Source: an uncultured Gammaproteobacteria bacterium (lineage in GTDB: Bacteria; Patescibacteriota; Microgenomatia; UBA10105; UBA927). Taken from it: a stretch of 64,000 nucleotides of DNA. The DNA lies in contig CAZUOM010000007.1 of the NCBI GenBank assembly GCA_964621305.1, positions 5,422 to 69,421 on the forward strand. Direction: 5' to 3'. Below, piece by piece: positions 1 through 64,000 of the stretch. Positions within the stretch are counted from its first letter, which is position 1, and the number at the start of each line of letters is the position of its first letter. A program made the position numbers and the translations under genes. The notes under the pieces were generated by a model. That model ran no database searches, was not told the origin of the DNA, and worked only from the letters and a program-made list of their open reading frames with translations.

Positions 1-780
1 GTACCGATCCTTACGGTGGTCCCAGTTGCGGCTTTGGTGGCCTTTTACCATCGTCATATCCAACAGAACATCTTTCCCTGGACCAGTTACCTAAGATGGG
101 AGAAGGTAGAGTATCCCATTAGGGTTTCTGACTATCTACAGGCATTGGGTCCAACCGTTCCTTTGTTCCTTCTTGCACTTGTTTGGTTGTGGAAGAGAAA
201 GAGTGCTGGTAGGCTATTGATTGCCTGGGTGGCAAGCAGTTGGATCGGGCTTTTTTTGGTTCCATACATTCCTTTAAGTAACAGTCGGTACCTTGGCGGA
301 TACCAGTTTATTCCGCTTGCCATCGGGGCGGTTGCTGGAATCTGGCGGCTGAGGTATCCGGTGGCCCGAGCGGTTATGGCGATGGCGCTTCTGGGTTACT
401 TTTCAGTTGGACTTTTGGCGTCTTGGAGAGAGCATGTCGGGTACGTGGAACAAAACAAAAACAGTATCCAAGTTTATGTGCCAAACGATCTTACGGATGC
501 GTTTCGTTTTATTGAAAAAAATACGTCCAAAGACAGCGTCATTGCGGCCCCCTATGAGATTTCTACGATGATTCCGGCCCTCACTGGACGCCGCGTGGTT
601 GCCGGACACCCCATGATGACCTATCAAGCGCAAGAGAAACGAGCGGATCTTGAAAAAATTTTGTCCGGACAAGTGAGAAAATACAACCCATCCTACCTTC
701 TTGTACCAACTTCCCATCGACTGCCGTATCCGGTGGCTTTTACCAATTCTTCCATCGTTTTATATAAATTTCCGAATTGA
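1..780 (+). CDS. 5'-truncated CDS: C-terminal part of a polytopic membrane protein. It belongs to the YfhO-distant paralog family seen at 5725, 7275, 11683 and 31594, and is a putative GT-C glycosyltransferase.
   Basis: The reading frame is open from base 1, so the gene starts upstream of the window. The product has multiple hydrophobic helices. Its C-terminal soluble motif (APYEISTMIPALTGRRVVAGH...) matches the C-termini of the other four paralogs. Confidence 0.55.
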   Translation, partial: VPILTVVPVAALVAFYHRHIQQNIFPWTSYLRWEKVEYPIRVSDYLQALGPTVPLFLLALVWLWKRKSAGRLLIAWVASSWIGLFLVPYIPLSNSRYLGGYQFIPLAIGAVAGIWRLRYPVARAVMAMALLGYFSVGLLASWREHVGYVEQNKNSIQVYVPNDLTDAFRFIEKNTSKDSVIAAPYEISTMIPALTGRRVVAGHPMMTYQAQEKRADLEKILSGQVRKYNPSYLLVPTSHRLPYPVAFTNSSIVLYKFPN

Positions 781-1412
781 AAAAATGCCGACGTGCCGTG
801 TTTCCTTGGGTAGTGGCGTACACCAACTTCTGCAAAGCGAGCGCCTGATTTTTGCAGTTTGCAAATTAACTCAAGACAGATGACGCCGCTTGTGCTCGTG
901 AGGACAATGTTTTTTAGTAGCGAACGCCGGATGAGACGAAAATCGCAATCAATATCCCGGATTGGGATGGAGTAAAGGCGATGAAGGGCCCAATTGTAGA
1001 GTGTGCCCATGACGCGACGGATCATTGGGTCGCTCCGGCGGACTTTATATCCGTTGACCACATCAATCCCCGGGCCGAGTTTGCTTGCCAGCTTTTTTAG
1101 TTGGTTCGGGTCATATTGGCCATCGCCGTCAGTATAAAACACCCAGTCGTAATTTGACGCGGCAAAACCGGCTCGTAGCGCCCCGCCGTAGCCACTAGGG
1201 TAGCGGTGACGGACAGCACGAAGGCGGGGGTATTTTTTGGCAAGTTTTTTTAAGACACCCGGTGTGTCATCAGTTGACCCATCGTCGATGACGATAATTT
1301 CGTATGCGTTAGTTATGACACGAGCCACCCGATCGGCTTTTGCAACCAGCTCCGGCAAAACCGGCGCGTCGTTGAGCGTGGGGAAGAAGATGGATAGAGA
1401 AGAAAGTCTCAT
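693..1412 (-). CDS. Family 2 glycosyltransferase (DPM1/GtrB/CsbB-like polyprenyl-phosphate sugar synthase)
   Basis: Motifs include LSIFFPTLNDAPVLPELV, a DxD-type region (EIIVIDDGSTDDT) and YTDGDGQYDP, typical of GT-A fold GT2 enzymes. It overlaps the downstream gene by 4 bp. Confidence 0.85.
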   Translation of the reverse strand: MRLSSLSIFFPTLNDAPVLPELVAKADRVARVITNAYEIIVIDDGSTDDTPGVLKKLAKKYPRLRAVRHRYPSGYGGALRAGFAASNYDWVFYTDGDGQYDPNQLKKLASKLGPGIDVVNGYKVRRSDPMIRRVMGTLYNWALHRLYSIPIRDIDCDFRLIRRSLLKNIVLTSTSGVICLELICKLQKSGARFAEVGVRHYPRKHGTSAFFQFGNLYKTMEELVKATGYGSRWEVGTRR

Positions 1413-2584
1413 GTTGCAAAGTAGCCGCGGGTAAAAAGCGTCATGTATGCCAGGAATAATATGAAGGAGATAGTAAAGCAGGCGAGCTTAATGAGCCAGT
1501 GCCTGGAGATGAGCAGGAGGCAGATTGTCAGATACATGGGGAAGAGGTGCAAGCCGTAGCGCGGGAAACCGGCGAAGGTGCCGGTGATAGTGGGAATAAG
1601 GACTGAGACAAAGAAAAAGACCCAGTATGACGGTCGAATTTTTTTATATGCATAAATGAGGAGGGCGATGAGGAAAAGAACAAACCCCAGTTCTCCGACT
1701 GCCACCCAATAGTTGAGTTTGGCCGGATCTGCCGTGATAAGAATTTTGAAATACCGCCAAAACACCTGAAGCGGAAACACCGGTTTATCCTGTTCCCAAA
1801 CCTTCATCGCATCAAAAAGTGCATACCAGCTGCCAAATTTATACTGGACGTAAGAGAGGTAGCCAGCAAATGCACCGGGAATGAGCAGGAATGAAAAAAA
1901 AGGTTTCCAGTTCGCGATTTTAACTGCCGTCAGATACTCGACGATTAAATACCAAAATAACGCCAGCCCGTTAAGACGAGTCAGTGTGGCAAAGGCTCCG
2001 GCAAGACTTGCTGCAAGCCAACGTTTTTGTCTGCCCCAGTAAATGGAAAGCGTAGCAAGAAAGAAAAAGAGTGAATCGTTGTAGACGGCGCCATAATAAA
2101 AGCTCGTGGGCCAAGATAGCACGATGAGGAAAACAAGCGGGACGAGGGAGGCGAGGCGATCTAGAACTAAAAGCTTTCGAATAACGAAAAGTGCTGCCAC
2201 TAGGGCGGCAAGAGAGACGAGCTGTCCAGCGATAAGGAGGGGCAGGCCCGTTAATTTTCTTACCACCCACATGGCCGCAGGGAAAAGCGGAAAAAAAGGC
2301 TGTTGGCCATGAAGATAACCTTCCTGTTGGGCCACTGCCATGTAATAGAAGCCGTCGAGGTTTCCCCATACCCAGAGGCCATATGGAAGGTCCAGGCCGA
2401 ACTGGGTGAATTTTATATCGCGGATAGCGGTCAAGGGTTCTTGTAGCGGCATGAGACCTGCCAGTCCATAGGAAGCTGCAATAATTGCTATTTTCCAAAG
2501 AATTACCAAGCCGACGACAAAGAGAAAAAAACGACTAGACATATTGGAAAAACCGTTTAAGAGAGTCAACGATATAGTAAACAT
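1409..2584 (-). CDS. Polytopic membrane protein, putative GT-C mannosyltransferase-like (PIG-V/DUF2029-like)
   Basis: The product has more than 10 predicted transmembrane helices and a W..NLDG.YY motif. A more likely start is the internal Met at 2542 (MSSRFFLF...). The gene sits in an operon-like run with the GT2 gene. Confidence 0.5.
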   Translation of the reverse strand: MFTISLTLLNGFSNMSSRFFLFVVGLVILWKIAIIAASYGLAGLMPLQEPLTAIRDIKFTQFGLDLPYGLWVWGNLDGFYYMAVAQQEGYLHGQQPFFPLFPAAMWVVRKLTGLPLLIAGQLVSLAALVAALFVIRKLLVLDRLASLVPLVFLIVLSWPTSFYYGAVYNDSLFFFLATLSIYWGRQKRWLAASLAGAFATLTRLNGLALFWYLIVEYLTAVKIANWKPFFSFLLIPGAFAGYLSYVQYKFGSWYALFDAMKVWEQDKPVFPLQVFWRYFKILITADPAKLNYWVAVGELGFVLFLIALLIYAYKKIRPSYWVFFFVSVLIPTITGTFAGFPRYGLHLFPMYLTICLLLISRHWLIKLACFTISFILFLAYMTLFTRGYFAT

Positions 2585-3653
2585 CCTTCTTTGTCAGAAA
2601 TTCGTGGAAAGGTAAAGAGATAACCCTATCTGATAGGCGTTCCGCTACGGGGAAATCGCCACGCCTACGGCCAAGCATGGCAAATGCAGGAACCAGGTGG
2701 ACGGCGTGTGGATAGTGGACTAGGGTAGGAATTTTTTTTGATGAAAGATACACGCGCATTCTGTCTCGTTGGTCGGTATCTATGACCAATAGGTGGGGAG
2801 CGGGCGTACTCAAAGGATGAGAAGACAAAAGTCTAACTTTTGTATCAATATTTGATACGTTTATTGCTTCTTTATACCACTGGTAAACCAGATGACGTTT
2901 TTTTTGATTTTTGGGAAATACTCTTAGTGCCGCAAGTAGGCTTGCTGCCTGAAGTTCCGGTAGCCTGCTGTGGCCGGCAATACGTTGGCTTTCGTACTTG
3001 ACTATTTCACCGTACTGTTTGGCGCCTCTTATGAAAGAAGTGATGCTTTTGTTTTTGGTACAGATCGCCCCTCCGTCGCCGGCTGAGCCGAGATTTTTGG
3101 TTGGATAAAAGGAAAAACATCCAATATCGCTAAGCGTTCCTACGGGTTGACCTTTCCATGTGGCGCCAAATGCCTGTGCGCAATCTTCGATGAGACTGAT
3201 GCGAAGATTGGTGCATAACGTACGGATAGGATCCACATTTCCTACAAGTCCGTACATATGGACCAAAATAACGACTTTTGTTTTTTTTGTGATTATCGCT
3301 TGAAGGAATGTTGGATCCAACTGGCCATTTTGGTCTACGTCGGCAAGGACGGCTGTTGCACCGGATAGGACAACGGGGAAAGCCGTCGGGTAGGCATTTG
3401 CCGGGATGATGACTTCATCAGATGGAGTAAGATCCAGTGACTGGAGAGCCAGGAGGAGCGCGTCATGACCACTTGCACATGTTGTGACCCTGCCTTGGCC
3501 GAGTTTTTTTTCTAAAGATAGCGACAGGCGTGCGTTTTCTTTCCCTTCTAAAAATACTCCGGACTCTGTCACCCGAGAAAAAGCAGCGAGCAATTCTTTT
3601 TTATGATCGACGGCTGCCTGTTGCACACCGTTGAAAGAAATATAGGGTCGCAT
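2535..3653 (-). CDS. DegT/DnrJ/EryC1/StrS-family PLP-dependent sugar aminotransferase
   Basis: The start is called at the internal Met (MRPYISF...) rather than the ORF maximum at 3809. The sequence shows the typical fold-type I sugar aminotransferase pattern (GHDALLLALQSLDL..DEVIIPANAYPTAF, SFYPTKNLGSAGDGGAI). Confidence 0.85.
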   Translation of the reverse strand: MRPYISFNGVQQAAVDHKKELLAAFSRVTESGVFLEGKENARLSLSLEKKLGQGRVTTCASGHDALLLALQSLDLTPSDEVIIPANAYPTAFPVVLSGATAVLADVDQNGQLDPTFLQAIITKKTKVVILVHMYGLVGNVDPIRTLCTNLRISLIEDCAQAFGATWKGQPVGTLSDIGCFSFYPTKNLGSAGDGGAICTKNKSITSFIRGAKQYGEIVKYESQRIAGHSRLPELQAASLLAALRVFPKNQKKRHLVYQWYKEAINVSNIDTKVRLLSSHPLSTPAPHLLVIDTDQRDRMRVYLSSKKIPTLVHYPHAVHLVPAFAMLGRRRGDFPVAERLSDRVISLPFHEFLTKKDVYYIVDSLKRFFQYV

Positions 3654-3663
3654 GTCCTTAACA

Positions 3664-4257
3664 TTAGTCTCGTTGGGGTTTCCAAAAGTCTCTGCCTTGT
3701 ATGTCCCATGGCAGACGATGCTCGTCGGGGTTTTGTAGATCGAACTGCTCAGAAGCACAGTAGAGAATTGGTACCGGTTGACTGGTGAGATTAACGGATC
3801 CGTGTGCAACTCCTGCTGGTATCAGAAGCATCGTTGGTCCGGATTTACCCATCACGAGGCGAGATATGATGCCGTTGGTTGGAGACGTTTTCCTTATATC
3901 CCAGAGGCCAACGATAAGGTGCGCATCTGTTGGAACATACCAAAGCTCATCTTGAATGAAGTGGAGGTGCCAAGCTTTTATTGCACCAGGATACTGGAGG
4001 CTTCGGGATATTTGTCGGACATGAAAGCTTGGCATATCCTCAAGGTGGCCATGAGCGTTGAGTTTAAATATTTCAACAAAATCACTATCTTCTGACACGT
4101 GATGTGTGCGTGAAAGTGTTTCGACTCCGTGGATTGTCTTCGCATGTCCGTACGATTGGGTGTAGACGCTTTTGCGCACGGAGTCGTTTATGTCGTCGAT
4201 GGTGATGGGTCTATTCATTACCCTGTCATTATCCTTTACCGGAGCCATTTTCGTCAA
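3664..4257 (-). CDS. RmlC-like cupin (dTDP-4-dehydrorhamnose 3,5-epimerase family / sugar ketoisomerase)
   Basis: The cupin core WHLHFIQDELWYVPTDAHLIVGLWDIR...LLIPAGVAHGSVNL and the tail EHRLPWD match RmlC-type epimerases. The start may lie at a downstream Met. Confidence 0.65.
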   Translation of the reverse strand: MTKMAPVKDNDRVMNRPITIDDINDSVRKSVYTQSYGHAKTIHGVETLSRTHHVSEDSDFVEIFKLNAHGHLEDMPSFHVRQISRSLQYPGAIKAWHLHFIQDELWYVPTDAHLIVGLWDIRKTSPTNGIISRLVMGKSGPTMLLIPAGVAHGSVNLTSQPVPILYCASEQFDLQNPDEHRLPWDIQGRDFWKPQRD

Positions 4258-4445
4258 GCAGACTTTGGCTTGGTAGCAATAGCTATGATGCCAACACCTA
4301 ATGGTAGGTTGAAAAAGCGCAGAACGAAGGCTTCAGCAAAGAGAACGTGTGACAAGATGTTATTGATAAATCTTGGCAAGACAAGGATGCTTGATGTGTC
4401 AATTTTTGGGAGATGGAGGAAGCCAGCGATTGCGTTAAGCATCAT
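4254..4445 (-). CDS. Hypothetical small protein (63 aa) bridging the RmlC-like and methyltransferase genes
   Basis: This ORF fills the 184-bp gap and overlaps both neighbours by 4 bp. No recognisable domain was found. Confidence 0.2.
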   Translation of the reverse strand: MMLNAIAGFLHLPKIDTSSILVLPRFINNILSHVLFAEAFVLRFFNLPLGVGIIAIATKPKSA

Positions 4446-5011
4446 GACTGGAAAAAATACCGCGTTTGCGTATGAAAGTTTATTGATGTAAAAGCCTGAC
4501 GACAGCAGTTTTTTTGCAATCCGTTTTTGGTATAGCGTTCTCTTGTATGGACAAGTCGGTCATGAAACGTCATAAACAGAGGATGGGCGGGAACACGAAC
4601 AATGAGCAACCCCCCTGGTTTGAGTGTCCGGTAACATTCACGAAGTGCACGTTGGTCGTTGACAAGTCGGTGATATAAAACATCCATGCTTACAATCACG
4701 TCAAAAGAATTATTACGATAGGGAAGTTCGTTGACCGATGCGATACTAGCGTTGACATGAGCTGCTTTGGCAAGTTTTACCGCAATCGGAGAAATGTCTA
4801 TGGCATCCACTTGGCCAAACTTATTGAGGTCTTTGACCAGGTGACCAGTGCCACAGCCGGCATCGAGTATATGGAAAGAGTTCATGGGCAGGTGAGTGTG
4901 TAATTTTTGGAGATAGTTTTTAAGCAGTGAGACAATGATGGCACGATTACCTACGTAGTAGAAGTGACTTGCTTGACGTGTGGCAACAGCGTAGTATTCA
5001 GACGTTTTCAT
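4442..5011 (-). CDS. Class I SAM-dependent methyltransferase
   Basis: It carries motif I (ILDAGCGTGHL) and a post-I acidic residue (VDAIDIS), followed by SFDVIVS...LKPGGLLIV. Confidence 0.85.
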   Translation of the reverse strand: MKTSEYYAVATRQASHFYYVGNRAIIVSLLKNYLQKLHTHLPMNSFHILDAGCGTGHLVKDLNKFGQVDAIDISPIAVKLAKAAHVNASIASVNELPYRNNSFDVIVSMDVLYHRLVNDQRALRECYRTLKPGGLLIVRVPAHPLFMTFHDRLVHTRERYTKNGLQKNCCRQAFTSINFHTQTRYFFQS

Positions 5012-5040
5012 GATAATCGTATTGTATACTGACTGAAAGT

Positions 5041-5781
5041 ATGTTAAAAAGATCTAATATAGTGGTCGTGATGCCTGCGTACAACGCAGCACGCACGCTT
5101 GGTGAGACAGTAAGAGAGATCCCCAAAGGCTTTGCAAAAAAAATTATCCTCGTGGATGACGGATCAACCGACGGTACAGTTGCTTTGGCCAAAAGGCTGG
5201 GCATCACTGTCTTCGCTCATCCGGTAAATACCGGCTACGGCGGAAACCAAAAAACGTGCTACTGGGAGTCGCTTAAGTTCAAACCTGATGTTGTCGTTAT
5301 GCTTCACCCGGATTACCAGTATGACGGTAGCCGACTGCCGAACTTGGTAGCCCCCATTTTATCCGGAGAATGCGGCATGATGATAGGTTCACGGATTCGC
5401 ACTCGGCACGAAGCCCTCGTCGGCGGTATGCCGGTCGTGAAGTATTTTTTAAATAGAATTCTGACGACAATAGAAAATATGGTGTTGGGGGTAAATCTAT
5501 CCGAGCATCTATCGGGTCTGCGAGCGTATTCTAGAAACGTCATCATGACGGTCCCGTTTCAGCGATTCTCCAACGATTTTGTTTTTGACCAGCAGTTCCT
5601 TATCTCAACGTTAACCCATGGTTTTCTCGTCGGCGAAATTCCGGTCCCAGTCCGTTACCACGAGAAGGCTTCATCAATCGGCTACCTTGCTGGCACCAAA
5701 TTTTTGTTGGAAACATTTTGGTGCTTATTGTTGTATGTCCTCCATTCGTTTCGTATCTACCGATCGACCTGGTACGAGTGA
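5041..5781 (+). CDS. Family 2 glycosyltransferase
   Basis: Motifs include VVVMPAYNAARTL, ILVDDGSTDGT and YQYDGS..L (GT-A fold). Confidence 0.85.
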   Translation: MLKRSNIVVVMPAYNAARTLGETVREIPKGFAKKIILVDDGSTDGTVALAKRLGITVFAHPVNTGYGGNQKTCYWESLKFKPDVVVMLHPDYQYDGSRLPNLVAPILSGECGMMIGSRIRTRHEALVGGMPVVKYFLNRILTTIENMVLGVNLSEHLSGLRAYSRNVIMTVPFQRFSNDFVFDQQFLISTLTHGFLVGEIPVPVRYHEKASSIGYLAGTKFLLETFWCLLLYVLHSFRIYRSTWYE

Positions 5782-7275
5782 CGTATCGACGGCAACGACA
5801 GATACGTTTTCATCGGTAAATGTTGGCACAAGGAAACGATACTTATTGGTTGGTAAAGCTGAAAGCGGCTTTGTGTCGACTCCGAAGAGGACATAGTTGA
5901 CTTTTTGCTCCCGGACAAAATCGAGGGCATCTTCCTGGTTCATCCGGCCGTCGATAAACGCGAAGACGCGGTCACGAAGGGGGTAATAGTCGGCAACAGA
6001 GTCATCGCGGCCGATGACGCTTCGGTGTTTGGTAAACGCTGGGATCATTTGGCTCACATATTCCCCGGAGACAACAACGTGTTCGTTCGGAAACGTATTG
6101 AGAAAACGAAATGCAGAAAGTAGCGGCTTTGGGACGAACACATTGTAGGACGAAAGATTATGCGGTTTAAGGAGGGTCTTCATAGTGGTGACATATACTA
6201 TGACCCCATAGAGAAGGACTGCGGTGATAACGAGCGCACTAGCAAATTTCCTTATGAAAAAAACTGCAAGAAGAGTAATAGGGATGTATTGATAGGTCTG
6301 TAAAAGTCGCGAATAATTGATGGGCAAAACAGTTCCGACCAGCGGGAACAAAAGTATAGGTACATAGGCCCACGTGATAAGCGTTATAAAGACAAATGAG
6401 AGTTTTTTTCGCATAATCCATACGCCGATTGCTGACAGGGGAAAGAGCGGTCCGAGCGATAAGATATAGTTAAGGTACGTTGTCGGTGGATTAAAATGAA
6501 GCATTCGTTCGTACATAATCGACCAAGGTGGGACCGAGCCAAGAATAAACATAGTATAGAGAAGTATTGGCGAAGTGCTCACTAGGAGTATCATAAAATG
6601 CCGGCCCATGCGCTTTACGCTCGGGGCCAAAAACAGGAGCGAGAAAAGAAAAATGGAAGGGTTAAGAAGCGCAAGGCACCAACCGAGGACGACGGATCGG
6701 CCTAGACTTCGTTTTGCAAAGGCTATTATCATGCCCATCCAGGCTGCGAGTGCTAGCAGGTGATGCGGGGGCAGAGAGTATTTGGAGATAATGCCAAAGT
6801 GGTTGCTCCATGGGACGGTCTCAAACCCCGTGCCAAAAAGAAAAAGCAGCAATCCGATGGCGCGGCGCAATGTTGAAGGAAAGAGCATGCTCATCAATTG
6901 ATAAAGCGTGAAGAAAAACGCAAGGAGAGAGACTGCGCGTAGTACAAGGTAGGCTATCGGCGTAGAAAGATTAAAGAAGCCGGCGATGATACCGGTGATT
7001 GAAAAAAGGGGATGAACAAGCACATGGGGTTGGGCAGTGGCACGGTATCTGCTATCAAGGAGAACTTGTCCCAGTGACCCACTTTCGATCCATGAGAGAT
7101 ACTGGTAGTAGTCAGGGAGAAATCCTTCGGCAAATACGAATTCGGTATTGGGCGGACTGTTGCGCCACTGTATGATAGTAGAGATAAAGACGTTCCCAAA
7201 AACTATAGCGGTGAATAAGAGAAAATAGATTGACTTCATAAAAATACTTTTTTCGAACGTCAGTTTACCATACAA
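5725..7275 (-). CDS. Polytopic membrane protein of the YfhO-distant paralog family (putative GT-C glycosyltransferase)
   Basis: The product has more than 12 predicted TM helices. The conserved C-terminal domain (VVVSGEYVSQMIPAFTKHRSVIGRDD...) is shared with the ORFs at 1-780, 7275, 11683 and 31594. The N-terminus carries a DYYQYL motif. The start may be at 7239. Confidence 0.55.
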   Translation of the reverse strand: MYGKLTFEKSIFMKSIYFLLFTAIVFGNVFISTIIQWRNSPPNTEFVFAEGFLPDYYQYLSWIESGSLGQVLLDSRYRATAQPHVLVHPLFSITGIIAGFFNLSTPIAYLVLRAVSLLAFFFTLYQLMSMLFPSTLRRAIGLLLFLFGTGFETVPWSNHFGIISKYSLPPHHLLALAAWMGMIIAFAKRSLGRSVVLGWCLALLNPSIFLFSLLFLAPSVKRMGRHFMILLVSTSPILLYTMFILGSVPPWSIMYERMLHFNPPTTYLNYILSLGPLFPLSAIGVWIMRKKLSFVFITLITWAYVPILLFPLVGTVLPINYSRLLQTYQYIPITLLAVFFIRKFASALVITAVLLYGVIVYVTTMKTLLKPHNLSSYNVFVPKPLLSAFRFLNTFPNEHVVVSGEYVSQMIPAFTKHRSVIGRDDSVADYYPLRDRVFAFIDGRMNQEDALDFVREQKVNYVLFGVDTKPLSALPTNKYRFLVPTFTDENVSVVAVDTSLVPGRSVDTKRMEDIQQ

Positions 7276-8906
7276 TGTGGGATATCGTGAGGAGATACAT
7301 TTTTTCTTTGCTGATTCTGTTTTTTGTCGGATTTTCGTTGTGGCCGACTATCTATGAGATAGCTCGTCGTGACAGTATACAACCTAATCGAGCTTTTGAA
7401 CTTATCCACAACTTCCCGACGGACTATAACTTTTATCTTTCTCGAATCCGCCAGGGGATCGAAGGACGGACTATGGTGGTTGAACAATATACATCTGAGC
7501 CGCATGGGGGATCGTTGGTTCACATATTCTATCTTGCACTCGGTTGGATTGGGCGTTGGGTTCGCGTGCCTTGGGAGCGGGCAGGGGACGTATATCATAT
7601 AGCCAGAATTGTATTTGGTGTGACACTTCTTTGGCTCATGGCAATGTTTACAAAACAAGCATTTTCCCATTCTCGGTTTTCGATTGTTTCTTTTCTATTA
7701 GCAGTTACCGCCTCTACGTGGCCGACACTGGTATTTTACAACGGCGGGTGGCGGTTCGGAGGCTACATGCCCTGGTGGTCTCTGATGGATAGTCTCCAGA
7801 GGATCACGTTTATTCCCCATCTATTGGCTGGTCAGGCGCTGACTTTGTTTTTAGTGATGTCTACTTCAGACGACAAAGTTATGTCAAAAGGAGGCAACTG
7901 GATCTTCTTGGGGATACTTGCATTCGTTCTTGGCATCATTTTTCCTCCTGGATTGTTTTTTGTGCTCGTCGTCATGAGCATCGGGGAAGTATGGCATATA
8001 CGGAAGATATGGGGACGAATTCTTTCACGGGTAGTCATCTTTGGGTTGGCGCTTCCTGCGTTGGTTTACCTCCAGATGATAACGTCGTTTTATCCATGGA
8101 AGCGGTTGACGGAATTTGACATCATCAAACCACTTCCATTTAATTATCTCGAGTACTTTTTAGCAGTTGGGCCGTTGCTTCCTTTGGGATTGGTCGGATT
8201 AATCGCTGCTCTTATTCGGAGGGAAAAATCTATGATTCTATCGACGGCCTGGGTAGCCGCGTGGCTTTTCTTACTTTTTGCCTTCAGGTTTGTTCCTCAA
8301 CAGTCACCTCTACGGTTTTCAGAGATGATTCCTCACGTACCGCTGGCGGTTTTATCCTCTTATATTTTTTATAATCTTTACAATCGTTATAAACGCTATA
8401 ACCGTTATATTCTTCTTTTTCCGGCTACCATTATTGCAGTTGGTTTAGGGGTTATGCTTTCTTCTATTTGGTGGCAGCGAGATTTCATCGATCATAAAAT
8501 GAGCGCGTCCTATCCACTCGTTCCGACCGGTAGTTACGTCATGTACCCGCTCAAAGATTTTATTGCCGCAATGAAGTTTCTGCAGGATAGAACCACTAGA
8601 GATACAGTTATTTTTTCAGAAACAACAGCTGGCAACTACATGCCGGTATATAGCGGCAATACGGTATATGTTGGGCACGCCAATACTGTGAAAGCCGAGG
8701 AAAAAGAGATTATTGTCCGGCGGTTTTTCAGCGGTCAAATGAAAGTTGATGAGGCGAAAACCTGGCTTTTGCAAAACAATTTGCACTTTATTTTCTTTGG
8801 CCCACAGGAGAAAGAGGTGGGAGGAGTAGCGGAGTTGTCAAAAATTTATCCGTTCCTTAAATCTATTTACACCAATAATTTTGTTACTGTTTATAAAAGT
8901 CAATGA
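7275..8906 (+). CDS. Polytopic membrane protein of the YfhO-distant paralog family (putative GT-C glycosyltransferase)
   Basis: It has an N-terminal DYNFYLSRIRQG motif and a C-terminal family domain (VIFSETTAGNYMPVYSGNTVYVGH...). An in-frame 9-nt repeat tract lies at 8386-8412. Confidence 0.55.
   Translation: MWDIVRRYIFSLLILFFVGFSLWPTIYEIARRDSIQPNRAFELIHNFPTDYNFYLSRIRQGIEGRTMVVEQYTSEPHGGSLVHIFYLALGWIGRWVRVPWERAGDVYHIARIVFGVTLLWLMAMFTKQAFSHSRFSIVSFLLAVTASTWPTLVFYNGGWRFGGYMPWWSLMDSLQRITFIPHLLAGQALTLFLVMSTSDDKVMSKGGNWIFLGILAFVLGIIFPPGLFFVLVVMSIGEVWHIRKIWGRILSRVVIFGLALPALVYLQMITSFYPWKRLTEFDIIKPLPFNYLEYFLAVGPLLPLGLVGLIAALIRREKSMILSTAWVAAWLFLLFAFRFVPQQSPLRFSEMIPHVPLAVLSSYIFYNLYNRYKRYNRYILLFPATIIAVGLGVMLSSIWWQRDFIDHKMSASYPLVPTGSYVMYPLKDFIAAMKFLQDRTTRDTVIFSETTAGNYMPVYSGNTVYVGHANTVKAEEKEIIVRRFFSGQMKVDEAKTWLLQNNLHFIFFGPQEKEVGGVAELSKIYPFLKSIYTNNFVTVYKSQ
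8386..8412. repeat. 9-nt in-frame repeat x3 (CGTTATAAA-like) inside the membrane gene at 7275-8906
   Basis: Read directly from the sequence: cgttataaacgctataaccgttatatt. It encodes NRYKRYNRY. Confidence 0.8.
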
Positions 8907-9766
8907 AGTGTTACTTATGTCGCTGCCAAATGCAGACATTTATTAAAAAAAATGGTTACGAAATTTGGGATTGTCCTAATTGCGGCTTTAAGTCGACGGA
9001 TTTACACCAGGATTATAAGATTTTTGTTCAGAAATTTTATTCTCAGGAATATTTTACAGGCGATCCGACACGAGGTGCTTACTTTGATTACAAAAGAGAC
9101 AAACCCTACATAGTTCGAAACATGAAGAAAGTTCTTACAAAAATTAAGCTATATAAAAGAGGTGGCCGTTTGTTAGACGTTGGTTGTGCAATGGGATTTT
9201 TTGTCGAGCTAGCTTTGGATGCTGGATTTGACGCGTATGGCATAGACCCTTCACATTATGCAATTTCAAATCGCGCCGAAAATCTTAACGGAAGGCTGCA
9301 GATGGGAACAGTTGATACTATCCGTTTTGCCGCTAAATCTTTTGACGTGATTACCATGCTTGATGTCATCGAGCACTTACCAGATCCGAGAAGAGTTCTA
9401 AAGAAAGCACTTACTCTTCTTAAAGACGACGGAATTGTTGTCATCGCAACCGGTGATACAGATAGTGTATATGCAAAAATCTTTAAGCGACGCTGGACGT
9501 TTTACAATCCGCCCCAACACTTACATTTCTTTTCGCGCAGAATTTTCCTTAAGTTCTTGCTAGAAACCGGATTCAAACCTTTGACAACATTTATTATCGG
9601 AAAATGGTTAAGCTTGAGGTACGTATTGCACTTGGCAAAAACAGGAGCAGAAAGCATTTTTGCTGGCAGGCTTTCTTATTTAGTTAAAAAAATCAGAATT
9701 GACTGGCTGCCCCTTTTTTTGCCGGCGCGCGACAACTTCGTCGTTATTGCCAGAAAGACAAAGTGA
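8903..9766 (+). CDS. Class I SAM-dependent methyltransferase with an N-terminal Cys4 zinc ribbon
   Basis: The zinc ribbon is C-x2-C...C-x2-C (CRCQ...CPNCG). Motif I is LLDVGCAMGFF, and DVITMLDVIEHL is also present. Confidence 0.8.
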   Translation: MKCYLCRCQMQTFIKKNGYEIWDCPNCGFKSTDLHQDYKIFVQKFYSQEYFTGDPTRGAYFDYKRDKPYIVRNMKKVLTKIKLYKRGGRLLDVGCAMGFFVELALDAGFDAYGIDPSHYAISNRAENLNGRLQMGTVDTIRFAAKSFDVITMLDVIEHLPDPRRVLKKALTLLKDDGIVVIATGDTDSVYAKIFKRRWTFYNPPQHLHFFSRRIFLKFLLETGFKPLTTFIIGKWLSLRYVLHLAKTGAESIFAGRLSYLVKKIRIDWLPLFLPARDNFVVIARKTK

Positions 9767-11757
9767 GAAAGTTTTTTCTTCCGCTACTTCTATGCGGAGC
9801 CGTTGTAACTATCGTTTTTGGAAAAGCATTGTTTCCGGCGCCTGATCAGCTTATTTTTGGCGACGACGTACACCGGCAATATTATTTTTTTCGCCAGTAT
9901 TTTAATAATTCGATTCGCGAAGGGGCAGTCCCGTGGTGGAACCCGTATGTTTTTTCCGGTACTCCTTTTTTGGCAAATGCTCAAGTTTCGATGCTCTATC
10001 CCCTTAACTGGCTGTATGTAATTTTACCTCTTAATATCGCCTACTCTTGGTATTTTGCCATTCATGTTTTTATTGCCATGGTAACCATGTATTGGTTAGC
10101 CAAAGCGATGATGGGTAAAATATGCGGTTGGACCGCAGGAATTGTATTTGGACTGTCCGGTTATTTTATGGCTCGCACGATGGCAGGACAACCGGATGTT
10201 GTGGCTGCTGCCTCTTGGGCGCCTTTGGTTATCGGACTATTTATTAAAGTTATCAATGAAAAGACAGTAAGATCGATACTTCTTGCGGCAGCCGGGTTGG
10301 CAGTGCAGCTTTCAACAGGTTATCAAATCGTTACGCTTTTTACCTTAGAAGCGGTCGCGATCATTGTTTTTATCAACATTATTAAAGAGAAATCTTTACG
10401 TATGGCTTTACCGGTTATTGGAGCAGTTGTTCTTGCGTTGGGTTTGGCGGCAGTCCAACTTTTGCCTCAGCAAGAATTTTTCCGGCATTCAATTAGAACC
10501 GTTGATTTACCTTATAAATTTACAGCTAGTGGCGCCCATTCCCTGCGTGAGATGGTTACCCTTATTGACCCTTTTGCGCTGGGGGGCTATAACGACTATC
10601 AAGGATCTCCTCCCAATTATCACGAGCACGCCATTTATGTAGGAAAAGTAGCCCTTATTTTGGCTATCCTCGCGTTTGTTCTAGGTAGAGCTAAACCTTT
10701 TACACTCATTGCACTTTTTAGCGTCTGGGTATCGTTTGGGGCGAATGCGCCGGTAGATTTGCAATATCTTCTTTGGAAATTTACTCCGTTTTACCACTAC
10801 ATTCGTATCCCTTCCCGACACCTGGTTCTCTTTGTGTTAAGTGCCAGCATCCTTACCGGCTTTGGGTTGTCGCTTATTCGGAGTAGAGTAATCCAAATTT
10901 TTTTATCAGCAGTTATTATTCTTGAACTCGTGTTGGTTGGTCGAAATTTTATAGCTCTGGAAAAGTTACCAGAGTATCGGCATGATCAAGAACTTGTAAA
11001 CTTACTGAAATCAGATAGAGAGCTTTCTCGGGTTATCCAAAATTTTGGCGTGTGGGTGGTGCCGCGTGATAGGTTAGATTTTGGCAGCGCGATGAATTAT
11101 AAATTCTTTTCTGCAACCGGCTATGACCCATCGATTTTACGTAATTACTATGAATTTATAGACGCGGCTAATGGTGCTAAAGAGCCTAGCGTTATGAAGC
11201 ACAACGTGCAAGTTCCTTACTTAAACCCCAATTCTCCATACCTTAATTTTCTCAACATTAAATATGTTCTAGTGAACCCTGATTATGATCCGTTTGGAGG
11301 AAAATCAACTGATAGATTTAAATTAATCCTTGATAAAAAAGAAAAAACGTACAGGCTCTATGAAAATAAAGCCGTCCTTCCGCGATTCTTTTTATCAGAC
11401 TGCGGTGATACGGTTTCGGAACCGGTTGAAGTTAACAAATACTCAGGCAGTCAAATTGAACTAACTTCGAGTGCGACCTGTGATACAAAGCTTATATCAA
11501 GCGAAGTAATGTATCCTGGCTGGGAGGCAGCTATCGATGGCAGAAAGACCGCGGTATTAGCAACAAATCATGCGTTTCGATCGCTTCTAGTCCCGAAAGG
11601 CAGGCATAGCATAAAATTTTATTTTTTCCCACGAATTTACATCATTGGCGGTGTAATTTCTTTAGTGACTTTTCTAATTTGTTTACTTTTTTGGCACAAA
11701 GATAAAGAGGCCCGGGTTTTCATGGAAAACCTCAAGAAACGGATAAAATCTGTTTAG
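9763..11757 (+). CDS. YfhO-family membrane protein (GT-C type glycosyltransferase, 664 aa)
   Basis: It carries the canonical YfhO N-terminal signature (VHRQYYFFRQYF...GAVPWWNPYVFSGTPFLANAQVSMLYPLNW) and about 14 TM helices. Confidence 0.85.
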   Translation: MRKFFLPLLLCGAVVTIVFGKALFPAPDQLIFGDDVHRQYYFFRQYFNNSIREGAVPWWNPYVFSGTPFLANAQVSMLYPLNWLYVILPLNIAYSWYFAIHVFIAMVTMYWLAKAMMGKICGWTAGIVFGLSGYFMARTMAGQPDVVAAASWAPLVIGLFIKVINEKTVRSILLAAAGLAVQLSTGYQIVTLFTLEAVAIIVFINIIKEKSLRMALPVIGAVVLALGLAAVQLLPQQEFFRHSIRTVDLPYKFTASGAHSLREMVTLIDPFALGGYNDYQGSPPNYHEHAIYVGKVALILAILAFVLGRAKPFTLIALFSVWVSFGANAPVDLQYLLWKFTPFYHYIRIPSRHLVLFVLSASILTGFGLSLIRSRVIQIFLSAVIILELVLVGRNFIALEKLPEYRHDQELVNLLKSDRELSRVIQNFGVWVVPRDRLDFGSAMNYKFFSATGYDPSILRNYYEFIDAANGAKEPSVMKHNVQVPYLNPNSPYLNFLNIKYVLVNPDYDPFGGKSTDRFKLILDKKEKTYRLYENKAVLPRFFLSDCGDTVSEPVEVNKYSGSQIELTSSATCDTKLISSEVMYPGWEAAIDGRKTAVLATNHAFRSLLVPKGRHSIKFYFFPRIYIIGGVISLVTFLICLLFWHKDKEARVFMENLKKRIKSV

Positions 11758-13245
11758 ATCATTTGGCCCGTCTTGTTTATTCCAAAGAATATAACCAATG
11801 TTGTTTTTGGTCAGAAACTCTTGGGCTTGACCTTCCTTCATGAATCCAGAGTAAAAATCAAAAACCTCTTTAACTTTGCGATCGTAATCGTAGGTTAGGG
11901 TTCTATGTGCTGAATAGGTAGTAAGACCCGTGATAACCGGTACAAAAAATTCCAAATTATTTGTAGCCAAAACCACTCGATAGTCCTGCTTGTCTTTAAG
12001 GGAGGCCAACCCTTTATAAATGTCTTTATTTAAATAATTGAGCGGTGATGGAAGGTAATAAGAGGAAATTTTTTCTTTTAACTCTATTGCCAGGGGCGGC
12101 AGCTGTAGAAGAAAAAATCCTGCGAGTATTCCCGCGGCAACCCAAGCACGTAAGTTTTTTTTAAACAAGTTTCCAATAGCAATAACACCGAGATAGCTCA
12201 TTGCTCCAAGAAATACATATGCTGGAGGCTGTAAAAAGCGAAACACCGGCAGCTTAAAGAGAGCGGGAAGTGTAGAAAAATAAATTAGTATTGGAGCAAA
12301 AGCAAATAGACCGCCAAAAATTCTAAGTGGTGATTTTACTGAAAAAAAGGATTTTAATCCAACAAAGACTAGTGGCACTACGGCTCCCATCGAAAGAAGG
12401 AGAGTTAACGGCGCAACCGGAGCAAAACTAGTTTCCCATGAGCGCATCCACTGATAGAAAAAATGGGAAAAAGCCTGTTTCTCATGGATGACAATAGGAA
12501 GAGCAGTTGCCAAACTAAATAAAAGGGGAGTAAATAATTTTAGATTACCAAAATATACTAACCCTAAAAATATTACCAATGTATCGACTAGGAAATAAAC
12601 TGGAGCAATAATAAATAGAAACGTGAATGATAAAACTATTAAAACAGTCCATTTCCAAACAGGGGACTGGATAAATTGACTATATGTGTAGATAACTAGT
12701 AGCGAGAGAATATTTTGGGCGATCAAATGAGAAACTCCACCCAGACGGTTAAAAGCTGTTGTGTACGCATAAAAATAGGTTATGGGAGTTATTGCCGGCG
12801 GATTTGTTGATATGGTAAAAAAATTTGTACTCACCAGCGCAATTAGGAGACTAATTATGGCTCTCACCTTATTGTTTAGGAATAATGCTTGCAGTACTAA
12901 ATACATAAGGATAATGTAAAGGAAGCTCAAAATAACAACGCTAGCATCATAAACAAGCCAGGGGTATAGACCTGTAAGGCCAACAATTTTTCCGAGTATT
13001 ATGTTGTACCACCAAATCAAAGTCTGAGGGATAGCCTCGGTTGTAAATGAATTGCCAGTGAGCCACGCGCCCATTGCGCCCTGAGTTAAATGTGAAAGAT
13101 AAAAAAAGTAGTCCTCATACCAATGGGTGATTCCGATGTAGATTGTATTTACCGGCTGTTGTATCTTATAGACGATAAGCGCTAGGGAGTTAAGCATGGT
13201 GAATATTAGTGAGATAATCAAAACCAGAATCATAGATAGAGTCAT
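11683..13245 (-). CDS. Polytopic membrane protein of the YfhO-distant paralog family
   Basis: The N-terminus (THWYEDYFFYLSHLTQGAMGAWL) is a clear paralog of the ORF at 31594-33102. The C-terminal family domain is VVLATNNLEFFVPVITGLTTYSAH. Confidence 0.6.
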   Translation of the reverse strand: MTLSMILVLIISLIFTMLNSLALIVYKIQQPVNTIYIGITHWYEDYFFYLSHLTQGAMGAWLTGNSFTTEAIPQTLIWWYNIILGKIVGLTGLYPWLVYDASVVILSFLYIILMYLVLQALFLNNKVRAIISLLIALVSTNFFTISTNPPAITPITYFYAYTTAFNRLGGVSHLIAQNILSLLVIYTYSQFIQSPVWKWTVLIVLSFTFLFIIAPVYFLVDTLVIFLGLVYFGNLKLFTPLLFSLATALPIVIHEKQAFSHFFYQWMRSWETSFAPVAPLTLLLSMGAVVPLVFVGLKSFFSVKSPLRIFGGLFAFAPILIYFSTLPALFKLPVFRFLQPPAYVFLGAMSYLGVIAIGNLFKKNLRAWVAAGILAGFFLLQLPPLAIELKEKISSYYLPSPLNYLNKDIYKGLASLKDKQDYRVVLATNNLEFFVPVITGLTTYSAHRTLTYDYDRKVKEVFDFYSGFMKEGQAQEFLTKNNIGYILWNKQDGPNDLNRFYPFLEVFHENPGLFIFVPKK

Positions 13246-13248
13246 TAT

Positions 13249-15921
13249 ATGAGATATTCAAAGCTTATTGCTCTTTGTTCTTATGCGGTCATCGTCGTTA
13301 TTGTTTTTTCTCCTATTCTTTTTCCGCCGGCAGGTATGTTGTTATTCGGCAGTGATATCCACAGATCCTATCATTTTTTCCGGCAACTATTTCATGACTC
13401 TATTAGTACAGGACAATTTCCGTGGTGGAATCCGTACCTTTTTTCCGGAGAGCCACTAATCGCTAACCCCTCGGTTGCATTCTGGTACCCATTCAACTGG
13501 CTGTTTGCAGTTCTTCCGTACAGATTTGTTTACTCGTGGATTATTCCGATTCATATTTTTATTGCAATGACGGGAATGTACGTTTTTAGTTCAAAATTCA
13601 AAATTCAAAATTCAAAATTAGAAGAAAAGGTAGAAACACCATTTGATTTTGGTGCTTTTATTGCCGGTTTAATCTTTGGATTAAGTGGGTATTTCATGGG
13701 AAGGATTTGGGAAGGACATGTGGAGCTAATTCTTGCGGCAAGCTGGATGCCGTGGGTTATATTTACAAATGTCCAATGCCAAATGTCCAATGCCAAATGG
13801 AAAACACAATGTGTTATCGCAGCAGTTGTGTTTGCCATACAGCTTTATGCCGGGTATCACACCATTGCCTTATTTACACTAGAAGCGGTGTTAATTGTTA
13901 CATTGTTACACTGTTACATTGTTAAAAACATTAGGCCGCTTTTGCCGGCGATACTCTCTATAATCATTGGGTTAGGTTTGGCTGGACTTCAGATTATTCC
14001 CTCTCAGGAGTTTTTTAGTCGAAGCATTCGGACGTATGAACTTCCTTATTCATGGGCTGTCTTCGGTTCATACACGGTTGAAAACCTCAAGCAGATTTTT
14101 CAGCCGTTTATTCTGGGTGGGCCAGAGAGCTACAGCGGTCCAAGTCCCAATTTCGGTGAAATGGCGGCATACATCGGTGTTGTCCCGTTGGTGCTTGCTC
14201 TTCTTGGTATTGTGTGGGCAATAAAGCGCCGCGCGTGGATTTCAATTGCCATGATGGTTATTGCACTTTTTGGGTTATGGATTTCATTCGGTTGGAATGC
14301 TCCCGTGGATCTGAATAAAATCCTTTGGGACAGTGTCCCTACATATAAGTATCTGCGCATTCCGTCGCGGCACCTCATTCTTTTTGTTTTCGGTATGAGC
14401 TTCCTCGCCGGCGTCGGCCTTAGCTTCGCAAGGAGAGTCCTTGCGAAGCTAATTATTTCTCTGGTTATTGTTGTTGATCTGGTGTGGTTTGCTAAAACGT
14501 TTGTTACTCTTGCGCCCGATCCTTCCACACGGCACAGTAAAGAGCTTGTTGGTTATCTGCAAAAAAATTTGGGACTGGCGAGAATTTTGCCGAACTTTAA
14601 TGTCGGGATGGGAACGCGAGACGCTCTCGATTTCGATGCAGCAATGGGGTATAAATTTTTTTCCGCTTCCGGTTACGACCCGTCGATTCTGCGTAATTAC
14701 TACGAATTTGCGGCAGCCGCAGGGAAAATAGAAAACCCGGATGTCCAGCGAAGTGACGTTCAAATTCCATATCTAGTTCCCCAGTCTAGATACACTGACT
14801 TTCTTAATATCAAATATATTTTTGTTCCGTCGTGGTTTGACTCAGTTGCGGGATCATCAAAATTTTCTCCGGTGCTGGCAGAAAATATAAAAGATTTCTG
14901 GAAACTCTATGAAAATAAAAACATCTTTCCTCGGTTCTTTCTTGCGCCGTCGCTTGTAGTTTTCCCGACTCGAGACGGTGTTGCCCGGGCAATAAGAAAC
15001 GAGGATTATAATCCATCGGAGACAATATTGGTTGAAAGTTCAAGTATCAAAAATCAAAGTTTTTCACCAAGCTGTTTAGAAAAAAACCTTCCTCCTCCCG
15101 AAGTGCTTTCCTATTCTTACAATCGGATCGAGCTACTTACAAGTTCCTCATGTAATGCCTTTCTGGCAACTAGTGAGGTGATGTATCCCGGCTGGAGTGC
15201 AACTATTGACGGGAAAAAAACAGAGATTTTCGAGGGAAACCTTGCCTTTCGAACGCTCTGGGTGCCGGCGGGGGAACACAACATTGTTTTACAATATCAA
15301 CCCTGGATTTTTGTCGTAGGTTTTTTCGTGAGCATTGCGACAGTGGCAGGGTGTTTGATTTGGACCAAAAAGTCGGCACACAGTGTATTGGTGGTTCTGG
15401 ATCGGGACGGAACACTTATCAGAAACGAAGGATTTATTGGACGTGGAGACAAATGGATGAGTGAACTTGTCATTAATGCGCCTGTAGTGTGTTTTCTTTC
15501 TTATATACAATCCAAATATAAAACGATGATGATAGTTGTTAGCAATCAATCGGGCGTGGCCAGAGGGTATTTTGACGAAAAGCGAATCCGTGAGGTCAAC
15601 GAAGCAATCAATGAGCTTTTGAAAAAACAAGGCATTACCATAGATGGTTGGCAGTTTTGTCCGGATGTGGATGCGGTCTACGCGAAGGCTCGGCCCGAAA
15701 TTTTTTGGAACAAGCAGTACGTGAAAACGGCGACGAAACGAAAACCAGCAACCAAAATGGTTGACGACGCGCTTGGGCAACTTGGCAAAAAGATCGGAGA
15801 TTTTGACACGACGATTGTTTTAGGCAATAGCGAAGATGACGCGGAACTTGCCCGGGTCCTTGGCGCTGTCTGGATTGATGTCCGTGGGGCTAGCTATGAG
15901 AAGCTTGTTGCGTATCTATGA
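13249..15921 (+). CDS. YfhO-family membrane protein fused to a C-terminal GmhB-like HAD-IIIA phosphatase domain
   Basis: The N-terminal ~690 aa form a YfhO domain (HRSYHFFRQLF...FPWWNPYLFSGEPLIANPS). The C-terminus carries DRDGTLI, VVSNQSGVARGYF and ..CPD.., typical of D,D-heptose-1,7-bisphosphate / histidinol phosphatase HADs. The gene contains three short tandem repeat tracts. Confidence 0.8.
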   Translation: MRYSKLIALCSYAVIVVIVFSPILFPPAGMLLFGSDIHRSYHFFRQLFHDSISTGQFPWWNPYLFSGEPLIANPSVAFWYPFNWLFAVLPYRFVYSWIIPIHIFIAMTGMYVFSSKFKIQNSKLEEKVETPFDFGAFIAGLIFGLSGYFMGRIWEGHVELILAASWMPWVIFTNVQCQMSNAKWKTQCVIAAVVFAIQLYAGYHTIALFTLEAVLIVTLLHCYIVKNIRPLLPAILSIIIGLGLAGLQIIPSQEFFSRSIRTYELPYSWAVFGSYTVENLKQIFQPFILGGPESYSGPSPNFGEMAAYIGVVPLVLALLGIVWAIKRRAWISIAMMVIALFGLWISFGWNAPVDLNKILWDSVPTYKYLRIPSRHLILFVFGMSFLAGVGLSFARRVLAKLIISLVIVVDLVWFAKTFVTLAPDPSTRHSKELVGYLQKNLGLARILPNFNVGMGTRDALDFDAAMGYKFFSASGYDPSILRNYYEFAAAAGKIENPDVQRSDVQIPYLVPQSRYTDFLNIKYIFVPSWFDSVAGSSKFSPVLAENIKDFWKLYENKNIFPRFFLAPSLVVFPTRDGVARAIRNEDYNPSETILVESSSIKNQSFSPSCLEKNLPPPEVLSYSYNRIELLTSSSCNAFLATSEVMYPGWSATIDGKKTEIFEGNLAFRTLWVPAGEHNIVLQYQPWIFVVGFFVSIATVAGCLIWTKKSAHSVLVVLDRDGTLIRNEGFIGRGDKWMSELVINAPVVCFLSYIQSKYKTMMIVVSNQSGVARGYFDEKRIREVNEAINELLKKQGITIDGWQFCPDVDAVYAKARPEIFWNKQYVKTATKRKPATKMVDDALGQLGKKIGDFDTTIVLGNSEDDAELARVLGAVWIDVRGASYEKLVAYL
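13591..13618. repeat. (TCAAAAT)x4 heptanucleotide tandem repeat inside the YfhO-HAD gene
   Basis: Read directly from the sequence: ttcaaaattcaaaattcaaaatta. Confidence 0.9.
13768..13801. repeat. 14-nt unit (AAATGTCCAATGCC) x2.4, built from two imperfect heptamers, inside the YfhO-HAD gene
   Basis: Read directly from the sequence: aaatgtccaatgccaaatgtccaatgccaaatgg. Confidence 0.9.
13894..13925. repeat. (ATTGTTAC)x4 octanucleotide tandem repeat inside the YfhO-HAD gene
   Basis: Read directly from the sequence: attgttacattgttacactgttacattgttaa. Confidence 0.85.
15337..15921 (+). other. HAD-IIIA (GmhB/histidinol-phosphatase-like) phosphatase domain at the C-terminus of the YfhO fusion
   Basis: Motif I is DRDGT, motif II is SNQSG, and the Zn-site-like region is QFCPD. 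The domain follows the last TM helix, so it is predicted to be cytoplasmic. Confidence 0.7.
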
Positions 15922-18107
15922 AACTCCTCTTTCCGTTTTTGGCCTACGCAGTCGTCGTTCTTTTTGTATTTGATAAGGCATTGTATCCGAGTCAGAACGA
16001 AGTTATCTTCGGCCCGGATATCTGGCGATACCACTATTTTCAGCGTCCGTTCCTGGGCGAGTCGTTTCGAAGTGGCATCGTCCCATGGTGGAACCCGTAT
16101 ATCATGGGCGGTCAGCCATATCTGGAGCAGCCGCAGATTACGACGTGGTATTTACCAAACCTACTCTTTACGATCTTGCCAGCAAACAGGGCCATTTCTT
16201 GGTACTTGGCCCTTCATATTTTCTGGGCGATGGCGGGGATATACTTATTCATTTCAAATTTCAAATTTCAAATTTCAAATTTAGCTGCGTGGGCGGCAGG
16301 GATTGCATTTGGTCTGTCGGGGTATTTTGCTGCACGGATCTACGCCGGACACATTGACATAATTGCGGCATCAAGTTGGTTGCCGTGGGTGATCGCTTCG
16401 GTTGTCAGTTGTCAGGCGTCAGTTGTCAGTAGAAAAAGAAATTGTGTTATTACGGCAATATTTTTTGCCATGATGCTGTTGGCCGGGCATCAGATGGTAG
16501 CCGTGTACACGGTTGAGGCAATTGGGGTAGCGGCATTGGTTTATGCAGTTGTCCAACGGTCGCTCCGGCCACTTGTGATTTCAACCGTTTCCATCGCATT
16601 GGGTTTGGGCCTTGCGGCAATTCAGATTCTCCCCAATCATCAGCTCATTGCCAACAGCATCCGGACGATTCAACTGCCGGAAGCATGGTCCGTCATCGCC
16701 ACCCCAACCGCCGCGCACTTTCTTGAGTTTATCGACCCAACGTTCTTCTACGACCGACTGCCTGATGTAGGCTTGGGACACGAACACGTCGGCTACATCG
16801 GGAAAGTGCCTTTGTTGTTTGCAATCACCACAATCCTCTTTTTCTTTCTCCGGCGGAAAAAATCTGTTGAAATTTTGATCCTTATCATCCTGTCAATATT
16901 CAGCTTGTGGGTGTGGCTCGGACCAAACGCTCCGGTTGATATGTTTGCCGTCATGCGAAAAATCCTGCCGCTCTATGGACAGATCCGGATCCCGTCCCGG
17001 CATATTGTGTTGTTTATTTTGGCGGCAAGTGCCTTGTTTGGCATCGGGATGAGCAGGGTAAAAAACACCGTCGTCAGGCTGCTGCTTTGTGCGCTGGTGC
17101 TTCTTGATCTTATTCCGTTTGCGCGGGCAAATATCCATTTGGGTCAGATACCGGAAACACGGGAAGATGGGGAATTGGTCGCATTGCTTGCGGGTGATGA
17201 GGGATTATACCGGTTCCTGCCGGATTTTTACCATGGGCAACCGTTGCGGGACGCGTTGGAGTTTGATGCTCCGATAACCAAGCGCATATTCTCCGTTTCC
17301 GGCTACGAAACGCCGCCACTGCGAAACTATTGGGAGTTTTTGTTGGCAGTCAACAACCTGGATATTGCAAAAAACCTAGATTATATTGAAACGACACCAC
17401 CGTTTATAAATATTACTTCACCGTATCTAAATTTTCTTAACGTCAAATACATTCTTACTCCCACCGGGAGTGATTCTTTAGATGCATACCCTCGTCAATT
17501 TTCCCAAATAAAAGAGAATAAAGATCGTGGATATCGGGTTTATGAAAATAAAGAGGTTTTGCCGAGATTTTATTTTGTGCAAAATGCGGTTGTTGCTGCG
17601 CGGGCTACCATTGACGAAGCCATACGCGGGGGGAGCGGCGATCCCGGGACGATGGTCTATTTGGAACAGGAAACGATGCCTATCCCACGGCCGTGTTCGC
17701 AGACCACGACCCCAACAGTATCCGTAACAACCTATCAATCCGACCGGATTCTGTTGCAAATATCCAATCCGTGCGATTCGTATCTGGTTTCATCAGAAGT
17801 CATGTATCCCGGGTGGATGGCAACCATTGACGGGAAGGAAACAAAAATTGCGGTAGGCAATCTCGCGTTCCGGACGATCTTCGTGCCGGCTGGAGACCAT
17901 ATAGTCCAAATGCAGTATCGCCCCCGCATCGTGTACCTCGGTGCGCTCGTAAGTTTGGTTAGTCTTGTTGTTTTTTTCTGGTTGATCTATGATGACGGTC
18001 ATGGAATCGCAGTCAGGAAAAGTTTGCACACTTCGTCAGCTGGGCACAATCACCCAGCGTCTGAAGAAAGCCGGAAAAAAGATTGTTCTTTGCCATGGAG
18101 TGTTTGA
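15918..18107 (+). CDS. YfhO-family membrane protein (third tandem paralog)
   Basis: It carries the signature IWRYHYFQRPF...GIVPWWNPYIMGGQPYLEQPQITTWYLPN. It contains heptamer repeat tracts at 16254-16281 and 16401-16430. Its 3' end overlaps the next gene by about 118 nt. Confidence 0.8.
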   Translation: MKLLFPFLAYAVVVLFVFDKALYPSQNEVIFGPDIWRYHYFQRPFLGESFRSGIVPWWNPYIMGGQPYLEQPQITTWYLPNLLFTILPANRAISWYLALHIFWAMAGIYLFISNFKFQISNLAAWAAGIAFGLSGYFAARIYAGHIDIIAASSWLPWVIASVVSCQASVVSRKRNCVITAIFFAMMLLAGHQMVAVYTVEAIGVAALVYAVVQRSLRPLVISTVSIALGLGLAAIQILPNHQLIANSIRTIQLPEAWSVIATPTAAHFLEFIDPTFFYDRLPDVGLGHEHVGYIGKVPLLFAITTILFFFLRRKKSVEILILIILSIFSLWVWLGPNAPVDMFAVMRKILPLYGQIRIPSRHIVLFILAASALFGIGMSRVKNTVVRLLLCALVLLDLIPFARANIHLGQIPETREDGELVALLAGDEGLYRFLPDFYHGQPLRDALEFDAPITKRIFSVSGYETPPLRNYWEFLLAVNNLDIAKNLDYIETTPPFINITSPYLNFLNVKYILTPTGSDSLDAYPRQFSQIKENKDRGYRVYENKEVLPRFYFVQNAVVAARATIDEAIRGGSGDPGTMVYLEQETMPIPRPCSQTTTPTVSVTTYQSDRILLQISNPCDSYLVSSEVMYPGWMATIDGKETKIAVGNLAFRTIFVPAGDHIVQMQYRPRIVYLGALVSLVSLVVFFWLIYDDGHGIAVRKSLHTSSAGHNHPASEESRKKDCSLPWSV
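16254..16281. repeat. (TCAAATT)x4, i.e. a TTCAAAT heptamer tract, inside the third YfhO gene
   Basis: Read directly from the sequence: atttcaaatttcaaatttcaaatttcaaattt. It encodes ISNFKFQISN. Confidence 0.9.
16401..16430. repeat. (GTTGTCA)x4 heptamer tract (one imperfect copy) inside the third YfhO gene
   Basis: Read directly from the sequence: gttgtcagttgtcaggcgtcagttgtcagt. Confidence 0.85.
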
Positions 18108-19536
18108 TCTAGTACACCCCGGACACATCCGCTATTTTTCCTCTGCCAAAAAACACGGCGACATTCTCGTGGTAACACTCACGGCTGACCGGTTCGTCAG
18201 AAAAGGGCCGGGGCGGCCGGTATTTAACGAAAAACTCCGCGCAGAGTTTCTGGCAGCCATAGAGCTTGTTGACTATATCGCAGTTAGCAACAGTTACAGC
18301 GCAACGGTTGCCATCCAGGCTATCCGGCCAGACGTTTATGTGAAAGGCCCGGACTACAAATATCGAAAGCCCAACCCTTCTGTCTCCAGAAATCTCGGGA
18401 ATGAGGAAGCGGCGGTTGTCTCCGGCGGGGGAAAGCTCGTGTTCACCGATGACGTATTATTTTCCTCTTCTCATCTCATCAATGAATATATGGACGTATA
18501 CGATAAAAAAACGAAAGGTTTTTTGGATCAGCTTAAAACAACATATAGCGACGAATATTTGATTAAAAAACTCTGTTCAGTCAAACCGATAAAGGTTTTG
18601 ATTATAGGGGATGCGATTGTTGATCAGTATGTCTACTCTAATCCATTAGGAAAATCTTACAAGGAGCCGATTGTGGTCCACAAGTATTTAGAAGAAGAGA
18701 CATATGCAGGTGGGGCACTAGCAACGGCTAATCACGTAGCTGCGCTGTCGGATCACGTGAGGCTCGTGACCCTATTGGGTTCAAAACATTCCCACGAGCC
18801 GTTCATACGAAGACATTTACGAGTGGGCATCGTACCGAAATTTTTTTATCGAAGCGGCGAGTCAACCATTGTGAAGCGCCGCTATATTGATCAATATACT
18901 AACCAGAAGCTTTTTCAAATTAGTTATATCAACGATGAAGACATATCATTAGCACTTCAACGATCGGTTATGACATATTTAAAAAGGGAAATTCCCAAAC
19001 ACGATGTTGTGATAGTCAATGACTTTGGACACGGTTTTTTAACAACAAATATCATCGGATTAGTGTGCAAAGCATCCAAGTTTCTGTGTCTAAATGTGCA
19101 GGCAAATAGTGCCAACTACGGATTTCATATCATTACGAAATATCCGAGAGCGGATTTTGTCTGCATCGATGACCTAGAATTACGACTGGCTACCCACGAT
19201 CGCTCTGGTGAACAAGGAGCACTCATGAAACGGGTCTACGATAGGCTCCATTGTCAAACTATATTGGTGACCCGCGGGCCGTATGGGAGTACGATCTACT
19301 CTAAAAAAAGAGGGTGCCATGATGTACCATCTTTTGCCGGTTCCATTGTCGACCGCATGGGTGCTGGTGACGCACTTTTTTCTATCGTTTCGCCCTTGGC
19401 TTATTTGGGTGTTGCACAAAAAGCGATTGCCTTTATAGGCAACGTTGCTGCTGCTTTAAAAATTCAGACCGTGGGCAATAGAACACCGATTGATTTTATG
19501 GAGCTGACGAAATTTATTACCAGACTGCTCAAATAA
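17989..19536 (+). CDS. Bifunctional sugar-phosphate nucleotidyltransferase (cytidylyltransferase-like, RfaE domain II type) and PfkB-family sugar kinase. It is HldE-like but with the domain order reversed.
   Basis: The N-terminus shows the (H/T)xGH nucleotidyltransferase motif (IVLCHGVFDLVHPGHIRYF). The C-terminus shows a PfkB kinase signature (VLIIGDAIVDQY... GAGDALFS). Confidence 0.75.
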   Translation: MMTVMESQSGKVCTLRQLGTITQRLKKAGKKIVLCHGVFDLVHPGHIRYFSSAKKHGDILVVTLTADRFVRKGPGRPVFNEKLRAEFLAAIELVDYIAVSNSYSATVAIQAIRPDVYVKGPDYKYRKPNPSVSRNLGNEEAAVVSGGGKLVFTDDVLFSSSHLINEYMDVYDKKTKGFLDQLKTTYSDEYLIKKLCSVKPIKVLIIGDAIVDQYVYSNPLGKSYKEPIVVHKYLEEETYAGGALATANHVAALSDHVRLVTLLGSKHSHEPFIRRHLRVGIVPKFFYRSGESTIVKRRYIDQYTNQKLFQISYINDEDISLALQRSVMTYLKREIPKHDVVIVNDFGHGFLTTNIIGLVCKASKFLCLNVQANSANYGFHIITKYPRADFVCIDDLELRLATHDRSGEQGALMKRVYDRLHCQTILVTRGPYGSTIYSKKRGCHDVPSFAGSIVDRMGAGDALFSIVSPLAYLGVAQKAIAFIGNVAAALKIQTVGNRTPIDFMELTKFITRLLK

Positions 19537-20516
19537 TGATGAAAAACGTATTAGTTACTGGCGGGGCAGGATATATAGGAGCGTTATTGGTGCCACAATT
19601 ACTATCCCGCGGGTACTACGTAACAGTTCTTGATTTATTCCTTTATGGAGACGCGTTGGCAAAACACAAGAATCTTACTTTGGTAAAAGGCGATATCAGT
19701 GATAGGATGGTCATCGGGGAGACCTTACCCGGCGTTGACTGCGTCATTCACCTAGCGTGCATCTCTAACGATCCGAGCTTTGAGTTGAATCCGAAATTAG
19801 GAAAGTCAGTTAATCATGACGCAACCATTCAGCTTATTGACTTAGCCAAAACGGCAAGGGTTAAGCGTTTTATATATGCTTCAAGTTCCAGCGTCTACGG
19901 CGTCAAAAAAGAAAAAGATGTAACAGAAGATTTGCCTCTTGCGCCGCTGACGGATTATTCAAAGTATAAAGCGTTGTGTGAGGAGTATGTTTTGAAAAGT
20001 CAATCAAAAAATTTTACGACAGTGGTTTTGCGACCTGCTACAGTATGTGGGTTTTCTCCCCGGATGCGGCTTGATTTAACCGTGAACATGCTTACGATAC
20101 ATGCATTGGTGAATAAAAAAATTATCGTTTTTGGCGGGTCGCAACTCCGGCCTAACATTCATATAGCTGACATGTGCCGGGCATATGAGTTATTTTTGGA
20201 AGCTCCCGGTGAGTCGATTTCAGGAAAAATATTTAACGTAGGATATCAAAATCTTACTGTTATGGAAATTGCAAAAATGGTAAAACGAGTGCTTGCGGAT
20301 CGTTCGATAAAAATTGAAGTAAAACCAACCAACGATTTGCGCTCCTATCACATTTCTTCTGAAAAAATCAAAAAAGAACTGGGGTTTGTGCCGAAACACA
20401 CGGTTGAGGAAGCAATCATGGACATAAAGAAAGCATACGATCGCGGCTTTCTGCCGGACGCATTGACTGATAAACGATACTACAATATCCAGATGATGAA
20501 GTCAGTAACACTTTAA
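19536..20516 (+). CDS. NAD(P)-dependent sugar epimerase/dehydratase (extended SDR). It could be an HldD-like heptose 6-epimerase or a UDP-sugar epimerase.
   Basis: It has the Rossmann motif VLVTGGAGYIGALL, and YxxxK lies inside YSKYKALCEEY. Confidence 0.8.
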   Translation: MMKNVLVTGGAGYIGALLVPQLLSRGYYVTVLDLFLYGDALAKHKNLTLVKGDISDRMVIGETLPGVDCVIHLACISNDPSFELNPKLGKSVNHDATIQLIDLAKTARVKRFIYASSSSVYGVKKEKDVTEDLPLAPLTDYSKYKALCEEYVLKSQSKNFTTVVLRPATVCGFSPRMRLDLTVNMLTIHALVNKKIIVFGGSQLRPNIHIADMCRAYELFLEAPGESISGKIFNVGYQNLTVMEIAKMVKRVLADRSIKIEVKPTNDLRSYHISSEKIKKELGFVPKHTVEEAIMDIKKAYDRGFLPDALTDKRYYNIQMMKSVTL

Positions 20517-21463
20517 TGGAGAAAAAATTGCTTTATCAGATGTTGCGGATCCGCATGGTCGAGGAGGCGATTGCTGCCGAGTACGCGAAACAAGAGATGC
20601 GCTGCCCCACCCATCTCTGTATTGGACAAGAGGCAGTAAGCGTTGGCGTTTGTTCGGCGCTCAACAAAGAGGATGCGGTATTTTCCATGCACCGCAGCCA
20701 CGGGCACTACCTTGCGCGGGGAGGGAGTCTTCCTGCGATGATTGCTGAGCTCTACGGCAAAGCCACAGGTTGCAGCGGCGGAATCGGCGGTTCCATGCAC
20801 CTCATAGACAGATCAGTGAATTTTTTGGGAGCGACACCAATCGTTGCCGGATCTATCCCTGTTGCGGTTGGAGTTGCGCTAGCTCGTTTGATGCAAAATA
20901 AGCCGGGTGTCGCTGTAGCATTTTTTGGCGATGCGGCGCTAGAGGAGGGAACTGCCCATGAAAGCATGAATTATGCTTCCTTGAAAAAATTACCGGTTCT
21001 ATTTGTCTGCGAAAACAATCTTTATTCGACATTAACGCCTCTTGCATTGAGGCAGCCAAGGAGACCTATTTTTCAGGTGGCAAAGGGACATGAAACTGCC
21101 TCTTTTCAAGATGACGGCAATGATGTTTTAGCTGTTTGGCGCGTTGCGCAAAAAGCGCTTAAATTTATTCGATCCGGCAAAGGCCCAGTATTTCTGGAGC
21201 TTCTCACATATAGGTATCTTGAGCATTGCGGTCCAAACCCCGACCCGGATTCATTTCGGTCTATCAAAGAAGTCGCAGCATGGAGGAAAAAAGATCCGGT
21301 CGAGACGTTTAAACGATATTGTTTGCAGAAAAAAATAGTGCGTAAGGACGAAATACAAACTATGAAAAACGATATTTCAAAAGAAATTGAAAAAGCATTT
21401 ATTTTTGCAAAAAGTAGTCAGTTTTTAAACCTCAAACGCCTGGAGGATTTTGTCTATGCGTAA
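20516..21463 (+). CDS. TPP-dependent 2-oxoacid dehydrogenase E1 component, alpha subunit
   Basis: The sequence LYQMLRIRMVEEAIAAEY...HLCIGQEAVSVGV...HRSHGHYLARGG...GGIGGSMH is typical of PDH/acetoin-DH E1 alpha. Confidence 0.8.
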   Translation: MEKKLLYQMLRIRMVEEAIAAEYAKQEMRCPTHLCIGQEAVSVGVCSALNKEDAVFSMHRSHGHYLARGGSLPAMIAELYGKATGCSGGIGGSMHLIDRSVNFLGATPIVAGSIPVAVGVALARLMQNKPGVAVAFFGDAALEEGTAHESMNYASLKKLPVLFVCENNLYSTLTPLALRQPRRPIFQVAKGHETASFQDDGNDVLAVWRVAQKALKFIRSGKGPVFLELLTYRYLEHCGPNPDPDSFRSIKEVAAWRKKDPVETFKRYCLQKKIVRKDEIQTMKNDISKEIEKAFIFAKSSQFLNLKRLEDFVYA

Positions 21464-22529
21464 TTACAGAACCATTTCCTACGCTCAAGCTATCAAGGAT
21501 GCTCAGGAGCTAGCCCTCTCTCGTGACCCGTCGGTTTTTGTGATTGGCGAGGGAGTGCCGGATCCAAAAGGGATATTTGGGACTACAGTGGGACTGGCGG
21601 AAAAATTTCCGGCAAGAGTCTTAGACATGCCGGTTTCTGAAAATGGCATGACGGGTATTTGCATCGGAGCGGCTATTTCCGGTATGCGGCCGATCTTAGT
21701 TCACCAACGAATGGATTTTACGCTGTACTCTTTTGATCAAATAGTCAACAACGCCGCCAAGTGGTATTTTATGTTCGGCGGACAAGAGCCCGTACCGATG
21801 GTTATACGAATGATAATCGGCCGCGGTTGGGGACCAGGGCCGCAGCATTCGCAGAGTCTTCAAGCGCTCTTCGGTCATATTCCGGGATTAAAAGTTGTGA
21901 TGCCGGCAACAGTTTTTGATGCCAAAGGGCTCTTTATTTCGGCAATTGAAGACAACAACCCTGTAATTTTTATTGAGCATCGGTGGCTTCACAATTTGAC
22001 TGGCAACGTTCCAAAAGGATATTACACTGTGCCAATCGGTAAAGCCAAAGTTATTAAAAAAGGAACAGATATCACAATTGTTGCCACATCGTTTATGCTA
22101 ATTGAAACTTTGCGGATTGGTGCTGTTCTGGAGGAAAACGGGGTTTCAGCTGAAATTGTTGACGTTCGATCTATACGACCGTTTGATAGTAAAACTATTC
22201 TAACATCGGTTGCAAAAACCAGGCGACTCATCGTTTCTGATACTGGCTGGAAAACATTAGGGTTTGCCGCAGAGGTTTTGGCGCAGGTTACTGAAAGTGG
22301 CATTACGCTTAAGAATGCGGCTCAGCGCATTACCATCCCGGATATGCCTACCCCAACAAGCTGGAAACTGGCAGCGGACTATTATCCGACGAGCGTTGAC
22401 ATTTTGCGCGCCGGTTTACTAATGTGTGAAAAGACTACCAAAACAACGAACCAAATTGTCAAAGCATACAAAACAGCGATTAAAGGTTTTCCTGATCAGC
22501 CGGACCCGACCTTTACAGGACCGTTTTGA
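21450..22529 (+). CDS. TPP-dependent 2-oxoacid dehydrogenase E1 component, beta subunit (transketolase-like)
   Basis: The sequence ISYAQAIKDAQELALSRDPSVFVIGEGV...VLDMPVSENGMTGICIGAAISGMRPI matches E1 beta. It overlaps the alpha gene by 14 nt. Confidence 0.8.
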   Translation: MSMRNYRTISYAQAIKDAQELALSRDPSVFVIGEGVPDPKGIFGTTVGLAEKFPARVLDMPVSENGMTGICIGAAISGMRPILVHQRMDFTLYSFDQIVNNAAKWYFMFGGQEPVPMVIRMIIGRGWGPGPQHSQSLQALFGHIPGLKVVMPATVFDAKGLFISAIEDNNPVIFIEHRWLHNLTGNVPKGYYTVPIGKAKVIKKGTDITIVATSFMLIETLRIGAVLEENGVSAEIVDVRSIRPFDSKTILTSVAKTRRLIVSDTGWKTLGFAAEVLAQVTESGITLKNAAQRITIPDMPTPTSWKLAADYYPTSVDILRAGLLMCEKTTKTTNQIVKAYKTAIKGFPDQPDPTFTGPF

Positions 22530-23641
22530 GTATGAAAGTTCCATACGTATATTTGCGAAAACAGTTTGCCAAGCCAGGAAGCTATCTGCGAGATCTAGAG
22601 AAAATTGCCAAACGGGGTGATTTTACACTAGGGAGGGAGGTCAGACTATTTGAAAAGCGTGCAGCCTCTCTTCTGGGCGCCAAATTTGCAATTGGGGTTG
22701 GAAACGGCACCGACGCATTATATTTATCGCTCAAAGCTTTAGGTATTGGTCCGGACGACGAAGTAATAACTGCTCCCAACAGTTTTGTTGCAACGGCAGC
22801 GGCAATTGCTCTCACCGGCGCGAGGCCGGTGTTCGCGGATGTTCTCGACGATTACACGATCGACCCAGCGCTTATAGAAAAAGCCGTTACTAAAAAAAGT
22901 AAAATAATAATTCCGGTTCACCTGACCGGCCAGCCCTGCGACATGGGGTCAATCATGGCGATTGCCCAAAAGTACAACCTTTTTGTCGTTGAAGACGCAG
23001 CGCAAGCTTTTTTGGCTAAATACGATGGGAAATATTTGGGCACATTAGGTACGACCGGAGCTTTTAGTTTTCACCCTTTGAAAATACTCCACGTATGGGG
23101 AGACGGAGGGCTTATCGTCACAAATGACGAGAAAGTAGCTGTGAAACTAAGGCTCTGGCGCAATCACGGATTGAAAACTAGGAACGAAGTTGAGTTTTTT
23201 GCCAACAACAGTAGGCTTGATACCATCCACGCGGCAATTGCCCTGCGCATGCTTGGGCAGTTGCCGGGCATTGTGAAAAAACGCCAGCAGATTGCGGCAG
23301 AATACGACCGCTTGATTAAAGATCTTGCGCCACACGTTCGTCTGCCGGCCCGCACAATTTCCCAAAAACCAATTGCGCATACCTTCACCAACTACGTTGT
23401 AATGTGCGCAAGGCGCGACGAGCTTATTGCGTTTCTTGCCAAAAAAGGCATTGAAGCGGTAGTCCAGTATCCGACACCCATACACCTGCTGAAAGCAGCC
23501 CGCTATTTGGGATATAAAAAGGGAGATTTCCCCGTCTGCGAGAAGCAGGCCGATACCATCGTCACTTTCCCGTGTAACCAGTACATGACTACAAGAGATG
23601 TAGAGCATGTGGCCCATGCGATAAAAGAATTTTATGACTAA
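22526..23641 (+). CDS. DegT/DnrJ/EryC1-family PLP-dependent sugar aminotransferase
   Basis: Motifs include GVGNGTDALYLSLKALGIGPDDEVITAPNSFVATA and FSFHPLKILHVWGDGG. Confidence 0.85.
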   Translation: MSMKVPYVYLRKQFAKPGSYLRDLEKIAKRGDFTLGREVRLFEKRAASLLGAKFAIGVGNGTDALYLSLKALGIGPDDEVITAPNSFVATAAAIALTGARPVFADVLDDYTIDPALIEKAVTKKSKIIIPVHLTGQPCDMGSIMAIAQKYNLFVVEDAAQAFLAKYDGKYLGTLGTTGAFSFHPLKILHVWGDGGLIVTNDEKVAVKLRLWRNHGLKTRNEVEFFANNSRLDTIHAAIALRMLGQLPGIVKKRQQIAAEYDRLIKDLAPHVRLPARTISQKPIAHTFTNYVVMCARRDELIAFLAKKGIEAVVQYPTPIHLLKAARYLGYKKGDFPVCEKQADTIVTFPCNQYMTTRDVEHVAHAIKEFYD

Positions 23642-24335
23642 CGCAGTTACAGTAATCATGCCAGCGTTTAATGAGGAAAAAAATCTTGCTACGGCTGTTG
23701 CTAGCGCAACCAGAATTCTAAAAAAGACAGTTGAAGACCGCGAAATTATCATCATCGATGACGGATCAAAAGATGCGACTGGTCACGTTGCAGAAATTCT
23801 CGCCAAAAAAGATTCTCATATCCGGCTGATCCACAACAAAAAAAACATGGGATTAGGTAGCGGCCTGCGGCAGGGCATCAAGGCCGCACGCAAAACATAT
23901 GTGACACTATATCCGAGCGACAACGAAATGGATGCACAATCATTTCGGGATCTCGTTACTGCACGACACAAAGCAGACCTCGTAAGCTCATACACCGCCA
24001 ACCCCGAGGATCGGCCGTGGGTGCGACGGCTGATATCATCGTCGTTTGTGTTTTTGATCAATATATTGTTTGGATTGCGGCTTAGGTACTATACCGGGCC
24101 GTTTATCGCCAAAACCAAGTTATTGCAGAAAATTAAACTCGCTTCCGACGGCGTGACTCTTCTTGCGGAACTCAAAATCAGACTGCTCGCCCGGGGAGCG
24201 AGTTTTTCAGAAATTCCGTTTTTTTTTCGACAGAGACGATATGGAAAGGCAACGCTTTTTCGTTGGAAAACTGTACATCAAACTTTATTTACCCTATCCG
24301 TTCTTTTCCATGATAAACTTCTGGGGCGGCTATGA
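23634..24335 (+). CDS. Family 2 glycosyltransferase (DPM1-like)
   Basis: Motifs include VIMPAFNEEKNL and IIIIDDGSKDATG. A T9 homopolymer lies inside the gene at 24219-24227. Confidence 0.8.
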   Translation: MTNAVTVIMPAFNEEKNLATAVASATRILKKTVEDREIIIIDDGSKDATGHVAEILAKKDSHIRLIHNKKNMGLGSGLRQGIKAARKTYVTLYPSDNEMDAQSFRDLVTARHKADLVSSYTANPEDRPWVRRLISSSFVFLINILFGLRLRYYTGPFIAKTKLLQKIKLASDGVTLLAELKIRLLARGASFSEIPFFFRQRRYGKATLFRWKTVHQTLFTLSVLFHDKLLGRL

Positions 24336-24814
24336 TAAGTCTCATTTTGTCACTAGCGGTTTTTACGGTATTTTTCTTTCTTCATGTCATCATCCACCGC
24401 GTTTCTGCGGGTTTCGGGTTGGTGCAAATCGTGTATGCAACAGTTTTTCTGGCCGGGTTTATAATTCTGGTTTTGGTAACTAGGACTATGCCACTGCCTG
24501 TTGCTGCCGCGTTTTTATATATTTTGTTGGTCGCAAGCCACTTTTTATTTTTCTTCAGTTTTTATTTTGAAGGCGAAAGTCCGTCAGTTGGTCTCATGAC
24601 AATCTTAAAAGTTCGCGGCCCATTAAAAGAAAGTCAGCTTCACGAGTATTTTTCAGAAGAGGCATTATTTGGTAATCGGTTGAAGATGCTTGCTGATGCC
24701 GGATATATAGAGATAAGAGATGACCGCTACATAATAACTAAGAAAGGAAAAATCTTTGCAGGGTTGTTTGAAAATTACAGAAGACTTCTCCGTTGGGATA
24801 AAGGTGGATTATGA
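24332..24814 (+). CDS. Small membrane protein: 3-4 TM helices plus a ~70-aa soluble C-terminal domain. It may be a GtrA-like flippase accessory.
   Basis: It has hydrophobic N-terminal helices and a C-terminal tail ...YIEIRDDRYIITKKGK. It lies between the GT2 and GT-C genes and overlaps neighbours by 4 bp. Confidence 0.35.
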   Translation: MISLILSLAVFTVFFFLHVIIHRVSAGFGLVQIVYATVFLAGFIILVLVTRTMPLPVAAAFLYILLVASHFLFFFSFYFEGESPSVGLMTILKVRGPLKESQLHEYFSEEALFGNRLKMLADAGYIEIRDDRYIITKKGKIFAGLFENYRRLLRWDKGGL

Positions 24815-25320
24815 ATCTCGTGGATTTTCAAATTGTGTCAACGGCAGCGGTTGCATTTTTGGTATTTGTCGCCTGCCAAATATTGGTGTTTCGGAGAATT
24901 GATCATCGTATGGCTGTTGTCTGGTTTATCCGTATATTAGCCTCGGTCGGAATTTTACTTTTCACTGCAAACGCCCTGTACGGGTCGCTGTTTGCCGGAT
25001 TTTTTGCATTTATTCTGTACATGGTTGCCAGCTGCGCGTACTTTATGGGTGTATTTGGACTTCTTGCTACGTCCGTACGCATCCGACTGCTTTGTGAAGT
25101 TGCTGCGGCAGGAGAGCAGGGGGTTACCTGGGATCAACTACTGCGAAAGTATAACAAACGGATGATCATTAAAAAGCGCCTGGAGCGGTTTGTAGCAAGC
25201 GGAGAGGTGGTTTTGCGAGATCGGAAATATTACATAAAAGAAGGGCTTACTTTTTTTCGCCTGCCGACTATCCTACTATCCCTGATGAAGACTATATGCG
25301 GAGTTTCAATAAGTAAATAA
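24811..25320 (+). CDS. Small membrane protein, tandem paralog of the 24332-24814 ORF
   Basis: The architecture is similar, with 4 TM helices and a C-terminal tail ...VVLRDRKYYIKEGL. Confidence 0.35.
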   Translation: MNLVDFQIVSTAAVAFLVFVACQILVFRRIDHRMAVVWFIRILASVGILLFTANALYGSLFAGFFAFILYMVASCAYFMGVFGLLATSVRIRLLCEVAAAGEQGVTWDQLLRKYNKRMIIKKRLERFVASGEVVLRDRKYYIKEGLTFFRLPTILLSLMKTICGVSISK

Positions 25321-25326
25321 TCGCGC

Positions 25327-26490
25327 ATGAAAAAAAATAAACGTTTTTTTATTATCCTTTTTGTTTTAGGATTTATTTTTCGGTTGTTTCTAGCCTTACA
25401 AGCCTACGATACTCTAGTTTTTGATGCCAAAGGATATTCTGATTTTGCGATTGACTTCCTCAATGGAAAGCCGGCAATAGACTGCTGTGCAAAAAATGTT
25501 GGGTACGGCGCATTTCTTGCTCTTGTCTATAAACTTTTTGGTGTTGAAAATATAGTCGCCGTTAGACTCGTACACATCATTATTGATCTTGTAACCGCGG
25601 GCATGATATATAAAATTGCCCTGCGCATTTTTTCTAAAAAGGCAGCAATATTTTCCATCATACTGTATCTTTTCAACCCCTTTACTAGTGCATTTACCGG
25701 ACTTGTGATGGCAGAGACGGTTTCTATATTTCTTGTTGTTGCTCTCTTATTTTTCCTGACTAGAGCCTCGTTCCCGAGCGACAAAAAGTTGTGGTTTGTA
25801 TTTGGGATAGCGGCAGGGGCGCTCCTTTTTACTAGACATTCGTTTTACTATTTTCTTCCCTTATTATTAGTTGTACTGACTATGCTGGTAGGCAACATTC
25901 GATTTTTGCCGATTGCGGGCGCTGGGTTTTTGCTTGCATCTTCTTATTCACTGATTGTTTATTATAAAACTTTTGGTAAACTGTCTCTTGTCCCTCCGTA
26001 TAACCTGAAATACGAAATTATTTATCTAAATTTCTGGCGGTGGCACTACCCGGAGGTGGAATTTAAGGGAGAACTTGCCGAGTATCGACAGGTTGTCCAG
26101 GGATATTGGAATACGCCTCTGGAGGGCAAAGCCAGCCATTCGGAAAAATACAAGCAGCTGCTTTTATCACGGCTTCCAAAAGAGTGGCCAACTTTTATTT
26201 CTAACATCGCCGTCAATATCATTTGGCTTTGGGATAAAGATCATCTTTATACATATGTGGACCCCTTTTATCCAGCCGACCGTTGGCCCTTGCGGATTAT
26301 AAATGTCGCGCTCATATTGCTTTGGGCAGTCGGGATGATCAAAGGGGCGCGCAAAGAGCCGGTGTTTCTTTTTTCTGTACTTTTATTTTTCTATATTACG
26401 TTTCTTTTTTCGCTTCTTTCAAATGAGAGCAGACACACGTTGGTATATTATCCTATATTGAGCTTATGGGCGGGGAGGGCGTTTGCATGA
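25327..26490 (+). CDS. ArnT/PMT-like GT-C membrane glycosyltransferase (GT39/GT83-like)
   Basis: There is an extracytoplasmic loop motif after TM1 (FDAKGYSDFAI), and the conserved YLFNPFT is shared with the gene at 28860-30095. About 11 TM helices are predicted. Confidence 0.55.
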   Translation: MKKNKRFFIILFVLGFIFRLFLALQAYDTLVFDAKGYSDFAIDFLNGKPAIDCCAKNVGYGAFLALVYKLFGVENIVAVRLVHIIIDLVTAGMIYKIALRIFSKKAAIFSIILYLFNPFTSAFTGLVMAETVSIFLVVALLFFLTRASFPSDKKLWFVFGIAAGALLFTRHSFYYFLPLLLVVLTMLVGNIRFLPIAGAGFLLASSYSLIVYYKTFGKLSLVPPYNLKYEIIYLNFWRWHYPEVEFKGELAEYRQVVQGYWNTPLEGKASHSEKYKQLLLSRLPKEWPTFISNIAVNIIWLWDKDHLYTYVDPFYPADRWPLRIINVALILLWAVGMIKGARKEPVFLFSVLLFFYITFLFSLLSNESRHTLVYYPILSLWAGRAFA

Positions 26491-27419
26491 ACGCTGTCGT
26501 TACCGGAGCCGCCGGATTTATCGGCAGCCACTTGGTGGAGCGGCTTTTGGCTGATAGGCACCGCGTGACTGGCCTAGACGTGGCAGGAAAGCATAGCGTA
26601 GACCTCTCACAAGAAAATAATTTGGAAAAGTACTTCCGGCGGGTCGATTGGGTGTTTCACTTGGCCGGCTATTCCGACATCGTCCCGTCGATCCTTCGTC
26701 CCGCCGAGTACACCCAAGCTAACGTCACGGCAACTGTCAATGTGCTCGAGGCCTGCCGCAAGGCAAAGGTGGCTAAGTTCATATATTTAGCCTCATCAAC
26801 CTGCTACGGCAAGAATCCTCCGGTTCCAACTCCAGAAACGGCACCCATTGCGACGCAGTTTCCCTACGCGTTAACTAAGTACATCGGAGAGCTCTATGCA
26901 CTTCACTGGGCGAAAGTTTATAAATTACCGGTTATCAGTTTGCGACTTTTTAATGTCTACGGTCCCAGGAGCCGTGCATCAGGCGAATACGGCCCTGTTT
27001 TTAGCACGTTCATGGCCCAGAAACTTCATGGAAAACCTCTGACGGTTGTAGGAGACGGCAGTCAGAAGAGGGATTTTGTTTTTGTAGCTGATGTAGTCGA
27101 GGCGATTATTCTTGCCGCTAAATCAAAAATTGTTGGCGAGATTTTTAATGTAGGCACCGGAAAGCCTCACACGGTTAATGAACTTGTTAAACTTCTTGGT
27201 GGTCCGGTTGTTCATATTCCCAAGCGCCCCGGGGAACCCTCGGCAACGCATGCAGATATTACCAAAATTAAAAAATTTCTCGGTTGGGGGCCGAAAGTTT
27301 CGTTTGAGGAAGGAGTAAAAATAGTCCTTGAGCACATCAATGACTGGAAAGATGCTCCTGTCTGGACACCGGCGACCATCAAAAAGGCGACTAAAGAGTG
27401 GTTTAAATTTTTGACCTGA
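26487..27419 (+). CDS. NAD-dependent epimerase/dehydratase (extended SDR, UDP-sugar 4-epimerase / decarboxylase-like)
   Basis: The sequence VVTGAAGFIGSHLVERLL is present, and YxxxK lies in YALTKYIGELY. The start is called at MNAVV, overlapping the previous stop by 4 bp. Confidence 0.85.
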   Translation: MNAVVTGAAGFIGSHLVERLLADRHRVTGLDVAGKHSVDLSQENNLEKYFRRVDWVFHLAGYSDIVPSILRPAEYTQANVTATVNVLEACRKAKVAKFIYLASSTCYGKNPPVPTPETAPIATQFPYALTKYIGELYALHWAKVYKLPVISLRLFNVYGPRSRASGEYGPVFSTFMAQKLHGKPLTVVGDGSQKRDFVFVADVVEAIILAAKSKIVGEIFNVGTGKPHTVNELVKLLGGPVVHIPKRPGEPSATHADITKIKKFLGWGPKVSFEEGVKIVLEHINDWKDAPVWTPATIKKATKEWFKFLT

Positions 27420-27426
27420 ATTTTAC

Positions 27427-28194
27427 ATGACTATCAAAATTTTACAGCTCAATATAGAAAAAGGCAGATTTTTGGATGCGGTTGTCGGTTATATAAGACG
27501 ACATTTGTTTGACATCGTGTGCCTCCAGGAAGTGGCTGGGGGAAGGCTGGCCTCCCAAGGCAAAAACTGTTACGAAACAATTACCGCCTTCACGGGTATG
27601 CACGGGGAGCTTGCCGTGTACCTGAACATCAAAGGCGACACATCTTCGTTTATCGGCAACGCGACGTTGTTTCGGAATGAATTGCACTTGGCTTTCAGTC
27701 ATACGATATGGCTTAAACCATACCAGGAAAAGCCGGATCCTAAGTCCATTGATTTTCGTAACGTTGCACGTTGTGCGTTGGCAACCATCCTAACGCGCGG
27801 TGGTAAGGAGATCCTCGTCGTCAACACGCATCTGGCGTGGGGGCCGACCCCCAACGATGCGCTGTATAAGCGCAACCAAGCAGAAAAATTATACAGATGG
27901 ATCAAAAGGAATATGAACGTACCGTTTCTTTTGAGTGGAGATTTTAACCTCAATCCGCAAACAAAAATTGTAACATCGTTCAGTAGCCTTGGTGTCAATT
28001 TGACGAAGAAGTATCGTATTACCAATACTCTCAACCCCAGGTTCCACTACGCCAAAAACTTGTTCCCATCCGGTCTGCCGGTAGACTATATCATCGCCGA
28101 CCGGCGCCTCAAGGTCAATGAGTTTTACGTAGAAGAAAAAGCTGATCTCTCCGATCACTACGGCCTGGTCGCGGAAATTTGCATTGACAAATGA
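27427..28194 (+). CDS. Endonuclease/exonuclease/phosphatase (EEP) family protein
   Basis: Motifs include ILQLNIEKG, DIVCLQEV, VVNTHLAWG and SDHYGLVAEI. Confidence 0.7.
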   Translation: MTIKILQLNIEKGRFLDAVVGYIRRHLFDIVCLQEVAGGRLASQGKNCYETITAFTGMHGELAVYLNIKGDTSSFIGNATLFRNELHLAFSHTIWLKPYQEKPDPKSIDFRNVARCALATILTRGGKEILVVNTHLAWGPTPNDALYKRNQAEKLYRWIKRNMNVPFLLSGDFNLNPQTKIVTSFSSLGVNLTKKYRITNTLNPRFHYAKNLFPSGLPVDYIIADRRLKVNEFYVEEKADLSDHYGLVAEICIDK

Positions 28195-28222
28195 CTCTCA
28201 TTGTCATAGAATTGGTATTGCT

Positions 28223-28453
28223 ATGGATGTAATCGCTACCATCACGCCCAAGTTTCAGATCCACATCCCGGTCGCAATTCGAAAAAAGGCCGGATTTACG
28301 CAGCACGGGCTTGTGCGGATGCGCGCGGACAGGGGCAGGATCGTTATCGAAAAAAGGAAAGGGAAGAGCATCTTAGATCTTGCAGGCGCATTCCGAGTAA
28401 AAAATCCCATTCCGGCCGATAAAATACGGGACTACATTGACTATTCTCGATGA
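28223..28453 (+). CDS. vapB: AbrB/SpoVT (swapped-hairpin) family antitoxin, paired with the downstream PIN toxin
   Basis: The sequence MDVIATITPKFQIHIPVAIRKKAGF is an AbrB/MazE-type DNA-binding fold. The gene overlaps the PIN gene by 4 bp. Confidence 0.55.
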   Translation: MDVIATITPKFQIHIPVAIRKKAGFTQHGLVRMRADRGRIVIEKRKGKSILDLAGAFRVKNPIPADKIRDYIDYSR

Positions 28454-28863
28454 AAATATTCTTAGATACGAACGTCTTTGTCCGATTCTTCATGCCGGAG
28501 GACGAACAGACGCATGTGGTAGTCCGATCGGTTATCGACCTCTGCGCGACGGGAGGGTTTCGACCATACACGTCCTCTTTCGTGCTTTTGGAATGCTCCT
28601 TTGTGCTTGGCCGTATCTATAGTTTCCCCGATGATCGCGTGCAGGACTGTCTTGAGAAAATTATTGCAACGCGTAACATGACGGTTGTGGATACGTGTGA
28701 TAGCAAAAAAGCCTTGGCCTTGTGGAAGAAAACGCGCGTAAAGTTTACTGACTGCCTCATCGCGACCCAAGTGCCGCAGGGCGTGACCATCGTCACGTAC
28801 GACCGCGATTTTGCCAAACTCCCGGTGAAAGCGAAAACACCCAAGGAAGTTCTCGGATCATGA
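28450..28863 (+). CDS. vapC: PIN-domain ribonuclease toxin
   Basis: It starts MKIFLDTNVFVRFF (first acidic residue in LDTN), with later D/E residues, TDCLIATQ and IVTYDRDFAKL. Confidence 0.8.
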   Translation: MKIFLDTNVFVRFFMPEDEQTHVVVRSVIDLCATGGFRPYTSSFVLLECSFVLGRIYSFPDDRVQDCLEKIIATRNMTVVDTCDSKKALALWKKTRVKFTDCLIATQVPQGVTIVTYDRDFAKLPVKAKTPKEVLGS

Positions 28864-30095
28864 AGCGCAATGCTCCCGTCGTATTCTTCGGATTGTTTTG
28901 TATAGGCGTTGTTTTCCGACTCTGGTTTGTCTCGCTTGTTACTCAGCCATTTGTATATGACCAGGAGGAGTACTATGGATATGCCCTCGGAATACTCAAA
29001 AACGGCCTTCACGCGGATCTCTATCGGCTCTACGGGTACCCGCTGATCATAACACCGCTCATTTATTTCTTCGGCGTGACAAGTCCGCTGCCGTGGACAA
29101 TTTTTCATGCGATCCTTGACACGACGACGGCATTTTTGGTCTTTTGGATAGGGAAAAAGTTGTTTCACAGTGAGAAACCTGCGTGGATTGCTTTTATTCT
29201 CTATCTCTTTAATCCGTTTACTGCAGGCTACGTAGGGGTTTTATTAAGCGAGATCATAGCGATTTTTTTTACAGCCTTGATTTTTGTCTTTTTTTTAGTG
29301 GATGCCGAGAAGCCTCGACTTCTCACCGGCAGTTTTCTGGCTTTCTTATTAGGCTACTACGTCCAGATTAAACCGGGATTTTTGTGGTTTAGCCTTATTG
29401 CCTTAGCCGTAGTTGTGATAAGGAGGATTAGAATAGTAGCCGTGATGATGGTTCTTTTTCTTCTTCCTTTTTCATATAATCTCGTCGGTAACTGGAAGGC
29501 GTTTGGGGAAGTTAACCCCATGATGGTTGACCGTGTGTTTGCGCGGGAGCTTTACACAAGTCTATTTATTGGCCGGGGACTCGCATTTACCGATACGCAG
29601 TTTGGAGTGTGGCCGCAGGAAGCATACGAGGTTTGGAATGAGCTCTCACGCCCAAAAAATGCGCGCGAGCGTGATACTGTTGCAAAAAAATATATTGATT
29701 CGGCGCTAGCCAAAATTAAAAGCGATCCGGTCTGGTTTATCCGGACCAGGATAGCAAAGATGGGATACGTATGGGAAAAACATTTTGTCTTTCCGTATGC
29801 TCAAGGCAAGAGCGGTGATTTAACTAAAAGCGTAATATACTGGGGAAATCTGGCGATTCTGGGATTGGCAATAGTAGGATTTGTTAGATGGATAAGAGGG
29901 ACAAGAGGGATTAGGGGCATCGGGTCTCTGGTGATACTCCTCGTGGTTTATATTTCCGCTGTACACGCTTTTTCCACATCAGAGGAGCGGTTTTCGCTGC
30001 CGGCGTATCCCATGGTTTTTCTGTTTGCCGGATATGGACTGTGGTTGGTTGGGAGAAGCAAGCTGTTTAAGGCCGCTGTCATAGATAAACGTTAG
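28860..30095 (+). CDS. ArnT/PMT-like GT-C membrane glycosyltransferase
   Basis: The loop 1 motif is YDQEEYYGYALGI and YLFNPFTAGY is conserved. It is a paralog of the gene at 25327-26490. It carries a 9-nt in-frame repeat at 29902-29937. Confidence 0.6.
   Translation: MKRNAPVVFFGLFCIGVVFRLWFVSLVTQPFVYDQEEYYGYALGILKNGLHADLYRLYGYPLIITPLIYFFGVTSPLPWTIFHAILDTTTAFLVFWIGKKLFHSEKPAWIAFILYLFNPFTAGYVGVLLSEIIAIFFTALIFVFFLVDAEKPRLLTGSFLAFLLGYYVQIKPGFLWFSLIALAVVVIRRIRIVAVMMVLFLLPFSYNLVGNWKAFGEVNPMMVDRVFARELYTSLFIGRGLAFTDTQFGVWPQEAYEVWNELSRPKNARERDTVAKKYIDSALAKIKSDPVWFIRTRIAKMGYVWEKHFVFPYAQGKSGDLTKSVIYWGNLAILGLAIVGFVRWIRGTRGIRGIGSLVILLVVYISAVHAFSTSEERFSLPAYPMVFLFAGYGLWLVGRSKLFKAAVIDKR
29902..29937. repeat. 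9-nt in-frame imperfect repeat x4 inside the GT-C gene at 28860-30095
   Basis: Read directly from the sequence: ataagagggacaagagggattaggggcatcgggtct. It encodes IRGTRGIRGIGS. Confidence 0.7.
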
Positions 30096-31604
30096 AGGAA
30101 CACCTTGAATGCTTACTGTGTAAATTGGTTGCCTGTTTTTCATGTATTCGGTAATTCCCCAGTAACGAGTAAAAAAAGATTCCCTGTTGAGAAGCACAAC
30201 GTAACTAGCTTCATCAAATCCCTTTTGGTTCACATGGGCGGTAAGATCCGGGCGCAAGTACTTGGCTGCTGCATCTGCCGCCATCACGATATGGACGTAG
30301 CTATCCTTTGGAGCGTTAGCGTTTAGCCAGCGGATAGCTTGCTTTTGAGAGGTGCCCCAGTACTCGACATCAAATTTGTGCCAGGCGCCGCGGATTCCAC
30401 CCACTAGCTCGTTGAAGTAGGAGATTTGGTAAGGGTGATAGGAGGTAATCTGTAAAATTAAGTAACCGAATATTCCCAACGTAATTATAGCTAAGAAAGG
30501 CTTTTTCACATTGTTAAATTGTTTCATTGTTAAATTGTTAAAAAATCGAAACGCATTTGCGGTGCCAACTGCCGCAATCGCCGCCAGCGGAAAAACTACT
30601 TCTTCAAAGTGGCGGATGCCGTCGATGACGCCGATCTTGGGGTTGAGATAGCGAATAAGAGGAATGAAAAACCAAAAGAGAAGTAGAGAGGCGACGGGTT
30701 TTTGTCTGATTTGCCTAATTAGTCTAATTAGTCCAATTAGGAAAAAAACCAAGACGGGAACAGGCGTCGTAACCGCCAAGTACCCGAAAGGGTAATGCCA
30801 GGGGACGTTGACGCCGGATTTGTAGATGTTGCCAAAATAGAGGACTTCTAGGTTTTGAGTGTTGTCTAGAAAAAATCGGAACATGTAGGTGAGCCGTTCG
30901 ATTGGATTGGGCCACAAGGGGAGCCAGAGGAGGAGAGCGGCGGCTGGCGCCAGAAGAAAGTATAGTAAGAAGAAAATCTTTTTCTTATCTATTATCCAAG
31001 CGCCGGTTATCACTGGCACAAAAAGAGTATTGACCTTAGTGTTGAAGGCGATTGCAAATGAGAGGCAGGCGAGAACTAGATCTTTGACGCGTTTGTACTT
31101 TACCAGTCTCCAAAAAGCGTAGATAGCTAGAGCAAATGCCGCCGCTTGTGGAACATCCTTCATGTTGTTGTGGAGGTCGCCGAAGTAGCGAGGCAAAAGC
31201 GCGAGAAACGTAAATCCAGCAAGAGCAGTTAGAAAGCCAAATGATTCTAAAAGGAATAAATAGAGTACAAAAATTCCGATTACGCCTGAAACGATTATGG
31301 ACAAGTGATAGGCGTTGTCAAATGGGAGAATCTTGAATTTTTCAAAAAAAAGTTGGTTCGTTGCCGCTGGACCAATCACCATCAGGGGCCCAAAAGGCAA
31401 ATCGTAAGTGCCGCGGGGGTCCGGTATGGTGAAGGGAATATTTTTGGTGAGTTCTTCTTTGACCGGAATCCCCAAGTGCCAGAGCCCTGCAAAAAAGTGA
31501 TGGTGGAAGTCCCACGTGACGCCGTAGTCGTCAATAATCACCAGATGTACAACTAGTAAAAGTATAGTAAGAGCTATTCCTATTTTTACGTGTTTACTTT
31601 TCAT
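29979..31604 (-). CDS. ArnT/PMT_2-like GT-C membrane glycosyltransferase
   Basis: It starts TWDFHHHFFAG... and contains AYHLSIIVSGVIGIF...LPRYFGDLHNNMKDVPQAAAFALA. It carries repeat tracts at 30508-30539 and 30715-30741. It overlaps the convergent gene by 117 nt. Confidence 0.65.
   Translation of the reverse strand: MKSKHVKIGIALTILLLVVHLVIIDDYGVTWDFHHHFFAGLWHLGIPVKEELTKNIPFTIPDPRGTYDLPFGPLMVIGPAATNQLFFEKFKILPFDNAYHLSIIVSGVIGIFVLYLFLLESFGFLTALAGFTFLALLPRYFGDLHNNMKDVPQAAAFALAIYAFWRLVKYKRVKDLVLACLSFAIAFNTKVNTLFVPVITGAWIIDKKKIFFLLYFLLAPAAALLLWLPLWPNPIERLTYMFRFFLDNTQNLEVLYFGNIYKSGVNVPWHYPFGYLAVTTPVPVLVFFLIGLIRLIRQIRQKPVASLLLFWFFIPLIRYLNPKIGVIDGIRHFEEVVFPLAAIAAVGTANAFRFFNNLTMKQFNNVKKPFLAIITLGIFGYLILQITSYHPYQISYFNELVGGIRGAWHKFDVEYWGTSQKQAIRWLNANAPKDSYVHIVMAADAAAKYLRPDLTAHVNQKGFDEASYVVLLNRESFFTRYWGITEYMKNRQPIYTVSIQGVPLTFIYDSGLKQLASPNQPQSISGKQKNHGIRRQRKPLL
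30508..30539. repeat. 16-nt unit x2 (CATTGTTAAATTGTT[T/A]), two octamers related to the 13894 tract, inside the GT-C gene at 29979-31604
   Basis: Read directly from the sequence: cattgttaaattgtttcattgttaaattgtta. Confidence 0.8.
30715..30741. repeat. 9-nt in-frame repeat x3 (CTAATTAGT) inside the GT-C gene at 29979-31604
   Basis: Read directly from the sequence: ctaattagtctaattagtccaattagg. It encodes LIGLIRLIRQ on the minus strand. Confidence 0.8.
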
Positions 31605-33102
31605 AGATTGTGACCGTTTGTGCGCCGTAAAGTTCTTTAAGAAAATTATATTTTAGTTGGAATTGAGACTTATCTCCGTCAAAATTAGTGAAGAAAATAT
31701 ACTTTATGTTTTGGCGGGCAAGCCACTGGCGTGCTTGGTCAGAAGTCATATTTTTGGCGAAAAATTTTGAGGATATTGCTTTTTTTTCATTGCTACTGAT
31801 CGTTGCAAACGCGTGGCCGGTGTAGCTAGTATGCCCGCTTAGGGCGGGGACTATGGAATCCATGTGGGTAGCTGGACTGGCAAGAACCACGTCACTTAAA
31901 GGGCTTAAGGAGCTTAAGTAGGTAAAACCATCATAGATTTCTCGCGGTAGGTACAAGAGGGGTATTCGCTCATGGGGTCTGACAACTAGTTTTTGTTGGA
32001 TTTCCCAGTATAAGGTAGGAAGGGTGAGAAGAAAAAAGATAGATAAAAGAATAATTTGAAATTTGAAATTTGAAATTTTAAATTTAAGTCCCTCTACGGC
32101 GAGCGCCCCCCAGAAGACGTAGAGAGCGGGGAACAGAACCCGGCTGTTGGAGACGCCGAGAAATTTAGGAATTGGTGAAAAGAAAAGAAGGTAACAAATG
32201 ATTAAAAGGACAGCGCCAAAAGTCATAATTGGTTTAGGCTTTAGGAATATGGAGCGTAACCCTAAAACTCCTAAAATAACTATCGGTCCTATCGATAGCA
32301 TCATAAAAAGCCCAGTTGTAGCGACCTGCTGACCGGCCTCCCAAAGTTTGGATTGGATATGGGGTTGGGTATTAGTGAGGCTGTTGTAATAGAGGGCAAC
32401 GATAAGAAAAACTACGGAAACTAAAAAATTTCCCCGGCCGGTTATCCACGACGTGAGGAGAAATAGCCCTGACACTACTGGGTTGAGTGTTGTAAGAAGG
32501 GTGATCAAGACAGTTGAGAAAATCAATTTTCTTTTTTGAATAAAAAACCATACGTAAACGAGGAGCAAAAACAAAAGCGTTTGCACTAGCTGGTGTGGAA
32601 CGGCACCTAAGCGGTCGAATGCAAGGTTGGGAGTTTTCCAAAGCAGAAATGGATACCACATGAATGTGCCGTCAACCCAGATGCGGTTCATAAAAGATGT
32701 AGCTGTTGTGGTAAAAAAAAATGCAATGAGAGCTTTTGACTTATTGTTATTAAATACGGATTGCATGAGTTGATAGGTGAAAAATAGTATGGTAAAAGAT
32801 AGAAGAAATACTGAGAGGTTGTATGACCATTGCGGTGCCAACCCGCCGGCTCCACCCAATTTCCCCAAAAGGATATTCGGCCAAAACATGATGCTTGGAC
32901 TGATTGCCTCGGTCGTGTATCTGTTTGCCGTCAGCCACGCCCCATGAGCAGCCTGAGTAAAGTGGTTAAGATAGAAAAAATAATCTTCATAATAGTGAGT
33001 GGTACCCAGGTAGACTTCTCCTGGTTTTGTGTTAATGACACCGGAAAAAAAGTTGATGGAGTTGAGGGATGAAAGAAACAGAATGAAAAAGAGAACAATC
33101 AT
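31594..33102 (-). CDS. Polytopic membrane protein of the YfhO-distant paralog family
   Basis: The N-terminus (THYYEDYFFYLNHFTQAAHGAWL) and C-terminus (VVLASPATHMDSIVPALSGHTSYTGH) match the family. A heptamer repeat lies at 32053-32086. Confidence 0.6.
   Translation of the reverse strand: MIVLFFILFLSSLNSINFFSGVINTKPGEVYLGTTHYYEDYFFYLNHFTQAAHGAWLTANRYTTEAISPSIMFWPNILLGKLGGAGGLAPQWSYNLSVFLLSFTILFFTYQLMQSVFNNNKSKALIAFFFTTTATSFMNRIWVDGTFMWYPFLLWKTPNLAFDRLGAVPHQLVQTLLFLLLVYVWFFIQKRKLIFSTVLITLLTTLNPVVSGLFLLTSWITGRGNFLVSVVFLIVALYYNSLTNTQPHIQSKLWEAGQQVATTGLFMMLSIGPIVILGVLGLRSIFLKPKPIMTFGAVLLIICYLLFFSPIPKFLGVSNSRVLFPALYVFWGALAVEGLKFKISNFKFQIILLSIFFLLTLPTLYWEIQQKLVVRPHERIPLLYLPREIYDGFTYLSSLSPLSDVVLASPATHMDSIVPALSGHTSYTGHAFATISSNEKKAISSKFFAKNMTSDQARQWLARQNIKYIFFTNFDGDKSQFQLKYNFLKELYGAQTVTIYEK
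32053..32086. repeat. (AATTTGA)x~4.7, the reverse complement of the TCAAATT heptamer tract, inside the membrane gene at 31594-33102
   Basis: Read directly from the sequence: aatttgaaatttgaaatttgaaattttaaattta. It encodes KFKISNFKFQI on the minus strand. Confidence 0.9.
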
Positions 33103-33118
33103 TGGTACTATTATATCA

Positions 33119-34579
33119 ATGAAAGAATCGTTGCATCGAATAATACCGTTCTTGTTGTATGGAGTTAGCTTCTTGTTATTAGTTTACTTCTTATGGTGGC
33201 ATGGCGTATTTGCCGTTTACAGGTATTTTGATGTCGATGAGTTTGCTCATCTTCATTGGATCAGCCATATGATCATGGGCAAATGGCCGTATAGGGACTT
33301 CCTCACGTTTTTTCCTCCCGGATTTTTATGGTTTTTGGCGCCTTCGTTTGCAATAGGCTGGGGGACGGTGACGCCTATTCTGACGGCACGCCTGATGATG
33401 TTTGCAGTATTTGTGGGCATTGTCGCCTCCGCCGGGCTTCTTTTTTGGGAAATGCGTCGGTCGTGGGTTGCCGTCATTGTGCCACTTTTATTGGCGTTTT
33501 TGCCTCTTCCGTTTGATAAGTTTGTCGAAATCCGGCCTGATAATCCGGCGGCACTTTTCCTTTTGGTTGGCATGTATTTTCAGGTCAGGTGGATGCGAGA
33601 AGGAAGACGTCTGAGTGCATTTGCTGCAGGTTTTTGCTATAGCACGTCGGTGCTCGTATTGACCAAGATGGTGCCGGCTGTAATGCCTGGTATTGGCCTG
33701 GCATTGTGGGAACTATCCAGGGGCAATAGAACAGCAACGCGTTTCTTTTTTGGTTTCGGTTTTCCGCTAGGGATAGTCGGATTGTGGCTTCTTACTCTGG
33801 GGGATGTGGGAACGGTATTGTACTCACTCGTGCAATTGCCAATTGAAGCAAATAAAATCAGCACAATATTTTTTATGGCTCCGGATTTATTTTTTTATCC
33901 TAACGGCATTTTTTACGGTACCAATGGCTGGAGTCGTGAACTTTTGTCAAATCACTTGTTGTGGATCGTTGGACTCACTATTGGAATCTATAGATTGGTG
34001 ACGGCATTTGGAAAGTCGGAACTGCTTGTTGCTGGGACCTTTATCCTGCAGGTTGTCATGTACATTCAGTTCGTTCCTCTCAAGCACGCGCAGTATCTAG
34101 TTCCGATTGCGCCGTTTGTGGCGTGGTATGTGGCTGATGGAGTCGGCATGATCTGGAAGAAGGTCGGGGGGATCGCATTTGCAGCGGCATTTTTGGTCGC
34201 AGCTTTTTATCTTTTTGACACAAGCGAGTCGGTGAATAGGCCTAAGCTTGGCTGGACGAATAATGAAGCAATCGCATTTTTGAAAAACCTTTATACGACG
34301 ATTCCAAAAACAGAATATATACTGGATCTCGATGGTCGGACTCTGTATTACCCGGATCCGTATTATGCTTGCTGTATACCATTTGGTCAGTTTGCGCCCT
34401 TTTTGAGCAGGCAGCTTCCGTCGCTTGCTGCTGTCCTTGAAAAAACACAAACAAGATATATTTACCAAGGCCAACTGGAGCGGGTGAAAACATTGCTCCC
34501 AGAGGACCAGGAGTATATTCTCAGTCGGTACAAGCAATTGGTCAATGGCGATCCACAGCTGCTTATTCGTACGAATTGA
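33119..34579 (+). CDS. ArnT-like GT-C membrane protein
   Basis: It contains DVDEFAHLHWISHMIMGKWPYRDF after TM1. The start is called at the internal Met to avoid overlap with the divergent gene; the ORF maximum begins at 33029. Confidence 0.5.
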   Translation: MKESLHRIIPFLLYGVSFLLLVYFLWWHGVFAVYRYFDVDEFAHLHWISHMIMGKWPYRDFLTFFPPGFLWFLAPSFAIGWGTVTPILTARLMMFAVFVGIVASAGLLFWEMRRSWVAVIVPLLLAFLPLPFDKFVEIRPDNPAALFLLVGMYFQVRWMREGRRLSAFAAGFCYSTSVLVLTKMVPAVMPGIGLALWELSRGNRTATRFFFGFGFPLGIVGLWLLTLGDVGTVLYSLVQLPIEANKISTIFFMAPDLFFYPNGIFYGTNGWSRELLSNHLLWIVGLTIGIYRLVTAFGKSELLVAGTFILQVVMYIQFVPLKHAQYLVPIAPFVAWYVADGVGMIWKKVGGIAFAAAFLVAAFYLFDTSESVNRPKLGWTNNEAIAFLKNLYTTIPKTEYILDLDGRTLYYPDPYYACCIPFGQFAPFLSRQLPSLAAVLEKTQTRYIYQGQLERVKTLLPEDQEYILSRYKQLVNGDPQLLIRTN

Positions 34580-34612
34580 CTCATCTTTTATTGCCTTGTA
34601 TGATGGGCGACA

Positions 34613-35332
34613 GTGAAAAAAGGCATTGATGTTTCTCTAGTTTTACCCTGTTTCAACGAAGCGGAAACATTTATGGAGAGCGTTGCGCATATTACTAAAG
34701 TATTGGAGGCAAGTAAATTTTCATACGAGGTTATCTTTGTTGAAGACAAAAGCAGCGACAATACTGCGGACTTGGTGTATGCGGCAGTTGCCAAACATAA
34801 AAAGTTTCGCGCCATTTTTCATCGAGTCAACCAAGGCCGCGGAGCATCAGTAGGAGACGGTATAAAGGCAGCCAAAGGCTCGACAGTAGGATTCATCGAT
34901 ATTGATTGCGAAGTGTCTCCTGTCTACATTCCCGAAATGGTTAGCATGATTTTGGCCCATAAAGCAGATGTGGTGGTTGGCAATCGCATCTATCGGACGA
35001 GTCTGTCTTCCATACCTCGAGAAGTGCTGAGCCGAGGTTACCGGAGGCTTTGTGACATTATGTTTGACACAGAGGGAATAGATACGGAAAGCGGCTACAA
35101 GTTTTTTCACAGAAAAAAAATACTACCAGTGCTCTGCCAGGCGCAACATCCTGGATGGTTTTGGGATACAGAGATTATAGTTTTGGGAAAGAGAGCTGGG
35201 CTTGCGATTGTGGAAATGCCAGTTTTCTATGAGCGCCGGAGAGATAAAACGTCATCTGTCCATGTTGCGATTGACACAGTAGACTATGTAAGAAGTCTTT
35301 TCGCACTCCGAGGACGCTTGAGGTCAACATAA
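34613..35332 (+). CDS. Family 2 glycosyltransferase (DPM1-like)
   Basis: Motifs include VSLVLPCFNEAETF and IFVEDKSSDNT. Confidence 0.8.
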   Translation: MKKGIDVSLVLPCFNEAETFMESVAHITKVLEASKFSYEVIFVEDKSSDNTADLVYAAVAKHKKFRAIFHRVNQGRGASVGDGIKAAKGSTVGFIDIDCEVSPVYIPEMVSMILAHKADVVVGNRIYRTSLSSIPREVLSRGYRRLCDIMFDTEGIDTESGYKFFHRKKILPVLCQAQHPGWFWDTEIIVLGKRAGLAIVEMPVFYERRRDKTSSVHVAIDTVDYVRSLFALRGRLRST

Positions 35333-35338
35333 GTATAT

Positions 35339-35911
35339 ATGATAAAGATCCGAAGACAGAAGGATCAAAGATCAGCTCTAGCTATCATCGGCTGGGGAAA
35401 AGCGCTGCGTTTTCTGTTTTTTGTCATTTACCGGTATCTGCTCCATATCGCAGTTGTGCCCCAGTTGCGGTCAATGCTGCTTACCATCGCCGGTGCAAAA
35501 ATTGGAACGGGCAGTATCATCCTAGACGTTGATTTTTCCAATCTCCATCACCATGGCTTTTCTCGCATGTGGGTGGGCAGACGTTGTTTTATAGGTGACG
35601 GGGCATTACTGGATACTCGAGGAGGACTACATTTGGGCGATGAGGTAACGCTTTCGAGTCGAGTTGTACTCATAACGCACACCAACGTAGGCTTTCCAAG
35701 CCATCCGCTCCAGAAAGCGTATCCACCTAAGGAGGGGAAAATCACGATCGGAGACGGAGCGTATTTGGGGACGGCGGCAATCGTCTTGCCTGGAATCACG
35801 ATCGGTGAAAAATCAGTGGTCGGGGCCGGAGCCGTCGTGACCCATGATGTTCCGACGAGGACCGTGGTTGCCGGCGTTCCTGCCAGAGCGATTAAAAAAA
35901 TTCGTCAATAG
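35339..35911 (+). CDS. Hexapeptide-repeat (LbH) acyl/acetyltransferase
   Basis: It has tandem hexapeptide repeats (IGDGAYLGTAAIVLPGITIGEKSVVGAGAVV). Confidence 0.8.
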   Translation: MIKIRRQKDQRSALAIIGWGKALRFLFFVIYRYLLHIAVVPQLRSMLLTIAGAKIGTGSIILDVDFSNLHHHGFSRMWVGRRCFIGDGALLDTRGGLHLGDEVTLSSRVVLITHTNVGFPSHPLQKAYPPKEGKITIGDGAYLGTAAIVLPGITIGEKSVVGAGAVVTHDVPTRTVVAGVPARAIKKIRQ

Positions 35912-35928
35912 ACTGGCTAGATCCTTTT

Positions 35929-37059
35929 ATGCGCATTCCACTGACCAGACCGTTTTGGGCTAAAGAAGAGGAAAAAGCCGCCGGTGTCTCGGTGCGGCGC
36001 CTACATGCTTCCGGCGACGGGCCGGAGAGCAGTCGGTTGGTCGAACATCTCAAGAAATTGACGCGGGCGGCATATGTTTTTCCGGTGACTTCCGGCACGC
36101 ACGGGCTCGAGCTTTCCATGATGGCATTAGGTGTTGGCTCTGGAGACGAAGTCATCATGCCGAGCTTTACTATGAGCTCGACGGCCAACAGCGTCGTTTT
36201 GCGGGGAGGCACTCCGGTGTTTGCCGAAATTGATGACGTTTATTTCAACATCGATCCGGCTGACGTCGAACGGAATATTACAAAAAAAACAAAGGGAATC
36301 ATTGTAGTTCACTACGCCGGCATGGCATGCAGAATGGAAAAAATAGTTGCCGTGGCAAAGAAATATAACTTGTTCATAGTTGAGGATGCAGCCCATTCCA
36401 TTGGTGTAAGCTATCTTGGTAAATCACTAGGTTTATGGGGCGACATCGGCGTCTACTCGTTTCACGCAACTAAAAATGTCGCATGCGGAGAAGGTGGCGT
36501 CCTTTTAACGAACAACCGGCTTTTAGCAAAAAAAATAGAAATTTATCGGGCAAATGGAACTAATAAAAACGCGTTTCTGCGTGGTGAAGTGGCCAAGTAT
36601 CACTGGCTGGATTTCGGTAGCAGCTATCTTCTCTCCGATGTGTTAGCCGCAATCGTCAACGCACAGCTTGCTAAATTAATAGTTATCAACCGGGAGCGGG
36701 CAAAAGTTGCCGCTTATTACACTAAGAAATTAATTCGGTTTAGCAATATCACCCTTCCGTCGGTTCCCAAAGGCAGCAAACCCAACTGGCACATCTATGC
36801 TATCCGTTTTGACTCCGGTGAGCACGCAGATATATTCTTGCATCAAATGCGTGCGGCTGGAATAGAAGTCTCGCGCCATTATGTTCCGCTCCATAGCGCC
36901 CCGGCGGGCAAAAAATTTGGCAAAAAATCCGGTAGACTTCCGGTGACCGATCGAATCCACGAAACCCTCATACGCCTGCCGATTTACCCTGGGCTAACAA
37001 AAAAAGAGCTATCCTACATTGTTTCCACCGCCAAGAAAACACTTCGGTCGCTCGTTTAG
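35929..37059 (+). CDS. DegT/DnrJ/EryC1-family sugar aminotransferase (ArnB/PseC-like)
   Basis: Motifs include FPVTSGTHGLELSMMALGVGSGDEVIMPSF and YSFHATKNVACGEGG. Confidence 0.85.
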   Translation: MRIPLTRPFWAKEEEKAAGVSVRRLHASGDGPESSRLVEHLKKLTRAAYVFPVTSGTHGLELSMMALGVGSGDEVIMPSFTMSSTANSVVLRGGTPVFAEIDDVYFNIDPADVERNITKKTKGIIVVHYAGMACRMEKIVAVAKKYNLFIVEDAAHSIGVSYLGKSLGLWGDIGVYSFHATKNVACGEGGVLLTNNRLLAKKIEIYRANGTNKNAFLRGEVAKYHWLDFGSSYLLSDVLAAIVNAQLAKLIVINRERAKVAAYYTKKLIRFSNITLPSVPKGSKPNWHIYAIRFDSGEHADIFLHQMRAAGIEVSRHYVPLHSAPAGKKFGKKSGRLPVTDRIHETLIRLPIYPGLTKKELSYIVSTAKKTLRSLV

Positions 37060-37168
37060 ATTAGAACCGATTGACGGTTCATTCCAGGCAGTTGAAACAG
37101 GAGCGGTTCTCGTGACCTACGATGCGCATTTTTCTGCGATTCCAGGGTTGAGAATGTGGGGAGAGTAA
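37060..37168 (+). pseudogene. Remnant of the C-terminus of a PIN-domain (VapC-like) toxin gene
   Basis: The open frame encodes ...AVETGAVLVTYDAHFSAIPGLRMWGE*, the typical VapC C-terminal pattern. There is no upstream coding sequence or start codon. It is about 70% DNA-identical to the 3' end of the intact vapC at 39245-39315. Confidence 0.45.
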
Positions 37169-37202
37169 GATAGGATAGTCATACTTGCCCTTCATTGTCT
37201 CC

Positions 37203-37280
37203 ATGCGGCCGTTTCTTTCCATTATCATCCCGTACCATAATTCCGCTGATACGATCAGTCGCTTGCTGATTCCTTAGAAA
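37203..37280 (+). pseudogene. Truncated 25-codon copy of the 5' end of the GT2 gene at 39351
   Basis: It encodes MRPFLSIIIPYHNSADTISRLLIP*, versus MRPFLSLIIPYHNSEATIGRLIT in the intact gene. The spacer upstream of it is also similar. Confidence 0.5.
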
Positions 37281-37414
37281 AAACCAAAACGAAGTACGTT
37301 TACCAGGGGTAGCTAAAACCGGTTACAACACTCTTGCCGCCTGGAGATCAAGCATACATTACTGCACGTTTTGAACCGGTTATGGGAATACCGGGCCTTT
37401 TGGAGCGTAAATAA

Positions 37415-38212
37415 TTATTTTAGTTTTCTTTTCCAATACTTCCACAGTTGTTCAAATTGTGACCGTTCAGCGGCAGCGATGGTAGGATCTTCAATAATAA
37501 AACCTGTACGATTATCGTGAGCAACATAAGAAACCTCATGATTATAGATTTGTTTATCGACGTGGCCGAAACGATTGGTTTTTAGGCGCGGGATAACTAA
37601 CATTTCGTTTCGGCTGGATTGATACCTCGCTTGGTATTCCCTCGTTGAGGGATTTTCTTCCAGAATCTCACGTGTTTTGATACCACGGCTTATGGTCTTT
37701 TCAATAAAATCTTTTAAGTAATCAGGGTCACTTGTCAACCCTGTCTGAACATCCGGACTCCCTTGGCAAACAACGAGTATTTCTTCTCCTGACAACGCAG
37801 CACGGTAAACCATGCGTAACCCATTCTCTCCTTCATACCAGCGTACTCGTGGCATATTGTATGTTTTACCTAAGAGATTTCTTTCAAACTCAACTGATAC
37901 TTCTCTTATTTGTTTTGCCATCTTGTTATATGAGCTAATTTTGTTGACTATGAATGATTCTAGTTGAGACGGATTTGCTGCCGTGAACAATAATTTGGTT
38001 TCTCCTTTCACTTTGGAAATGAGTCCGAGGATAATCAGGTCCTCTAAAAACATATAGATACTTGCTCTGGGAAACCCAGTCTTTTTTTCTAGCATACCAA
38101 CGCTGGTGGTTCCAGTCTCTAGGAGTGCTACATAAAGTCGAGCATGTTCTGTTTGCAAATTCAGTTCAGCAAAGGCTCCTCTGATATATTCTGTCGACAA
38201 TTTTGACAACAT
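37415..38212 (-). CDS. TrmB-family transcriptional regulator (sugar-responsive HTH regulator)
   Basis: It has an N-terminal winged HTH (LYVALLETGTTSVGMLEKKTGFPRASIYMFLEDL) followed by a TrmB-like C-terminal domain. Confidence 0.6.
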   Translation of the reverse strand: MLSKLSTEYIRGAFAELNLQTEHARLYVALLETGTTSVGMLEKKTGFPRASIYMFLEDLIILGLISKVKGETKLLFTAANPSQLESFIVNKISSYNKMAKQIREVSVEFERNLLGKTYNMPRVRWYEGENGLRMVYRAALSGEEILVVCQGSPDVQTGLTSDPDYLKDFIEKTISRGIKTREILEENPSTREYQARYQSSRNEMLVIPRLKTNRFGHVDKQIYNHEVSYVAHDNRTGFIIEDPTIAAAERSQFEQLWKYWKRKLK

Positions 38213-38262
38213 GTTGCTTCTATTTTGGCATAAATCTATAATATTGTCAAAATTTTAGACAT

Positions 38263-38589
38263 ATGGGGCAAGAAGCAAACACTCACCATCTCTCTGATAG
38301 CGAGGCAGAATACCTCGTTCGTATTGATCGTCTCGTTGCAGAAGGAGAAAAACTTCAAAGATTTGGTTCTTTTGAAGTTGATTCGCTCTTGAAAGCAGGT
38401 TACTCTCTCTCCCTCATTGAGGAGTTGGCCAATGGTGGTTTCGAGATGACTCAAGACAATGCCATGAATTTGGAAAAAAAATTGCGTGGGGAAAACCACG
38501 GACGCTTAACAACTCGACCTATTACTCTAACTGAGGAAGACTTACGAAGATACGGGGTAAGGGCTGAAAATGATGCCGATCACCGGTAG
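38263..38589 (+). CDS. Hypothetical protein (108 aa)
   Basis: It is an ORF in an intergenic position with no recognisable motif. Confidence 0.3.
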   Translation: MGQEANTHHLSDSEAEYLVRIDRLVAEGEKLQRFGSFEVDSLLKAGYSLSLIEELANGGFEMTQDNAMNLEKKLRGENHGRLTTRPITLTEEDLRRYGVRAENDADHR

Positions 38590-38599
38590 TGGGTTAAAT

Positions 38600-38629
38600 A
38601 TATCCTAGGACATATCCTAGGACTTGACA
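38600..38629 (+). promoter_or_regulatory. Candidate operator and -35 box of the vapBC-2 operon
   Basis: Two direct 12-bp repeats, ATATCCTAGGAC x2 (38600-38623), each contain a palindromic CCTAGG. They are followed immediately by TTGACA at 38624-38629. The antitoxin start codon is at 38661. Confidence 0.3.
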
Positions 38630-38660
38630 AAGCAGTTCTACGGTGGCATCATGAACATGT

Positions 38661-38909
38661 ATGAATACCGCGATTAATACCCATCTCTACCTTCCGGCAG
38701 ATTTGTATGCAGAGATTGCCGATTTGGCCCGCGAACAAAATCTGCCATTTGCGCGCGTGGCGCGGGAGCTGATGGCTGACTCCCTCAAGCGGAAAACGAA
38801 GAAGAAAAAGAAGGTCTATAAAAACCCGCTAGACTGGATGCTTTCTTTTCATCTAAAAGGGCCTACGGACGGATCCATTAACCACGACAAGTATCTGTAT
38901 GACGAGTAA
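38661..38909 (+). CDS. vapB: Putative ribbon-helix-helix/CopG-like antitoxin
   Basis: It is a small protein immediately upstream of a PIN gene and overlaps it. It has a charged C-terminal tail (KRKTKKKKKV). Confidence 0.45.
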   Translation: MNTAINTHLYLPADLYAEIADLAREQNLPFARVARELMADSLKRKTKKKKKVYKNPLDWMLSFHLKGPTDGSINHDKYLYDE

Positions 38910-39315
38910 AAGAAGGGTACTTATCGACACTGATGCGATTTATGCTTCATTTGTTGCGGTAGATGCAAATCACAAACGGGCCCAGTTAGTCAGAAAAAAT
39001 TTTCCCTCTTTGCATTTTCATATGACTGATTTCGTTTTTGGTGAAGCGGCAACGTTATTATCCCGTCGGGTAGGTAAATCAACAGCGGATGCGTTTTTGA
39101 AAGGATTTGCTGAACACGGACTTGTACTTATTCCCGTGCCAAGAAATATCGTTATCCAAGCTGTCGACTACTTCCTCCGACAAACAACCAAAGATACCTC
39201 ATTTGTTGACTGCGTGAATATGGCAACGGCCAAACGATTAAGGATCGATACGATTTTTTCTTTCGACAAGGCGTATGAGCGGAACGGATTCAGATTGATT
39301 TCTGCCGTTTCGTAG
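38899..39315 (+). CDS. vapC: PIN-domain ribonuclease toxin
   Basis: It starts RVLIDTDAIYASF. Acidic residues and T/S are conserved at the usual PIN positions, and the C-terminus reads FSFDKAYE. Confidence 0.75.
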   Translation: MTSKRRVLIDTDAIYASFVAVDANHKRAQLVRKNFPSLHFHMTDFVFGEAATLLSRRVGKSTADAFLKGFAEHGLVLIPVPRNIVIQAVDYFLRQTTKDTSFVDCVNMATAKRLRIDTIFSFDKAYERNGFRLISAVS

Positions 39316-39350
39316 ATTAGGATACTGATTACTTGCCCCAACAAACCTCA

Positions 39351-40364
39351 ATGCGGCCGTTTCTTTCTCTTATCATCCCATATCACAATAGTGAGGCCAC
39401 GATTGGCAGGCTGATTACATCTATTTCTAAATCTAAGCGAGCGCCGTCATACGAGGTAATAATAGTTGACGATTGGTCGAAAGAAAAGTGCAAAGTGCAA
39501 AGTGCAAAGTGCAAAGTTATTCGCCTAAAAGCCAATCGTGGACCGGCGGTGGCGAGGAATAGGGGGGTGGCGGTTGCGAAGGGAAAGTTTATCTTGTTTC
39601 TCGATAGCGATGTAGAACTTTTCCCTGATACCCTCCATAACTTAGCTGTTATTTATCAGGAAGACCCGGATGTCGTTGCGGTAACTGGCGTTTGGGTCAA
39701 AGAGCAGAAAACGAAGGAATTTTTCTCCAATTTTAAGGCCCTGCGGGATTGGAGCTACTGGATCAATGAACGGGATAAAAGCGGGTACTACTTTCTCTTT
39801 TCGACACGAATTGCCTCTATTAAAAAAACCGTTTTTCAGCGCTTGGGCGGCTTTGATGAAACCTACCCGGCGCCGCTGGTTGAGGATATTGAGTTGACAT
39901 ACAGAATTGCCCGGCGATATGCGATCATATTCGCCCCTAATGTCCGCGTGCGGCATGAATTTGAAGGTTTCTGGCCGATTGCAAAAAAGTACTTTTTACG
40001 GGCTTACTACTGGACCAAACTTTATCAAAGAAGGAAGAAATTCGATCCGGTGGCAACAACGTGGCAAGAAGCATTGACGACCTTATCCGGTGTTGCTGTA
40101 GTCTTTTTTGGAGTCGTGAGTTTACTTGCAGCCATAAGCGTTCCCAGCATATCAAATATCAAATATCAAATATCAAATATGATTTGGGGAAAGGTTTTTC
40201 TGGGGGCACTGATTCTGCATGTTTTTCTCATCCGTAAGTTTTTGGTCTTTATGTATCGCGAAAAGGGTCTCTGGTTTGCCATGCGCGGGTTCTTTAGCGG
40301 GTTGGTTTTATACTGCTTCATTTTTGCCGGGGCACTGGCTGGGAAACTGAAATCAGGGAGATAG
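39351..40364 (+). CDS. Family 2 glycosyltransferase with C-terminal transmembrane helices
   Basis: Motifs include LSLIIPYHNSEATI, VIIVDD and DSDVELFP (DxD). It carries two heptamer repeat tracts at 39487-39519 and 40151-40180. Confidence 0.8.
   Translation: MRPFLSLIIPYHNSEATIGRLITSISKSKRAPSYEVIIVDDWSKEKCKVQSAKCKVIRLKANRGPAVARNRGVAVAKGKFILFLDSDVELFPDTLHNLAVIYQEDPDVVAVTGVWVKEQKTKEFFSNFKALRDWSYWINERDKSGYYFLFSTRIASIKKTVFQRLGGFDETYPAPLVEDIELTYRIARRYAIIFAPNVRVRHEFEGFWPIAKKYFLRAYYWTKLYQRRKKFDPVATTWQEALTTLSGVAVVFFGVVSLLAAISVPSISNIKYQISNMIWGKVFLGALILHVFLIRKFLVFMYREKGLWFAMRGFFSGLVLYCFIFAGALAGKLKSGR
39487..39519. repeat. (AAGTGCA)x4.7 heptamer tract inside the GT2 gene
   Basis: Read directly from the sequence: aagtgcaaagtgcaaagtgcaaagtgcaaagtt. 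Confidence 0.9.
40151..40180. repeat. (ATCAAAT)x4.3 heptamer tract inside the GT2 gene
   Basis: Read directly from the sequence: atcaaatatcaaatatcaaatatcaaatat. It encodes ISNIKYQISNM. Confidence 0.9.
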
Positions 40365-42290
40365 AGAAGCATCAGGTATGTTGAGTTTAGGCGCCGGGAT
40401 GGGTTGGAATTCAACAACAGGGGAAAGGATTTCTTCCGTTGAAATCGTGGGTGATAGCGCTGGAGTTTGCCAAAGTGATGTGATTTCTTCAGGTGATAGC
40501 TTATCCATGATTTCGGCAATATCTGCGGTGAGGCGGTCTGCATCGGTTGAACGAGGTGGAACAAGCTGGCTGGTGCGGCGAAATTCGATGGCCGCCTGCA
40601 AATACTGCTTTTTGGCCCGATAGGCAAACGCCAGGCTGTAGTGGGCATTTGCCAAGTCATCTTTGAGTGCTACTGCAGACTGAAAGAGACGTATTGCCTC
40701 ATCGATTCGATTGGTGCGTAAATAGACGTTGCCTGTACTAATGCGAAGGAGCGGATTGGTGGGATCTAGAGCAATGGTCTGGTTGAGGGCTGCGATAGTC
40801 CAGGCGTCGGCATTGGTGGCAATGCCTAAAAATCCCCGGTAGATGCTGGCTAAATTTTCCCACATGATCACAGATGTAGGTGCCGCGTTAATTGCGATTT
40901 TCGCTTCCCGGATAGCCTGCTGGTAAAAGTCCGTCACTAACTGTTTATCTTTGTCCGAGAGCGCCGTTTTGGTATCAGATGCACGATTAAGGATTGCACT
41001 AGCCAAAAGGAGCGATGTTTGCGAAAGTGCCGCGTGGTAACGGGCAGAGGTTGGGTTGTGGTTGATAGCGGTCAATAGTAAGGCATATATTGTCCTGCCA
41101 TCGTTTTTGCTTAGAGCTCCAACTGCTTTGCCAAATGCAATGTCTGCCAGGTACACGCGGCTGATAAGATAGCCGCTTACGAGTGCGGCAATAATGAGGA
41201 GTCCTCCGGAAACGATACCAATCCACTCTCGTTGTTTTGTCAGATTAAAAGTGATTACTTTTGTTTGCGACGCCAGAAGCATGACGGTAACGGTTACTAC
41301 GATTATCGGCAGGCTAGGAGGCAGAAAGAACAACGCAAGAAAGACGAGAAAGAGAGCAATACGAGTATCAAGGTAAGTTCGAGATAGGATGAAGCTTCGA
41401 AGCAGCAGTGCTGTTGCTATAACACCGAGAACACCCACGGTTGTTGCTTGGTGAAAGAGAAACGATGAGCCTAGCGTAAAGCGAGCATTCCACAGTGGGC
41501 TGATGTTGAGTTCTTCTGGTCTACCGGCAGTATATGCCGCAAGAAAATTTTGTGGACCCACACCAAAGGCCAAGTGTAATGGTTGCTTTATTGATTCGAG
41601 GAAAACTGACCAGTTGGCAGAGAAGGGGAGGATCTGTATGGGCTCTTTGGTCAGTTGCCAAAGCGTCACGCCTATGCCCATCATGGTAACGATACTGATG
41701 CCAAAGGCGATGATAGTTTCTGTATCTTCTTTTTTTTGAAACAATCGGAGAGCATGCCCGATGGATAGCGGGAGGCTGATCATTAGAAATCCAAGCAGCC
41801 CAAGAGCTGATCCAAGCGGACTCCAGAGAGGATTAGCCAGTCCAAGAGCAGTATAGACGGCGACTAGTCCTGCCACTCCCGCGCCAGCAGAAAGAAACCA
41901 AAACAACACCATTTTTTGTTTTTTTTCGGTCAATGATAGGGAAACGGTTAGGAGAAAAAGACTCATGTACGTGACGATACCAAGGGGATGTGTTGCTCCT
42001 TGGGCATAGTTGTCTGAAACGGTCAACGTACTGGCACTAGCAGCCACGGTAAGTGCTAATAATCCGGTGGCTGCTGGTGACCAGTGAAGCTCTAGATTCT
42101 TGCTGAATGCAAGCCGTAGCCCAAAGAGAAACAGTATAGCGGCCGAAGATACGGCCAGAAGAGTCCATTTGTTGAAATCGTAATAATCCGACGTCGTCGG
42201 AAGGAAAAAAAGCGGCGTGATGCCCAAGACGACGATTGAGATCCAATTGGTAAGCGCTTCTAGTTTTTTCATGAAACCATGATAGTCCAA
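40353..42290 (-). CDS. O-antigen ligase/polymerase-like (Wzy_C-type) membrane protein with C-terminal TPR repeats
   Basis: About 12 TM helices are followed by TPR-like helical repeats (AHYSLAFAYRAKKQYLQAAIEF...). Confidence 0.55.
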   Translation of the reverse strand: MDYHGFMKKLEALTNWISIVVLGITPLFFLPTTSDYYDFNKWTLLAVSSAAILFLFGLRLAFSKNLELHWSPAATGLLALTVAASASTLTVSDNYAQGATHPLGIVTYMSLFLLTVSLSLTEKKQKMVLFWFLSAGAGVAGLVAVYTALGLANPLWSPLGSALGLLGFLMISLPLSIGHALRLFQKKEDTETIIAFGISIVTMMGIGVTLWQLTKEPIQILPFSANWSVFLESIKQPLHLAFGVGPQNFLAAYTAGRPEELNISPLWNARFTLGSSFLFHQATTVGVLGVIATALLLRSFILSRTYLDTRIALFLVFLALFFLPPSLPIIVVTVTVMLLASQTKVITFNLTKQREWIGIVSGGLLIIAALVSGYLISRVYLADIAFGKAVGALSKNDGRTIYALLLTAINHNPTSARYHAALSQTSLLLASAILNRASDTKTALSDKDKQLVTDFYQQAIREAKIAINAAPTSVIMWENLASIYRGFLGIATNADAWTIAALNQTIALDPTNPLLRISTGNVYLRTNRIDEAIRLFQSAVALKDDLANAHYSLAFAYRAKKQYLQAAIEFRRTSQLVPPRSTDADRLTADIAEIMDKLSPEEITSLWQTPALSPTISTEEILSPVVEFQPIPAPKLNIPDASLSP

Positions 42291-42320
42291 TGTTGTTATT
42301 TCGTATATACTTTGTATAGA

Positions 42321-42962
42321 ATGTCACACTTTAGAAGCGGCTTTACCCTGGCAGAGCTTCTTATCGGAATCTCGATCGTCATATTGCTTGGACTGGCAGT
42401 ATTATCCAATATTAAGTCACTTATTGATCGCGGGCATGACACAACACGCAAGGGACATATTCGCGCAATTGTCAAGGGGTTTGAGGAGTACTACAACGAT
42501 CATCAGTGTTACCCGCCTCTTACGATTTTATCCCCTTGCGGCGGCAGTCAACTTGCACCTGGACTTTCTGTCATGCCTTGCGACCCGCAGAGTAATTTGC
42601 CGTACAAGTATGTAAGTCAGAACGAAGCAAGTTCTTGTCGCGGATATAAAGTCTTTGCAGCGCTTCGGAATAAAAAAGATCCGGATATTATCGCCGTGGG
42701 CTGTAGTCCGGTCAACGGGTGTGGATATGGTGCCTTGTGGAATTGGGGACTAGCTGCCGGAGGACTGCTTCCGGCGTCCGGGTTTGTCGCCGACGTGCCT
42801 CCTACTCCTACTCCTGCCTATCCGCCCGGGCGCCATGCATGCGACCCCAACGGCATTTGTAACTCCTACGGCAACCCAGCAGGCGCTGGTTGTCCAGTGA
42901 CGTATAACCAGCCAGACTGCTACAATATGTGTGGTAACCCTGCCAACCGATGCTTACAATGA
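42321..42962 (+). CDS. Type IV pilin / pseudopilin
   Basis: The prepilin leader MSHFRSG|FTLAELLIGISIVILL carries the G-1/F+1/E+5 class III signal. A PT-rich linker (PTPTPAYP) is present. Confidence 0.7.
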   Translation: MSHFRSGFTLAELLIGISIVILLGLAVLSNIKSLIDRGHDTTRKGHIRAIVKGFEEYYNDHQCYPPLTILSPCGGSQLAPGLSVMPCDPQSNLPYKYVSQNEASSCRGYKVFAALRNKKDPDIIAVGCSPVNGCGYGALWNWGLAAGGLLPASGFVADVPPTPTPAYPPGRHACDPNGICNSYGNPAGAGCPVTYNQPDCYNMCGNPANRCLQ

Positions 42963-43489
42963 AAAAAGGATTCTCTCTCATCGAGCTTCTTGTGGCAATT
43001 GTTATTCTTGGTGCACTTGTGTCTGTGGTTGCACAAACATTTACTTCTACTCAAGTCAAGTCTCGTGATAATCGGCGTAAAAGCGACTTGGCCGGCCTCG
43101 TCACGGCACTTGAGGCATACTACAATGATAAGGGGAGATATCCCAATGAAGGCTTGAGTGGGCAGATTGCTGGCTGTGGGTCGGCAGATAGTCAAATTTG
43201 CCCTTGGGGAGGAGCTTTTACGGACCAATATGGTACCACCTACATGCAAAAATTACCGATAGATCCAAGGAGCGGCAGTACATACTTCTACGATGTTGGC
43301 GGCAGCAACCGCAGTTATCAGCTGTATGGACGGCTAGAAAATACCAAAGATAATGCCGTGCCTAAAGGCGCCCAAGGACAGCCTCAAGCGTACGGGTCAA
43401 CCAGTTGCAGTAGCTCTGCCGTGGTATTATGTAATTACGGAGTTTCCAGTACCAATACAACACCTGAAAACGGACATCCACTCCAATGA
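42950..43489 (+). CDS. Type IV pilin / pseudopilin
   Basis: The leader is MLTMKKG|FSLIELLVAIVILGAL. Confidence 0.8.
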   Translation: MLTMKKGFSLIELLVAIVILGALVSVVAQTFTSTQVKSRDNRRKSDLAGLVTALEAYYNDKGRYPNEGLSGQIAGCGSADSQICPWGGAFTDQYGTTYMQKLPIDPRSGSTYFYDVGGSNRSYQLYGRLENTKDNAVPKGAQGQPQAYGSTSCSSSAVVLCNYGVSSTNTTPENGHPLQ

Positions 43490-44010
43490 ATAAACTTGGC
43501 TTTACCCTAATTGAAATTCTTGTGGCAATATCTGTCATTGCTCTGGTCATTGGAGTGGCTCTGCCGAATTTTTTAGGCGCACGCGAACGGGGACGAGACA
43601 TAAAACGAAAATCAGAACTGAATCAGTTAAAGACTGCGCTGCGGCTTTATTATAGCGACTACGGACGCTACCCTAATTGGAATATTGGCGTCTATATTAT
43701 CGGGTGCGGACCAGCTGGTACGAGTCAGTGTTTGGGCAGTGGTGTTTGTACCACAGCTGATTTTGCTGCCGGCGGCACCGACGGGTGCGGGACTATTTAC
43801 ATGAAGCGGTTTCCCAGAATCGGTACCTCTCAGCAGTTTTTTTATTACCAGGCGGCAAACGGTGACGATTTCCGGCTCAAGGTGCTCCTGGAGAACGTAT
43901 CAGATGCCGATATTGTATCGAGTCAGGCTCGATGTTCGGTGGTTCCTGCTACAAATCCCGCTGGTACATTTTCCTATAACCCAGGCGATTTTGTCCTTTG
44001 CGCCGATTAA
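43486..44010 (+). CDS. Type IV pilin / pseudopilin
   Basis: The leader is MNKLG|FTLIEILVAISVIALV. Confidence 0.8.
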   Translation: MNKLGFTLIEILVAISVIALVIGVALPNFLGARERGRDIKRKSELNQLKTALRLYYSDYGRYPNWNIGVYIIGCGPAGTSQCLGSGVCTTADFAAGGTDGCGTIYMKRFPRIGTSQQFFYYQAANGDDFRLKVLLENVSDADIVSSQARCSVVPATNPAGTFSYNPGDFVLCAD

Positions 44011-44022
44011 AACCGCTATTCT

Positions 44023-44166
44023 AAAACAATACGTAGAGGAATGGTGAAATCGGGGACACTGCGGCCGCTGCGATAAGGACTCCAAAAGCAACAAAGACTA
44101 TGACGGCCGGCACCATCCACCAGAGTTTATTTTTCCATACATAGACAAAAAGCTGTTTGATCATGG
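44023..44166 (-). CDS. Small (47 aa) single-TM protein, DUF5989-like carbamoyltransferase-associated micro-protein. It is absent from the ORF track.
   Basis: The minus-strand ORF encodes MIKQLFVYVWKNKLWWMVPAVIVFVAFGVLIAAAAVSPISPFLYVLF*. Its ATG overlaps the carbamoyltransferase stop. The ...SPISPF.Y.LF ending is characteristic of the small proteins found downstream of NodU/CmcH genes. Confidence 0.45.
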
Positions 44167-45864
44167 GCGTTTTTTTACGATAAACCGTTCCATTACCAAG
44201 ACATCGATATCAGTTTTTAAAAAGCACTCAATGGCATCTTTTGGCGTTGCGACAATGGGCTCTCCGCGGACGTTAAATGACGTGTTGAGAAGGGCAGGCA
44301 CGCCAGTCTTTTTGCCAAAAGCTTGAATAAGGTCATAGTACAATGGATTATCGCCCCGTGCAACGGTTTGGAGCCGGCCGGTGCCGTCGATGTGGACGGT
44401 TGCGGGGACTTCTTGTTTTCCTCGTTTTGTAAACGGGTAGATGACCGTCATGTACCTGGTTGACTCCGGAACATTCTTATCCGTGACAAAATACCGTTTC
44501 ACTCCTATATCAAGCACAGATGGTGCAAACGGTCGGAACAACTCCCGGTGTTTGACCTTTTCGTTGATGATATCCTTCATTTTCGCATCGCGGGGATCGG
44601 CTAAGATGCTTCGATTGCCCAGAGCCCTCGGCCCCCATTCCATCCGGCCCTGGAACCACGCCACAATGCTGCCTTTTGTCAGAAAACTGGCTACCGTGTC
44701 GAGAAATTTGTTCCGTTGGTCTATGAGTTTATAGGAAAGGTGATACTCATCAAGTATTGATGCTATCTGTTGGCCGGTAAAATCCGGACCGAGATACGGA
44801 GAAAAAGAAATTGTCTGTTTTTGTTTGCTGTGTCGGTTCCAGAACCAAAGGGCCGCACCCATGGCAGCGCCCCCGTCGCCCGGATCCGGCGGGATGAAAA
44901 GATTTTTAAATGGCGTGTGAGAAAGAATTTTTCCGTTGACGAGCGCATTAAGCGCAACACCGCCGGCAAGGGTTAAGTTGGAAATTTTGTATTCCTTGTA
45001 AGTAGCGTTTAGGAGATTTATTACGACTTGTTCGAACTTTTTTTGAAGGCTTGCGGCTATATTGGCGTAGTGAGCTCTCATTTTGCTTTCCGGAGTACGA
45101 GCGGGGTAGCCAAAGAGACTTTCCAACTTTTCAGAAAACATGTGATTGCTCCAGGTGTAGTCAAAATAGTCCATAGAGAGTGCAAAGCTTCCATCTGGGA
45201 ATTGTGTAATAAGATTGTCCATGTGAGAAGAAAATGGTAGGGGATCTCCGGAAGCGGCAAGACCCATAACCTTATACTCTGCATCGTTGACAGCAAAACC
45301 CAGGTAACTAGTTATGGCAGAGTAGAGAAGACCGAGAGAGTGGGGGAAGTGTATTTCTCTATCAATCCAGATCTCGGCCCCGTTTCCAACACCGACAGTG
45401 GTAGTCGCCCATTCACCAACTCCGTCAAACGTCACGTTTACGGCGCTGGCAAATCCTGAAAGATAGTAGGCGCTTGCGGCGTGTGCTAGATGTTGTTGAC
45501 AATATTGGATGGATCCGGTGTAGCCTATTTCTTTTTTTAAAACCTTACCAATATTCATTTTATAGTCAAACCAGCTGCCGATTGACTCCACAAACGATTT
45601 GCGACTGTCAGGAAAATGCGCAAGGTGCTGCGAAAGTACTCGGTGAAATTTAATGACAGGTTTTTCGTAGAAGACGACAAAGTCGATATCCGCAATCGTG
45701 ATGCCTAGCCATGAAAGGCAAAAGGAAATGGCCTGCTTAGGGAAGCTGTTATCGTGCTTGATCCGGCTGAAGCGTTCTTCTGCGGCTGCCGCAACAACAT
45801 TGCCGTCAACCAAAAGACAGGCAGAAGCGTCGTGATACCAACAGGAGATGCCAAGAAGTTTCAT
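44161..45864 (-). CDS. Carbamoyltransferase (NodU/CmcH family)
   Basis: It starts MKLLGISCWYHDASACLLVDGNVVAAAAEERFSRIKHD, which is diagnostic of this family. The length of 567 aa is typical. Confidence 0.85.
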   Translation of the reverse strand: MKLLGISCWYHDASACLLVDGNVVAAAAEERFSRIKHDNSFPKQAISFCLSWLGITIADIDFVVFYEKPVIKFHRVLSQHLAHFPDSRKSFVESIGSWFDYKMNIGKVLKKEIGYTGSIQYCQQHLAHAASAYYLSGFASAVNVTFDGVGEWATTTVGVGNGAEIWIDREIHFPHSLGLLYSAITSYLGFAVNDAEYKVMGLAASGDPLPFSSHMDNLITQFPDGSFALSMDYFDYTWSNHMFSEKLESLFGYPARTPESKMRAHYANIAASLQKKFEQVVINLLNATYKEYKISNLTLAGGVALNALVNGKILSHTPFKNLFIPPDPGDGGAAMGAALWFWNRHSKQKQTISFSPYLGPDFTGQQIASILDEYHLSYKLIDQRNKFLDTVASFLTKGSIVAWFQGRMEWGPRALGNRSILADPRDAKMKDIINEKVKHRELFRPFAPSVLDIGVKRYFVTDKNVPESTRYMTVIYPFTKRGKQEVPATVHIDGTGRLQTVARGDNPLYYDLIQAFGKKTGVPALLNTSFNVRGEPIVATPKDAIECFLKTDIDVLVMERFIVKKRP

Positions 45865-45868
45865 CCAT

Positions 45869-46117
45869 TTAATACATTACGTCATCAACGATCGACGCTT
45901 TATGCTTTATCCAAGTTGTCTTTTGTGAGATAGGAGTAAGGAAGTGTTTGCCTAAGAGTTTAGCAATAACTGCGGGGATGCCAATGCCAACACCGTACAT
46001 AAGATTGGTGAGGAGGTGGTACTGTACTGCCCCGATGGATTGGAAGAGCCATTTTAGCGCTGACATGTTATAGAACGCATTGAGTAATTTAACAGAACCC
46101 ATTTCAAAGTACCACAT
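45869..46117 (-). CDS. Hypothetical small membrane protein (82 aa)
   Basis: This ORF lies directly upstream of the carbamoyltransferase gene on the same strand. It has a hydrophobic central segment. Confidence 0.3.
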   Translation of the reverse strand: MWYFEMGSVKLLNAFYNMSALKWLFQSIGAVQYHLLTNLMYGVGIGIPAVIAKLLGKHFLTPISQKTTWIKHKASIVDDVMY

Positions 46118-46220
46118 GAGAAATCACTTTACATCACTTTTCGACTGTATTATTCTGATAAGGTAGCAACATTATCTACGGATCGGCGGATTACGTCGTC
46201 TGCGCCGACTGATGCGATGA

Positions 46221-47408
46221 ATGAAAAGAATCAACATTTTTCTTCTAATTCTTTGTCTCCTCTTGGTTGCCGCGATTATTCTTAAAAAAGAATCACCGCT
46301 TGCTGATCGCATCTATGAATTCTGCAAAAACACCCAGTTTACTCCTTCCTGTTACGACGAGGAAATCCCGCGACTGATGGATGAGCCGACTAATCTCTCG
46401 ATGGAGGATGCATTTGCCGTTACTCGGCTTATTCAACAAAAAGATCCCAAGTACGCATACTGTCATGTATTAGGTCACAAGCTTAGTTTTAAGGAAACAA
46501 GTAAGGATTTATCAAAATGGAAAGACGTAGTTGCTCGCTGCCCTACAACGATGTGCAACAATGGTTGTCAGCATGGGGCACTTACGCGCCGGTTTAATAG
46601 CGAAATATTAACAGACGCGCTAATAAAAGAAATCAGGCCGGACCTATCTGATGTCTGCGAGCCCCGCGGGAAGTGGAACCCAGTGGAGGTGGAGCAGTCC
46701 ATGTGCTACCACGCGCTCGGGCACCTAGCCATGTTCGTCACAAACGCAAATATCACCAAATCCGTTGACCTGTGCCAAACCATCGGCAGCAAGCCGGACG
46801 GCAGAAACTATGTGCAGACTTGTACCGAGGGAACGCTCATGACGGTGTATCAGCCACTGGAGGCAGAGGATCGAGCGCTTGTGAAAGACATTGCTCCGAC
46901 GGCCCAATCAATGCCGCAGTTTTGCAGCCGGTTTACAGGAGAAACATTTCATGCATGCCGCAGGGAATCTTGGCCGCTATTTCGGGAGCAAATCCATACA
47001 CCTGATGGGCTGGTAAAATTCTGCTCGTATACCACAGACGTTAGTGAGCAAAAAAAGTGTTATGCTACAGCATTAAACATCATAGCCGTCATTCTAGTTA
47101 TGGATGATGAACAGAAGGTGGAAAAAATTGCAGATTTTTGCAGGAAATTGCACGGAAAAACCAGGGACCTGTGTTTTGCAAGTAGCGCCCGGCGGCTGAT
47201 ACAGGTTGATCCGAAGCTCGTTTCCCAAGCGCTCGGAATCTGCAAACTCGCCGAGGAGGATGGTTTGGAAAGCAGCTGTTACAACGAACTGATCCGGTTT
47301 TCGACGATTACCTACCACGAGGGATCAAAAGAGATTACCGCTTATTGCAAAAAGTTTCCTGCACAATGGGTCGATCAGTGTCTCCGGCACGAGGTACGGT
47401 ATGATTAA
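46221..47408 (+). CDS. Exported Cys/His-repeat protein, subfamily A (member 1 of a tandem paralog array)
   Basis: It has an N-terminal signal anchor (IFLLILCLLLVAAIIL). Repeated motifs are CHVLGHKL, CNNGCQHGA and CYHALGHLAMF. More than 20 Cys residues are present. Confidence 0.6.
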   Translation: MKRINIFLLILCLLLVAAIILKKESPLADRIYEFCKNTQFTPSCYDEEIPRLMDEPTNLSMEDAFAVTRLIQQKDPKYAYCHVLGHKLSFKETSKDLSKWKDVVARCPTTMCNNGCQHGALTRRFNSEILTDALIKEIRPDLSDVCEPRGKWNPVEVEQSMCYHALGHLAMFVTNANITKSVDLCQTIGSKPDGRNYVQTCTEGTLMTVYQPLEAEDRALVKDIAPTAQSMPQFCSRFTGETFHACRRESWPLFREQIHTPDGLVKFCSYTTDVSEQKKCYATALNIIAVILVMDDEQKVEKIADFCRKLHGKTRDLCFASSARRLIQVDPKLVSQALGICKLAEEDGLESSCYNELIRFSTITYHEGSKEITAYCKKFPAQWVDQCLRHEVRYD

Positions 47409-48558
47409 AGCAGTTCTGGTTATCATAATAGTATTAAGCTATTTTCTCCTGCGGGGGAGCGAAACGACGTCGCTTGCCGGCTATTCCTATCCGCAGCTTG
47501 CCGAATATTTTACGAAGCTTGCCGAGCAAAAGGGGCCGCGGCACGCGTTTGATGTGTTGCGCTCGTCGAAACTGCGGCCGAACACAGATATACACCTTCT
47601 GGGGCACACGATCTCGGACGTCTTATACAAAAAGGAAGGTGCGGCGGGGATGGCCATCTGTACCAATGATTTCCGTAACGCCTGTTCCCACGCTATTGTG
47701 ATTGGCTTGTATAATGACTACGGCGAAGCGGCACTTGAAAAAATTTCCGATGCCTGCCGTAGGGCTCCTGGAGGTAGAGGAGCTTATACCATGTGTTTCC
47801 ACGGTTTGGGTCACGGCATCTTGGCCTATTACGGGTACCGGATGGAAAACGCCCTTGCCTCTTGCGCCAAAACCGGTTCTCTCCAGTACGCTCACCGCGA
47901 AATGATCGAGTGCGTCGGAGGCGCGGTCATGGAGATTGTCGGTGGAGGATTCCATGATCGGGATATCTGGCAACGACAGCGCGTCAAATACCTTTCCAAA
48001 AAGGATCCGCTTGCCCCCTGCAATAAGCCAGTTGTTCCCGATGCGGCAAAACATATGTGCTATTTGTATCTCACACCGAATTTAATTGAACCTTTGGCAA
48101 TTGAATTTGCCACACTGACAGAGCAACAAGTTTCAAAAGCGTTTTCTGCCTGCAGACAGATATCGCTCGTCGAAGTTGCCAATCGTGATTATTGTTTTGG
48201 CGGAGTTGCAAAGGAGTTTCTGGTCATTGTGAAGGCGCGTGATTTTAGGAACATTGAGGAGCTGACGGATGCTGATTTAGACCGTTGGTTTTGGCTTTGT
48301 CGATTAGCAGAAAGCGATGACGGGATAGCTTCTTGCGTCAGACACAGCGTTAACACGTTTTACTGGGGCGGGGAAAATAACCCTAGATTATCCGTTCGTT
48401 TTTGCGGTCGTATTCACGATGTATTTTCGCAAAACGTATGTTATTCTCACCTCATTGGTTCCGTTCATACCTATGCAATAAGCTCAACCATGGTAAGTTC
48501 TGCATGTCGTTTATTGCCGGCATCATATAAAAAGCTTTGTGAAGAACGCACTCTATAA
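47401..48558 (+). CDS. Exported Cys/His-repeat protein, subfamily B
   Basis: It has an N-terminal TM helix and the motifs NACSHAIVIGL and CFHGLGHGILAYYGY. It overlaps the previous gene by 8 bp. Confidence 0.6.
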   Translation: MIKAVLVIIIVLSYFLLRGSETTSLAGYSYPQLAEYFTKLAEQKGPRHAFDVLRSSKLRPNTDIHLLGHTISDVLYKKEGAAGMAICTNDFRNACSHAIVIGLYNDYGEAALEKISDACRRAPGGRGAYTMCFHGLGHGILAYYGYRMENALASCAKTGSLQYAHREMIECVGGAVMEIVGGGFHDRDIWQRQRVKYLSKKDPLAPCNKPVVPDAAKHMCYLYLTPNLIEPLAIEFATLTEQQVSKAFSACRQISLVEVANRDYCFGGVAKEFLVIVKARDFRNIEELTDADLDRWFWLCRLAESDDGIASCVRHSVNTFYWGGENNPRLSVRFCGRIHDVFSQNVCYSHLIGSVHTYAISSTMVSSACRLLPASYKKLCEERTL

Positions 48559-49792
48559 ACATCGCAACCGCCTGCTCCCTTTCTTTCTTTTGGTGAATAC
48601 GCTTGGTGTGTTGATGGTCATTGCACATGTGAGAAAACTGCAAGAGGAGCGTATGAATAACATAATGCGAAGATCGATTGTCTCATCGACAAGCCAATAT
48701 GAGGCAAACGAGAGGATTCGTAGAGTAGCCCTTTCATACGGAGCGACGACGGTTTTTTCCGTGCTTTCCGATACGGTATTTCCCGCTTGGATGGACCGTC
48801 ACGCCATCGGGCACACAGCAGGAGAAGTTCTCTATGAACAAAAGGGAATTGGCGCGCTTGTACGTTGCCCAGAAGCATTTCAAAATTCCTGCAGTCACGC
48901 AATTGTCATTAAGTCAATAACCGGCGGCGGCATGGATGCAGTAGACAAACTCATTTCTACCTGCCTACGTATGGGCACAGATGATGTTTCGTTGGGCAGG
49001 TGTTTCCATGGGTTGGGACACGGCGTCCTTGCAGTTTCGGGATATGACGTATCTCGGGTAATGCGTATTTGCCAGAATGGTAGTAGCAAAGGCATCCGCC
49101 TGCTATTTCGGGAGTGCATTGGGGGAGTGTTTATGGAGCTCTTAAGCGAAGAGAAGCACGATCCGGCCAAGTTTGCCGCCGCAACCGAAAAGATTTTATC
49201 TCATGCGGATGGGTTGTACCCCTGTACGGAGCATGAACTTTCTGCGAGTGAACGGCTGGACTGTTTTCACTATCTGCCGATGGTGCTCTTAGGAAGAGCG
49301 GCAGGTTTTGGCCGCGTCTGGCATCTTGACCGTAGCACCTACGCCGCTGCTATGGAAGTCTGCTTGACGGCTTTGTCCGGGGAGGAGCGGGACGAATGTT
49401 TTTCCGGGTTCGGAACGCAGTTTCTTGCCTCCGGCATCCGGGAAGACCGAAAGATGATCGTAAAATCCGACGAAAATAAATTCGAGTGGATCGTTTCCAT
49501 GTGTTCGCTCGTGGACAATAAAACGTCAGCTTCTTCCTGCATCAATGGTGCCGTTTCTTCGATTCTATGGGGGACGGGAAGACTAAAACCTGCTGATAAA
49601 GTCGCCATTGATTTTTGCGCGTCTGTATCAAATAGAGCGCTGGCAGATTCGTGTTTTGACAGTTTGATTCGATTATATTTTGATCGGATGAAATCAGTTG
49701 ATCCAACAGCTTGGTGTGCTCAACTTCCTTCGATACATACAGAAAATTGTATTGCTTCAGGAGCAACGTTAACCAGGGGAATAAAGCAATGA
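48539..49792 (+). CDS. Exported Cys/His-repeat protein, subfamily B'
   Basis: It has an N-terminal TM helix and the motifs NSCSHAIVIKS and CFHGLGHGVLAVSGY. Confidence 0.6.
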   Translation: MKNALYKHRNRLLPFFLLVNTLGVLMVIAHVRKLQEERMNNIMRRSIVSSTSQYEANERIRRVALSYGATTVFSVLSDTVFPAWMDRHAIGHTAGEVLYEQKGIGALVRCPEAFQNSCSHAIVIKSITGGGMDAVDKLISTCLRMGTDDVSLGRCFHGLGHGVLAVSGYDVSRVMRICQNGSSKGIRLLFRECIGGVFMELLSEEKHDPAKFAAATEKILSHADGLYPCTEHELSASERLDCFHYLPMVLLGRAAGFGRVWHLDRSTYAAAMEVCLTALSGEERDECFSGFGTQFLASGIREDRKMIVKSDENKFEWIVSMCSLVDNKTSASSCINGAVSSILWGTGRLKPADKVAIDFCASVSNRALADSCFDSLIRLYFDRMKSVDPTAWCAQLPSIHTENCIASGATLTRGIKQ

Positions 49793-52029
49793 AAATAAAG
49801 AAAATACAATACAGAATTCTGTTGCCATTCATCATTATTATTCTTGCTCTGGCATTCACGTTTTTCGGATCAGAGCGAAAATATCCCGAGACAGCCTATT
49901 TGAAAAAACACCTATCTTGGAAGCAGCCTGAAGTTGTTACATATTTTAGTAAGCTTGCCAAAGAAAAGGGCCAGACATATGCTTATGGAGTGCTCGCGGC
50001 AGCACCGCTGCCACCAAATGTTGAAATTCATGTTTTGGCCCATGCGATAAGTGACGTCCTTTACGAAAAGAAAGGCGCAGAAGGAATTGCCGAGTGTAGT
50101 GATGAATTCCGCAACGCCTGCAGCCACGCAATCGTCATCGGGTTGTTTACAGAACAGGGCGAAGGTGCGCTTGATGTAATTGATACTGCCTGTCGAAAAG
50201 CTCCAGGCGGTAAAGCCGCCTATACTATGTGCTATCACGGCCTCGGTCACGGGATATTGGCATATTATGGGTACGATTTTAAGAGCGCTGTTGCCACATG
50301 CCGAAAAACCGGGACGTTTACACGGAAAAATCAGGAATCTATTGAGTGCATCGGCGGAGCGGTGATGGAGCTGGTCGGAGGCGGATTCCATGACCGGGAG
50401 ACCTGGATTGTACAGCGGAAGAAATATCTTTCTGGCGAGGACCTCCTTGCCCCATGCAACAGCAGCTTTATGCCGGATGACGCCCGAGGCATGTGCTACC
50501 TTCACCTAACGTCTCATTTTGTTTTTCCAATGGAGGAACATTTTTCCGAGTTTAGCCGAGAGGATGTCAAAACCGCTTTTGCCGTCTGCAATAGCTTACC
50601 GTTGGAAAGAATTGAAGACCGTGCGTATTGTTTCGGCGGAGTGTCAAAAGAGTTCATCTTCATTCTGAAAAAACGTGATGTCCGAAAGATCCCGTCGTTT
50701 ACCAACCACGATCTTCGTAGGTATGCAGATCTTTGTCTAATAGCTCCAGCTGATGATGGCATTACCGCGTGCATTCGCCACAGCGTCAACACGTTTTATT
50801 GGGGGGGAGCAGGCAGCAAAAATTTAGCTGTACGTTTCTGCCGCGTCATTACAGATGAGAAAAGAAGGGCTGATTGCTTTTCTCATTTCCTTTCCTCTGT
50901 TGTTTTTTACGCCCCCAATAGGTCAACAGTCGATGATGCCTGCAGAAGCGTGCCGTATCGTTACCGGACGGATTGTTTTAAGGGAGAAAAAAACGATAGA
51001 CAGGAGGCTATCAAAAAATTGCTTGAACAAGGAGAAATTTCCAAATCGCTTGATTTGGTTGTTTCTTTTTATCAGGCGGATCCGAACTTTGCCGGGCAGT
51101 GTCATACCTTGACCCATCAAATCGGGGAGGCGGCATTCTGGCTGTTTTCCCAAAAACGCTCATTTGTCGTCACAAGTTCAGCATCCTCCTGCGCGTACGG
51201 ATTCTATCACGGGTTTGCCGAGGAAATGTTCCGAAGTAAAGAGTCAAAAGAGACAGCGGTTTCATTTTGTAAATATGTTGGTAAACAGTCAAAAAACGCG
51301 GGCACCGAGGCGTTTTTCCAGTGTTTCCACGGCATAGGTCACGGCGTATCAAACAGCCATGACAAGATAAATTGGGGCAAAGAGGGCGTGATTCGGGATG
51401 CCGCCGTTTCCGTCTGCAGGAGCGTGTCAAGAACGAAAGTGGAATTTATCTACTGCGTAGGGGGGGTATATAACGGAATAGCCAATTATTATCGAGACGG
51501 CCAGTACGATTTGACTATGGATATGTCTGACCCCTTTCGGCTTTGTGCGGGACAGAAAGGAGACGAACGGACAATGTGTATTATTAATCTGGCCGTTTCC
51601 TATTGGCATTTGTCACAAAAAGATCTTGATAAGACGATTGCTATTTTGTCACCGTTGACTGATACAGAGCGGCAGGCGGCAGTGCGAGAGGTTGCGACGA
51701 AATTCTGGAATGAGAAAGCTTATGGAGATCACGCGACGACAGTAAGTAAGTGTAGGAAGCTTTCTTCTGAATTGTCTCTGCCGTGTTTGCGAGGGTATGC
51801 CATCGGCATGTTTGAGTATGGGCTGCCAGAAAGCGAGTATAAAGAAGCGCTGGCATTCTGTGCTTTAGGGATTCTCAATGATGTCGAATCTTTGGGTTGC
51901 TACGACGGCATAATTTCATTAATATCGAAGTGGTACAGTGAGAAGAAATCGAAGTTGATCTGCAGGATCTTGCCGGGGACGGATTTGCGGGAGACCTGTC
52001 TACGAAGAGTAGAAAAGATCCTAAAATAA
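49789..52029 (+). CDS. Double-module Cys/His-repeat protein (subfamily B module fused to a subfamily C module)
   Basis: The start is called at MKIKKIQYRILLPFIIIILALAF (ATGA overlap). The N-terminal half carries NACSHAIVIGL and CYHGLGHGILAYYGY. The C-terminal half carries CHTLTHQIGEA, CAYGFYHGFAEEMF and CFHGIGHGVSNS, as in the genes at 52032 and 53159. Confidence 0.6.
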   Translation: MKIKKIQYRILLPFIIIILALAFTFFGSERKYPETAYLKKHLSWKQPEVVTYFSKLAKEKGQTYAYGVLAAAPLPPNVEIHVLAHAISDVLYEKKGAEGIAECSDEFRNACSHAIVIGLFTEQGEGALDVIDTACRKAPGGKAAYTMCYHGLGHGILAYYGYDFKSAVATCRKTGTFTRKNQESIECIGGAVMELVGGGFHDRETWIVQRKKYLSGEDLLAPCNSSFMPDDARGMCYLHLTSHFVFPMEEHFSEFSREDVKTAFAVCNSLPLERIEDRAYCFGGVSKEFIFILKKRDVRKIPSFTNHDLRRYADLCLIAPADDGITACIRHSVNTFYWGGAGSKNLAVRFCRVITDEKRRADCFSHFLSSVVFYAPNRSTVDDACRSVPYRYRTDCFKGEKNDRQEAIKKLLEQGEISKSLDLVVSFYQADPNFAGQCHTLTHQIGEAAFWLFSQKRSFVVTSSASSCAYGFYHGFAEEMFRSKESKETAVSFCKYVGKQSKNAGTEAFFQCFHGIGHGVSNSHDKINWGKEGVIRDAAVSVCRSVSRTKVEFIYCVGGVYNGIANYYRDGQYDLTMDMSDPFRLCAGQKGDERTMCIINLAVSYWHLSQKDLDKTIAILSPLTDTERQAAVREVATKFWNEKAYGDHATTVSKCRKLSSELSLPCLRGYAIGMFEYGLPESEYKEALAFCALGILNDVESLGCYDGIISLISKWYSEKKSKLICRILPGTDLRETCLRRVEKILK

Positions 52030-52031
52030 CT

Positions 52032-53162
52032 ATGGTGTTCCTTCTTGTATTGGTTGCGGTTGTAGTAACTTCTGCAACAATTACTCATAAAGATATTTCG
52101 CCGTGTAAGCGGATCAGTGATGCAGAGAAAAAACAATGCCAGGCGCGCGAGGTTGATCGGATGCTCGGACGGCCGGATATTGCGCGGGCATGGAAGCTGG
52201 TTGCACAGTTTTCCCGGGATGATCCGTCATTTGCCGAAACCTGCCACGGGCTGACCCACAGCATCGGAAAAACTGCGTATAAGCTTTTTGTGCAAAACAA
52301 ATCAATACCCATAACGAAAGAAACATCGTACTGCTCCTACGGGTTTTACCACGGATTTATGGAAACGCTTCTTAAAGACGGCAGTCCCGCAGCCGCAGCA
52401 CGGGATTTTTGCGACCGGGTTGCCCGAGAAACAAAATCAATCTTACCCGATGCGCGGTATGCCTGCTTTCATGGTATCGGCCACGGGTGGACGAACATAC
52501 ACGAGCCGGCTCTTTTTGGAAATGAAAAAGCAATGGCATTTCCTGCGCTTTTCTTATGTCAAGAAGTTGCCCGGGATAAAGATGAGCTCTTGCGCTGTGC
52601 TACCGGCGTGTTTGACTCAATCTCTATTGCCTACTACAACAAACAGGCAGGGCTCATCGTGAAAAAAGATGATCCGCTGTGGCTGTGCCGGGCGGTGGCA
52701 GAAACATTTCGTGAGGCATGTTACCGCGATATGATGCCTGCCATCTTATGGCTCGGAAATTACCTCTTGTCCCAATCGGTGCTATATGTAGAAAAGTTTG
52801 TGCCGAAAGAGTACGCTGAGCCGGCGATTGCAACGCTTGCCAGCAACAGCGTGCGATACACCATCGGAACAAGTGAAGATTGGCAAAGGGAGTCCCTTGC
52901 TGTCTGCCGCCTGCTGCGGGATGACCTTCGTATTCCCTGCGCAAGCGGTCTTGCAACAGGTATGATGGAATTTGGGCAGCCACAGAAAGAATACATTCTC
53001 GCCTTGTCACTTTGTCGGAAGGATGACCTTTCACGAGCCGAAACAGACGTTTGTTTTCAAAGTGTCCTAAACTATATAGGTAATCGTTATCCAAAAGAAA
53101 AGGCGCAAGCACTTTGCCAATCTATTGAGAGCCAATATCAGAAGTACTGTAAGCGGTTATGA
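52032..53162 (+). CDS. Exported Cys/His-repeat protein, subfamily C
   Basis: It has an N-terminal TM helix and the motifs CHGLTHSIGKTAYKLF, CSYGFYHGFMETLL and CFHGIGHGWTN. Confidence 0.6.
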   Translation: MVFLLVLVAVVVTSATITHKDISPCKRISDAEKKQCQAREVDRMLGRPDIARAWKLVAQFSRDDPSFAETCHGLTHSIGKTAYKLFVQNKSIPITKETSYCSYGFYHGFMETLLKDGSPAAAARDFCDRVARETKSILPDARYACFHGIGHGWTNIHEPALFGNEKAMAFPALFLCQEVARDKDELLRCATGVFDSISIAYYNKQAGLIVKKDDPLWLCRAVAETFREACYRDMMPAILWLGNYLLSQSVLYVEKFVPKEYAEPAIATLASNSVRYTIGTSEDWQRESLAVCRLLRDDLRIPCASGLATGMMEFGQPQKEYILALSLCRKDDLSRAETDVCFQSVLNYIGNRYPKEKAQALCQSIESQYQKYCKRL

Positions 53163-54310
53163 GAAATTTTCTGTTTCTTGCCGCAGCCATACTTATTGGA
53201 GCAGTTGTTAGTAAGCCAACAACTGACTCTTTTAACTGCGACAAACTTACCGGTGTCAAACAATTGCAATGTTGGCAGGATGAAATACAACGAATACTCG
53301 AGAAAAATGGCATTGAGGCCGCGCTAACGAAAGTTAATCAATATTACGCTAGTGCCCTAGATTTCGGGCCCCATTGTCATGAGTTCATGCACCCCATTGG
53401 AGCTTGGGCACATTCTCAACTAAACTCAAACCCTTCGTTTAAAATTCCAGTAAATGCGTCATACTGTTCTTACGGTTTTTACCATGGATTTGTGGAAACT
53501 ATGATGGCCAAGAAAGGAGACATAAAAGAAGCAAGGCAGCTGTGCGATCAATCCGATGTTGCCAATCGCAAACTGGGAATCTTTATCAAAGGGTCCTGTT
53601 ATCATGGTATTGGACACGGAATTGCTGGAAGTTTCAACGTGCGTTCAGAAAAAGATCTTTCCACTCTTGTCACCAAGAGCTCGACTTTGTGTCAGGAACT
53701 GGCCGGCGAAGAAGAATTAGTTGAGAACTGTTCCGCGGGTGTGTTTAACGTGATAAGCAACCTCTATATTGCCCACATCGCCGACTGGTTTTTTGATACA
53801 GGTCGTCCTTTTGCCTTGTGTCAACAGTTTGAACGAGTGTATCCTCAATGTTATGCATACATGGTGCTGGTTTTGGTTTACAAAAACAACAGCGATTATT
53901 CAAAGACAACAAAATTATTGGAAGAGGCGCCTTCTGAAAGAGAAAGACGGGCTATCGTTTCGGCTCTCGGCTATAAAATGGGGACACAAAGCGTCAATGC
54001 ACCAGATATAGAAAAGCGGGTTAGTTGGTGCGACTATTTTCCTTTACCCTTTTGGAATACTTGTATCGCCGGTTTTATCCAGGGGCTACTCGGTTATGGA
54101 AAACCCGGAGAGGAATATAAACAGGTCTTTAAATTTTGTTTATCGAATAAACTATTAAACGGGCGGCGCGATGCATGTATGGCAGAAAGCTTTCATTCGC
54201 TTTCCCTCTCTTACACAGTTTCTAAAATAAAACCACTCTGCGAGATCGTTGAGAGCTTTTATAGACAGCAATGCGAAGAAACAGTACGACAAAAGAGTGA
54301 GTTCCATTAA
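53159..54310 (+). CDS. Exported Cys/His-repeat protein, subfamily C
   Basis: The motifs are CHEFMHPIGAWAH, CSYGFYHGFVETMM and CYHGIGHGIAGS. Confidence 0.6.
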   Translation: MRNFLFLAAAILIGAVVSKPTTDSFNCDKLTGVKQLQCWQDEIQRILEKNGIEAALTKVNQYYASALDFGPHCHEFMHPIGAWAHSQLNSNPSFKIPVNASYCSYGFYHGFVETMMAKKGDIKEARQLCDQSDVANRKLGIFIKGSCYHGIGHGIAGSFNVRSEKDLSTLVTKSSTLCQELAGEEELVENCSAGVFNVISNLYIAHIADWFFDTGRPFALCQQFERVYPQCYAYMVLVLVYKNNSDYSKTTKLLEEAPSERERRAIVSALGYKMGTQSVNAPDIEKRVSWCDYFPLPFWNTCIAGFIQGLLGYGKPGEEYKQVFKFCLSNKLLNGRRDACMAESFHSLSLSYTVSKIKPLCEIVESFYRQQCEETVRQKSEFH

Positions 54311-54322
54311 TAAAAAGATTCT

Positions 54323-55501
54323 ATGAGGAAAACTTTGATTATCTGTTGTATAGCAATACTGACAGGGTTCATTATTGTCCACTCCTATCTACAGCGACGG
54401 CTTGGTGGCCAAAATTTCGACCGCCTCGCAATTAACATCCGAACCGCTTGTCAAAAAGAGCCTGTACGGGCGCTTTGTTATGACAGCGCGCTTCCAAAAC
54501 TTATGAACAATTTTTCGATGGAACAAATATTTGCGCTGGCCAAAGTTATACAAAAGCAGGACACTTCATACGCGTACTGTCACGTTTTAGGTCATAAACT
54601 TTCGACAATCGAAACAAGAAAAGACGTTGGTAAATGGAAAGATGTTATTACGCGCTGTCCATCCGGGGTCTGTTCCAACGGCTGCATCCACGGGGCGTTT
54701 CAGGAGCGTTTTCGGACGGAAACCCTTCCTGATAGTAAAATTGCCGAGATTGCTCCGGAGTTAGAAACCGTCTGTGAAGCACGCGGCTCGTGGACGCCGA
54801 CGGGCTTGGAAAAAGCAAGTTGCTATCATGCGCTCGGGCATCTTCTGATGTACATAACCGGCGCTGATGCGGCAAGGGTAGTAACACTCTGTGATCGGAT
54901 AGGAGATAAAGGGAATAACGGAGACTTTCGCAAGGTATGCTACGACGGGGCATTCATGCAGATCTTTCAACCTCTGGAGCCTGAGGACCGGGCGCTTATT
55001 ACCGGCAAAGTTATAACCAGACTGCAGCACTCGACATTTTGCAAGCGATTCCCCGGGCCAAAAAAAACCGCGTGTATCAGTGAAGGTTGGCCGCTTTACT
55101 TTGACGAGCTGCGGGAGCCCCAGGGGCTTATCAATATCTGTAGTCAGCTTTCAGGCACTAGCTTTGATTCTTGTATTGATTCGGTGCTTTATGTTCTAGT
55201 CGTTCAGTTCCAATTTCATTTGCCGTCGATTAGACAATACTGTATTGGTTTGCCGAAAAAGTTGGCGGGCCGCTGTTTTGCCATGACGGCAAGTAGACTC
55301 ATCGAAACCGATTACGACAACGTGGATACAGCGGTTGCTTGGTGCAAGGAAGCGACACTGGAGACAATAGATTCGTGTTTTTCGGAACTTGTAAAAGAAT
55401 CGGATTTTATTTTTCAGAAAGGGTCGGCAAATCTTTCTGAGTTCTGCGAGAAATTACCGGAACAATGGAGAGAAAGTTGTCTAGGTAAAAAGAGCAAATG
55501 A
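54323..55501 (+). CDS. Exported Cys/His-repeat protein, subfamily A
   Basis: The motifs are CHVLGHKLS, CSNGCIHGAF and CYHALGHLLMY. It is a close paralog of the gene at 46221. Confidence 0.6.
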   Translation: MRKTLIICCIAILTGFIIVHSYLQRRLGGQNFDRLAINIRTACQKEPVRALCYDSALPKLMNNFSMEQIFALAKVIQKQDTSYAYCHVLGHKLSTIETRKDVGKWKDVITRCPSGVCSNGCIHGAFQERFRTETLPDSKIAEIAPELETVCEARGSWTPTGLEKASCYHALGHLLMYITGADAARVVTLCDRIGDKGNNGDFRKVCYDGAFMQIFQPLEPEDRALITGKVITRLQHSTFCKRFPGPKKTACISEGWPLYFDELREPQGLINICSQLSGTSFDSCIDSVLYVLVVQFQFHLPSIRQYCIGLPKKLAGRCFAMTASRLIETDYDNVDTAVAWCKEATLETIDSCFSELVKESDFIFQKGSANLSEFCEKLPEQWRESCLGKKSK

Positions 55502-56700
55502 AAGGCTTCACAAAACTCACCTTTTTTGTTGCAGTGGCCGCGCTGGCCTGGGGACTTGTTGGACGCTTGAGAAATGATAAAATGGCGTTTGAGAGGAAAG
55601 TCTCCGCTTGTCACGCGATGGACAAAAAAGTCAAGTTTTCCTGTTACCGAAGCGCTATAGAAATGTACTACCACAGTGACCCATTGGATTTGAGCAAAAA
55701 AATAAAAACAGACGCGAACTTCTCGCGACTTTTGAAGCGAGCAACCGTCGACTCCTCGTATGCCAATTTCGGCACTAATTGTCATACGTTTTATCACGCA
55801 GCCGGAGACTTTCTGGCCGAAAGTTTTCCGGACAATTCCGTCGGCGAAAACCTTGCGCTTTGCAGCGGCGAGTGCACCGCCGGCTGCACCATGGGACTTT
55901 TGAAACGGACGGCGTTGCAGAATAATTTTGCGGAGGATATCCTGCAGGAGTTTTTCCGTTCGTGTAAGACAGGAGAAGAGCACCAGTGCGCCCATGAGAT
56001 CGGACATTTACTCAACGATAAATATGTTACTCCGGTTCTTTTACCGCTCGATGAGATTACCCAAAGCCGCTACGGAGTTAAACTCAACAGTGCATATCAA
56101 TACGTTTCCGCTAAAAAAGCAGATTTTAACGCGCCGTTTGAAGAATGCAAGAAACTGGTTCCCGAAAGCGAGATTGCCTACTGCCTTACGGGAATCGGAC
56201 ACAACATGTTTCTATTTTCCCAGTTTTCCGATGGAGGGTACAAAACAAAGTTTGACGAGTGCCAACGCGTGGAAGCCCGAAACAAAAATGATTGTTACGG
56301 ATTTCTCCTGTACAGGATCGGCATCAATGAAGCGGCGCCGAAAGTTATCCTCAAAGAAGTTGAGGCAGGGCAAGCCGTCTGTAACGAGGCGGTTGCGCTC
56401 ATCGGCCGGGAAGACCTGAAGTACCACTGCTACCTGGGGCTTGGTGGCGGGATCGGTTTGTACCTGGATACCGAGTACGGTTCCCGAAAGCTCACCGACG
56501 AGACGATTCCCGAGGTGCAACAGGCGCTCGTAACCCATGCAGCCCTCTGTGAATCAGTTGAGGCTACGTTTTCTAACAAATGCTATGCAGGTCTTATGGG
56601 AACCAAATTTAAGCTCCTCTATAAACTTCTTGACTTGCGCATCGGGCGGATAGAAAAGCTCCTGCCGGAACTGGACAGCGATTTTGAAGTGGTGGGGTAA
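55498..56700 (+). CDS. Exported Cys/His-repeat protein, divergent subfamily D
   Basis: The motifs are CHTFYHAAGDF, CAHEIGHLL and CLTGIGHNMF. Confidence 0.55.
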   Translation: MKGFTKLTFFVAVAALAWGLVGRLRNDKMAFERKVSACHAMDKKVKFSCYRSAIEMYYHSDPLDLSKKIKTDANFSRLLKRATVDSSYANFGTNCHTFYHAAGDFLAESFPDNSVGENLALCSGECTAGCTMGLLKRTALQNNFAEDILQEFFRSCKTGEEHQCAHEIGHLLNDKYVTPVLLPLDEITQSRYGVKLNSAYQYVSAKKADFNAPFEECKKLVPESEIAYCLTGIGHNMFLFSQFSDGGYKTKFDECQRVEARNKNDCYGFLLYRIGINEAAPKVILKEVEAGQAVCNEAVALIGREDLKYHCYLGLGGGIGLYLDTEYGSRKLTDETIPEVQQALVTHAALCESVEATFSNKCYAGLMGTKFKLLYKLLDLRIGRIEKLLPELDSDFEVVG

Positions 56701-56709
56701 ATACCATCA

Positions 56710-58647
56710 TCACGGTACGTGATCCCCTTCAGGCTCCCTAATGCGGAGCATTCGATTGGTAGTAACGTTTCTCAACTCCTGTGTTTTTCCCTGAACCGTT
56801 TTGCCGTTTACGAGACGATTCGGCCAGCGGACAATCAGTTTGTCCACGACACGCGCACGCCCCAGTCCGAAGTGGAGGACAAGTGTGCTGCCGCTGGCAA
56901 AACCGACCCCAGCCTTGACTTCTTTGACCTGCATTTTGCCGCCTGTCGTAACAAAAACTCTGGCTCCGACTGCGGAGCGGTTGGAGGTCGTCCCCTCAAG
57001 GGTTACCGAGAGGAATCGATTGCGACTGCCGCGATTGAGGAAGAGAAGTGCCGGATGAGTTGCCTGTTTTCCCCAGTACATTGACCCGTTGGCCAACACC
57101 AGATCCAGGGCCCCGTCGTTGTTAAAGTCTCCAGTTGCCAGGCCGCTGCCGTTTTCCGAAACTAAGAGTCCGCCTTCTTCCTGCCGGTAGAGATTGAGGA
57201 CTCCGGCATGTTTGGTAATTTCCGCCCAGCGGCTGCCTCCGTCGTTTCGGAAGAATCTACCCGGATTGGTTTTCCCCCCGACGGCGCGCATTGACAGAAT
57301 GGACGCATCCGTGTCAGATTGCATGAAAAAGCTCGGGCTGCCGGGAGAGCCGAAATAGAAAAGGTCCGGGTCGCCGTCGTTTTCAGCGTCCAAAAACGAA
57401 GCGCCCCAGCCGTATTCGTAAGCGGAGAAATCAACGCGCTTTTTTTCCGGGTCGTTATTGGGCACGAGGGGATCGGGGATAATGGACACCTGTGTGCCGA
57501 TTTTTTCAAACCCTGCGCCGGTATTGCGCAGCAGTTCGGCTGACCAACGGCGGGCGTTGGTTGCGCCGACATTGGTAAGAAACAGATCAAAATCGCCGTC
57601 TCCGTCGACATCAGCTGAGTCGATACCCATCCAGCCGCCCATTGTAGAAAGAGGGCCGGTGATACGGGTAAAGCGCACTACCCCATCTGCGCTGTCGTTT
57701 CTGAAGATTTCAAACGAATCAGGAAAATCGTTAGCGATGATAAGATCCGGATCAGCGTCGTTGTCAATATCTGTGAACAGAGCCGCTTGAGTAATGTTAC
57801 CTAAACTATCGCCGGCAATTCTTCCCTTAGCATCAATGGTTAGTCCCAAAATACCCGGCGACGGATCGTGTCCGGTAGGGTGAGGGACGCCGGCTAGGGT
57901 GCCGTCAGGGGAGGCTGTAAGCGTTATATTTTCAAAAGAAACGGAGCCGTTGCCGCCTACGCCGCGATTATGCCACAAAATATTTTTGGCGCCGCGATGT
58001 TTTTTCTCCCGGTAGTTTTCAAAATCCCGGTCGCTTCTGTTTGACTGATAGAGGTCAATAAACCCATCACCGTCAACGTCGGCGGCCGCGACCATCGTTA
58101 CGTACCGGCGAAACCTGCCGTCGCCGGGATATTCGCGCGTGGGAAACGCAATTGTCGTGATATCCTTAAAAATTGATTTGCCGGTCTGGGAGAGTTGGTT
58201 TTCAAAAATCGTCAGCCCGCCTTGTTTGGGATCATATGAGCCATCAAGGTTGTCTCCTTCGACCAGTCCGTGTCCCACGACAAGATCGCTGTCGCCGTCG
58301 TTATCCAGATCTGCCGCAACCGCTGATGTGCCTATCGGCCGGTCCGCGGCAACGCCTGACTCTTCGGAAACATCCGTAAACGTCATGTTGCCGTTATTCT
58401 TGAAAAGAACATTTTTTGAAAATCCCGGGAAGAAAAGATCTTCGTATCCGTCGTTATAGAAATCCAAAACGGCAACTCCTTGCCTTTTAACGTCACCGAA
58501 ACCGGCGGGCCTATCGAATGCTTTTTCCGTTGCATTGACAAACAGCACGGGGTTCCTGGCCGGTTTTCCCGTAACCGCAAGGATGAATAGGATGAGCAGG
58601 AGAAATATAGTTCTCCTACTAGAATTTGGATCAGTATATACCCACAT
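56710..58647 (-). CDS. CRTAC1-like secreted protein: FG-GAP/VCBS repeats plus a C-terminal ASPIC/UnbV domain
   Basis: It has a signal peptide and repeated FG-GAP-like D-x-D/N-G-D calcium-binding loops (DLDNDGDSDLVVG, DVDGDGFIDLY, DADVDGDGDFDLFL). The C-terminus (RFLSVTLEG...GARVFVTTGGKMQVKEV..G.GFAS) is UnbV_ASPIC. Confidence 0.7.
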   Translation of the reverse strand: MWVYTDPNSSRRTIFLLLILFILAVTGKPARNPVLFVNATEKAFDRPAGFGDVKRQGVAVLDFYNDGYEDLFFPGFSKNVLFKNNGNMTFTDVSEESGVAADRPIGTSAVAADLDNDGDSDLVVGHGLVEGDNLDGSYDPKQGGLTIFENQLSQTGKSIFKDITTIAFPTREYPGDGRFRRYVTMVAAADVDGDGFIDLYQSNRSDRDFENYREKKHRGAKNILWHNRGVGGNGSVSFENITLTASPDGTLAGVPHPTGHDPSPGILGLTIDAKGRIAGDSLGNITQAALFTDIDNDADPDLIIANDFPDSFEIFRNDSADGVVRFTRITGPLSTMGGWMGIDSADVDGDGDFDLFLTNVGATNARRWSAELLRNTGAGFEKIGTQVSIIPDPLVPNNDPEKKRVDFSAYEYGWGASFLDAENDGDPDLFYFGSPGSPSFFMQSDTDASILSMRAVGGKTNPGRFFRNDGGSRWAEITKHAGVLNLYRQEEGGLLVSENGSGLATGDFNNDGALDLVLANGSMYWGKQATHPALLFLNRGSRNRFLSVTLEGTTSNRSAVGARVFVTTGGKMQVKEVKAGVGFASGSTLVLHFGLGRARVVDKLIVRWPNRLVNGKTVQGKTQELRNVTTNRMLRIREPEGDHVP

Positions 58648-58725
58648 AACTCAGGTGAAAGTTGTCGGCCAACAGTTATAATAGAATTTAGATCAGTAGT
58701 ATAGTATTATTCTATCCTTAATGAT

Positions 58726-61700
58726 ATGCCACATAATCCTGATCAAGCCGGGTTAAGGTTGGATCGATTTAGAAAGAATTGGCAACAGCGTATCGTTCCT
58801 CCTTTGTTATTGTTTACCCTCGCTTCCTGTGCGGTGAGATCTTCAGAAGAGGTAGTGCCGATTATCGGGCCCGCACTTGGGGGCCCTTTGGATACATTTC
58901 CGGCAGGAGAAACGGTTCCTGCAGTTACAACACCAACTTCGAGGCCAAAAGCAGCACCAACGGAGCGATTACCAAACGAAAAAATTCGAGAAATTAGGCC
59001 AGATTCACTCCTTGAAGCATTATTTTCTCCAAAAAATCTAACAGAACAATACAATGCTAGACCCTGGCTAAATTCCACGACCAATATAGCTTGGCACACG
59101 ACGTTGCCTTGGGGTGGCGTAACGTATGCAGACAGGTTTTACGATGAGCGACCGTGGACGAGCAAAGAACATTTGTGGCAGGATGATCAAGGCGATTGGC
59201 ATGAATATGAAAAGCGTGGCGATGAATATATTTTAGTAAAGAGAAATGGGCCAGGAGTCGTCAATAGGCTTTGGTTTTCCTATGATGATGCCAGCCAACT
59301 CACTGATTTTCAAAAACTCGATCCAAGAAATTACAACTACATGACATGGGGAAACTTGGATAAGTTGGGGTTTTTAAAAATTACCATCGATGGTCAGGTT
59401 GTATTTAATCGACCGATCACAGAATATTTTTCAGGAAAACCATTCGGTATTCCTGACCAGATCGGCGAGTTAATCAACTGGAAGGTTCCAGAGATGGGCT
59501 CTGTGGGCAGCTTGTTAAAGCTATCGTACGCAAAGAGCGTTGAGATATCTGTTTACAGAGGGGAGCAGCCGCGATTTTTTGCAATAGACGGCCTTACATT
59601 CCCGTTGACCACAAAGGTTATCCCCTTTACCGGAAGACCAACAGACTATTCGAAACTAGCAACTCCTTTACTATCACGAATCATAAAAAATCCAGATGTG
59701 TATCTTAATACAGTTGGACAAAAACCTGAATCGAGACTACTTAAAACAAATACAAAAGACGGTTCAATAGATTTTCCTGGTACAGGAACAATTGAAGCTA
59801 TACAATTGAAAGTTCCAAAACACGTTGATCAAGGGAAGTTGACCTTGAGGATTCGATATGGATCGGAAACAGCGGTGTCTATGCCATTGATTGCATTTTT
59901 TGGTGAAAAAGATCGTCTATCTTTCCATAAAAGTTTTCCCCTGTCTATCATTGAAGACGGCGACTCTATCCTCTACGTAGGGAATCTTCCGTTACCGTTT
60001 GATCAGGGTATGGCATTGGAGGTGCATCATGCGGATGGACAACGGGTAGATATTGCAGCACAGTACGTACGGAGCAACAGAACGGTACCCTCACGGCTTT
60101 ATGTAGACTTTGGTAGCGATGAAAAGCTTTTGGCTAATGGGCCAAACTATGTACGCACCGTTGTCGGCAGCGGAAAAGTAGTTGGGATGGTACTAACGAC
60201 CAAAGATCAATGTCAAATGTGTGTCCGAAGGGAATATTTCGATAACGGCATTGAAGTGGTTTTTTTTCCACATCAATTTGGTTTTTTAGAAGGAAATGTT
60301 GAGATAGATACCGGTAAAGGCACGTTGATACATAGTAGTATTGAAGACTTTTTTAACGGCGGTATCTATTGGAACTTATTTCATCAGGGCGTTCCAAATC
60401 AACCATATACGCACCACTCCGGTTTGTTATCCGGTCAATGGGATGGCGCAAAACCGTTTGGAACATTCTATCGATACTTTCATGGTACTGATGGGATAGA
60501 ATTTACGAACGCATTGAAAGTATCGATGCAACATGGAGTCTTTAATAATAACTGGCCGGTGACATACGCGTTAACTATATATTACTATAAGGACTCAACT
60601 CCATCGGTTCAAACCCTGCCCCAACAGCCCGTCAAGGTGGAAGCGCCTCAAGAGCGTCGTTCAGACAATGCATTGGAGACCAGATTGCAACAGCCTGATT
60701 TGGTTTTAACTGAAGCAGACCTTGCTCTTTTTACAGGCAAGCGTTTGATATTGACCCGCGAGGGGCAAATGGTCACGATTCCAAAAGGTTCGTATCAAAA
60801 GGTCACCATCGTTCAGTCGGCTAAGAACAGCACCATACGATTGCCCGAGGGTACACTAGCGGGTATTTCATTTGAAGTGCAAGGACCACATCCTAACAGG
60901 ATTATTGGCAACAAGACGACGTTGATTGTTCCCGAAGAACACGTTGGCGTTACGGTAACCGGCAAGGGGAGAGAGAGCGGACAAATATACCTATCCGGAA
61001 TTACGTGCATATCCCCGAGTTATCAATCAAATGTACCCAAGCCCGGTGTCAGAAAACATTTACAGAAAGAACATGACACCTTTCATACTGGCCAGAGCGT
61101 TCGGCCTGTATATTACACCACATGCATAAATGTTGTAAATCGAGATAACATCGTCATTGATAATATTCACGCAACGAATATGACGGTCGGCGTACTCCTT
61201 GAAAATTCAGAATCCATTCGTGTTGTGCGAAGTGCATTTTCTTTTTTAGATGGATCAGGAATATTGGGAATCGGAAGCCAGAGGATCGTTGTTGGAGGAG
61301 ATATCCTTTTGCAAGATGGATCGAGAGTAAATGGAAGAAATGTATTTACTACGATCCATCGTGATTCATTTGCCAATGGAGAAAGCGCCGGAGCCGTGAC
61401 GTTGATTTCAGGTAAAGGTCCAACCGGCGTCAGGGGTGCAAACGAGTGGACCATAGTCGGCAATGTTTTTAATGGTCTTATTGATCGGGCCATATTTCGA
61501 GACGGTTTTTATGTCCTCGGGGATTACTATGAGAATGATGGTTTAATTGTTCTTGGCAATACCATGGAATTTCGAGATTCCGGGATTGCGTCGCCGTTTG
61601 GGAAAAACGTACTATTTGCACAGAATCAGTTTTTTCCGATGGGAAACAAAGTAGGGGTGCAATCGTTTCCTGTTTACGTTCCGTCAGTAGACGGTGTCAT

Positions 61701-61920
61701 CGTCGGTCCTGGAAACACGATTGACGGTTCGCCGTTGCGGTATATTGGTAGGCCATCCGGCGGGCAACACGTTGTCACAACTGACCCAGTAAATTTTTTG
61801 GCTCCTGGCCTTGTTGTTTTAGAACAGGCTCGGGGAGTCATTATAGACAATAACCCTAGTCGATTTGACCGTCTACTGCCTCCACTGATACAGATACCTT
61901 CACTAGTAAACACGAAGTAA
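58726..61920 (+). CDS. Large (1064 aa) lipoprotein with a C-terminal right-handed parallel beta-helix (pectate-lyase-like) region
   Basis: A lipobox LASC lies inside LLLFTLASCAV. The C-terminal ~350 aa carry beta-helix-like repeats (NIVIDNIHATNMTVGVLLENSESIRVV...). The middle region is uncharacterised. Confidence 0.45.
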   Translation: MPHNPDQAGLRLDRFRKNWQQRIVPPLLLFTLASCAVRSSEEVVPIIGPALGGPLDTFPAGETVPAVTTPTSRPKAAPTERLPNEKIREIRPDSLLEALFSPKNLTEQYNARPWLNSTTNIAWHTTLPWGGVTYADRFYDERPWTSKEHLWQDDQGDWHEYEKRGDEYILVKRNGPGVVNRLWFSYDDASQLTDFQKLDPRNYNYMTWGNLDKLGFLKITIDGQVVFNRPITEYFSGKPFGIPDQIGELINWKVPEMGSVGSLLKLSYAKSVEISVYRGEQPRFFAIDGLTFPLTTKVIPFTGRPTDYSKLATPLLSRIIKNPDVYLNTVGQKPESRLLKTNTKDGSIDFPGTGTIEAIQLKVPKHVDQGKLTLRIRYGSETAVSMPLIAFFGEKDRLSFHKSFPLSIIEDGDSILYVGNLPLPFDQGMALEVHHADGQRVDIAAQYVRSNRTVPSRLYVDFGSDEKLLANGPNYVRTVVGSGKVVGMVLTTKDQCQMCVRREYFDNGIEVVFFPHQFGFLEGNVEIDTGKGTLIHSSIEDFFNGGIYWNLFHQGVPNQPYTHHSGLLSGQWDGAKPFGTFYRYFHGTDGIEFTNALKVSMQHGVFNNNWPVTYALTIYYYKDSTPSVQTLPQQPVKVEAPQERRSDNALETRLQQPDLVLTEADLALFTGKRLILTREGQMVTIPKGSYQKVTIVQSAKNSTIRLPEGTLAGISFEVQGPHPNRIIGNKTTLIVPEEHVGVTVTGKGRESGQIYLSGITCISPSYQSNVPKPGVRKHLQKEHDTFHTGQSVRPVYYTTCINVVNRDNIVIDNIHATNMTVGVLLENSESIRVVRSAFSFLDGSGILGIGSQRIVVGGDILLQDGSRVNGRNVFTTIHRDSFANGESAGAVTLISGKGPTGVRGANEWTIVGNVFNGLIDRAIFRDGFYVLGDYYENDGLIVLGNTMEFRDSGIASPFGKNVLFAQNQFFPMGNKVGVQSFPVYVPSVDGVIVGPGNTIDGSPLRYIGRPSGGQHVVTTDPVNFLAPGLVVLEQARGVIIDNNPSRFDRLLPPLIQIPSLVNTK

Positions 61921-61925
61921 TATTG

Positions 61926-62693
61926 TCATGGTTGGGGATTGGTGCATCGCTTGGTATACGACGTTGGAAGAAGACCACACAGCGCCTCGCGGGTCGGATT
62001 ATCCGGCGGGAACATCTGCGCAGCGGTCGCAAATAGGCTGTCAAAGCATTCTGTCTGGACGGCGGGTTGTGAATTTTTGCACAAAGATACGGCCTCGTGT
62101 AGACGTGACGCATCAGCGACAAGAACTATGATTGCTGCATCTGCACGGCAGAGACCCTGCTCGCTTTGGGGGAACTCATTACAAAATGACGCGATGCGTT
62201 GAAGGTCAAAGTTGCGGTTTGCCGCCGCCCGCTGAAACAGGATATCTAGGCAGCTCCGACGGGACGCATCCGTTGGGGACATGAGACAGTAATTGGAAAT
62301 TCCCTTTGCGGTTTTGGTTTCTTCGGAAAATAAGATCCACCCCTGGTTTATGCAAGTGGCGTATTGTTGATCATCAAATCTGCGGCAAAAATCCATGAGT
62401 GAACTTTTTTCATAGGAAGCACCAAAAGCCTGCTTTTTGAAAAACGTTAAAAAAGCTCCGTCCCAGCAGTGATGTGCAAGGCCTTCTTTTTGTTTTGCCA
62501 GAATATTGCAGAAGGAAATTGCTCGTTGGATAGAGACACCAGGCAAGGCGACGAGATGTGAGCCGATTTGCATGTGGCAGTGCATGCGGGCAAAGGAGGA
62601 GGCGTTTGTATAATCGCAATAGGAACCGACTGCAAAGAAAAGTCCGGCACCGAAAAGAGATAACATAAGACAGCAAATGACAAGGCGTTTCAT
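61926..62693 (-). CDS. Short Cys/His-repeat family member (255 aa, exported)
   Basis: It has an N-terminal signal sequence and the motifs MHCHMQIGSHL and HHCWDGAFLTFF, with more than 18 Cys. It resembles the C-terminal half of the array proteins. Confidence 0.45.
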   Translation of the reverse strand: MKRLVICCLMLSLFGAGLFFAVGSYCDYTNASSFARMHCHMQIGSHLVALPGVSIQRAISFCNILAKQKEGLAHHCWDGAFLTFFKKQAFGASYEKSSLMDFCRRFDDQQYATCINQGWILFSEETKTAKGISNYCLMSPTDASRRSCLDILFQRAAANRNFDLQRIASFCNEFPQSEQGLCRADAAIIVLVADASRLHEAVSLCKNSQPAVQTECFDSLFATAAQMFPPDNPTREALCGLLPTSYTKRCTNPQP

Positions 62694-63673
62694 AGCTGTT
62701 CAATCCTTTCGATGTTGGTCAGGCAGACCTGCTTGTTTTGTAGAGAGAGTGCATCACAAAGGGATGGAGCTACCGTTTCAAGCTTCTTGATTTTAAAAAA
62801 CCCGCTTGCTGCGCCGGCAAGACAGATTGCTTGATTATATTTTGATGCAAGCATGGAACACTGGATACGGGTTGATGGTACGTCGAAATTCGTTGATGCA
62901 GCAACTGAAAATCCGATACCGAGTAAACAGTTTTTTTTTGCAGACGGCGTCGCTCCTTCAAGACAGAGCGCTTCTATCTTAAGAAGATCTTTTTCATATA
63001 CGACAAACCACCAACTTGCTTGAAAGCGATAGCAATAATCTATAAATAGCGGAGGAACAGACTGACAAGGAATATGAGGATGTAATGGGTCCAAGGGTCG
63101 AACTGATTTGCCGGATGCCGTATCGTCCATGGAGCGAAAGTTGGATTCCATAAAAACACCGGTGGCACACGCTTTTGCCGTTGGTCCCGGGGCAACAAGC
63201 TCACACATCTCAATGGCCTTGGTTATGTTGTTGTGTCCTAGCGTGGCGATAATGCCGTGTCCTGCGCCGTGAAGACATTCGACATTTTGCCGGTACGGTC
63301 GGCTGCTGCAGGCTTTTGTGACGTTTTCAAGTGAAGCAGGGGATAAGGTAGGAAATGCTAAGGTAAAAAAACCATGAAAACACCCGTAGCCGTAGGCATC
63401 GTCGCAGAAAGCAATACCGCTGGTTTCCAGTGCGGCATACAGTGACCGGCCGAATTCGTGTGCTAATTGATGTTGTTTCTTGTAGGGCTGCGTTGCCGTT
63501 TTGTTTTTGAACTGGCTATTTGCCGCCTGCGGGCCGGATAATTTTATTATGCGCGTCCATGCGTCCGGCGATCTAGAATGGTTTGTTCTCTTTCCTATAT
63601 AATACAAAACAGCGATAGATATGAAAAAAATAAGGAGCACGAAAAAGAAACGAGAAGGCATTAATCGCTTCAT
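62690..63673 (-). CDS. Cys/His-repeat family member (327 aa, exported)
   Basis: It has an N-terminal TM helix and the motifs CFHGFF, CLHGAGHGIIATLGH and CLLGIGF. An A9 homopolymer lies at 62932-62940. Confidence 0.5.
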   Translation of the reverse strand: MKRLMPSRFFFVLLIFFISIAVLYYIGKRTNHSRSPDAWTRIIKLSGPQAANSQFKNKTATQPYKKQHQLAHEFGRSLYAALETSGIAFCDDAYGYGCFHGFFTLAFPTLSPASLENVTKACSSRPYRQNVECLHGAGHGIIATLGHNNITKAIEMCELVAPGPTAKACATGVFMESNFRSMDDTASGKSVRPLDPLHPHIPCQSVPPLFIDYCYRFQASWWFVVYEKDLLKIEALCLEGATPSAKKNCLLGIGFSVAASTNFDVPSTRIQCSMLASKYNQAICLAGAASGFFKIKKLETVAPSLCDALSLQNKQVCLTNIERIEQL

Positions 63674-63689
63674 GTATCTATCCTACATC

Positions 63690-64000
63690 ATGCACAATAT
63701 TTTTTCCCGCTTGTCCGGATTGGTTCCGACACACCAGCGCATCAATGTGGCCCTTGCTATCAGGCAGACGCTTTTTATTGTCGTTGTCGGCAAGATTCTT
63801 TTCCGTGTGCCGTTGAGGTGGATGGATATTGCAGGCGTGGTGGCCGTAGGATTTATCATCGAGCACGTTCTTATATTTGTCAAAGAGCGTAAGATTAGCG
63901 GTCTTTCGATTGCCTCCGTCAACACGTCTTTGTCAACTGCACTTATGCTTGGGACGACGAACTTTTTTGTCTACGTCGTCGGGCTTCTTATCGGATTTTT
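63690..64000 (+). CDS. 3'-truncated CDS: N-terminal part of an integral membrane protein
   Basis: The frame is open from the ATG at 63690 to the window end. It encodes MHNIFSRLSGLVPTHQRINVALAIRQTLFIVVVGKILF..., with at least 3 predicted TM helices. Confidence 0.3.
   Translation, partial: MHNIFSRLSGLVPTHQRINVALAIRQTLFIVVVGKILFRVPLRWMDIAGVVAVGFIIEHVLIFVKERKISGLSIASVNTSLSTALMLGTTNFFVYVVGLLIGF

What the first reader, a model, noticed from the sequence alone, without database searches (positions are those of the whole stretch)
1..34579. Extreme local expansion of GT-C membrane transferases: 3 YfhO, 5 YfhO-distant paralogs and 5 ArnT/PMT-like genes, interleaved with 5 GT2 genes
Three YfhO genes sit in tandem at 9763, 13249 and 15918. 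Five paralogs of a second family share the N-terminal (D/H)YY..(D/Y)FYL...G motif and a conserved C-terminal soluble domain (..SG.Y.S.MIPA.TG..V..GH), at 1-780, 5725, 7275, 11683 and 31594. Five ArnT/PMT-like genes sit at 25327, 28860, 29979, 33119 and possibly 1409. GT2 genes (polyprenyl-P-sugar synthases) are placed next to them. This is the three-component GtrB/GT-C logic of extracytoplasmic glycosylation, repeated many times. The second family may be a distant YfhO relative, given its analogous N-terminal motif. Its specific function appears uncharacterised.
Basis: partly seen in the sequence, partly recalled or inferred. Interest (0 to 1): 0.6.

Follow-up and report, generated by a model that had tools for sequence, protein, structure and literature searches.

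The report
Dense cluster of membrane glycosyltransferase genes
A 35-kb stretch of an ultra-small groundwater bacterium (Candidatus Gottesmanbacteria) carries 13 membrane sugar-transferase genes, five of them from a large uncatalogued family that structure prediction places in the known GT-C class, which suggests a complex and unstudied sugar coat is built on the cell surface.

Summary
Window 1-34579 carries 13 GT-C-type membrane glycosyltransferase genes, which cover 59% of the DNA:
- 3 YfhO genes, all above the Pfam threshold.
- 5 members of a family with no Pfam or NCBIfam model.
- 4 ArnT/PMT_2-like genes.
- 1 PIG-V (GT76)-like gene at 1409-2584.

The uncatalogued family gives a confident AlphaFold model (pLDDT 95). 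Its 25 best PDB matches are all GT-C enzymes: STT3, PglB, AglB, DPY19, AftA, AftD, ArnT and ALG9. An invariant Asp sits in the first outside loop.

A specific link to YfhO is not supported; the relation is at superfamily level only. GT2 genes number 3 inside the range, not 5. No GtrA or Wzx flippase was found.

The paralogs are 19-32% identical and there are no long DNA repeats. The gene order recurs in 15 related MAG loci. This is an old, conserved locus, not a misassembly or a recent burst.

The family has more than 5,500 clusters at 50% identity. Every member that carries a name comes from Patescibacteria or Microgenomates and is called hypothetical.

The most likely function is extracytoplasmic glycan building from polyprenyl-phosphate sugars. 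The acceptor is unknown.

Side finding: perfect 7-nt tandem repeats lie inside several of these genes. They are possible phase-variation tracts.

The parts
1..780 (+). Family-2 GT-C paralog a (C-terminal 259 aa; the full gene is 504 aa on the source contig)
   Evidence: Outside-only profile E 3e-21. The full-length copy on L021 carries the EDYYYYLH motif, profile E 1.7e-49.
693..1412 (-). Soluble GT2, candidate polyprenyl-phosphate sugar synthase
   Evidence: PF00535 at 8e-27. Best NCBIfam match is ArnC at 3e-21, then PgfS and AglJ, all below the curated cut-offs.
1409..2584 (-). PIG-V/Gpi18-like (GT76) GT-C membrane protein; the NCBI call is 377 aa
   Evidence: No Pfam hit for the protein itself. 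Many homologs carry PF04188; P0207 scores 38.5 bits against a cut-off of 22.4. JGI names one homolog 'Gpi18-like mannosyltransferase'.
2535..5011 (-). Sugar-nucleotide tailoring genes: DegT aminotransferase, cupin dTDP-sugar isomerase-like protein, SAM methyltransferase
   Evidence: Pfam PF01041, PF00908 and PF08241.
5041..5781 (+). Soluble GT2, candidate polyprenyl-phosphate sugar synthase
   Evidence: PF00535 at 2e-18. Best NCBIfam matches are PpgS at 5e-20 and AglJ at 8e-19, below the cut-offs.
5725..7275 (-). Family-2 GT-C paralog b
   Evidence: Outside-only profile E 1.5e-29. No Pfam or NCBIfam hit.
7275..8906 (+). Family-2 GT-C paralog c
   Evidence: Profile E 8e-48. Orthologs 55-60% identical in L003 and L005.
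8903..9766 (+). SAM methyltransferase, conserved next to YfhO and family 2 in relatives
   Evidence: PF13489 at 9e-27. Synteny in L003, L005 and L012.
9763..11757 (+). YfhO GT-C
   Evidence: PF09586 at 1.9e-23, 83 bits.
11683..13245 (-). Family-2 GT-C paralog d
   Evidence: Profile E 3e-104. It is 32% identical to 31594-33102.
13249..15921 (+). YfhO GT-C fused to a C-terminal HAD-IIIA (GmhB-like) phosphatase, residues 715-875; contains the heptamer array at 13590-13619
   Evidence: PF09586 at 38 bits. TIGR01656 at 1e-19, TIGR01662 at 55 bits against a cut-off of 44.6, GmhB at 1.8e-16. Tandem repeat output.
15918..18107 (+). YfhO GT-C; contains the heptamer array at 16251-16282
   Evidence: PF09586 at 42 bits. 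Tandem repeat output.
17989..23641 (+). Sugar-nucleotide genes: HldE-like heptose kinase/adenylyltransferase, epimerase, thiamine-dependent E1 alpha and beta subunits, DegT aminotransferase
23634..25320 (+). Soluble GT2 followed by two small 3-TM proteins (a GacI/GacJ-like arrangement; possible membrane partner or flippase)
   Evidence: PF00535 at 3e-26. TM counts. No family hit for the small proteins. The order GT2, sm1, sm2, PMT_2 is conserved in L008 and L020.
25327..26490 (+). PMT_2 (ArnT/PMT-like) GT-C
   Evidence: PF13231 at 3e-12, 47 bits.
28860..30095 (+). PMT_2-like GT-C, paralog of 25327-26490
   Evidence: BLASTP 2.6e-18 over about 400 aa. No Pfam hit of its own.
29979..31604 (-). 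PMT_2 (ArnT/PMT-like) GT-C
   Evidence: PF13231 at 1e-9, 39 bits.
31594..33102 (-). Family-2 GT-C paralog e (the modelled member); contains the heptamer array at 32053-32085
   Evidence: AlphaFold pLDDT 95.2, pTM 0.93. The top 25 Foldseek PDB hits are all GT-C. 11 TM helices, N-terminus in and C-terminus out.
33119..34579 (+). ArnT-like GT-C with an invariant loop-1 D-x-D-E motif
   Evidence: PMT_2 only at 1.4e-3. Model pLDDT 94.4. All 27 Foldseek PDB hits with E<=0.001 are GT-C enzymes; ArnT 5f15 has TMq 0.59. D38, D40 and E41 are invariant.
34613..37059 (+). Soluble GT2, hexapeptide acyltransferase and DegT aminotransferase (just outside the stated range; a conserved block)
   Evidence: Synteny in L005, L010 and L013-L016.
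39333..42290 (.). GT2 with 3 C-terminal TM helices (two heptamer arrays), and a convergent 10-TM protein with a TPR domain; the conserved outer end of the locus
   Evidence: The membrane domain of the TPR protein matched no family.

Best explanation
The region is a conserved cell-envelope glycosylation island of a Candidatus Gottesmanbacteria genome (Microgenomates, Patescibacteria).

It encodes 13 GT-C-fold membrane glycosyltransferases from five sequence families:
- YfhO, 3 genes.
- An uncatalogued GT-C family ('family 2'), 5 genes.
- Two PMT_2 subtypes, 3 genes in all.
- An ArnT-like type with a D-x-D-E loop, 1 gene.
- A PIG-V-like type, 1 gene.

These sit among genes that make unusual nucleotide sugars: amino, N-acyl, methyl, heptose and possibly branched sugars.

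Inferred mechanism:
1. Small soluble GT2 enzymes load the tailored sugars onto polyprenyl phosphate at the inner face of the membrane.
2. The lipid-linked sugars are flipped to the outer face by an unidentified component.
3. Each GT-C enzyme transfers one kind of sugar to an acceptor at the outer face.

In family 2 the active site would be formed by the invariant Asp40 in the first outside loop, together with conserved Arg164, His170 and Arg321 in other outside loops. A C-terminal alpha/beta domain of about 120 residues faces outward.

The locus holds many divergent GT-C enzymes in a conserved order. This suggests they act on one product, each with its own specificity, building or decorating a lineage-specific surface glycopolymer or glycoconjugate. 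That would resemble the Emb/Aft enzymes of mycobacteria or the lumenal ALG enzymes.

Shown: the fold class, family membership, conservation, topology and synteny. Inferred: the donor type, the sequential action and the acceptor.
For: - Family assignments.
- Family-2 model: pLDDT 95.2. Foldseek against the PDB gives 25 GT-C enzymes, with E from 7e-8 to 4e-3 and TMq up to 0.59 for AftA. The next hit is at E 0.08 with TMq 0.12.
- The 33119 model gives the same class, with ArnT as the best TM-score.
- In family 2, D40, Y41, Y44, G54, G80, P208, G272 and P419 are invariant in 49 sequences. The same Asp and two Arg are invariant in 40 more distant members.
- Topology: the short loops carry K/R and no acidic residues. 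All conserved polar residues fall in the long loops on the opposite side. There are 11 TM helices, so the C-terminal domain faces out.
- GT2 best matches are ArnC, PpgS, AglJ, PgfS and dolichyl-phosphate hexose transferase.
- The order GT2, two small 3-TM proteins, PMT_2 mirrors the GacI/GacJ/GacL scheme described in PMC8035078.
- Conserved gene order in 15 loci from independent MAGs.
- Each window paralog has its own orthologs elsewhere.
- Family size: 5,543 clusters at E<=1e-3.
Against: - No biochemical data exist for any member.
- No GtrA or Wzx flippase was found in the window.
- All GT2 matches to lipid-phosphate sugar synthases are far below the curated cut-offs, and two of the GT2s have PgaC as their top partial hit.
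- There are far fewer GT2 genes than GT-C genes, so a one-to-one pairing does not hold.
- No acceptor candidate was identified. No Ser/Thr-rich proteins were found nearby.
- Fold similarity has a TM-score of only 0.5-0.6 and sequence identity of 10-14%.
- Profile comparisons with the other local GT-C families are not significant.
Confidence: 0.7

Rival explanations
1. Family 2 and its neighbours are protein glycosyltransferases, OST-like or PMT-like. They would modify S-layer, pilin or other surface proteins rather than building a polysaccharide or lipoglycan.
For: - The best Foldseek E-values are to STT3, AglB, PglB and DPY19, all of which modify proteins.
- YfhO C-termini and GT2s match the streptococcal Pgf protein O-glycosylation proteins PgfM1, PgfM2 and PgfS.
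- Three pseudopilin-like genes lie at 42279-44010.
Against: - No WWDYG-type motif or large OST periplasmic domain is present; the C-terminal domain is only about 120 aa.
- The best TM-score is to AftA, a polysaccharide arabinosyltransferase.
- No Ser/Thr-rich acceptor proteins were found in the window.
- E-value ranking among GT-C hits at 10-14% identity does not discriminate acceptors.
Confidence: 0.2
2. Family 2 is a divergent subfamily of YfhO. It would work like YfhO in teichoic-acid-type glycosylation.
For: - Family-2 genes are interleaved with three YfhO genes.
- Both have an acidic/aromatic motif after TM1. hhalign aligns exactly these segments.
Against: - The hhalign probability is 1.4%.
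- There is no Pfam YfhO hit at E<=10 for any member or for 40 distant relatives.
- Family 2 is 500-550 aa and has a soluble C-terminal domain. YfhO here is 664-890 aa and has a terminal TM helix.
- The weak sequence links point to PMT_2 and Dpy19 instead.
Confidence: 0.05
3. The family-2 proteins have the GT-C fold but are not catalytic. They could be scaffolds, acceptor-binding partners of the smaller GT-Cs, or transporters of lipid-linked sugars.
For: - PMC8035078 speculates that small GT-C enzymes may need partner proteins for acceptor binding.
- No flippase was found, and the GT-C genes outnumber the GT2 genes.
Against: - The loop-1 Asp and two outside-loop Arg are invariant across more than 80 diverse members. 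Arg164 is Lys in 5725-7275. This pattern is expected for a catalytic and phosphate-binding site.
Confidence: 0.07
4. The apparent expansion is an assembly artefact or a very recent tandem duplication.
For: The sequence comes from a metagenome-assembled genome.
Against: - The paralogs are 19-32% identical at protein level.
- No direct or inverted DNA repeat longer than 39 nt occurs in 1-36 kb.
- A Logan assembly of run SRR6261452 reproduces part of the locus.
- 15 loci from other MAGs share the order.
Confidence: 0.01

Closest known systems
ArnT / PMT_2 / RgtA-D type GT-C enzymes (Pfam PF13231; CAZy GT83 and GT39) with the ArnB, ArnC, ArnT pathway logic
   Same: - Same GT-C fold, with ArnT among the Foldseek hits.
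- Similar size, about 500-550 aa.
- An acidic residue in the first outside loop.
- Neighbouring ArnC-like GT2, DegT (ArnB-like) aminotransferases and acyltransferase.
- UniRef auto-names one family-2 member 'RgtA/B/C/D-like domain-containing protein'.
   Different: - No family-2 member matches PF13231, even at E<=10.
- The only link is a weak profile hit to 29979-31604, at 4.6e-4 in a 53-sequence search.
- The motif is different: D-Y-x-x-Y-L.
- The C-terminal domain has its own conserved P-A-x-S/T-G-H...G-H motif.
STT3 / PglB / AglB oligosaccharyltransferases (GT66) and the DPY19 C-mannosyltransferase
   Same: - Best Foldseek E-values, 7e-8 to 1e-5, with TMq 0.43-0.55.
- A multi-TM core followed by a soluble domain on the outside.
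- The partial paralog has a weak Dpy19 Pfam hit (0.003).
   Different: - No sequence similarity to any PDB chain.
- Much smaller outside domain.
- No WWDYG motif.
- The context suggests single sugars on polyprenyl monophosphate rather than a lipid-linked oligosaccharide. This last point is inference.
Mycobacterial Emb/Aft arabinosyltransferases (AftA, AftB, AftD, EmbA-C)
   Same: - AftA gives the highest TM-score for family 2, 0.59.
- They are an organism-level precedent for many divergent GT-C paralogs acting in turn on one cell-envelope polymer from a polyprenyl-phosphate sugar.
   Different: - No detectable sequence similarity.
- Different phylum and envelope.
- The donor here is unknown.
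- The genes here are packed into one conserved locus.
YfhO with CsbB and GtcA, the multi-component transmembrane glycosylation systems of Gram-positive bacteria (PMC5836110, PMC7389260, PMC8035078)
   Same: - Three true YfhO genes are present.
- The general GT-A plus GT-C logic applies.
- There is a soluble GT2 followed by small 3-TM proteins, as in GacI/GacJ.
   Different: - Family 2 is not a YfhO by any sequence test.
- No GtrA/GtcA family protein was found.
- The window has 13 GT-C genes per locus, compared with one to three pairs per genome in Firmicutes.
'Component 27', the YfhO-like dark glycosyltransferase family found with AlphaFold models (Durairaj et al. 2023, PMC10584680)
   Same: It is another large bacterial GT-C family recognised only through predicted structure, and it also matches STT3/PglB at TM about 0.6.
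   Different: - Component 27 proteins are about 665 aa and carry an InterPro YfhO annotation.
- Family 2 is about 500-550 aa with no YfhO signal.
- Identity between the two was not tested directly.
- The window's three YfhO genes are the more likely relatives of component 27.

Membership tests
GT-C fold glycosyltransferases (GT-C_A class): applied to family 2 | Multi-TM core whose structure superposes on solved GT-C enzymes | tested here: met
   Model pLDDT 95.2. Foldseek PDB ranks 1-25 are all GT-C, with E from 7e-8 to 4e-3 and TMq 0.38-0.59. After that there is a cliff to E 0.08 and TMq 0.12.
GT-C fold glycosyltransferases (GT-C_A class): applied to family 2 | Conserved acidic residue (a DxD-like or modified motif) in the first extracytoplasmic loop | tested here: met
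   D40 is invariant in 49 sequences and in 40 distant members. It is present in all five window paralogs.
GT-C fold glycosyltransferases (GT-C_A class): applied to family 2 | The conserved loops face the outside of the membrane | tested here: met
   The positive-inside pattern on the model's helices gives 11 TM helices, with the N-terminus in and the C-terminus out. Conserved D40, E65, R164, H170 and R321 are in the outside loops. This is a computational result only.
GT-C fold glycosyltransferases (GT-C_A class): applied to family 2 | Uses a lipid-phosphate-linked sugar donor | not testable with these tools
   This needs biochemistry. The only support is context, namely ArnC/PpgS/AglJ-like GT2 neighbours.
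YfhO (Pfam PF09586): applied to family 2 | Match to the family HMM above the gathering score | tested here: not met
   No hit at E<=10 for four members or at E<=0.01 for 40 relatives. hhalign against the window YfhO alignment gives 1.4% probability.
YfhO (Pfam PF09586): applied to 9763, 13249 and 15918 | Match to the family HMM above the gathering score | tested here: met
   83, 38 and 42 bits against a cut-off of 28.5.
PMT_2 / ArnT-like (Pfam PF13231): applied to family 2 | Match to the family HMM above the gathering score | tested here: not met
   No hit at E<=10. There is only a weak indirect profile link to 29979-31604.
PMT_2 / ArnT-like (Pfam PF13231): applied to 25327, 28860, 29979 and 33119 | Match to the family HMM above the gathering score, or clear homology to a member | tested here: met
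   - 25327: 47 bits, and 29979: 39 bits, against a cut-off of 26.1.
- 28860: BLAST 2.6e-18 to 25327.
- 33119: 19 bits, which is below the cut-off, so it is not a Pfam member. It is GT-C by structure, with ArnT as the best TM-score.
PIG-V / Gpi18 mannosyltransferase (Pfam PF04188, GT76): applied to 1409-2584 | Match to the family HMM above the gathering score | tested here: inconclusive
   The window protein has no hit at E<=10. About 25 of its 120 listed homologs, at 38-50% identity, carry PF04188. P0207 scores 38.5 bits against a cut-off of 22.4.
Three-component (multi-component) transmembrane glycosylation system | GT-A enzyme that makes a polyprenyl-phosphate sugar | tested here: inconclusive
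   GT2 domains are clear. The best NCBIfam matches are ArnC, PpgS, AglJ and PgfS, but all are far below the cut-offs.
Three-component (multi-component) transmembrane glycosylation system | GtrA-type or Wzx-type flippase | tested here: not met
   No PF04138 or Wzx hit in any ORF of at least 150 aa. No further small membrane ORFs were found. The two 3-TM proteins at 24332-25320 match no family. A flippase could be encoded elsewhere in the genome.
Three-component (multi-component) transmembrane glycosylation system | GT-C enzyme that transfers the sugar outside the membrane | tested here: met
   13 GT-C genes.

The most novel reading that the evidence does not exclude
Microgenomates bacteria may build a lineage-specific envelope glycopolymer almost entirely on the outer face of the membrane. 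The builders would be a conserved line of six to more than a dozen divergent GT-C enzymes, and the uncatalogued family 2 would be the core of that line. Individual steps could be switched on and off by slippage at heptanucleotide repeats inside the transferase genes. This would give these ultra-small episymbionts a variable sugar coat, as in host-adapted pathogens.
Probability: 0.2. Interest if true: 0.75.

Novelty: new member of a known kind. Interest (0 to 1): 0.5.

Why it matters
Patescibacteria make up a large share of bacterial diversity, live attached to other cells and have tiny genomes. Almost nothing is known about their surface chemistry: my searches of the held paper library found nothing that links GT-C enzymes, YfhO or phase variation to this group.

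This genome devotes 59% of a 35-kb conserved locus to GT-C enzymes. That argues that extracytoplasmic glycan assembly is central to their biology.

Family 2 has more than 5,500 sequence clusters and no Pfam or NCBIfam model, so it is a clear candidate for a new curated family and a new CAZy GT-C family. It offers defined residues to mutate (D40, R164, R321).

The heptamer tracts, if variable, would be the first sign of contingency loci in this radiation.

Tried and rejected
- Sequence searches of family 2 and of the 33119 type against all PDB chains, with single sequences and profiles, found nothing meaningful.
- Profile-profile comparisons of family 2 with the window YfhO alignment and with the 33119 family gave 1.4% and 2.8% probability. 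A sequence-level link was therefore dropped.
- NCBIfam and lax Pfam scans gave nothing useful for family 2, the two small 3-TM proteins, the membrane part of the 10-TM/TPR protein at 40353-42290, or the extra genes upstream on the contig. The 10-TM/TPR protein remains unassigned; it could be a Wzy/WaaL-like ligase or another GT-C.
- A search for Ser/Thr/Pro-rich acceptor proteins in the window found none.
- I looked for copy-number variants of a heptamer tract. One metagenome scan with flanks and a variable gap found a single contig of the same length. Look-ups of neighbouring proteins found only the source genome. Polymorphism is therefore untested.
- An assembler k-mer collapse was considered as the cause of the uniform 30-35 nt tracts. 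It was rejected because the tracts occur in assemblies with different contig-naming styles, all keep the reading frame, and one carries an internal mismatch that is identical in two assemblies.
[quoted passage not shown] The single paper holding both 'Gottesmanbacteria' and 'glycosyltransferase' was not opened.

Full report
**Source and layout**

The window is record 8238-72237 (reversed) of contig SBBN01000017.1, a 77.7-kb contig of MAG GCA_005239695.1. Close homologs of its genes are named Candidatus Gottesmanbacteria, Microgenomates or Patescibacteria. ORFs are tightly packed, with hardly any intergenic space.

**Checking the observation**

Pfam confirms three YfhO genes at 9763-11757, 13249-15921 and 15918-18107, all above the gathering score. 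They are 38-42% identical to each other.

The 'second family' is real. The four full-length copies and the partial one are 19-32% identical and find each other by BLAST. A profile built only from outside homologs hits exactly these five ORFs and nothing else in the window, with E from 2e-216 to 3e-21. The truncated first gene is complete on the contig. It is 504 aa and begins with the predicted EDYYYYLH motif.

The ArnT/PMT-like genes:
- 25327-26490 and 29979-31604 pass PMT_2.
- 28860-30095 is a paralog of 25327.
- 33119-34579 is sub-threshold for PMT_2, but structure shows it to be GT-C (see below).
- 1409-2584 belongs to a group whose members often match PIG-V (PF04188). It is a GT-C of a different family.

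GT2 genes number three inside 1-34579. A fourth starts at 34613 and a fifth at 39333. In all, 13 GT-C genes occupy 59% of 34.6 kb. Just beyond the window start, the contig holds another paralog of 33119, and an 8-TM protein with an NPCBM sugar-binding domain.

**Is family 2 a GT-C?**

No member matches any Pfam or NCBIfam model, even at E<=10. No PDB chain matches by sequence.

I built an alignment of 49 sequences. It gave an AlphaFold model with mean pLDDT 95.2 and pTM 0.93. Foldseek against the PDB returned 25 hits at E<=4e-3, and every one is a GT-C enzyme: STT3 of yeast and human OST, DPY19, AglB, PglB, AftA, AftD, ArnT and ALG9. The next hit is unrelated, at E 0.08 and TMq 0.12.

The model has 11 TM helices. 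Its short loops (NNNKSK, IQKRK, TGRGN, KPK, KFKISN) carry Lys/Arg and no acidic residues, as expected for cytoplasmic loops. All strongly conserved polar residues (D40, E65, R164, H170, R321) lie in the long loops on the other side. The C-terminal alpha/beta domain, residues 373-502, faces outward. The same Asp and two Arg are invariant in 40 more distant relatives.

This is the usual GT-C arrangement: a catalytic acidic residue in the first outside loop, and basic residues placed to hold the phosphate of the lipid donor. The roles assigned to these residues are inference.

**The 33119 type**

Homologs mostly lack Pfam hits. An invariant D-x-D-E motif follows TM1. The model has pLDDT 94.4. All 27 Foldseek PDB matches with E<=0.001 are GT-C enzymes, and GT-C enzymes fill almost all of the list down to rank 42. 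ArnT 5f15 gives the best TM-score, 0.59.

**Relation to YfhO**

hhalign of family 2 against the window YfhO alignment gives 1.4% probability. It does pair the two N-terminal motifs, which simply occupy the same loop.

The only weak sequence links point elsewhere:
- A profile of distant family-2 members hits PMT_2-like 29979-31604 at 4.6e-4.
- The partial paralog touches Dpy19 at 0.003.
- One distant member touches DUF6541.
- UniRef auto-names member P0043 'Glycosyltransferase RgtA/B/C/D-like domain-containing protein', although Pfam PMT_2 does not hit it here.

I conclude that family 2 is an independent family of the GT-C superfamily, not a YfhO offshoot.

**Size and spread of family 2**

An exhaustive HMM search of 1.84 billion cluster representatives finds 5,543 at E<=1e-3 and 1,362 at E<=1e-30. 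Forty of the weaker matches among the 150 listed have no Pfam family. All names recovered are 'hypothetical protein' from Gottesmanbacteria, Woesebacteria, Microgenomates or Patescibacteria.

**Not an artefact, not recent**

- There are no DNA repeats longer than 39 nt in 1-36 kb.
- A Logan assembly of run SRR6261452 reproduces the 33119 / 31594 / 29979 segment.
- Fifteen loci from other MAGs carry 1-4 family-2 genes per roughly 20 kb, most of them two or more.
- Those loci share a gene order: 10-TM/TPR protein, GT2 with TM helices, a block of either DegT, acyltransferase and GT2 or GT2 and epimerase, ArnT-like, family 2, family 2, PMT_2b, PMT_2a, epimerase, PMT_2a, two small membrane proteins, GT2. 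Window 23.6-42.3 kb is this locus.
- Individual window paralogs have their own orthologs: 7275 at 55-60% identity, 31594 at 39-57% and 11683 at 33-39%.

The duplications are therefore old and the copies are kept.

**How it probably works**

The locus also encodes:
- three DegT aminotransferases;
- a cupin sugar isomerase;
- two methyltransferases;
- two epimerase/dehydratases;
- an acyltransferase;
- a carbamoyltransferase;
- a thiamine-dependent E1 pair;
- an HldE-like enzyme, plus a GmhB-like phosphatase fused to a YfhO.

Several unusual activated sugars are therefore likely to be made.

The soluble GT2s of about 235 aa best match ArnC, PpgS, AglJ, PgfS and dolichyl-phosphate hexose transferase. 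All these matches are below the curated cut-offs. One GT2 is followed by two small 3-TM proteins and a PMT_2 gene, an order conserved in relatives. This recalls GacI, GacJ and GacL in the scheme reviewed in PMC8035078.

[quoted passage not shown] Lipid-phosphate sugars are made inside and flipped, and many GT-C enzymes of different specificity use them outside. The conserved order suggests they act on one product. The acceptor and the flippase are unknown.

**Comparison with known systems**

The fold, topology and context match known GT-C systems: ArnT with ArnC and ArnB, YfhO with CsbB and GtcA, and the Emb/Aft enzymes. A comparable 'dark' GT-C family was reported from AlphaFold models (PMC10584680). 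Family 2 is thus a new family of a known kind. Its gene density and conservation in a reduced genome are the unusual aspects.

**Side finding: heptamer repeats**

Tandem Repeats Finder shows perfect heptanucleotide arrays of 4.3-4.7 copies inside YfhO 13249, YfhO 15918, family-2 31594 and the TM-bearing GT2 at 39333, which has two. No such array appears in 30 shuffles of the window.

Across 395 kb of window plus related loci:
- 18 of the 23 tandem arrays with at least 3.5 copies and at least 90% match have period 7.
- The well-matched arrays (at least 3.8 copies and 90% match) are all 30-35 nt long, and all keep the reading frame.
- Nearly all lie in loops of membrane glycosyltransferases.
- In the TM-bearing GT2, four genomes carry an array in what appears to be the same loop, each with a different repeat unit.

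A repeat unit that is not a multiple of three, kept perfect while its sequence drifts between genomes, is what contingency (phase-variation) loci look like. Against that reading, every array seen is in the 'on' frame and all have nearly the same length. I could not obtain any data on copy-number polymorphism. This remains unexplained.

Noticed in passing
window 13590-13619, 16251-16282, 32053-32085, 39485-39517, 40149-40180 (also imperfect arrays at 13766-13799, 13889-13924, 16401-16430, 30510-30542); related loci L003, L007-L010, L015, L017, L018, L020: Perfect heptanucleotide tandem arrays (4.3-5.0 copies, 30-35 nt) lie in frame inside YfhO, family-2, PMT_2 and TM-bearing GT2 genes. 18 of 23 tandem arrays in 395 kb have period 7, and none appears in shuffles. 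In the TM-bearing GT2, four genomes carry an array in what appears to be the same loop, each with a different unit. These are candidate phase-variation tracts, but every array is in the 'on' frame and no copy-number variation could be tested.
   Followed up: partly
window 13249-15921 (residues 715-875) and 17989-19536: One YfhO gene is fused to a C-terminal HAD-IIIA phosphatase that resembles GmhB. Two genes downstream lies an HldE-like heptose kinase/adenylyltransferase with its two domains in swapped order. This suggests a heptose is one of the sugars handled by the YfhO branch.
   Followed up: partly
window 46221-56700 and 61926-63673: About ten paralogous genes encode proteins of 255-772 aa with one N-terminal TM helix and conserved Cys/His motifs such as CHVLGHKL, CSHA and HGLGHG. 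None has a Pfam match. One (49711-52029) is a fusion of two family copies. This is a second local paralog expansion of unknown function.
   Followed up: partly
window 40353-42290 (-): A 10-TM protein with a C-terminal TPR domain lies convergent with the TM-bearing GT2 and is conserved at the end of the locus in many relatives. Its membrane domain matches no family. It could be a Wzy/WaaL-like ligase or polymerase, or a further GT-C.
   Followed up: partly
window 20516-22529: A thiamine-dependent E1 dehydrogenase alpha/beta pair is embedded between an epimerase and a DegT aminotransferase. This hints at a branched-chain or two-carbon-extended sugar.
   Followed up: no
window 28184-28863 and 38263-39315: PIN-domain toxin genes with small upstream partner ORFs are inserted inside the glycosylation locus. 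The GC content ranges from 0.39 to 0.49 across 2-kb bins in the first 36 kb, so the island looks compositionally mosaic.
   Followed up: no
window 42279-44010: Three tandem pseudopilin-like genes carry N-terminal methylation motifs, next to a NodU/CmcH-type carbamoyltransferase at 44161-45864.
   Followed up: no
L021 12209-13615 and 14913-16688 (same contig, beyond the window start): There is a further paralog of the 33119 ArnT-like type (468 aa, FFDPDEFAHL motif). There is also a 591-aa 8-TM protein with a C-terminal NPCBM carbohydrate-binding domain. The GT-C cluster therefore extends past the window.
   Followed up: partly

Follow-up and report, generated by a model that had tools for sequence, protein, structure and literature searches.

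Two adjacent YfhO-family glycosyltransferase genes in the 64,000-nt stretch of DNA analysed here (the window) carry tandem arrays of 7- and 8-nt units inside their reading frames, and similar arrays occur in other genes of the region. The uncultured organism, represented by a Candidatus Gottesmanbacteria MAG, belongs to the CPR bacteria, a group known for small genomes. We think it probable that the tracts are heptanucleotide-class long SSRs (units of 7–9 nt, ~30–36 nt in all) that selection keeps in frame in insertion-tolerant loops. Because tract length is conserved between species, they look less like functioning on/off switches than like repeat DNA that protein loops tolerate.

Arrays in two YfhO-family glycosyltransferase genes

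Y2 (13249..15921, + strand) encodes a YfhO-family GT-C glycosyltransferase with a fused C-terminal HAD-IIIA/GmhB-like phosphatase domain. It matched Pfam YfhO (PF09586) at 38.2 bits (cutoff 28.5) and, at its C-terminus, TIGR01662 HAD-IIIA at 60.5 bits (cutoff 44.6); its closest homologs are annotated as YfhO. The neighbouring gene, Y3 (15918..18107, + strand), encodes another YfhO-family GT-C glycosyltransferase (PF09586, 42.5 bits against the cutoff of 28.5). Its AlphaFold model is a confident GT-C model (pLDDT = 88), with AftD, ArnT, AglB and DPY19 as the best Foldseek matches (E 4e-8 to 3e-4). Both host genes are thus YfhO / GT-C glycosyltransferases by Pfam score and GT-C fold. The paralog Y1 (9763..11757, + strand) is without arrays and, as an earlier note on this DNA observed, has plain, non-repetitive sequence at both loop positions, so that it serves as an internal control for both.

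Y2 carries three arrays. At site 1 (13590..13619, +), TTCAAAA is repeated 4.3 times with 100% match (TRF) and encodes SSKFKIQNSKL. At site 2 (13766..13799, +), CAAATGTCCAATGC occurs in 2.4 copies that are perfect at period 14 and 74% matched at period 7 (TRF); read as heptamers, the tract is CAAATGT-type x4.9 and encodes TNVQCQMSNAKW, its perfection at period 14 being due to two identical substitutions common to units 2 and 4. The earlier note had called the 14-mer imperfect, which applies only to its 7-nt sub-period. Site 3 (13889..13924, +), which had been listed as a heptanucleotide tract, is instead an octamer, TGTTACAT, in 4.6 copies (89%, TRF), with the peptide VLIVTLLHCYIVK. Its length is unchanged relative to homologs, all of which have 15 codons between the anchors.

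Y3 carries two arrays: ATTTCAA x4.6 at site 1 (16251..16282, +; 100%, TRF; peptide ISNFKFQISNL) and GTTGTCA x4.3 at site 2 (16401..16430, +; 82%, TRF; peptide VVSCQASVVS). In the AlphaFold GT-C model both sites are helix ends and short turns, the first array spanning the end of helix 89–113 and the turn 114–120, and the second the end of helix 155–167 and the turn 168–171. TRF and direct reading bore out the earlier note's account that all five tracts of Y2 and Y3 exist where it placed them, in frame within the ORFs 13249–15921 and 15918–18107 and directly after the conserved motifs that it named. Judging from the model, the array-bearing YfhO loops are short turns that probably face the cytoplasm, which argues against the surface-decorating switch that the note had envisaged.

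Distribution in the window and across phyla

Further arrays were found in four other genes of the window. The gene for a PMT_2-type membrane glycosyltransferase (29979..31604, −) has an octamer array (30510–30542, x4.1) and a nonamer array (30704–30740, x4.1). A polytopic membrane protein without a Pfam match (31594..33102, −) has one at 32053–32085, with the sense unit TCAAATT (x4.7) and the peptide KFKISNFKFQI. A GT2 glycosyltransferase with a C-terminal membrane hairpin (39333..40364, +) has two perfect arrays, at 39485–39517 (AAAGTGC x4.7) and 40149–40180 (ATATCAA x4.6); its array sites are the sole hypervariable segments in a 51-ortholog alignment, and site A lies within the catalytic domain. 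Finally, a 9/18-nt array of TTATAATCG (x4.6, TRF) lies at 8369..8414 (+) within the ORF 7275–8906.

In all, the window holds ten arrays of period 7, 8 or 9 in five genes and one 9/18-mer in a sixth gene, all in frame. The ten are all coding, measure ~32 bases with units of 7–9 nt, and are built from at least eight different units. Seven window arrays have period 7 and two period 8, with period 9 only at 30704–30740 and 8369–8414. The window arrays are far beyond chance and non-random: a custom detector found seven in the window and none in each of 20 dinucleotide shuffles. Since they also occur in the PMT_2-type, Pfam-less membrane protein and GT2 genes and at 8369–8414, the arrays characterise the region in its entirety and probably the rest of the genome too. 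They are not special to the two YfhO paralogs in which the earlier note described them: three other glycosylation genes hold five more. Assembly artefact was ruled out, given that the tracts are far below typical final assembler k-mer sizes, keep the frame and recur in independent assemblies. No tRNA or Rfam matches were found anywhere in the window. All window arrays lie in envelope glycosylation genes, a placement that the contingency model predicts and that speaks against the tolerated-repeat reading.

A wider survey, of loci that total ~1.2 Mb and come from many phyla, was likewise dominated by period 7. In 818 kb of such loci, 208 arrays had period 7, 27 period 8, 21 period 9 and one each periods 5 and 6; 98 of the heptamer arrays had units other than ATTTCAA. 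Long ORFs contained 159 of the 361 heptamer arrays in the wider sample, and the orientation of ORF arrays was exclusively sense (63 sense, 0 antisense). Among arrays of at least three copies, 4.x copies were commoner in coding than in non-coding arrays (50/87 versus 37/119, or 57% versus 31%, p = 2e-4), whereas five or more copies were rarer (16/87 versus 46/119, p = 0.002). The size mode of ~31–33 nt was also present in non-coding arrays, where it is less sharp, in part reflects the detection floor and is not explained by reading-frame constraint. This non-coding mode, like loop-length gains that do not follow a one-unit-plus-three model, is a point against the tolerated-repeat reading.

The array class extends to a cytoplasmic catalytic domain, unrelated and non-envelope genes, intergenic DNA, viral contigs and many phyla. 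We rejected the idea that ATTTCAA is special, whether as a mobile or as a functional sequence, considering that it had 33 matches in viral contigs against 29 for a control unit of the same composition, and that so many arrays have other units.

Conservation, copy number and disrupted alleles

Related Gottesmanbacteria have arrays of 4.3–4.9 copies at homologous loops. At YfhO site 2, the loop is 24 codons long in three species and contains (CAAATGT)x4.9, with the L002 and L005 arrays in the register of the window; the array is perfect in one species, has a single mismatch in another and is period-14-perfect in the window. Tract length is thus conserved between species whose proteins are 61–65% identical. 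At site B of the GT2 gene, two species whose flanking genes share ~74% identity have both retained a 33-nt array, in which four of the five units carry an A>C change; units inside an array change in concert. The site-1 array of Y3 is present in both YfhO paralogs of L003, which also has a similar 9-mer array in an ORF matching 7275–8906 by gene-order position, a correspondence that is positional only. The perfect homogeneity and strict length conservation at such deep divergence could, against the tolerated-repeat reading, mean functional selection on DNA, RNA or peptide.

Net gains in loop length were 0, +3, +6, +9–10 and +13 residues, varying with site and reference; relative to its shortest homolog, Y3 gained ~10 residues at one site and ~9 at the other. 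A simple '+21 nt' origin (one unit plus three) fitted these comparisons poorly, and we retain it solely as one conceivable cause of the 4.x mode. In orthologs, the hot-spot loops that hold arrays have also received insertions of palindromic mini-elements.

Copy number did not differ within two sets of alleles (7 and 16, each at ≥90% identity), which came from different samples but were small and consisted of consensus assemblies, or among four contigs 99.97–100% identical, again as consensus assemblies, which hide minority variants. A metagenome scan for close relatives returned mostly distant YfhO genes (22–43% identity); strain-level variants of the source organism were not among them. The earlier note had expected length polymorphism and had regarded its absence from related strains as refuting the idea of a classic contingency locus; the tracts are instead conserved in length across species and, in these consensus assemblies, uniform among near-identical alleles and contigs.

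Disrupted alleles were rare, with ~4 of ~110 YfhO homologs broken at hot spots and just one through a change of units. In that ortholog (L130), exactly one 8-nt unit has been lost at site 1 relative to L005, causing a frameshift and hence a true whole-unit OFF allele. It counts against the tolerated-repeat reading, as does the capacity of consensus assemblies to hide minority variants, so that switching at a low rate may go unseen. The frame change at site 2 of L131, where a hexamer tract lacks 1 nt, may be an error, as coverage is 2.7x. The YfhO gene L212 was left out of the count: its many frameshifts run through the entire gene and suggest long-read assembly errors. No whole-unit frame-split was seen among ~360 heptamer arrays surveyed across many phyla; inspection placed all four 'frame-split gene' candidates from an automated screen in intergenic DNA or at gene ends.

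Origin of the arrays and comparison with known systems

Under the tolerated-repeat reading, replication misalignment with a 7–9-nt register would create and homogenise arrays through unit duplication or loss and intra-array copying. Selection would then eliminate versions with a frame shift, a stop or damage to the fold. The survivors would share a narrow size class (4.x copies), keep the frame and read in the sense orientation, which is free of stops. Their positions would be short turns that link transmembrane helices and tolerate insertions or, in the GT2 domain, a surface segment that varies. Such arrays would contribute about ten residues to a loop, as additions or replacements, without necessarily doing anything themselves. 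Single-unit slips do happen, as in L130, and inactivate the gene, but they are rare and behave like deleterious or pseudogenising changes, not like a regulated switch.

We consider it unlikely that the arrays are contingency loci, in which slipped-strand gain or loss of units toggles glycosyltransferases OFF and ON and so varies the envelope glycan. The structural part of that proposal holds, in that ORFs of envelope glycosylation genes contain in-frame tracts of non-triplet units (7 and 8 nt) and L130 has a one-unit frameshift; in addition, the long-lasting perfection of the arrays in evolution implies that units continue to turn over, and permissive SSR screens accept three or more heptamer units (PMC2651432). 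The classic part does not: copy number is 4.x in all species compared, the small samples of consensus assemblies from close strains show no variation, and ON and OFF alleles are not both common among genomes, disrupted alleles amounting to a few percent and mostly not being unit changes. Up to three tracts share a gene, some of them mid-gene or near the 3' end, and arrays in non-envelope genes and within a cytoplasmic catalytic domain behave no differently. Nor is the tract length, at 4.3–4.9 units, in the hypermutable range, compared with 13–38 units in hmw promoters, another heptanucleotide switch, and with the tract of NeuO. In this E. coli K1 O-acetyltransferase, (AAGACTC)n has 3–53 repeats (mode 20) and is OFF in 65.6% of genomes, with ±1-unit variants amounting to 7% within one culture; the gene has a single tract, at its 5' end (PMC13001214). 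NeuO resembles the present genes in having a coding heptanucleotide tract, translated in all three phases with the frame set by unit number, in an enzyme that modifies envelope glycans. Here, however, the few copies are conserved across species, the genes are almost always ON and several tracts occupy internal loops of one gene, a pattern close to the opposite of this benchmark heptanucleotide switch.

The narrow size mode, which includes non-coding DNA, could also reflect a dedicated or mobile process that inserts ~32-nt arrays, such as a small mobile element or an enzyme repeatedly copying a 7-nt template, rather than local slippage. The occurrence of one unit at two sites of one L002 gene and in non-homologous window genes (Y3, the 31594–33102 protein and GT2), the residue gains in Y3 and the small palindromic mini-elements at the same hot spots fit this idea; even so, we hold it to be quite improbable, as units are extremely diverse with none privileged, Y2 site 3 shows zero length change and orthologous arrays are vertically inherited in one register. 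Moreover, no gene recurs across all loci, the sole recurrent neighbour being a Y1 transposase gene at three related loci that is absent from the window. Very unlikely, in our estimation, are cis-acting DNA or mRNA sites for a cold-shock-type, S1-type or other oligomeric heptamer-reading protein, possibly co-regulating glycosylation genes. Nucleotide perfection is indeed retained while flanking codons diverge, and for TAACTGA heptamer repeats a regulatory role has been proposed and binding by CspB shown (PMC4679880); but the variety of units across the ten window arrays, the different units of orthologs at one site and the arbitrary units in many phyla and viruses argue otherwise, and no regulator candidate was found. 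Selection on the encoded peptides, with a loop motif such as ISNFKFQISN and DNA periodicity as a by-product, would account for the alike peptides at site 1 of several orthologs. It has very little probability: perfect DNA periodicity at synonymous positions is not needed for it, peptides differ completely between orthologs at one site, and homologs get by well with minimal loops or with plain ones of unrelated sequence. None of the orthologs compared kept an array peptide with scrambled codons.

A more speculative possibility, which we doubt, is that a hitherto undescribed, length-preserving templated 'overwriting' turns ~30-nt stretches of genes and spacers into heptamer arrays in many phyla and viruses. 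It would be a major source of new loop sequence for the conserved enzymes of CPR bacteria, and occasional single-unit slips would form a low-rate ON/OFF switch of envelope glycosylation. Such overwriting could be the work of a dedicated enzyme or of misalignment (slip-copy-realign) in a 7-nt register.

As tolerated repeats, the arrays have partial counterparts elsewhere. The RPE of Rickettsia (Ogata et al. 2000) are reportedly dispersed palindromic elements of ~100–150 bp inside protein genes, and are said to persist there because they are in frame within tolerant surface segments, as selfish or neutral repeat DNA. They share with the present case in-frame repeat DNA in tolerant segments, and in orthologs the array loops also harbour palindromic mini-inserts, although the arrays here are tandem heptamers. 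The units of in-gene Borg repeats are reportedly multiples of three and vary in copy number; with seven arrays of period 7 and two of period 8, those here are mostly not such multiples, so that only particular total lengths are viable. Borg tandem repeats are alike in being perfect in-ORF repeats that evolve fast and add new, probably unstructured residues (PMC9879509). The cyanobacterial STRR of Calothrix and other heptamers (GGGGA(T/C)T in Nostoc and GGGAATC in Xanthomonas, PMC4692102; TAACTGA in Beggiatoaceae, PMC4679880) also form dispersed short arrays, typically of 2–6 copies and with some inverted pairs, scattered across phyla. In each such genome, however, one or a few units predominate, and most arrays lie between genes, whereas here many units lie in genes and are translated.

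The closest match is LSSR(5–11): heptanucleotide repeats are the most abundant long SSR class in prokaryotes, for which polymerase slippage was proposed (Mrazek, Guo & Shah 2007, as related in PMC4679880 and PMC4692102). Tandem units of 5–11 nt beyond chance, period 7 as by far the commonest and a scattered phylogeny are common to both. According to the same accounts, non-triplet LSSR(5–11) units lie mainly outside genes and mostly in large genomes, in contrast to the coding arrays of the window, which are inside CPR ORFs, and to the sizeable ORF fraction of the wider sample. The arrays here are further distinguished by being frame-locked at ~4.5 copies in conserved hot-spot loops, with their length conserved across species.

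The surface chemistry of CPR bacteria is little known, and known members live attached to host cells. We know of no earlier contingency system in this group, so that phase variation, if true, would be the first described there. In genomes of this kind, SSR screens for phase variation with a 3-unit threshold can be expected to return many false positives. Annotators should read peptides like ISNFKFQISN and NVKCQMSNV as translated satellites, not motifs. As regards mutational mechanism, the arrays bear on why period 7 is favoured. Non-triplet microsatellites can persist for long in conserved enzymes if confined to one frame-compatible size class; homogenised without a change in length, these arrays mark loops that tolerate almost any ten residues.

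In-frame repeat arrays in the window

Direct reading and Tandem Repeats Finder (TRF) located every tract that the earlier note had reported in two YfhO-family GT-C glycosyltransferase genes of the + strand, Y2 (13249-15921) and Y3 (15918-18107). Y2 carries a perfect array at 13590-13619 (TTCAAAA x4.3; loop site 1), CAAATGTCCAATGC x2.4 at 13766-13799 (site 2) and the octamer TGTTACAT x4.6 at 13889-13924 (site 3), and Y3 carries a perfect ATTTCAA x4.6 at 16251-16282 (array 1) and GTTGTCA x4.3 (82%) at 16401-16430 (array 2). Described as heptanucleotide throughout, the tracts do have period 7 apart from the octamer at 13889-13924, and the supposedly imperfect 14-mer at 13768 is perfect at period 14, its imperfection being confined to period 7 (74%). 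As claimed, all five lie in frame within the two ORFs, directly 3′ of the conserved motifs named in that note, and the paralog Y1 (9763-11757) has plain sequence at both corresponding places.

The array phenomenon is broader than these two genes. In-frame arrays also lie in a PMT_2-type gene (29979-31604, − strand; arrays at 30510-30542 and 30704-30740), a membrane protein gene without a Pfam match (31594-33102, − strand; 32053-32085) and a GT2 gene (39333-40364, + strand; 39485-39517 and 40149-40180). Window tracts are ~30-37 nt long, TCAAAWW is the sense unit of four of them that belong to three gene families without mutual homology, and a simple detector found seven arrays in the window versus none in 20 dinucleotide-preserving shuffles. 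ORF 7275-8906, which encodes an unannotated membrane protein, contains an in-frame 9/18-nt array (TTATAATCG x4.6; 8369-8414), and a locus from another genome (L003, 3514-3553) has a comparable 9-mer array in an ORF at the equivalent place in gene order.

In the AlphaFold model of Y3 (pLDDT 88, pTM 0.89), whose Foldseek matches are the GT-C enzymes AftD, ArnT, AglB and DPY19, array 1 takes up the last part of helix 89-113 together with turn 114-120, and array 2 the last part of helix 155-167 together with turn 168-171. Helix parity, reckoned from a first long loop and a C-terminal beta domain that lie outside as in GT-C enzymes, would put both turns, and likewise site 3, on the cytoplasmic face, and the basic residues that follow the turns are consistent with this placement. 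With this predicted topology, the array loops would not be surface epitopes.

The Y2 C terminus (15349-15921) is a fused HAD-IIIA, GmhB-like phosphatase domain that was absent from all Y2 orthologs found, and the genes next after the YfhO pair (17989-20516) encode an SDR epimerase and an HldE-like kinase/adenylyltransferase whose domain order is swapped. This gene content points to a heptose nucleotide-sugar pathway associated with the YfhO transferases. In three related loci (L005 15621-16337, L130 8509-9225, L212 5247-5972), the YfhO cluster adjoins an IS200/IS605-type Y1 transposase gene; none was seen in the window. Further along, 46221-56700 holds eight consecutive same-strand ORFs without a Pfam match, each starting with a signal-anchor-like segment; seven are mutual paralogs (for example, 47401-48558 and 49711-52029, 53% identity, the latter a two-domain fusion). 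Judged from sequence, they form a putative tandem family of secreted or anchored proteins without assigned function.

Loop length and unit change in orthologs

The window belongs to a Candidatus Gottesmanbacteria (CPR/Patescibacteria) MAG, GCA_005239695.1 (contig SBBN01000017.1). Since the nearest Y2 ortholog was only 65% identical, the searched collections contained no strain-level relatives of the window organism. Among orthologs, the corresponding loops encode repeat peptides such as MSNVKCQMSNV, ISNFKFQISN and VISNFQFPISN in some, whereas the others have a plain loop or a long insert resembling a palindromic element. In their nucleotide sequence, too, related loci contained arrays of period 7 (some 8 or 9) with 4.3-4.9 copies, many perfect, within long ORFs.

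Measured between conserved anchor motifs, the site 2 loop is exactly 24 codons in Y2 and in the related loci L002 and L005, with identical array register. The array is perfect in L002, (CAAATGT)x4.9, and has one mismatch in L005; in Y2 the same pair of substitutions is present in units 2 and 4, which makes that tract perfect at period 14. The site 1 loop measures 18 codons in two AATGTCA-array genes, one array being perfect and the other having three substitutions, and site 3 is 15 codons in every homolog, octamer array present or absent. The Y3 loops are longer than those of the shortest homolog (P0279) by ~10 and ~9 residues. Some arrays are therefore net insertions and others replace existing sequence at constant length, and the same-length, same-site arrays with concerted substitutions indicate that they are old, held constant in length and homogenised internally.

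The GT2 family showed a kept array as well. Two species with flanking genes ~74% identical have a 33-nt array at the same codons, (AATGTCA)x4.7 being perfect in one and carrying A>C in four of five units in the other. An alignment of 51 GT2 orthologs (64-82% identity to the window protein) was almost invariant outside two segments, which coincide exactly with the two array sites; nearly every ortholog has there either its own repeat-type peptide, of its own length, or a palindromic-element-like insert. One site lies within the catalytic domain, which in GT2 enzymes faces the cytoplasm.

In two related loci (L125/L129, ~10900-10945; GT2 codons ~300-315), a conserved transmembrane segment (...CYYPLVIVYWSLVIL...) is array-like in DNA (CATTGGT x4.6, 85%) and does not differ between two species; it may be a former array that has come to code for a helix. 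Directly upstream of the L125 GT2 gene is a long intergenic nonamer array (ATTGGTCTG x8.3; 9925-10000), identical in all four sampled contigs, and the adjoining gene lies between copies of a related nonamer in opposite orientations (AATCCGACC / ATTGGTCGG). The hot-spot loops of orthologs also contain palindromic mini-elements, all in frame and some nested in heptamer arrays (L003 8623-11031, L129 10136-10220, L130 3880-4000 and L135 2460-2580; proteins P0003, P0006, P0008 and P0041), with peptides ...SFSHHQGPNHSPSHHSFFTKAVMMLETSRLPARE..., ...PRRRGSSIFQIRDSGSRAGMT... and ...LRQGFGGQV... (27-nt insert). These elements are similar to RPE-like in-frame repeats or to small dispersed ones.

Tests of phase variation

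Array length did not change in seven alleles of one array-carrying YfhO gene, one of them present on 16 contigs from four sources, or in 16 alleles of another, in which recurring substitutions fell mainly within the two loops. Identity was 99.97-100%, with no gaps over three arrays (a 9-mer x8.3 among them), between four contigs that came from replicate groundwater samples and from unrelated sequencing runs. Among ~110 YfhO homologs examined, leaving out one error-ridden contig, four hot-spot-loop disruptions were found: an exact unit loss, a 1-nt deletion (coverage 2.7x), and a nonsense codon and a frameshift, each within a palindromic-type insert. The unit loss, in the groundwater contig L130, removed exactly one 8-nt unit (GGG AATTATCC AATAATCA AATTATCC AATG, versus L005 with an extra AATAATCC). 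Both L130 paralogs (3332-5749 and 6276-8490) are broken, one carrying a TAG within a palindromic-type insert and the other lacking the repeat unit, which suggests redundant YfhO copies under relaxed selection in that lineage. Separately, four automated frame-split candidates among ~360 heptamer arrays all proved not to be real.

In NeuO, the classic heptanucleotide switch inside a gene, repeat number ranges over 3-53 (mode 20), 65.6% of 64 genomes have the OFF state, and ±1-unit variants make up 7% within a single culture (PMC13001214); the tracts here follow a nearly opposite pattern. Promoter tracts of hmw have 13-38 copies. The absence of length polymorphism in related alleles and contigs, set beforehand by the earlier note as grounds against its switch idea, largely refutes that idea. 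Its other such ground, the same peptide without repetitive DNA, does not apply, because orthologs retain the repetitive DNA. Phase variation is only partly supported: frameshift capacity appeared once, in L130, and switch behaviour was not seen.

Wider distribution and origin of the arrays

A scan for (ATTTCAA)x3 in one genome per species returned at least 118 stretches (818 kb). The matches listed came from many CPR lineages and also from Planctomycetota, Acidobacteriota, Nitrospirota, Bacteroidota, Verrucomicrobiota, Gammaproteobacteria, Cyanobacteria and Firmicutes. In these 818 kb of listed matches, TRF periods were 7 (208 arrays), 8 (27), 9 (21), 5 (1) and 6 (1), and 98 heptamer arrays had diverse units other than ATTTCAA. 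Within long ORFs of the listed matches, the seed array was sense in 63 cases and antisense in none, because antisense reading hits a stop within 21 nt. Among non-seed arrays of at least three copies, 4.x copies occurred in 50/87 coding versus 37/119 non-coding arrays (P = 2e-4, Fisher exact test), and at least five copies in 16/87 versus 46/119 (P = 0.002). In viral contigs, ATTTCAA (33 stretches) was no commoner than the same-composition control AATATTC (29); viral coding arrays reached at most 32 nt for ATTTCAA, with one 44-nt case for the control, and non-coding arrays up to 66 nt.

The best-supported account is that misalignment during replication in a 7-9-nt register would create and homogenise the arrays. 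In Escherichia coli, loops of this size escape MutS-dependent repair, which may contribute to the accumulation of 7-9-nt units. Purifying selection would then pass only stop-free, in-frame versions in tolerant turns. This would account for the strictly sense orientation, for the hot spots and for long arrays being depleted in genes; it would also account for the sharp 4.x class, because the smallest expansion that leaves the frame unchanged adds three units to the founding one. Concerted substitutions at constant length suggest intra-array copying (slip-copy-realign or conversion) behind unit homogenisation, and true single-unit slips are rare and yield null alleles. Beyond the reach of this mechanism are a weaker mode near 31-33 nt in non-coding arrays and net loop-length differences that follow no clean +7-residue rule.

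Low-rate contingency switching, for which the L130 unit loss speaks and against which the constant allele lengths stand, ranks first among the rivals and is unlikely. A dedicated or mobile process that writes arrays comes next and is distinctly improbable, a cis-acting DNA or RNA site has a slimmer chance still, and selection on the peptide, ranked last, deserves very little credence.

According to Mrazek et al. 2007, as cited in PMC4679880 and PMC4692102, no long SSR class is more abundant in prokaryotes than heptanucleotides, polymerase slippage is their proposed cause, and units inside genes are mainly triplet multiples. New is the in-frame, length-conserved residence of heptanucleotide SSRs inside conserved CPR enzymes. 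In the window, 16251-16282 and 32053-32085 are inverted copies of the ATTTCAA array, 26 nt identical and 15.8 kb apart, and each has the sense orientation within the gene that contains it (Y3 or the membrane protein gene at 31594-33102). If the two copies recombined, the segment between them would be inverted and the gene halves exchanged.

Follow-up and report, generated by a model that had tools for sequence, protein, structure and literature searches.

YfhO-family proteins match the profile PF09586 and have a GT-C fold, with a large outside domain, a final TM anchor and a short basic cytoplasmic tail, and small GT2 genes lie near their genes (PMC5836110, PMC8035078). In B. subtilis YfhO, a large extracellular loop separates the last two TM helices; for the acidic residues of the G-D-D motif of these proteins, a catalytic role has yet to be established (PMC5836110). 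[quoted passage not shown] In the window, by which we mean the whole 64-kb stretch of DNA analysed here, a protein of the first kind is continuous with a domain resembling the second. The host genome is Gottesmanbacteria-like and uncultured.

The ORF starts with ATG, has zero internal stops and encodes 890 aa in a single frame. Residues 1-706 are a YfhO-family GT-C, and a 7-residue linker joins them to a GmhB-like HAD-IIIA domain at residues 714-890 (Table 1). The initial annotation had described a YfhO protein running without a stop into a C-terminal HAD domain of about 195 aa; the uninterrupted frame bears this out, and the stated length is off by no more than the last TM helix, as the fold proper is residues 714-890. 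Composition, GC, GC3 and codon usage are unbroken across the junction. An identical 890-aa protein (P0001) is recorded in GCA_005239695.1, contig SBBN01000017.1; the fusion is known from one assembly of one MAG, and this second contig record may not be independent. We advise that the gene be named [quoted passage not shown] and not YfhO alone.

Table 1. Features of the fused ORF and its neighbourhood in the window.
Feature	Coordinates	Strand	Basis
Fused YfhO GT-C / GmhB-like HAD-IIIA ORF, 890 aa plus stop	13249..15921	+	ORF list, domain profiles
GT-C membrane core, residues 1-416 (TM1-TM11 and first outside loop)	13249..14496	+	AlphaFold, Foldseek, conserved columns
Beta-rich extracytoplasmic domain, residues 417-685, between TM11 and TM12 (predicted)	14497..15303	+	Profile match, AlphaFold, charge count
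TM12, residues 686-706, WIFVVGFFVSIATVAGCLIWT	15304..15366	+	Helix in model; mean hydropathy 2.09
Fusion junction, K707-K708-S-A-H-S-V713	15367..15387	+	Codon-level and peptide comparison
HAD-IIIA GmhB-like phosphatase domain, residues 714-890	15388..15918	+	Profiles, motifs, model pLDDT 95.7
YfhO1, upstream YfhO paralogue, 664 aa	9763..11757	+	ORF, profile match
YfhO3, downstream YfhO paralogue, 729 aa	15918..18107	+	ORF, profile match
AT-kinase ("reversed HldE"), 515 aa	17989..19536	+	RfaE-domain-II-like AT (AT_K), then RfaE-domain-I-like pfkB kinase
SDR sugar-nucleotide epimerase/dehydratase	19536..20516	+	Follows AT-kinase in all related loci (synteny)
GT2 (GT-A), polyprenyl-phosphate-sugar synthase size class	23634..24335	+	Profile neighbours
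Other short GT2 gene (four in window in all)	693..1412	-	
Other short GT2 gene	5041..5781	+	
Other short GT2 gene	34613..35332	+	

The YfhO half scored 38.2 bits against PF09586 (cut-off 28.5). The match involves the C-terminal part of the profile only (residues 617-695) and lies, together with the motif SEVMYPGW, in the beta-rich domain. About 100 full-length PF09586 homologues are 37-65% identical to this half. The AlphaFold model has a pTM of 0.80, most of residues 1-706 have a pLDDT above 90, and its Foldseek neighbours are the GT-C enzymes AftD, STT3, PglB, AftA, AglB and ArnT (E 2.6e-8 to 1.6e-4, prob 1.00). In the first outside loop, the acidic, DXD-like family motif GDD reads G34-S35-D36; the invariant D36 is retained. 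Column 35 contains D in 46, S in two and N in two of the 50 alignment rows, window included. This D35S change is the sole deviation in 127 conserved YfhO columns, for which the family median is four deviations.

The predicted topology has 12 TM helices, N-in and C-in, with TM12 bringing the chain back into the cytoplasm. The density of K+R is 0.25 in the inside loops and 0.067 in the outside loops. The large domain is thus predicted to lie outside, between the last two TM helices, and the C-terminus to be cytoplasmic, as is the HAD domain that follows it; the topology model agrees here with the location that the initial annotation had assumed. The outside domain, final anchor and short basic tail are those of known YfhO proteins. 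Unlike the Firmicutes proteins, which measure about 860-1000 aa, the YfhO half in the window has about 700 aa, and it is 24-31% identical to the long forms. Also unlike known systems, there are three tandem YfhO paralogues in the window. Expected partners of a YfhO enzyme are a GT-A polyprenyl-phosphate-sugar synthase and a GtrA-type flippase: four short GT2 genes lie in the window, and no GtrA-family protein was found among the ORFs scanned in its 64 kb. The C-terminal enzyme domain occurs in no other YfhO homologue retrieved.

On the C-terminal 195 aa, TIGR01662 (HAD-IIIA) scored 60.4 bits, above its cut-off of 44.6 (its scores for the domain are 55-60 bits), and TIGR01656 (histidinol-phosphatase domain) scored 75.6 bits, below its cut-off of 84.15. 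Scores also remained below the cut-offs for the GmhB equivalog NF006506 (65 bits, cut-off 178), TIGR00213 (49.8, cut-off 149.6) and NF050049 (33.7, cut-off 250). All four HAD motifs are present: motif I is DRDGTLI (D718-x-D720), motif II is VVSNQSGVARGYF with VVSNQSG (S765), motif III is RKP (K832) and motif IV is G859-N-S-E-D863-D864. The motifs first picked out in the initial annotation, DRDGTLI, motif II and FCPD (C804), are among these residues or close to them in the same domain. The domain resembles GmhB and HisB-N in its DxD nucleophile motif, in the SNQ of motif II, in the RKP of motif III, and in being a cap-less, C0-type small HAD. The closest solved folds are the GmhB structures 2gmw, 3l8e and 3l8h (Foldseek E 1e-10 to 6e-9, TM 0.65-0.70); HisB-N (2fpr) and PNKP follow, and phmmer against the PDB gave the same order. 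Phosphoserine phosphatase was ruled out as an identity by the profiles and by these closest structures, which are of the GmhB/HisB-N type.

Unlike GmhB, the domain has no CxH/CxC zinc cap: C804-P-D is followed about 24 residues on by T-K-R-K-P, with an insert of about 20 residues between. The first Cys is the only zinc ligand kept, a loss typical of the whole subfamily. The DxD motif is retained, whereas N860-S-E-D863-D864 stands where DxxxD would be, so that motif IV reads G-N-S-E-D-D and not GDxxxD. Its final Asp is invariant across 93 sequences, and its Asn is typical of the AT-HAD subfamily described below. In the comparison with GmhB, 45-65 bits are set against cut-offs of 150-178, and the window domain is membrane-tethered. 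The proposed membership in the heptose-1,7-bisphosphate/histidinol-phosphate phosphatase subfamily stands at the level of a GmhB/HisB-N-type HAD-IIIA; the case for GmhB itself is weaker, given the missing zinc cap, the replaced DxxxD and the equivalog scores.

The surroundings of the fusion match a heptose-type route; no HMM score for this pathway reaches its equivalog cut-off. An HldE-like AT-kinase is encoded two genes downstream; its best NCBIfam matches are HldE (172.5 bits), rfaE domain I and rfaE domain II. Like HldE (RfaE), it combines a kinase and an adenylyltransferase (AT) domain, and, as with GmhB, the HAD has such domains for neighbours. Unlike HldE, the order is reversed, AT first and kinase second, a form that is widespread in Patescibacteria. 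More than 100 full-length homologues are 49-81% identical to the AT-kinase, and the closest (P0387, 81% identity, 515 aa) backs the start at 17989. The AT-kinase would make the phosphatase's substrate and use up its product. The HAD of the fusion is the only GmhB-like domain within the window, and no GmhA/SIS gene was found in its 64 kb. The best NCBIfam neighbours of the GT2 protein are ArnC, PpgS, AglJ and dolichyl-P-hexose transferase, all below cut-offs; the short GT2 genes may encode the enzymes that produce a lipid-linked donor used by the YfhO paralogues.

We searched four independent collections (5.8 billion protein clusters, 1.84 billion representatives, GTDB genomes and JGI metagenomes), and a second YfhO-HAD fusion was not found in any of them. 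When the whole protein was the query, coverage was 100% for that protein alone; about 98 YfhO homologues ended at 53-80%. An exhaustive phmmer search with the HAD domain against the 1.84 billion representatives returned standalone proteins, AT-HAD proteins and a small number of other fusions, none of them with YfhO, and the 90% clustering likewise contained no YfhO-HAD. Junction-spanning scans of GTDB genomes (27 loci) and of metagenomes (45 loci) gave no match covering both halves. The architecture is thus as unusual as the initial annotation had supposed. The other GmhB-like fusions comprise six GT9 heptosyltransferase-HAD proteins, one Wzy_C-HAD, NTP_transferase-HAD and SIS-HAD. Like the window protein, they carry the domain at the C-terminus of a heptose-synthesis or glycan-assembly enzyme, and the Wzy_C-HAD (P0238) is also a polytopic membrane protein; unlike it, they have no GT-C/YfhO partner, and their HADs are about 34-42% identical over the matched stretch.

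The AT-HAD proteins (AT_H-HAD) are about 350-364 aa long and occur in Gottesmanbacteria, other Patescibacteria and Woesearchaeota. JGI annotates them as "rfaE nucleotidyltransferase chain", NCBI as "HAD-IIIA family hydrolase". Seven related loci (L002-L008) have the order YfhO2, then AT (170-171 aa) or AT-HAD (351-360 aa), then YfhO3. In the relatives, the HAD is the C-terminal half of a soluble AT-HAD protein, whose gene directly follows that of the orthologous YfhO. Identity to the corresponding part of the fusion is 59-69% for the HAD halves and 54-66% for the YfhO2 proteins. The window HAD is the orthologue of the AT-HAD C-terminal half, at the same locus position and with the same subfamily motifs; the ATG of YfhO3 overlaps the fusion stop (ATGA), just as it overlaps the AT-HAD stop in L002. 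Unlike in AT_H-HAD, the N-terminal RfaE-domain-II-like AT is missing; a 706-residue membrane glycosyltransferase is in its place, and a TM helix precedes the HAD. In L003-L005, the AT is encoded alone and the HAD is absent within the DNA fetched. Judging from these loci, the HAD step may be dispensable, or another enzyme's job.

The AT domains belong to two paralogous lineages: identity is 46-64% among AT_K, 69-79% among AT_H and 36-44% between the two. The window retains AT_K only, in its AT-kinase, and the split relatives AT_H only; the kinases of the split relatives still hold the AT-kinase linker. Contig L085 carries both, in the order AT_H-HAD, AT_K-kinase, epimerase, SIS_2. In both L039 and L085, a GmhA-like gene lies next to this set of genes; the SIS_2 protein of L039 scored 100.9 bits against gmhA TIGR00441, below the cut-off of 209.

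The orthologous YfhO of the relatives ends in "...KKRV*" and is followed by the separate adenylyltransferase gene, alone or as AT-HAD. At the 3' end of their YfhO2 the codons are TGT TTG ATT TGG ATG AAA AAG CGG GTA TGA. At the same place, the window reads TGT TTG ATT TGG ACC AAA AAG and then continues in frame. Positions 15361-15410 (TGG ACC AAA AAG TCG GCA CAC AGT GTA TTG GTG GTT CTG GAT CGG GAC GGA) translate to W T K K S A H S V L V V L D R D G. The "KK" of the window matches the YfhO tail of the relatives, and "SAHSV" matches their AT|HAD linker "SKRLL"; past the junction, the sequence is collinear with the linker ...IPSKRLL(V/I)(V/I)LDRDGT. The join falls exactly at the former AT|HAD linker; between S and LDRDG the window is longer than the relatives by one codon. 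The junction has no flanking repeat.

We consider it probable that the ORF is a real, lineage-specific in-frame fusion left by deletion of a redundant AT domain. This reading follows from the distribution of the two AT lineages, with both present in L085 and one or the other retained in the window and the split relatives. A join at the old interdomain linker, with the AT-HAD of the relatives just downstream of YfhO, is the signature of an AT-removing deletion. The deletion is inferred from relatives that are just 54-69% identical, so its breakpoints and timing are approximate at best. The ancestor would have had a bifunctional gene for a soluble AT_H plus GmhB-like HAD immediately downstream of a YfhO gene and, with an AT_K-kinase as well, two adenylyltransferase domains, as L085 has today. 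In the window's lineage, a deletion of about 0.55 kb would have taken the YfhO stop codon, a short spacer and the entire AT_H domain, welding the cytoplasmic "KK" tail behind the final TM helix of YfhO to what had been the AT|HAD linker.

The product would be bifunctional, each half working independently of the other on its own side of the membrane. On the outer side, the GT-C/YfhO domain may move a sugar from a polyprenyl-phosphate carrier onto an envelope acceptor. Inside, the tethered HAD may strip the 7-phosphate off a heptose-1,7-bisphosphate-like intermediate supplied by the kinase half of the AT-kinase, whose AT half would then activate the resulting sugar-1-phosphate. Such tethering would have been tolerated because the ancestral HAD was itself cytoplasmic and accepted a fusion partner at its N-terminus via a short linker; channelling would not be needed.

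An assembly or consensus artefact, in which separate YfhO and (AT-)HAD genes were brought together by a mis-join of two co-occurring strains or by a collapsed region, is unlikely. In its favour, a single MAG provides the only instance of the fusion, and the AT-HAD and AT-kinase layouts both circulate in related populations, with the window mixing features of both. However, the join is in frame and requires no base-call error, both flanks are collinear with the relatives, base composition and codon usage do not change at the junction, and there is no repeat beside it. A graph mis-join would moreover require that the 3' end of YfhO and the AT|HAD linker have a k-mer in common; no such k-mer is evident, the shared stretch being only about AAAAAG.

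It is also improbable that the fusion was selected as an adaptive tether, a metabolon in which the phosphatase, anchored at the cytoplasmic face beside the GT-C, GT2 and AT-kinase enzymes, channels heptose intermediates towards the loading of lipid carriers. In its favour, both halves are fully conserved, the fused HAD, as the sole GmhB-like domain of the window, is what the pathway here relies on, and GmhB-like domains have repeatedly been joined to heptose-using or glycan enzymes elsewhere. Against this, YfhO-HAD does not recur in any collection searched; the metabolic neighbours of the HAD are a soluble kinase and AT, not the GT-C, whose active site is across the membrane; and the ancestral, widespread HAD-AT fusion, which couples metabolism more directly, was lost in the window. 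Adaptive tethering finds no support. A related suggestion, that AT-kinase, tethered phosphatase, GT2 and GT-C form a membrane-associated complex for heptose activation and lipid loading and that, by Rosetta-stone logic, Patescibacterial YfhO paralogues transfer heptose-derived sugars from polyprenyl-phosphate, appears doubtful; to our knowledge, no YfhO enzyme has been described with a donor of this class. The initial proposal that the fusion physically couples dephosphorylation to the glycosylation machine is not supported: the fusion was found in no other genome searched and is joined at the old AT|HAD linker.

Quite improbable is a passenger HAD that is inactive (e.g., sterically blocked) or has as its substrate a different phospho-sugar or a lipid-linked phosphate close to the membrane: the low equivalog scores, the absent zinc cap, NSEDD in place of DxxxD, a linker of just seven residues that sets the Rossmann-like fold very near the membrane, and L003-L005 managing without a nearby HAD would suit it, but the deviant motifs are common to the whole AT-HAD subfamily (about 50 clusters) and so are not decay specific to the fusion, the domain scores at the family median (266.6 bits against the family HMM, median 266.8; 35/36 conserved columns matched), and kinase, AT and, in relatives, GmhA provide a heptose-route context. 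In the HAD fold, the N-terminus of strand 1 is at the edge opposite the active site, and tethering there should therefore leave the site open. The family HMM score of the HAD and the conserved columns of both halves agree that both are intact.

As a designed coupling device, the fusion is probably of little importance, since it is a one-genome event. As an AT-removing deletion, it is a clean case of domain reshuffling in streamlined CPR genomes: two redundant AT domains were resolved through reciprocal loss in sister lineages, and one of these losses welded a soluble pathway enzyme to a membrane protein, damaging neither. Through the fusion and the conserved gene order YfhO, AT-HAD, YfhO ... 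kinase, epimerase, GmhA-like, extracytoplasmic glycosylation of the YfhO type is linked in Gottesmanbacteria to a nucleotide-sugar pathway of the heptose type. The link provides a testable hypothesis on the surface glycans of uncultured Gottesmanbacteria.

The YfhO-HAD gene is one open reading frame of 890 codons with zero internal stops. On record, the window's sequence matches contig SBBN01000017.1 of GCA_005239695.1. Its N-terminal part matches the Pfam YfhO profile PF09586 at 38.2 bits (cut-off 28.5), and its C-terminal 195 residues match the HAD-IIIA model TIGR01662 at 60.4 bits (cut-off 44.6). Histidinol-phosphatase and GmhB models also match these 195 residues, with scores below those models' cut-offs. 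The initial annotation was correct in reading a single frame, as the uninterrupted ORF and the profile matches on both halves show. The junction peptide reads ...GCLIW-TKKSAHSV-LVVLDRDGTLI.... A scan for promoters and terminators found no sign that the HAD domain has a start of its own inside the ORF, and the in-frame TTG/GTG codons at the junction are not preceded by any obvious Shine-Dalgarno sequence.

About 100 full-length homologues of the YfhO part were found (37-65% identity), and many bear the label Candidatus Gottesmanbacteria or Patescibacteria. Of the 127 columns conserved at 90% or more, the YfhO part departs from one (family median 4); this is D35S in the 'GDD' motif, and D36 is invariant. 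The AlphaFold model of the fused protein, built on 50 YfhO homologues, is confident for residues 1-706 (pTM 0.80) and contains eleven TM helices followed by a beta-rich domain (417-685) and, at 686-706, the last TM helix. The solved structures closest to residues 1-706 are all GT-C enzymes: AftD, STT3, PglB, AftA, AglB, and ArnT (each with probability 1.00). A hydropathy-only TM scan missed the weakly hydrophobic N-terminal helices, and the AlphaFold helix map was used instead. If the N-terminus is taken to be inside, the predicted cytoplasmic loops have a K+R density of 0.25 and the outside loops one of 0.067, which places the beta-rich domain outside and the whole chain past residue 706 on the cytoplasmic side. 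This predicted placement of the C-terminus is in line with the relatives' basic 'KKRV' tails. The cytoplasmic HAD domain assumed in the initial annotation is thus also the predicted one. The HAD part has low confidence in the full-length model, which is therefore no guide to the relative placement of the two domains. In a mixed MAFFT alignment of YfhO homologues and short HAD proteins, the HADs were misplaced (10-18% identity to the first row); it was dropped and replaced by separate alignments.

Modelled alone, the HAD domain reaches a pLDDT of 95.7. Its closest folds are E. coli and B. bronchiseptica GmhB, followed by HisB-N and then PNKP; phosphoserine phosphatase, the alternative named at the outset, ranks only 45th. 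The profiles and fold neighbours thus bear out the two domain identities, but membership in the GmhB subfamily is only partial: GmhB is the closest fold, whereas the scores fall below the model cut-offs and two canonical motifs are lacking. Where GmhB has the Zn-cap CxH/CxC, the window HAD has CPD...TKRKP and an insert of about 20 residues, and its motif IV is G-N-S-E-D-D in place of GDxxxD. Both differences are common to the AT-HAD relatives in the alignment (AT, RfaE-domain-II-like adenylyltransferase) and are therefore not signs of decay. The HAD-motif residues D718-x-D720, S765, and K832 are present. Against an HMM of 63 relatives the domain scores 266.6 bits (median 266.8), and it matches 35 of the 36 columns conserved at 90% or more in this family. 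It is the only GmhB-like domain within the 64-kb window. Judged by sequence, both halves look functional.

The same fusion was sought in related genomes, and in no search of proteins, GTDB, or metagenomes was another YfhO-HAD fusion found. A full-length search of 5.8 billion clusters gave 100% coverage for the protein's own entry alone; close YfhO homologues each cover 53-80% of the query and end just past the last TM helix. An exhaustive phmmer search of 1.84 billion representatives with the HAD domain returned standalone proteins of about 170-230 aa, AT-HAD proteins of 350-364 aa, and a few other fusions, none with a YfhO partner. A 90%-cluster search with the HAD query gave the same picture, again with no YfhO partner; because it also failed to return the window's own protein, it cannot by itself exclude other long fusions, a gap covered by the phmmer search, the full-length search, and two junction-spanning contig scans. 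In these, a 180-residue junction query matched 27 GTDB and 45 metagenome loci, each on one side of the junction only. Two loci with matches extending slightly past the junction (L061 and L066, to query residues 107-114) proved to be ordinary YfhO tails with a stop and without a HAD.

In the seven loci of the closest relatives (L002-L008), a separate gene stands between the orthologous YfhO and the next YfhO paralogue downstream. The separate gene encodes an AT, either alone (170-171 aa) or with a HAD (351-360 aa). These HAD halves are 59-69% identical to the window HAD, comparable with the YfhO proteins (54-66%). The window and L002 also share a 4-nt ATGA in which the HAD stop overlaps the start of the following YfhO gene. 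The AT/HAD boundary in the relatives is ...YIQQKIPSKRLL(V/I)(V/I)LDRDGT; at the corresponding place the window has ...CLIWTKK-SAHSV-LVVLDRDGT. At the codon level, the window tracks the 3' end of the relatives' YfhO through AAA AAG and is then collinear with the AT-HAD linker. Missing at the window's junction, therefore, is about 0.55 kb that holds the YfhO stop codon, a spacer of some 20 nt, and all of the AT domain. We favour, with moderate confidence, a singleton in-frame fusion that arose when a redundant adenylyltransferase domain was deleted.

It is possible instead that tethering of the phosphatase to the glycosyltransferase is adaptive. GmhB-like domains are elsewhere fused to GT9 heptosyltransferases (six representatives), a polytopic Wzy_C (O-antigen-ligase-like) membrane protein, an NTP-transferase, and a SIS domain (from the HAD phmmer search: P0238, P0236, P0240, P0261, P0203, P0216, P0249, P0235, and P0141); in Wzy_C-HAD, a C-terminal GmhB-like domain is found on a second membrane glycan enzyme. 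With no other YfhO-HAD found, however, recurrence lends tethering no support. The earlier proposal that the fusion is a machine coupling dephosphorylation to membrane glycosylation is unsupported, given that the fusion was found in no other genome searched and that the HAD probably has an AT-HAD ancestry. An assembly artefact behind the fused ORF is improbable: the join is in frame, the junction shows neither a shared k-mer nor a repeat, the sequence on either side is collinear with that of the relatives, and composition is continuous across the junction. The conservation of the HAD domain makes it unlikely that this domain is dead or repurposed.

The deletion reading calls the lost domain redundant, and a second AT lies two genes downstream of the fusion, in an AT-kinase that carries the HldE domains in reversed order and has more than 100 full-length homologues of this architecture. 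Its AT is 38-42% identical to the relatives' ATs, which are 73-90% identical among themselves. Pairwise identities are 46-64% among ATs of the kinase-joined kind (AT_K), 69-79% among those of the kind that is joined to HAD or stands alone (AT_H), and 36-44% between the two, which indicates two paralogous lineages. An AT-HAD gene and an AT-kinase gene are adjacent in one relative, L085, in the order DegT / AT-HAD / AT-kinase / epimerase / SIS_2 (GmhA-like). Other relatives have AT_K-kinase only (L036, L038, and L039), or AT_H(-HAD) with a standalone kinase (L002-L008). Two proteins of 668-687 aa (P0487 and P0501), considered as AT-kinase-HAD trifunctional enzymes, were rejected as AT-AT-kinase. 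The start of the window's AT-kinase appears to be at 17989, from homology to protein P0387 (81% identity, 515 aa) and to the relatives' ATs from residue 1; its first 119 nt would then lie within the 3' end of YfhO3. The recorded gene model starts at 18100 (478 aa), which would deprive the protein of its first strand and of the 'CHG' that immediately precedes the HxGH nucleotide-binding motif. Beyond its last TM helix, YfhO3 runs on for about 40 residues, an unusual tail.

Around the fused gene lies a large envelope-glycosylation locus, with three tandem YfhO paralogues, PMT_2-type GT-C proteins, four short GT2 genes, SDR epimerases, E1 alpha/beta-like TPP enzymes, DegT aminotransferases, and methyltransferases. 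A heptose-type route is supported by L039 and L085, where the AT-kinase/epimerase set has a GmhA-like gene beside it. Heptose-pathway profile scores all fall below equivalog cut-offs. No GmhA/SIS gene was found in the window by Pfam scans or by tblastn with the L039 SIS protein and an approximate E. coli GmhA sequence, and no GtrA flippase was found within its 64 kb. TPP enzyme pairs (E1 alpha/beta-like or transketolase-like) are conserved inside the sugar-nucleotide loci, adjoining an epimerase and a DegT aminotransferase, a hint that the activated sugar gains a two-carbon branch or chain modification. The hydrophobic ORF between YfhO1 and the fused gene starts divergently, only about 3-15 nt from the latter; in its place relatives have a minus-strand GT2 gene and an unknown gene of 370-403 aa. 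The scattered toxin genes and the transposase mark the YfhO3-to-kinase region as a variable, rearrangement-prone spot. Two contigs with the Gottesmanbacteria-type YfhO locus, one of them identical with that of L005, are titled 'uncultured Gammaproteobacteria bacterium' (L010, CAZLDC010000006.1) and 'Bacteroidetes bacterium' (L015, SCSP01000311.1), probably through binning or labelling errors.

Coordinates of features in the window and in other loci (L numbers)
Sequence	Position	Strand	Feature
Window	11683-13245	-	Hydrophobic ORF, 516-520 aa, no family match
Window	13249-15921	+	Fused YfhO-HAD ORF
Window	~13760-13800; ~16250-16290		Low-complexity loop peptides
Window	14420-14452		33-nt palindrome
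Window	15361-15420		Junction peptide
Window	15388-15393		In-frame TTG/GTG codons
Window	15918-18107	+	YfhO3
Window	17989-19536		AT-kinase
Window	17989-18107		YfhO3/AT-kinase overlap
Window	20516-22529		TPP enzyme pair
Window	28450-28863; 38899-39315		PIN-domain toxin genes
Window	44161-45864		Carbamoyltransferase, flanking the next run
Window	46221-56700		Eight consecutive same-strand ORFs, 376-772 aa, no Pfam match at all
Window	56710-58647		FG-GAP/ASPIC protein, flanking the same run
L002	13621-14337		Y1 transposase
L003	14474-15108		Toxin-antitoxin pair in glycosylation locus
L007	6933-7611		Toxin-antitoxin pair in glycosylation locus
L037	8212-8911		Toxin-antitoxin pair in glycosylation locus
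L037	13534-15302		TPP enzyme pair
L039	16045-18059		TPP enzyme pair
L039	10001-13340		AT_K-kinase only layout
L085	8295-12809		AT_H-HAD + AT_K-kinase layout
L006	9400-9432		Identical palindrome arms
L007	2220-2252		Identical palindrome arms
L059	3767-3799		Identical palindrome arms

The coding sequence for the YfhO half of the fusion contains a perfect in-frame palindrome, TTAGCTTCGCAAGG-AGAGT-CCTTGCGAAGCTAA, which encodes ..LSFARRVLAKLI... Its arms recur in relatives with proteins only about 58% identical, as well as in an unrelated contig. 'SFARPGLAKL' peptides occur at differing places in the relatives' YfhO proteins, including the C-terminal tail of YfhO3 in L002. The palindrome looks like a short element inserting in frame and is reminiscent of Rickettsia palindromic elements. 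Low-complexity peptides such as 'NVQCQMSNAKWKT' or 'KCQMSNVKCQMSNV' and 'ISNFKFQISN' occupy variable loops of the YfhO paralogues, also in the relatives' proteins P0002, P0004, and P0007. They can be read as ORFs in other frames too, and so may be further translated palindromic or repeat insertions.

In the HAD fold, strand 1 begins at the edge opposite the active site, so a short N-terminal tether should leave the site open to solutes; AT-HAD proteins likewise carry an N-terminal fusion, with the active site open as proposed for the window HAD. Inside the cell, the tethered HAD would take the 7-phosphate off a heptose-1,7-bisphosphate-like kinase product, and the AT_K domain would next activate the resulting sugar-1-phosphate. 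Outside, the GT-C domain would take a sugar from its polyprenyl-phosphate donor and attach it to an acceptor in the envelope; multi-component systems with sugar transfer from such a donor have been reviewed (PMC8035078). Nothing requires direct cooperation of the two halves. The window keeps AT_K only, the split-type relatives keep AT_H only, and the standalone kinases of the latter still carry the AT-kinase linker. These comparisons point to reciprocal loss of a redundant AT domain between lineages, a loss that, in the lineage of the window, would by chance have joined the HAD to the YfhO encoded upstream.
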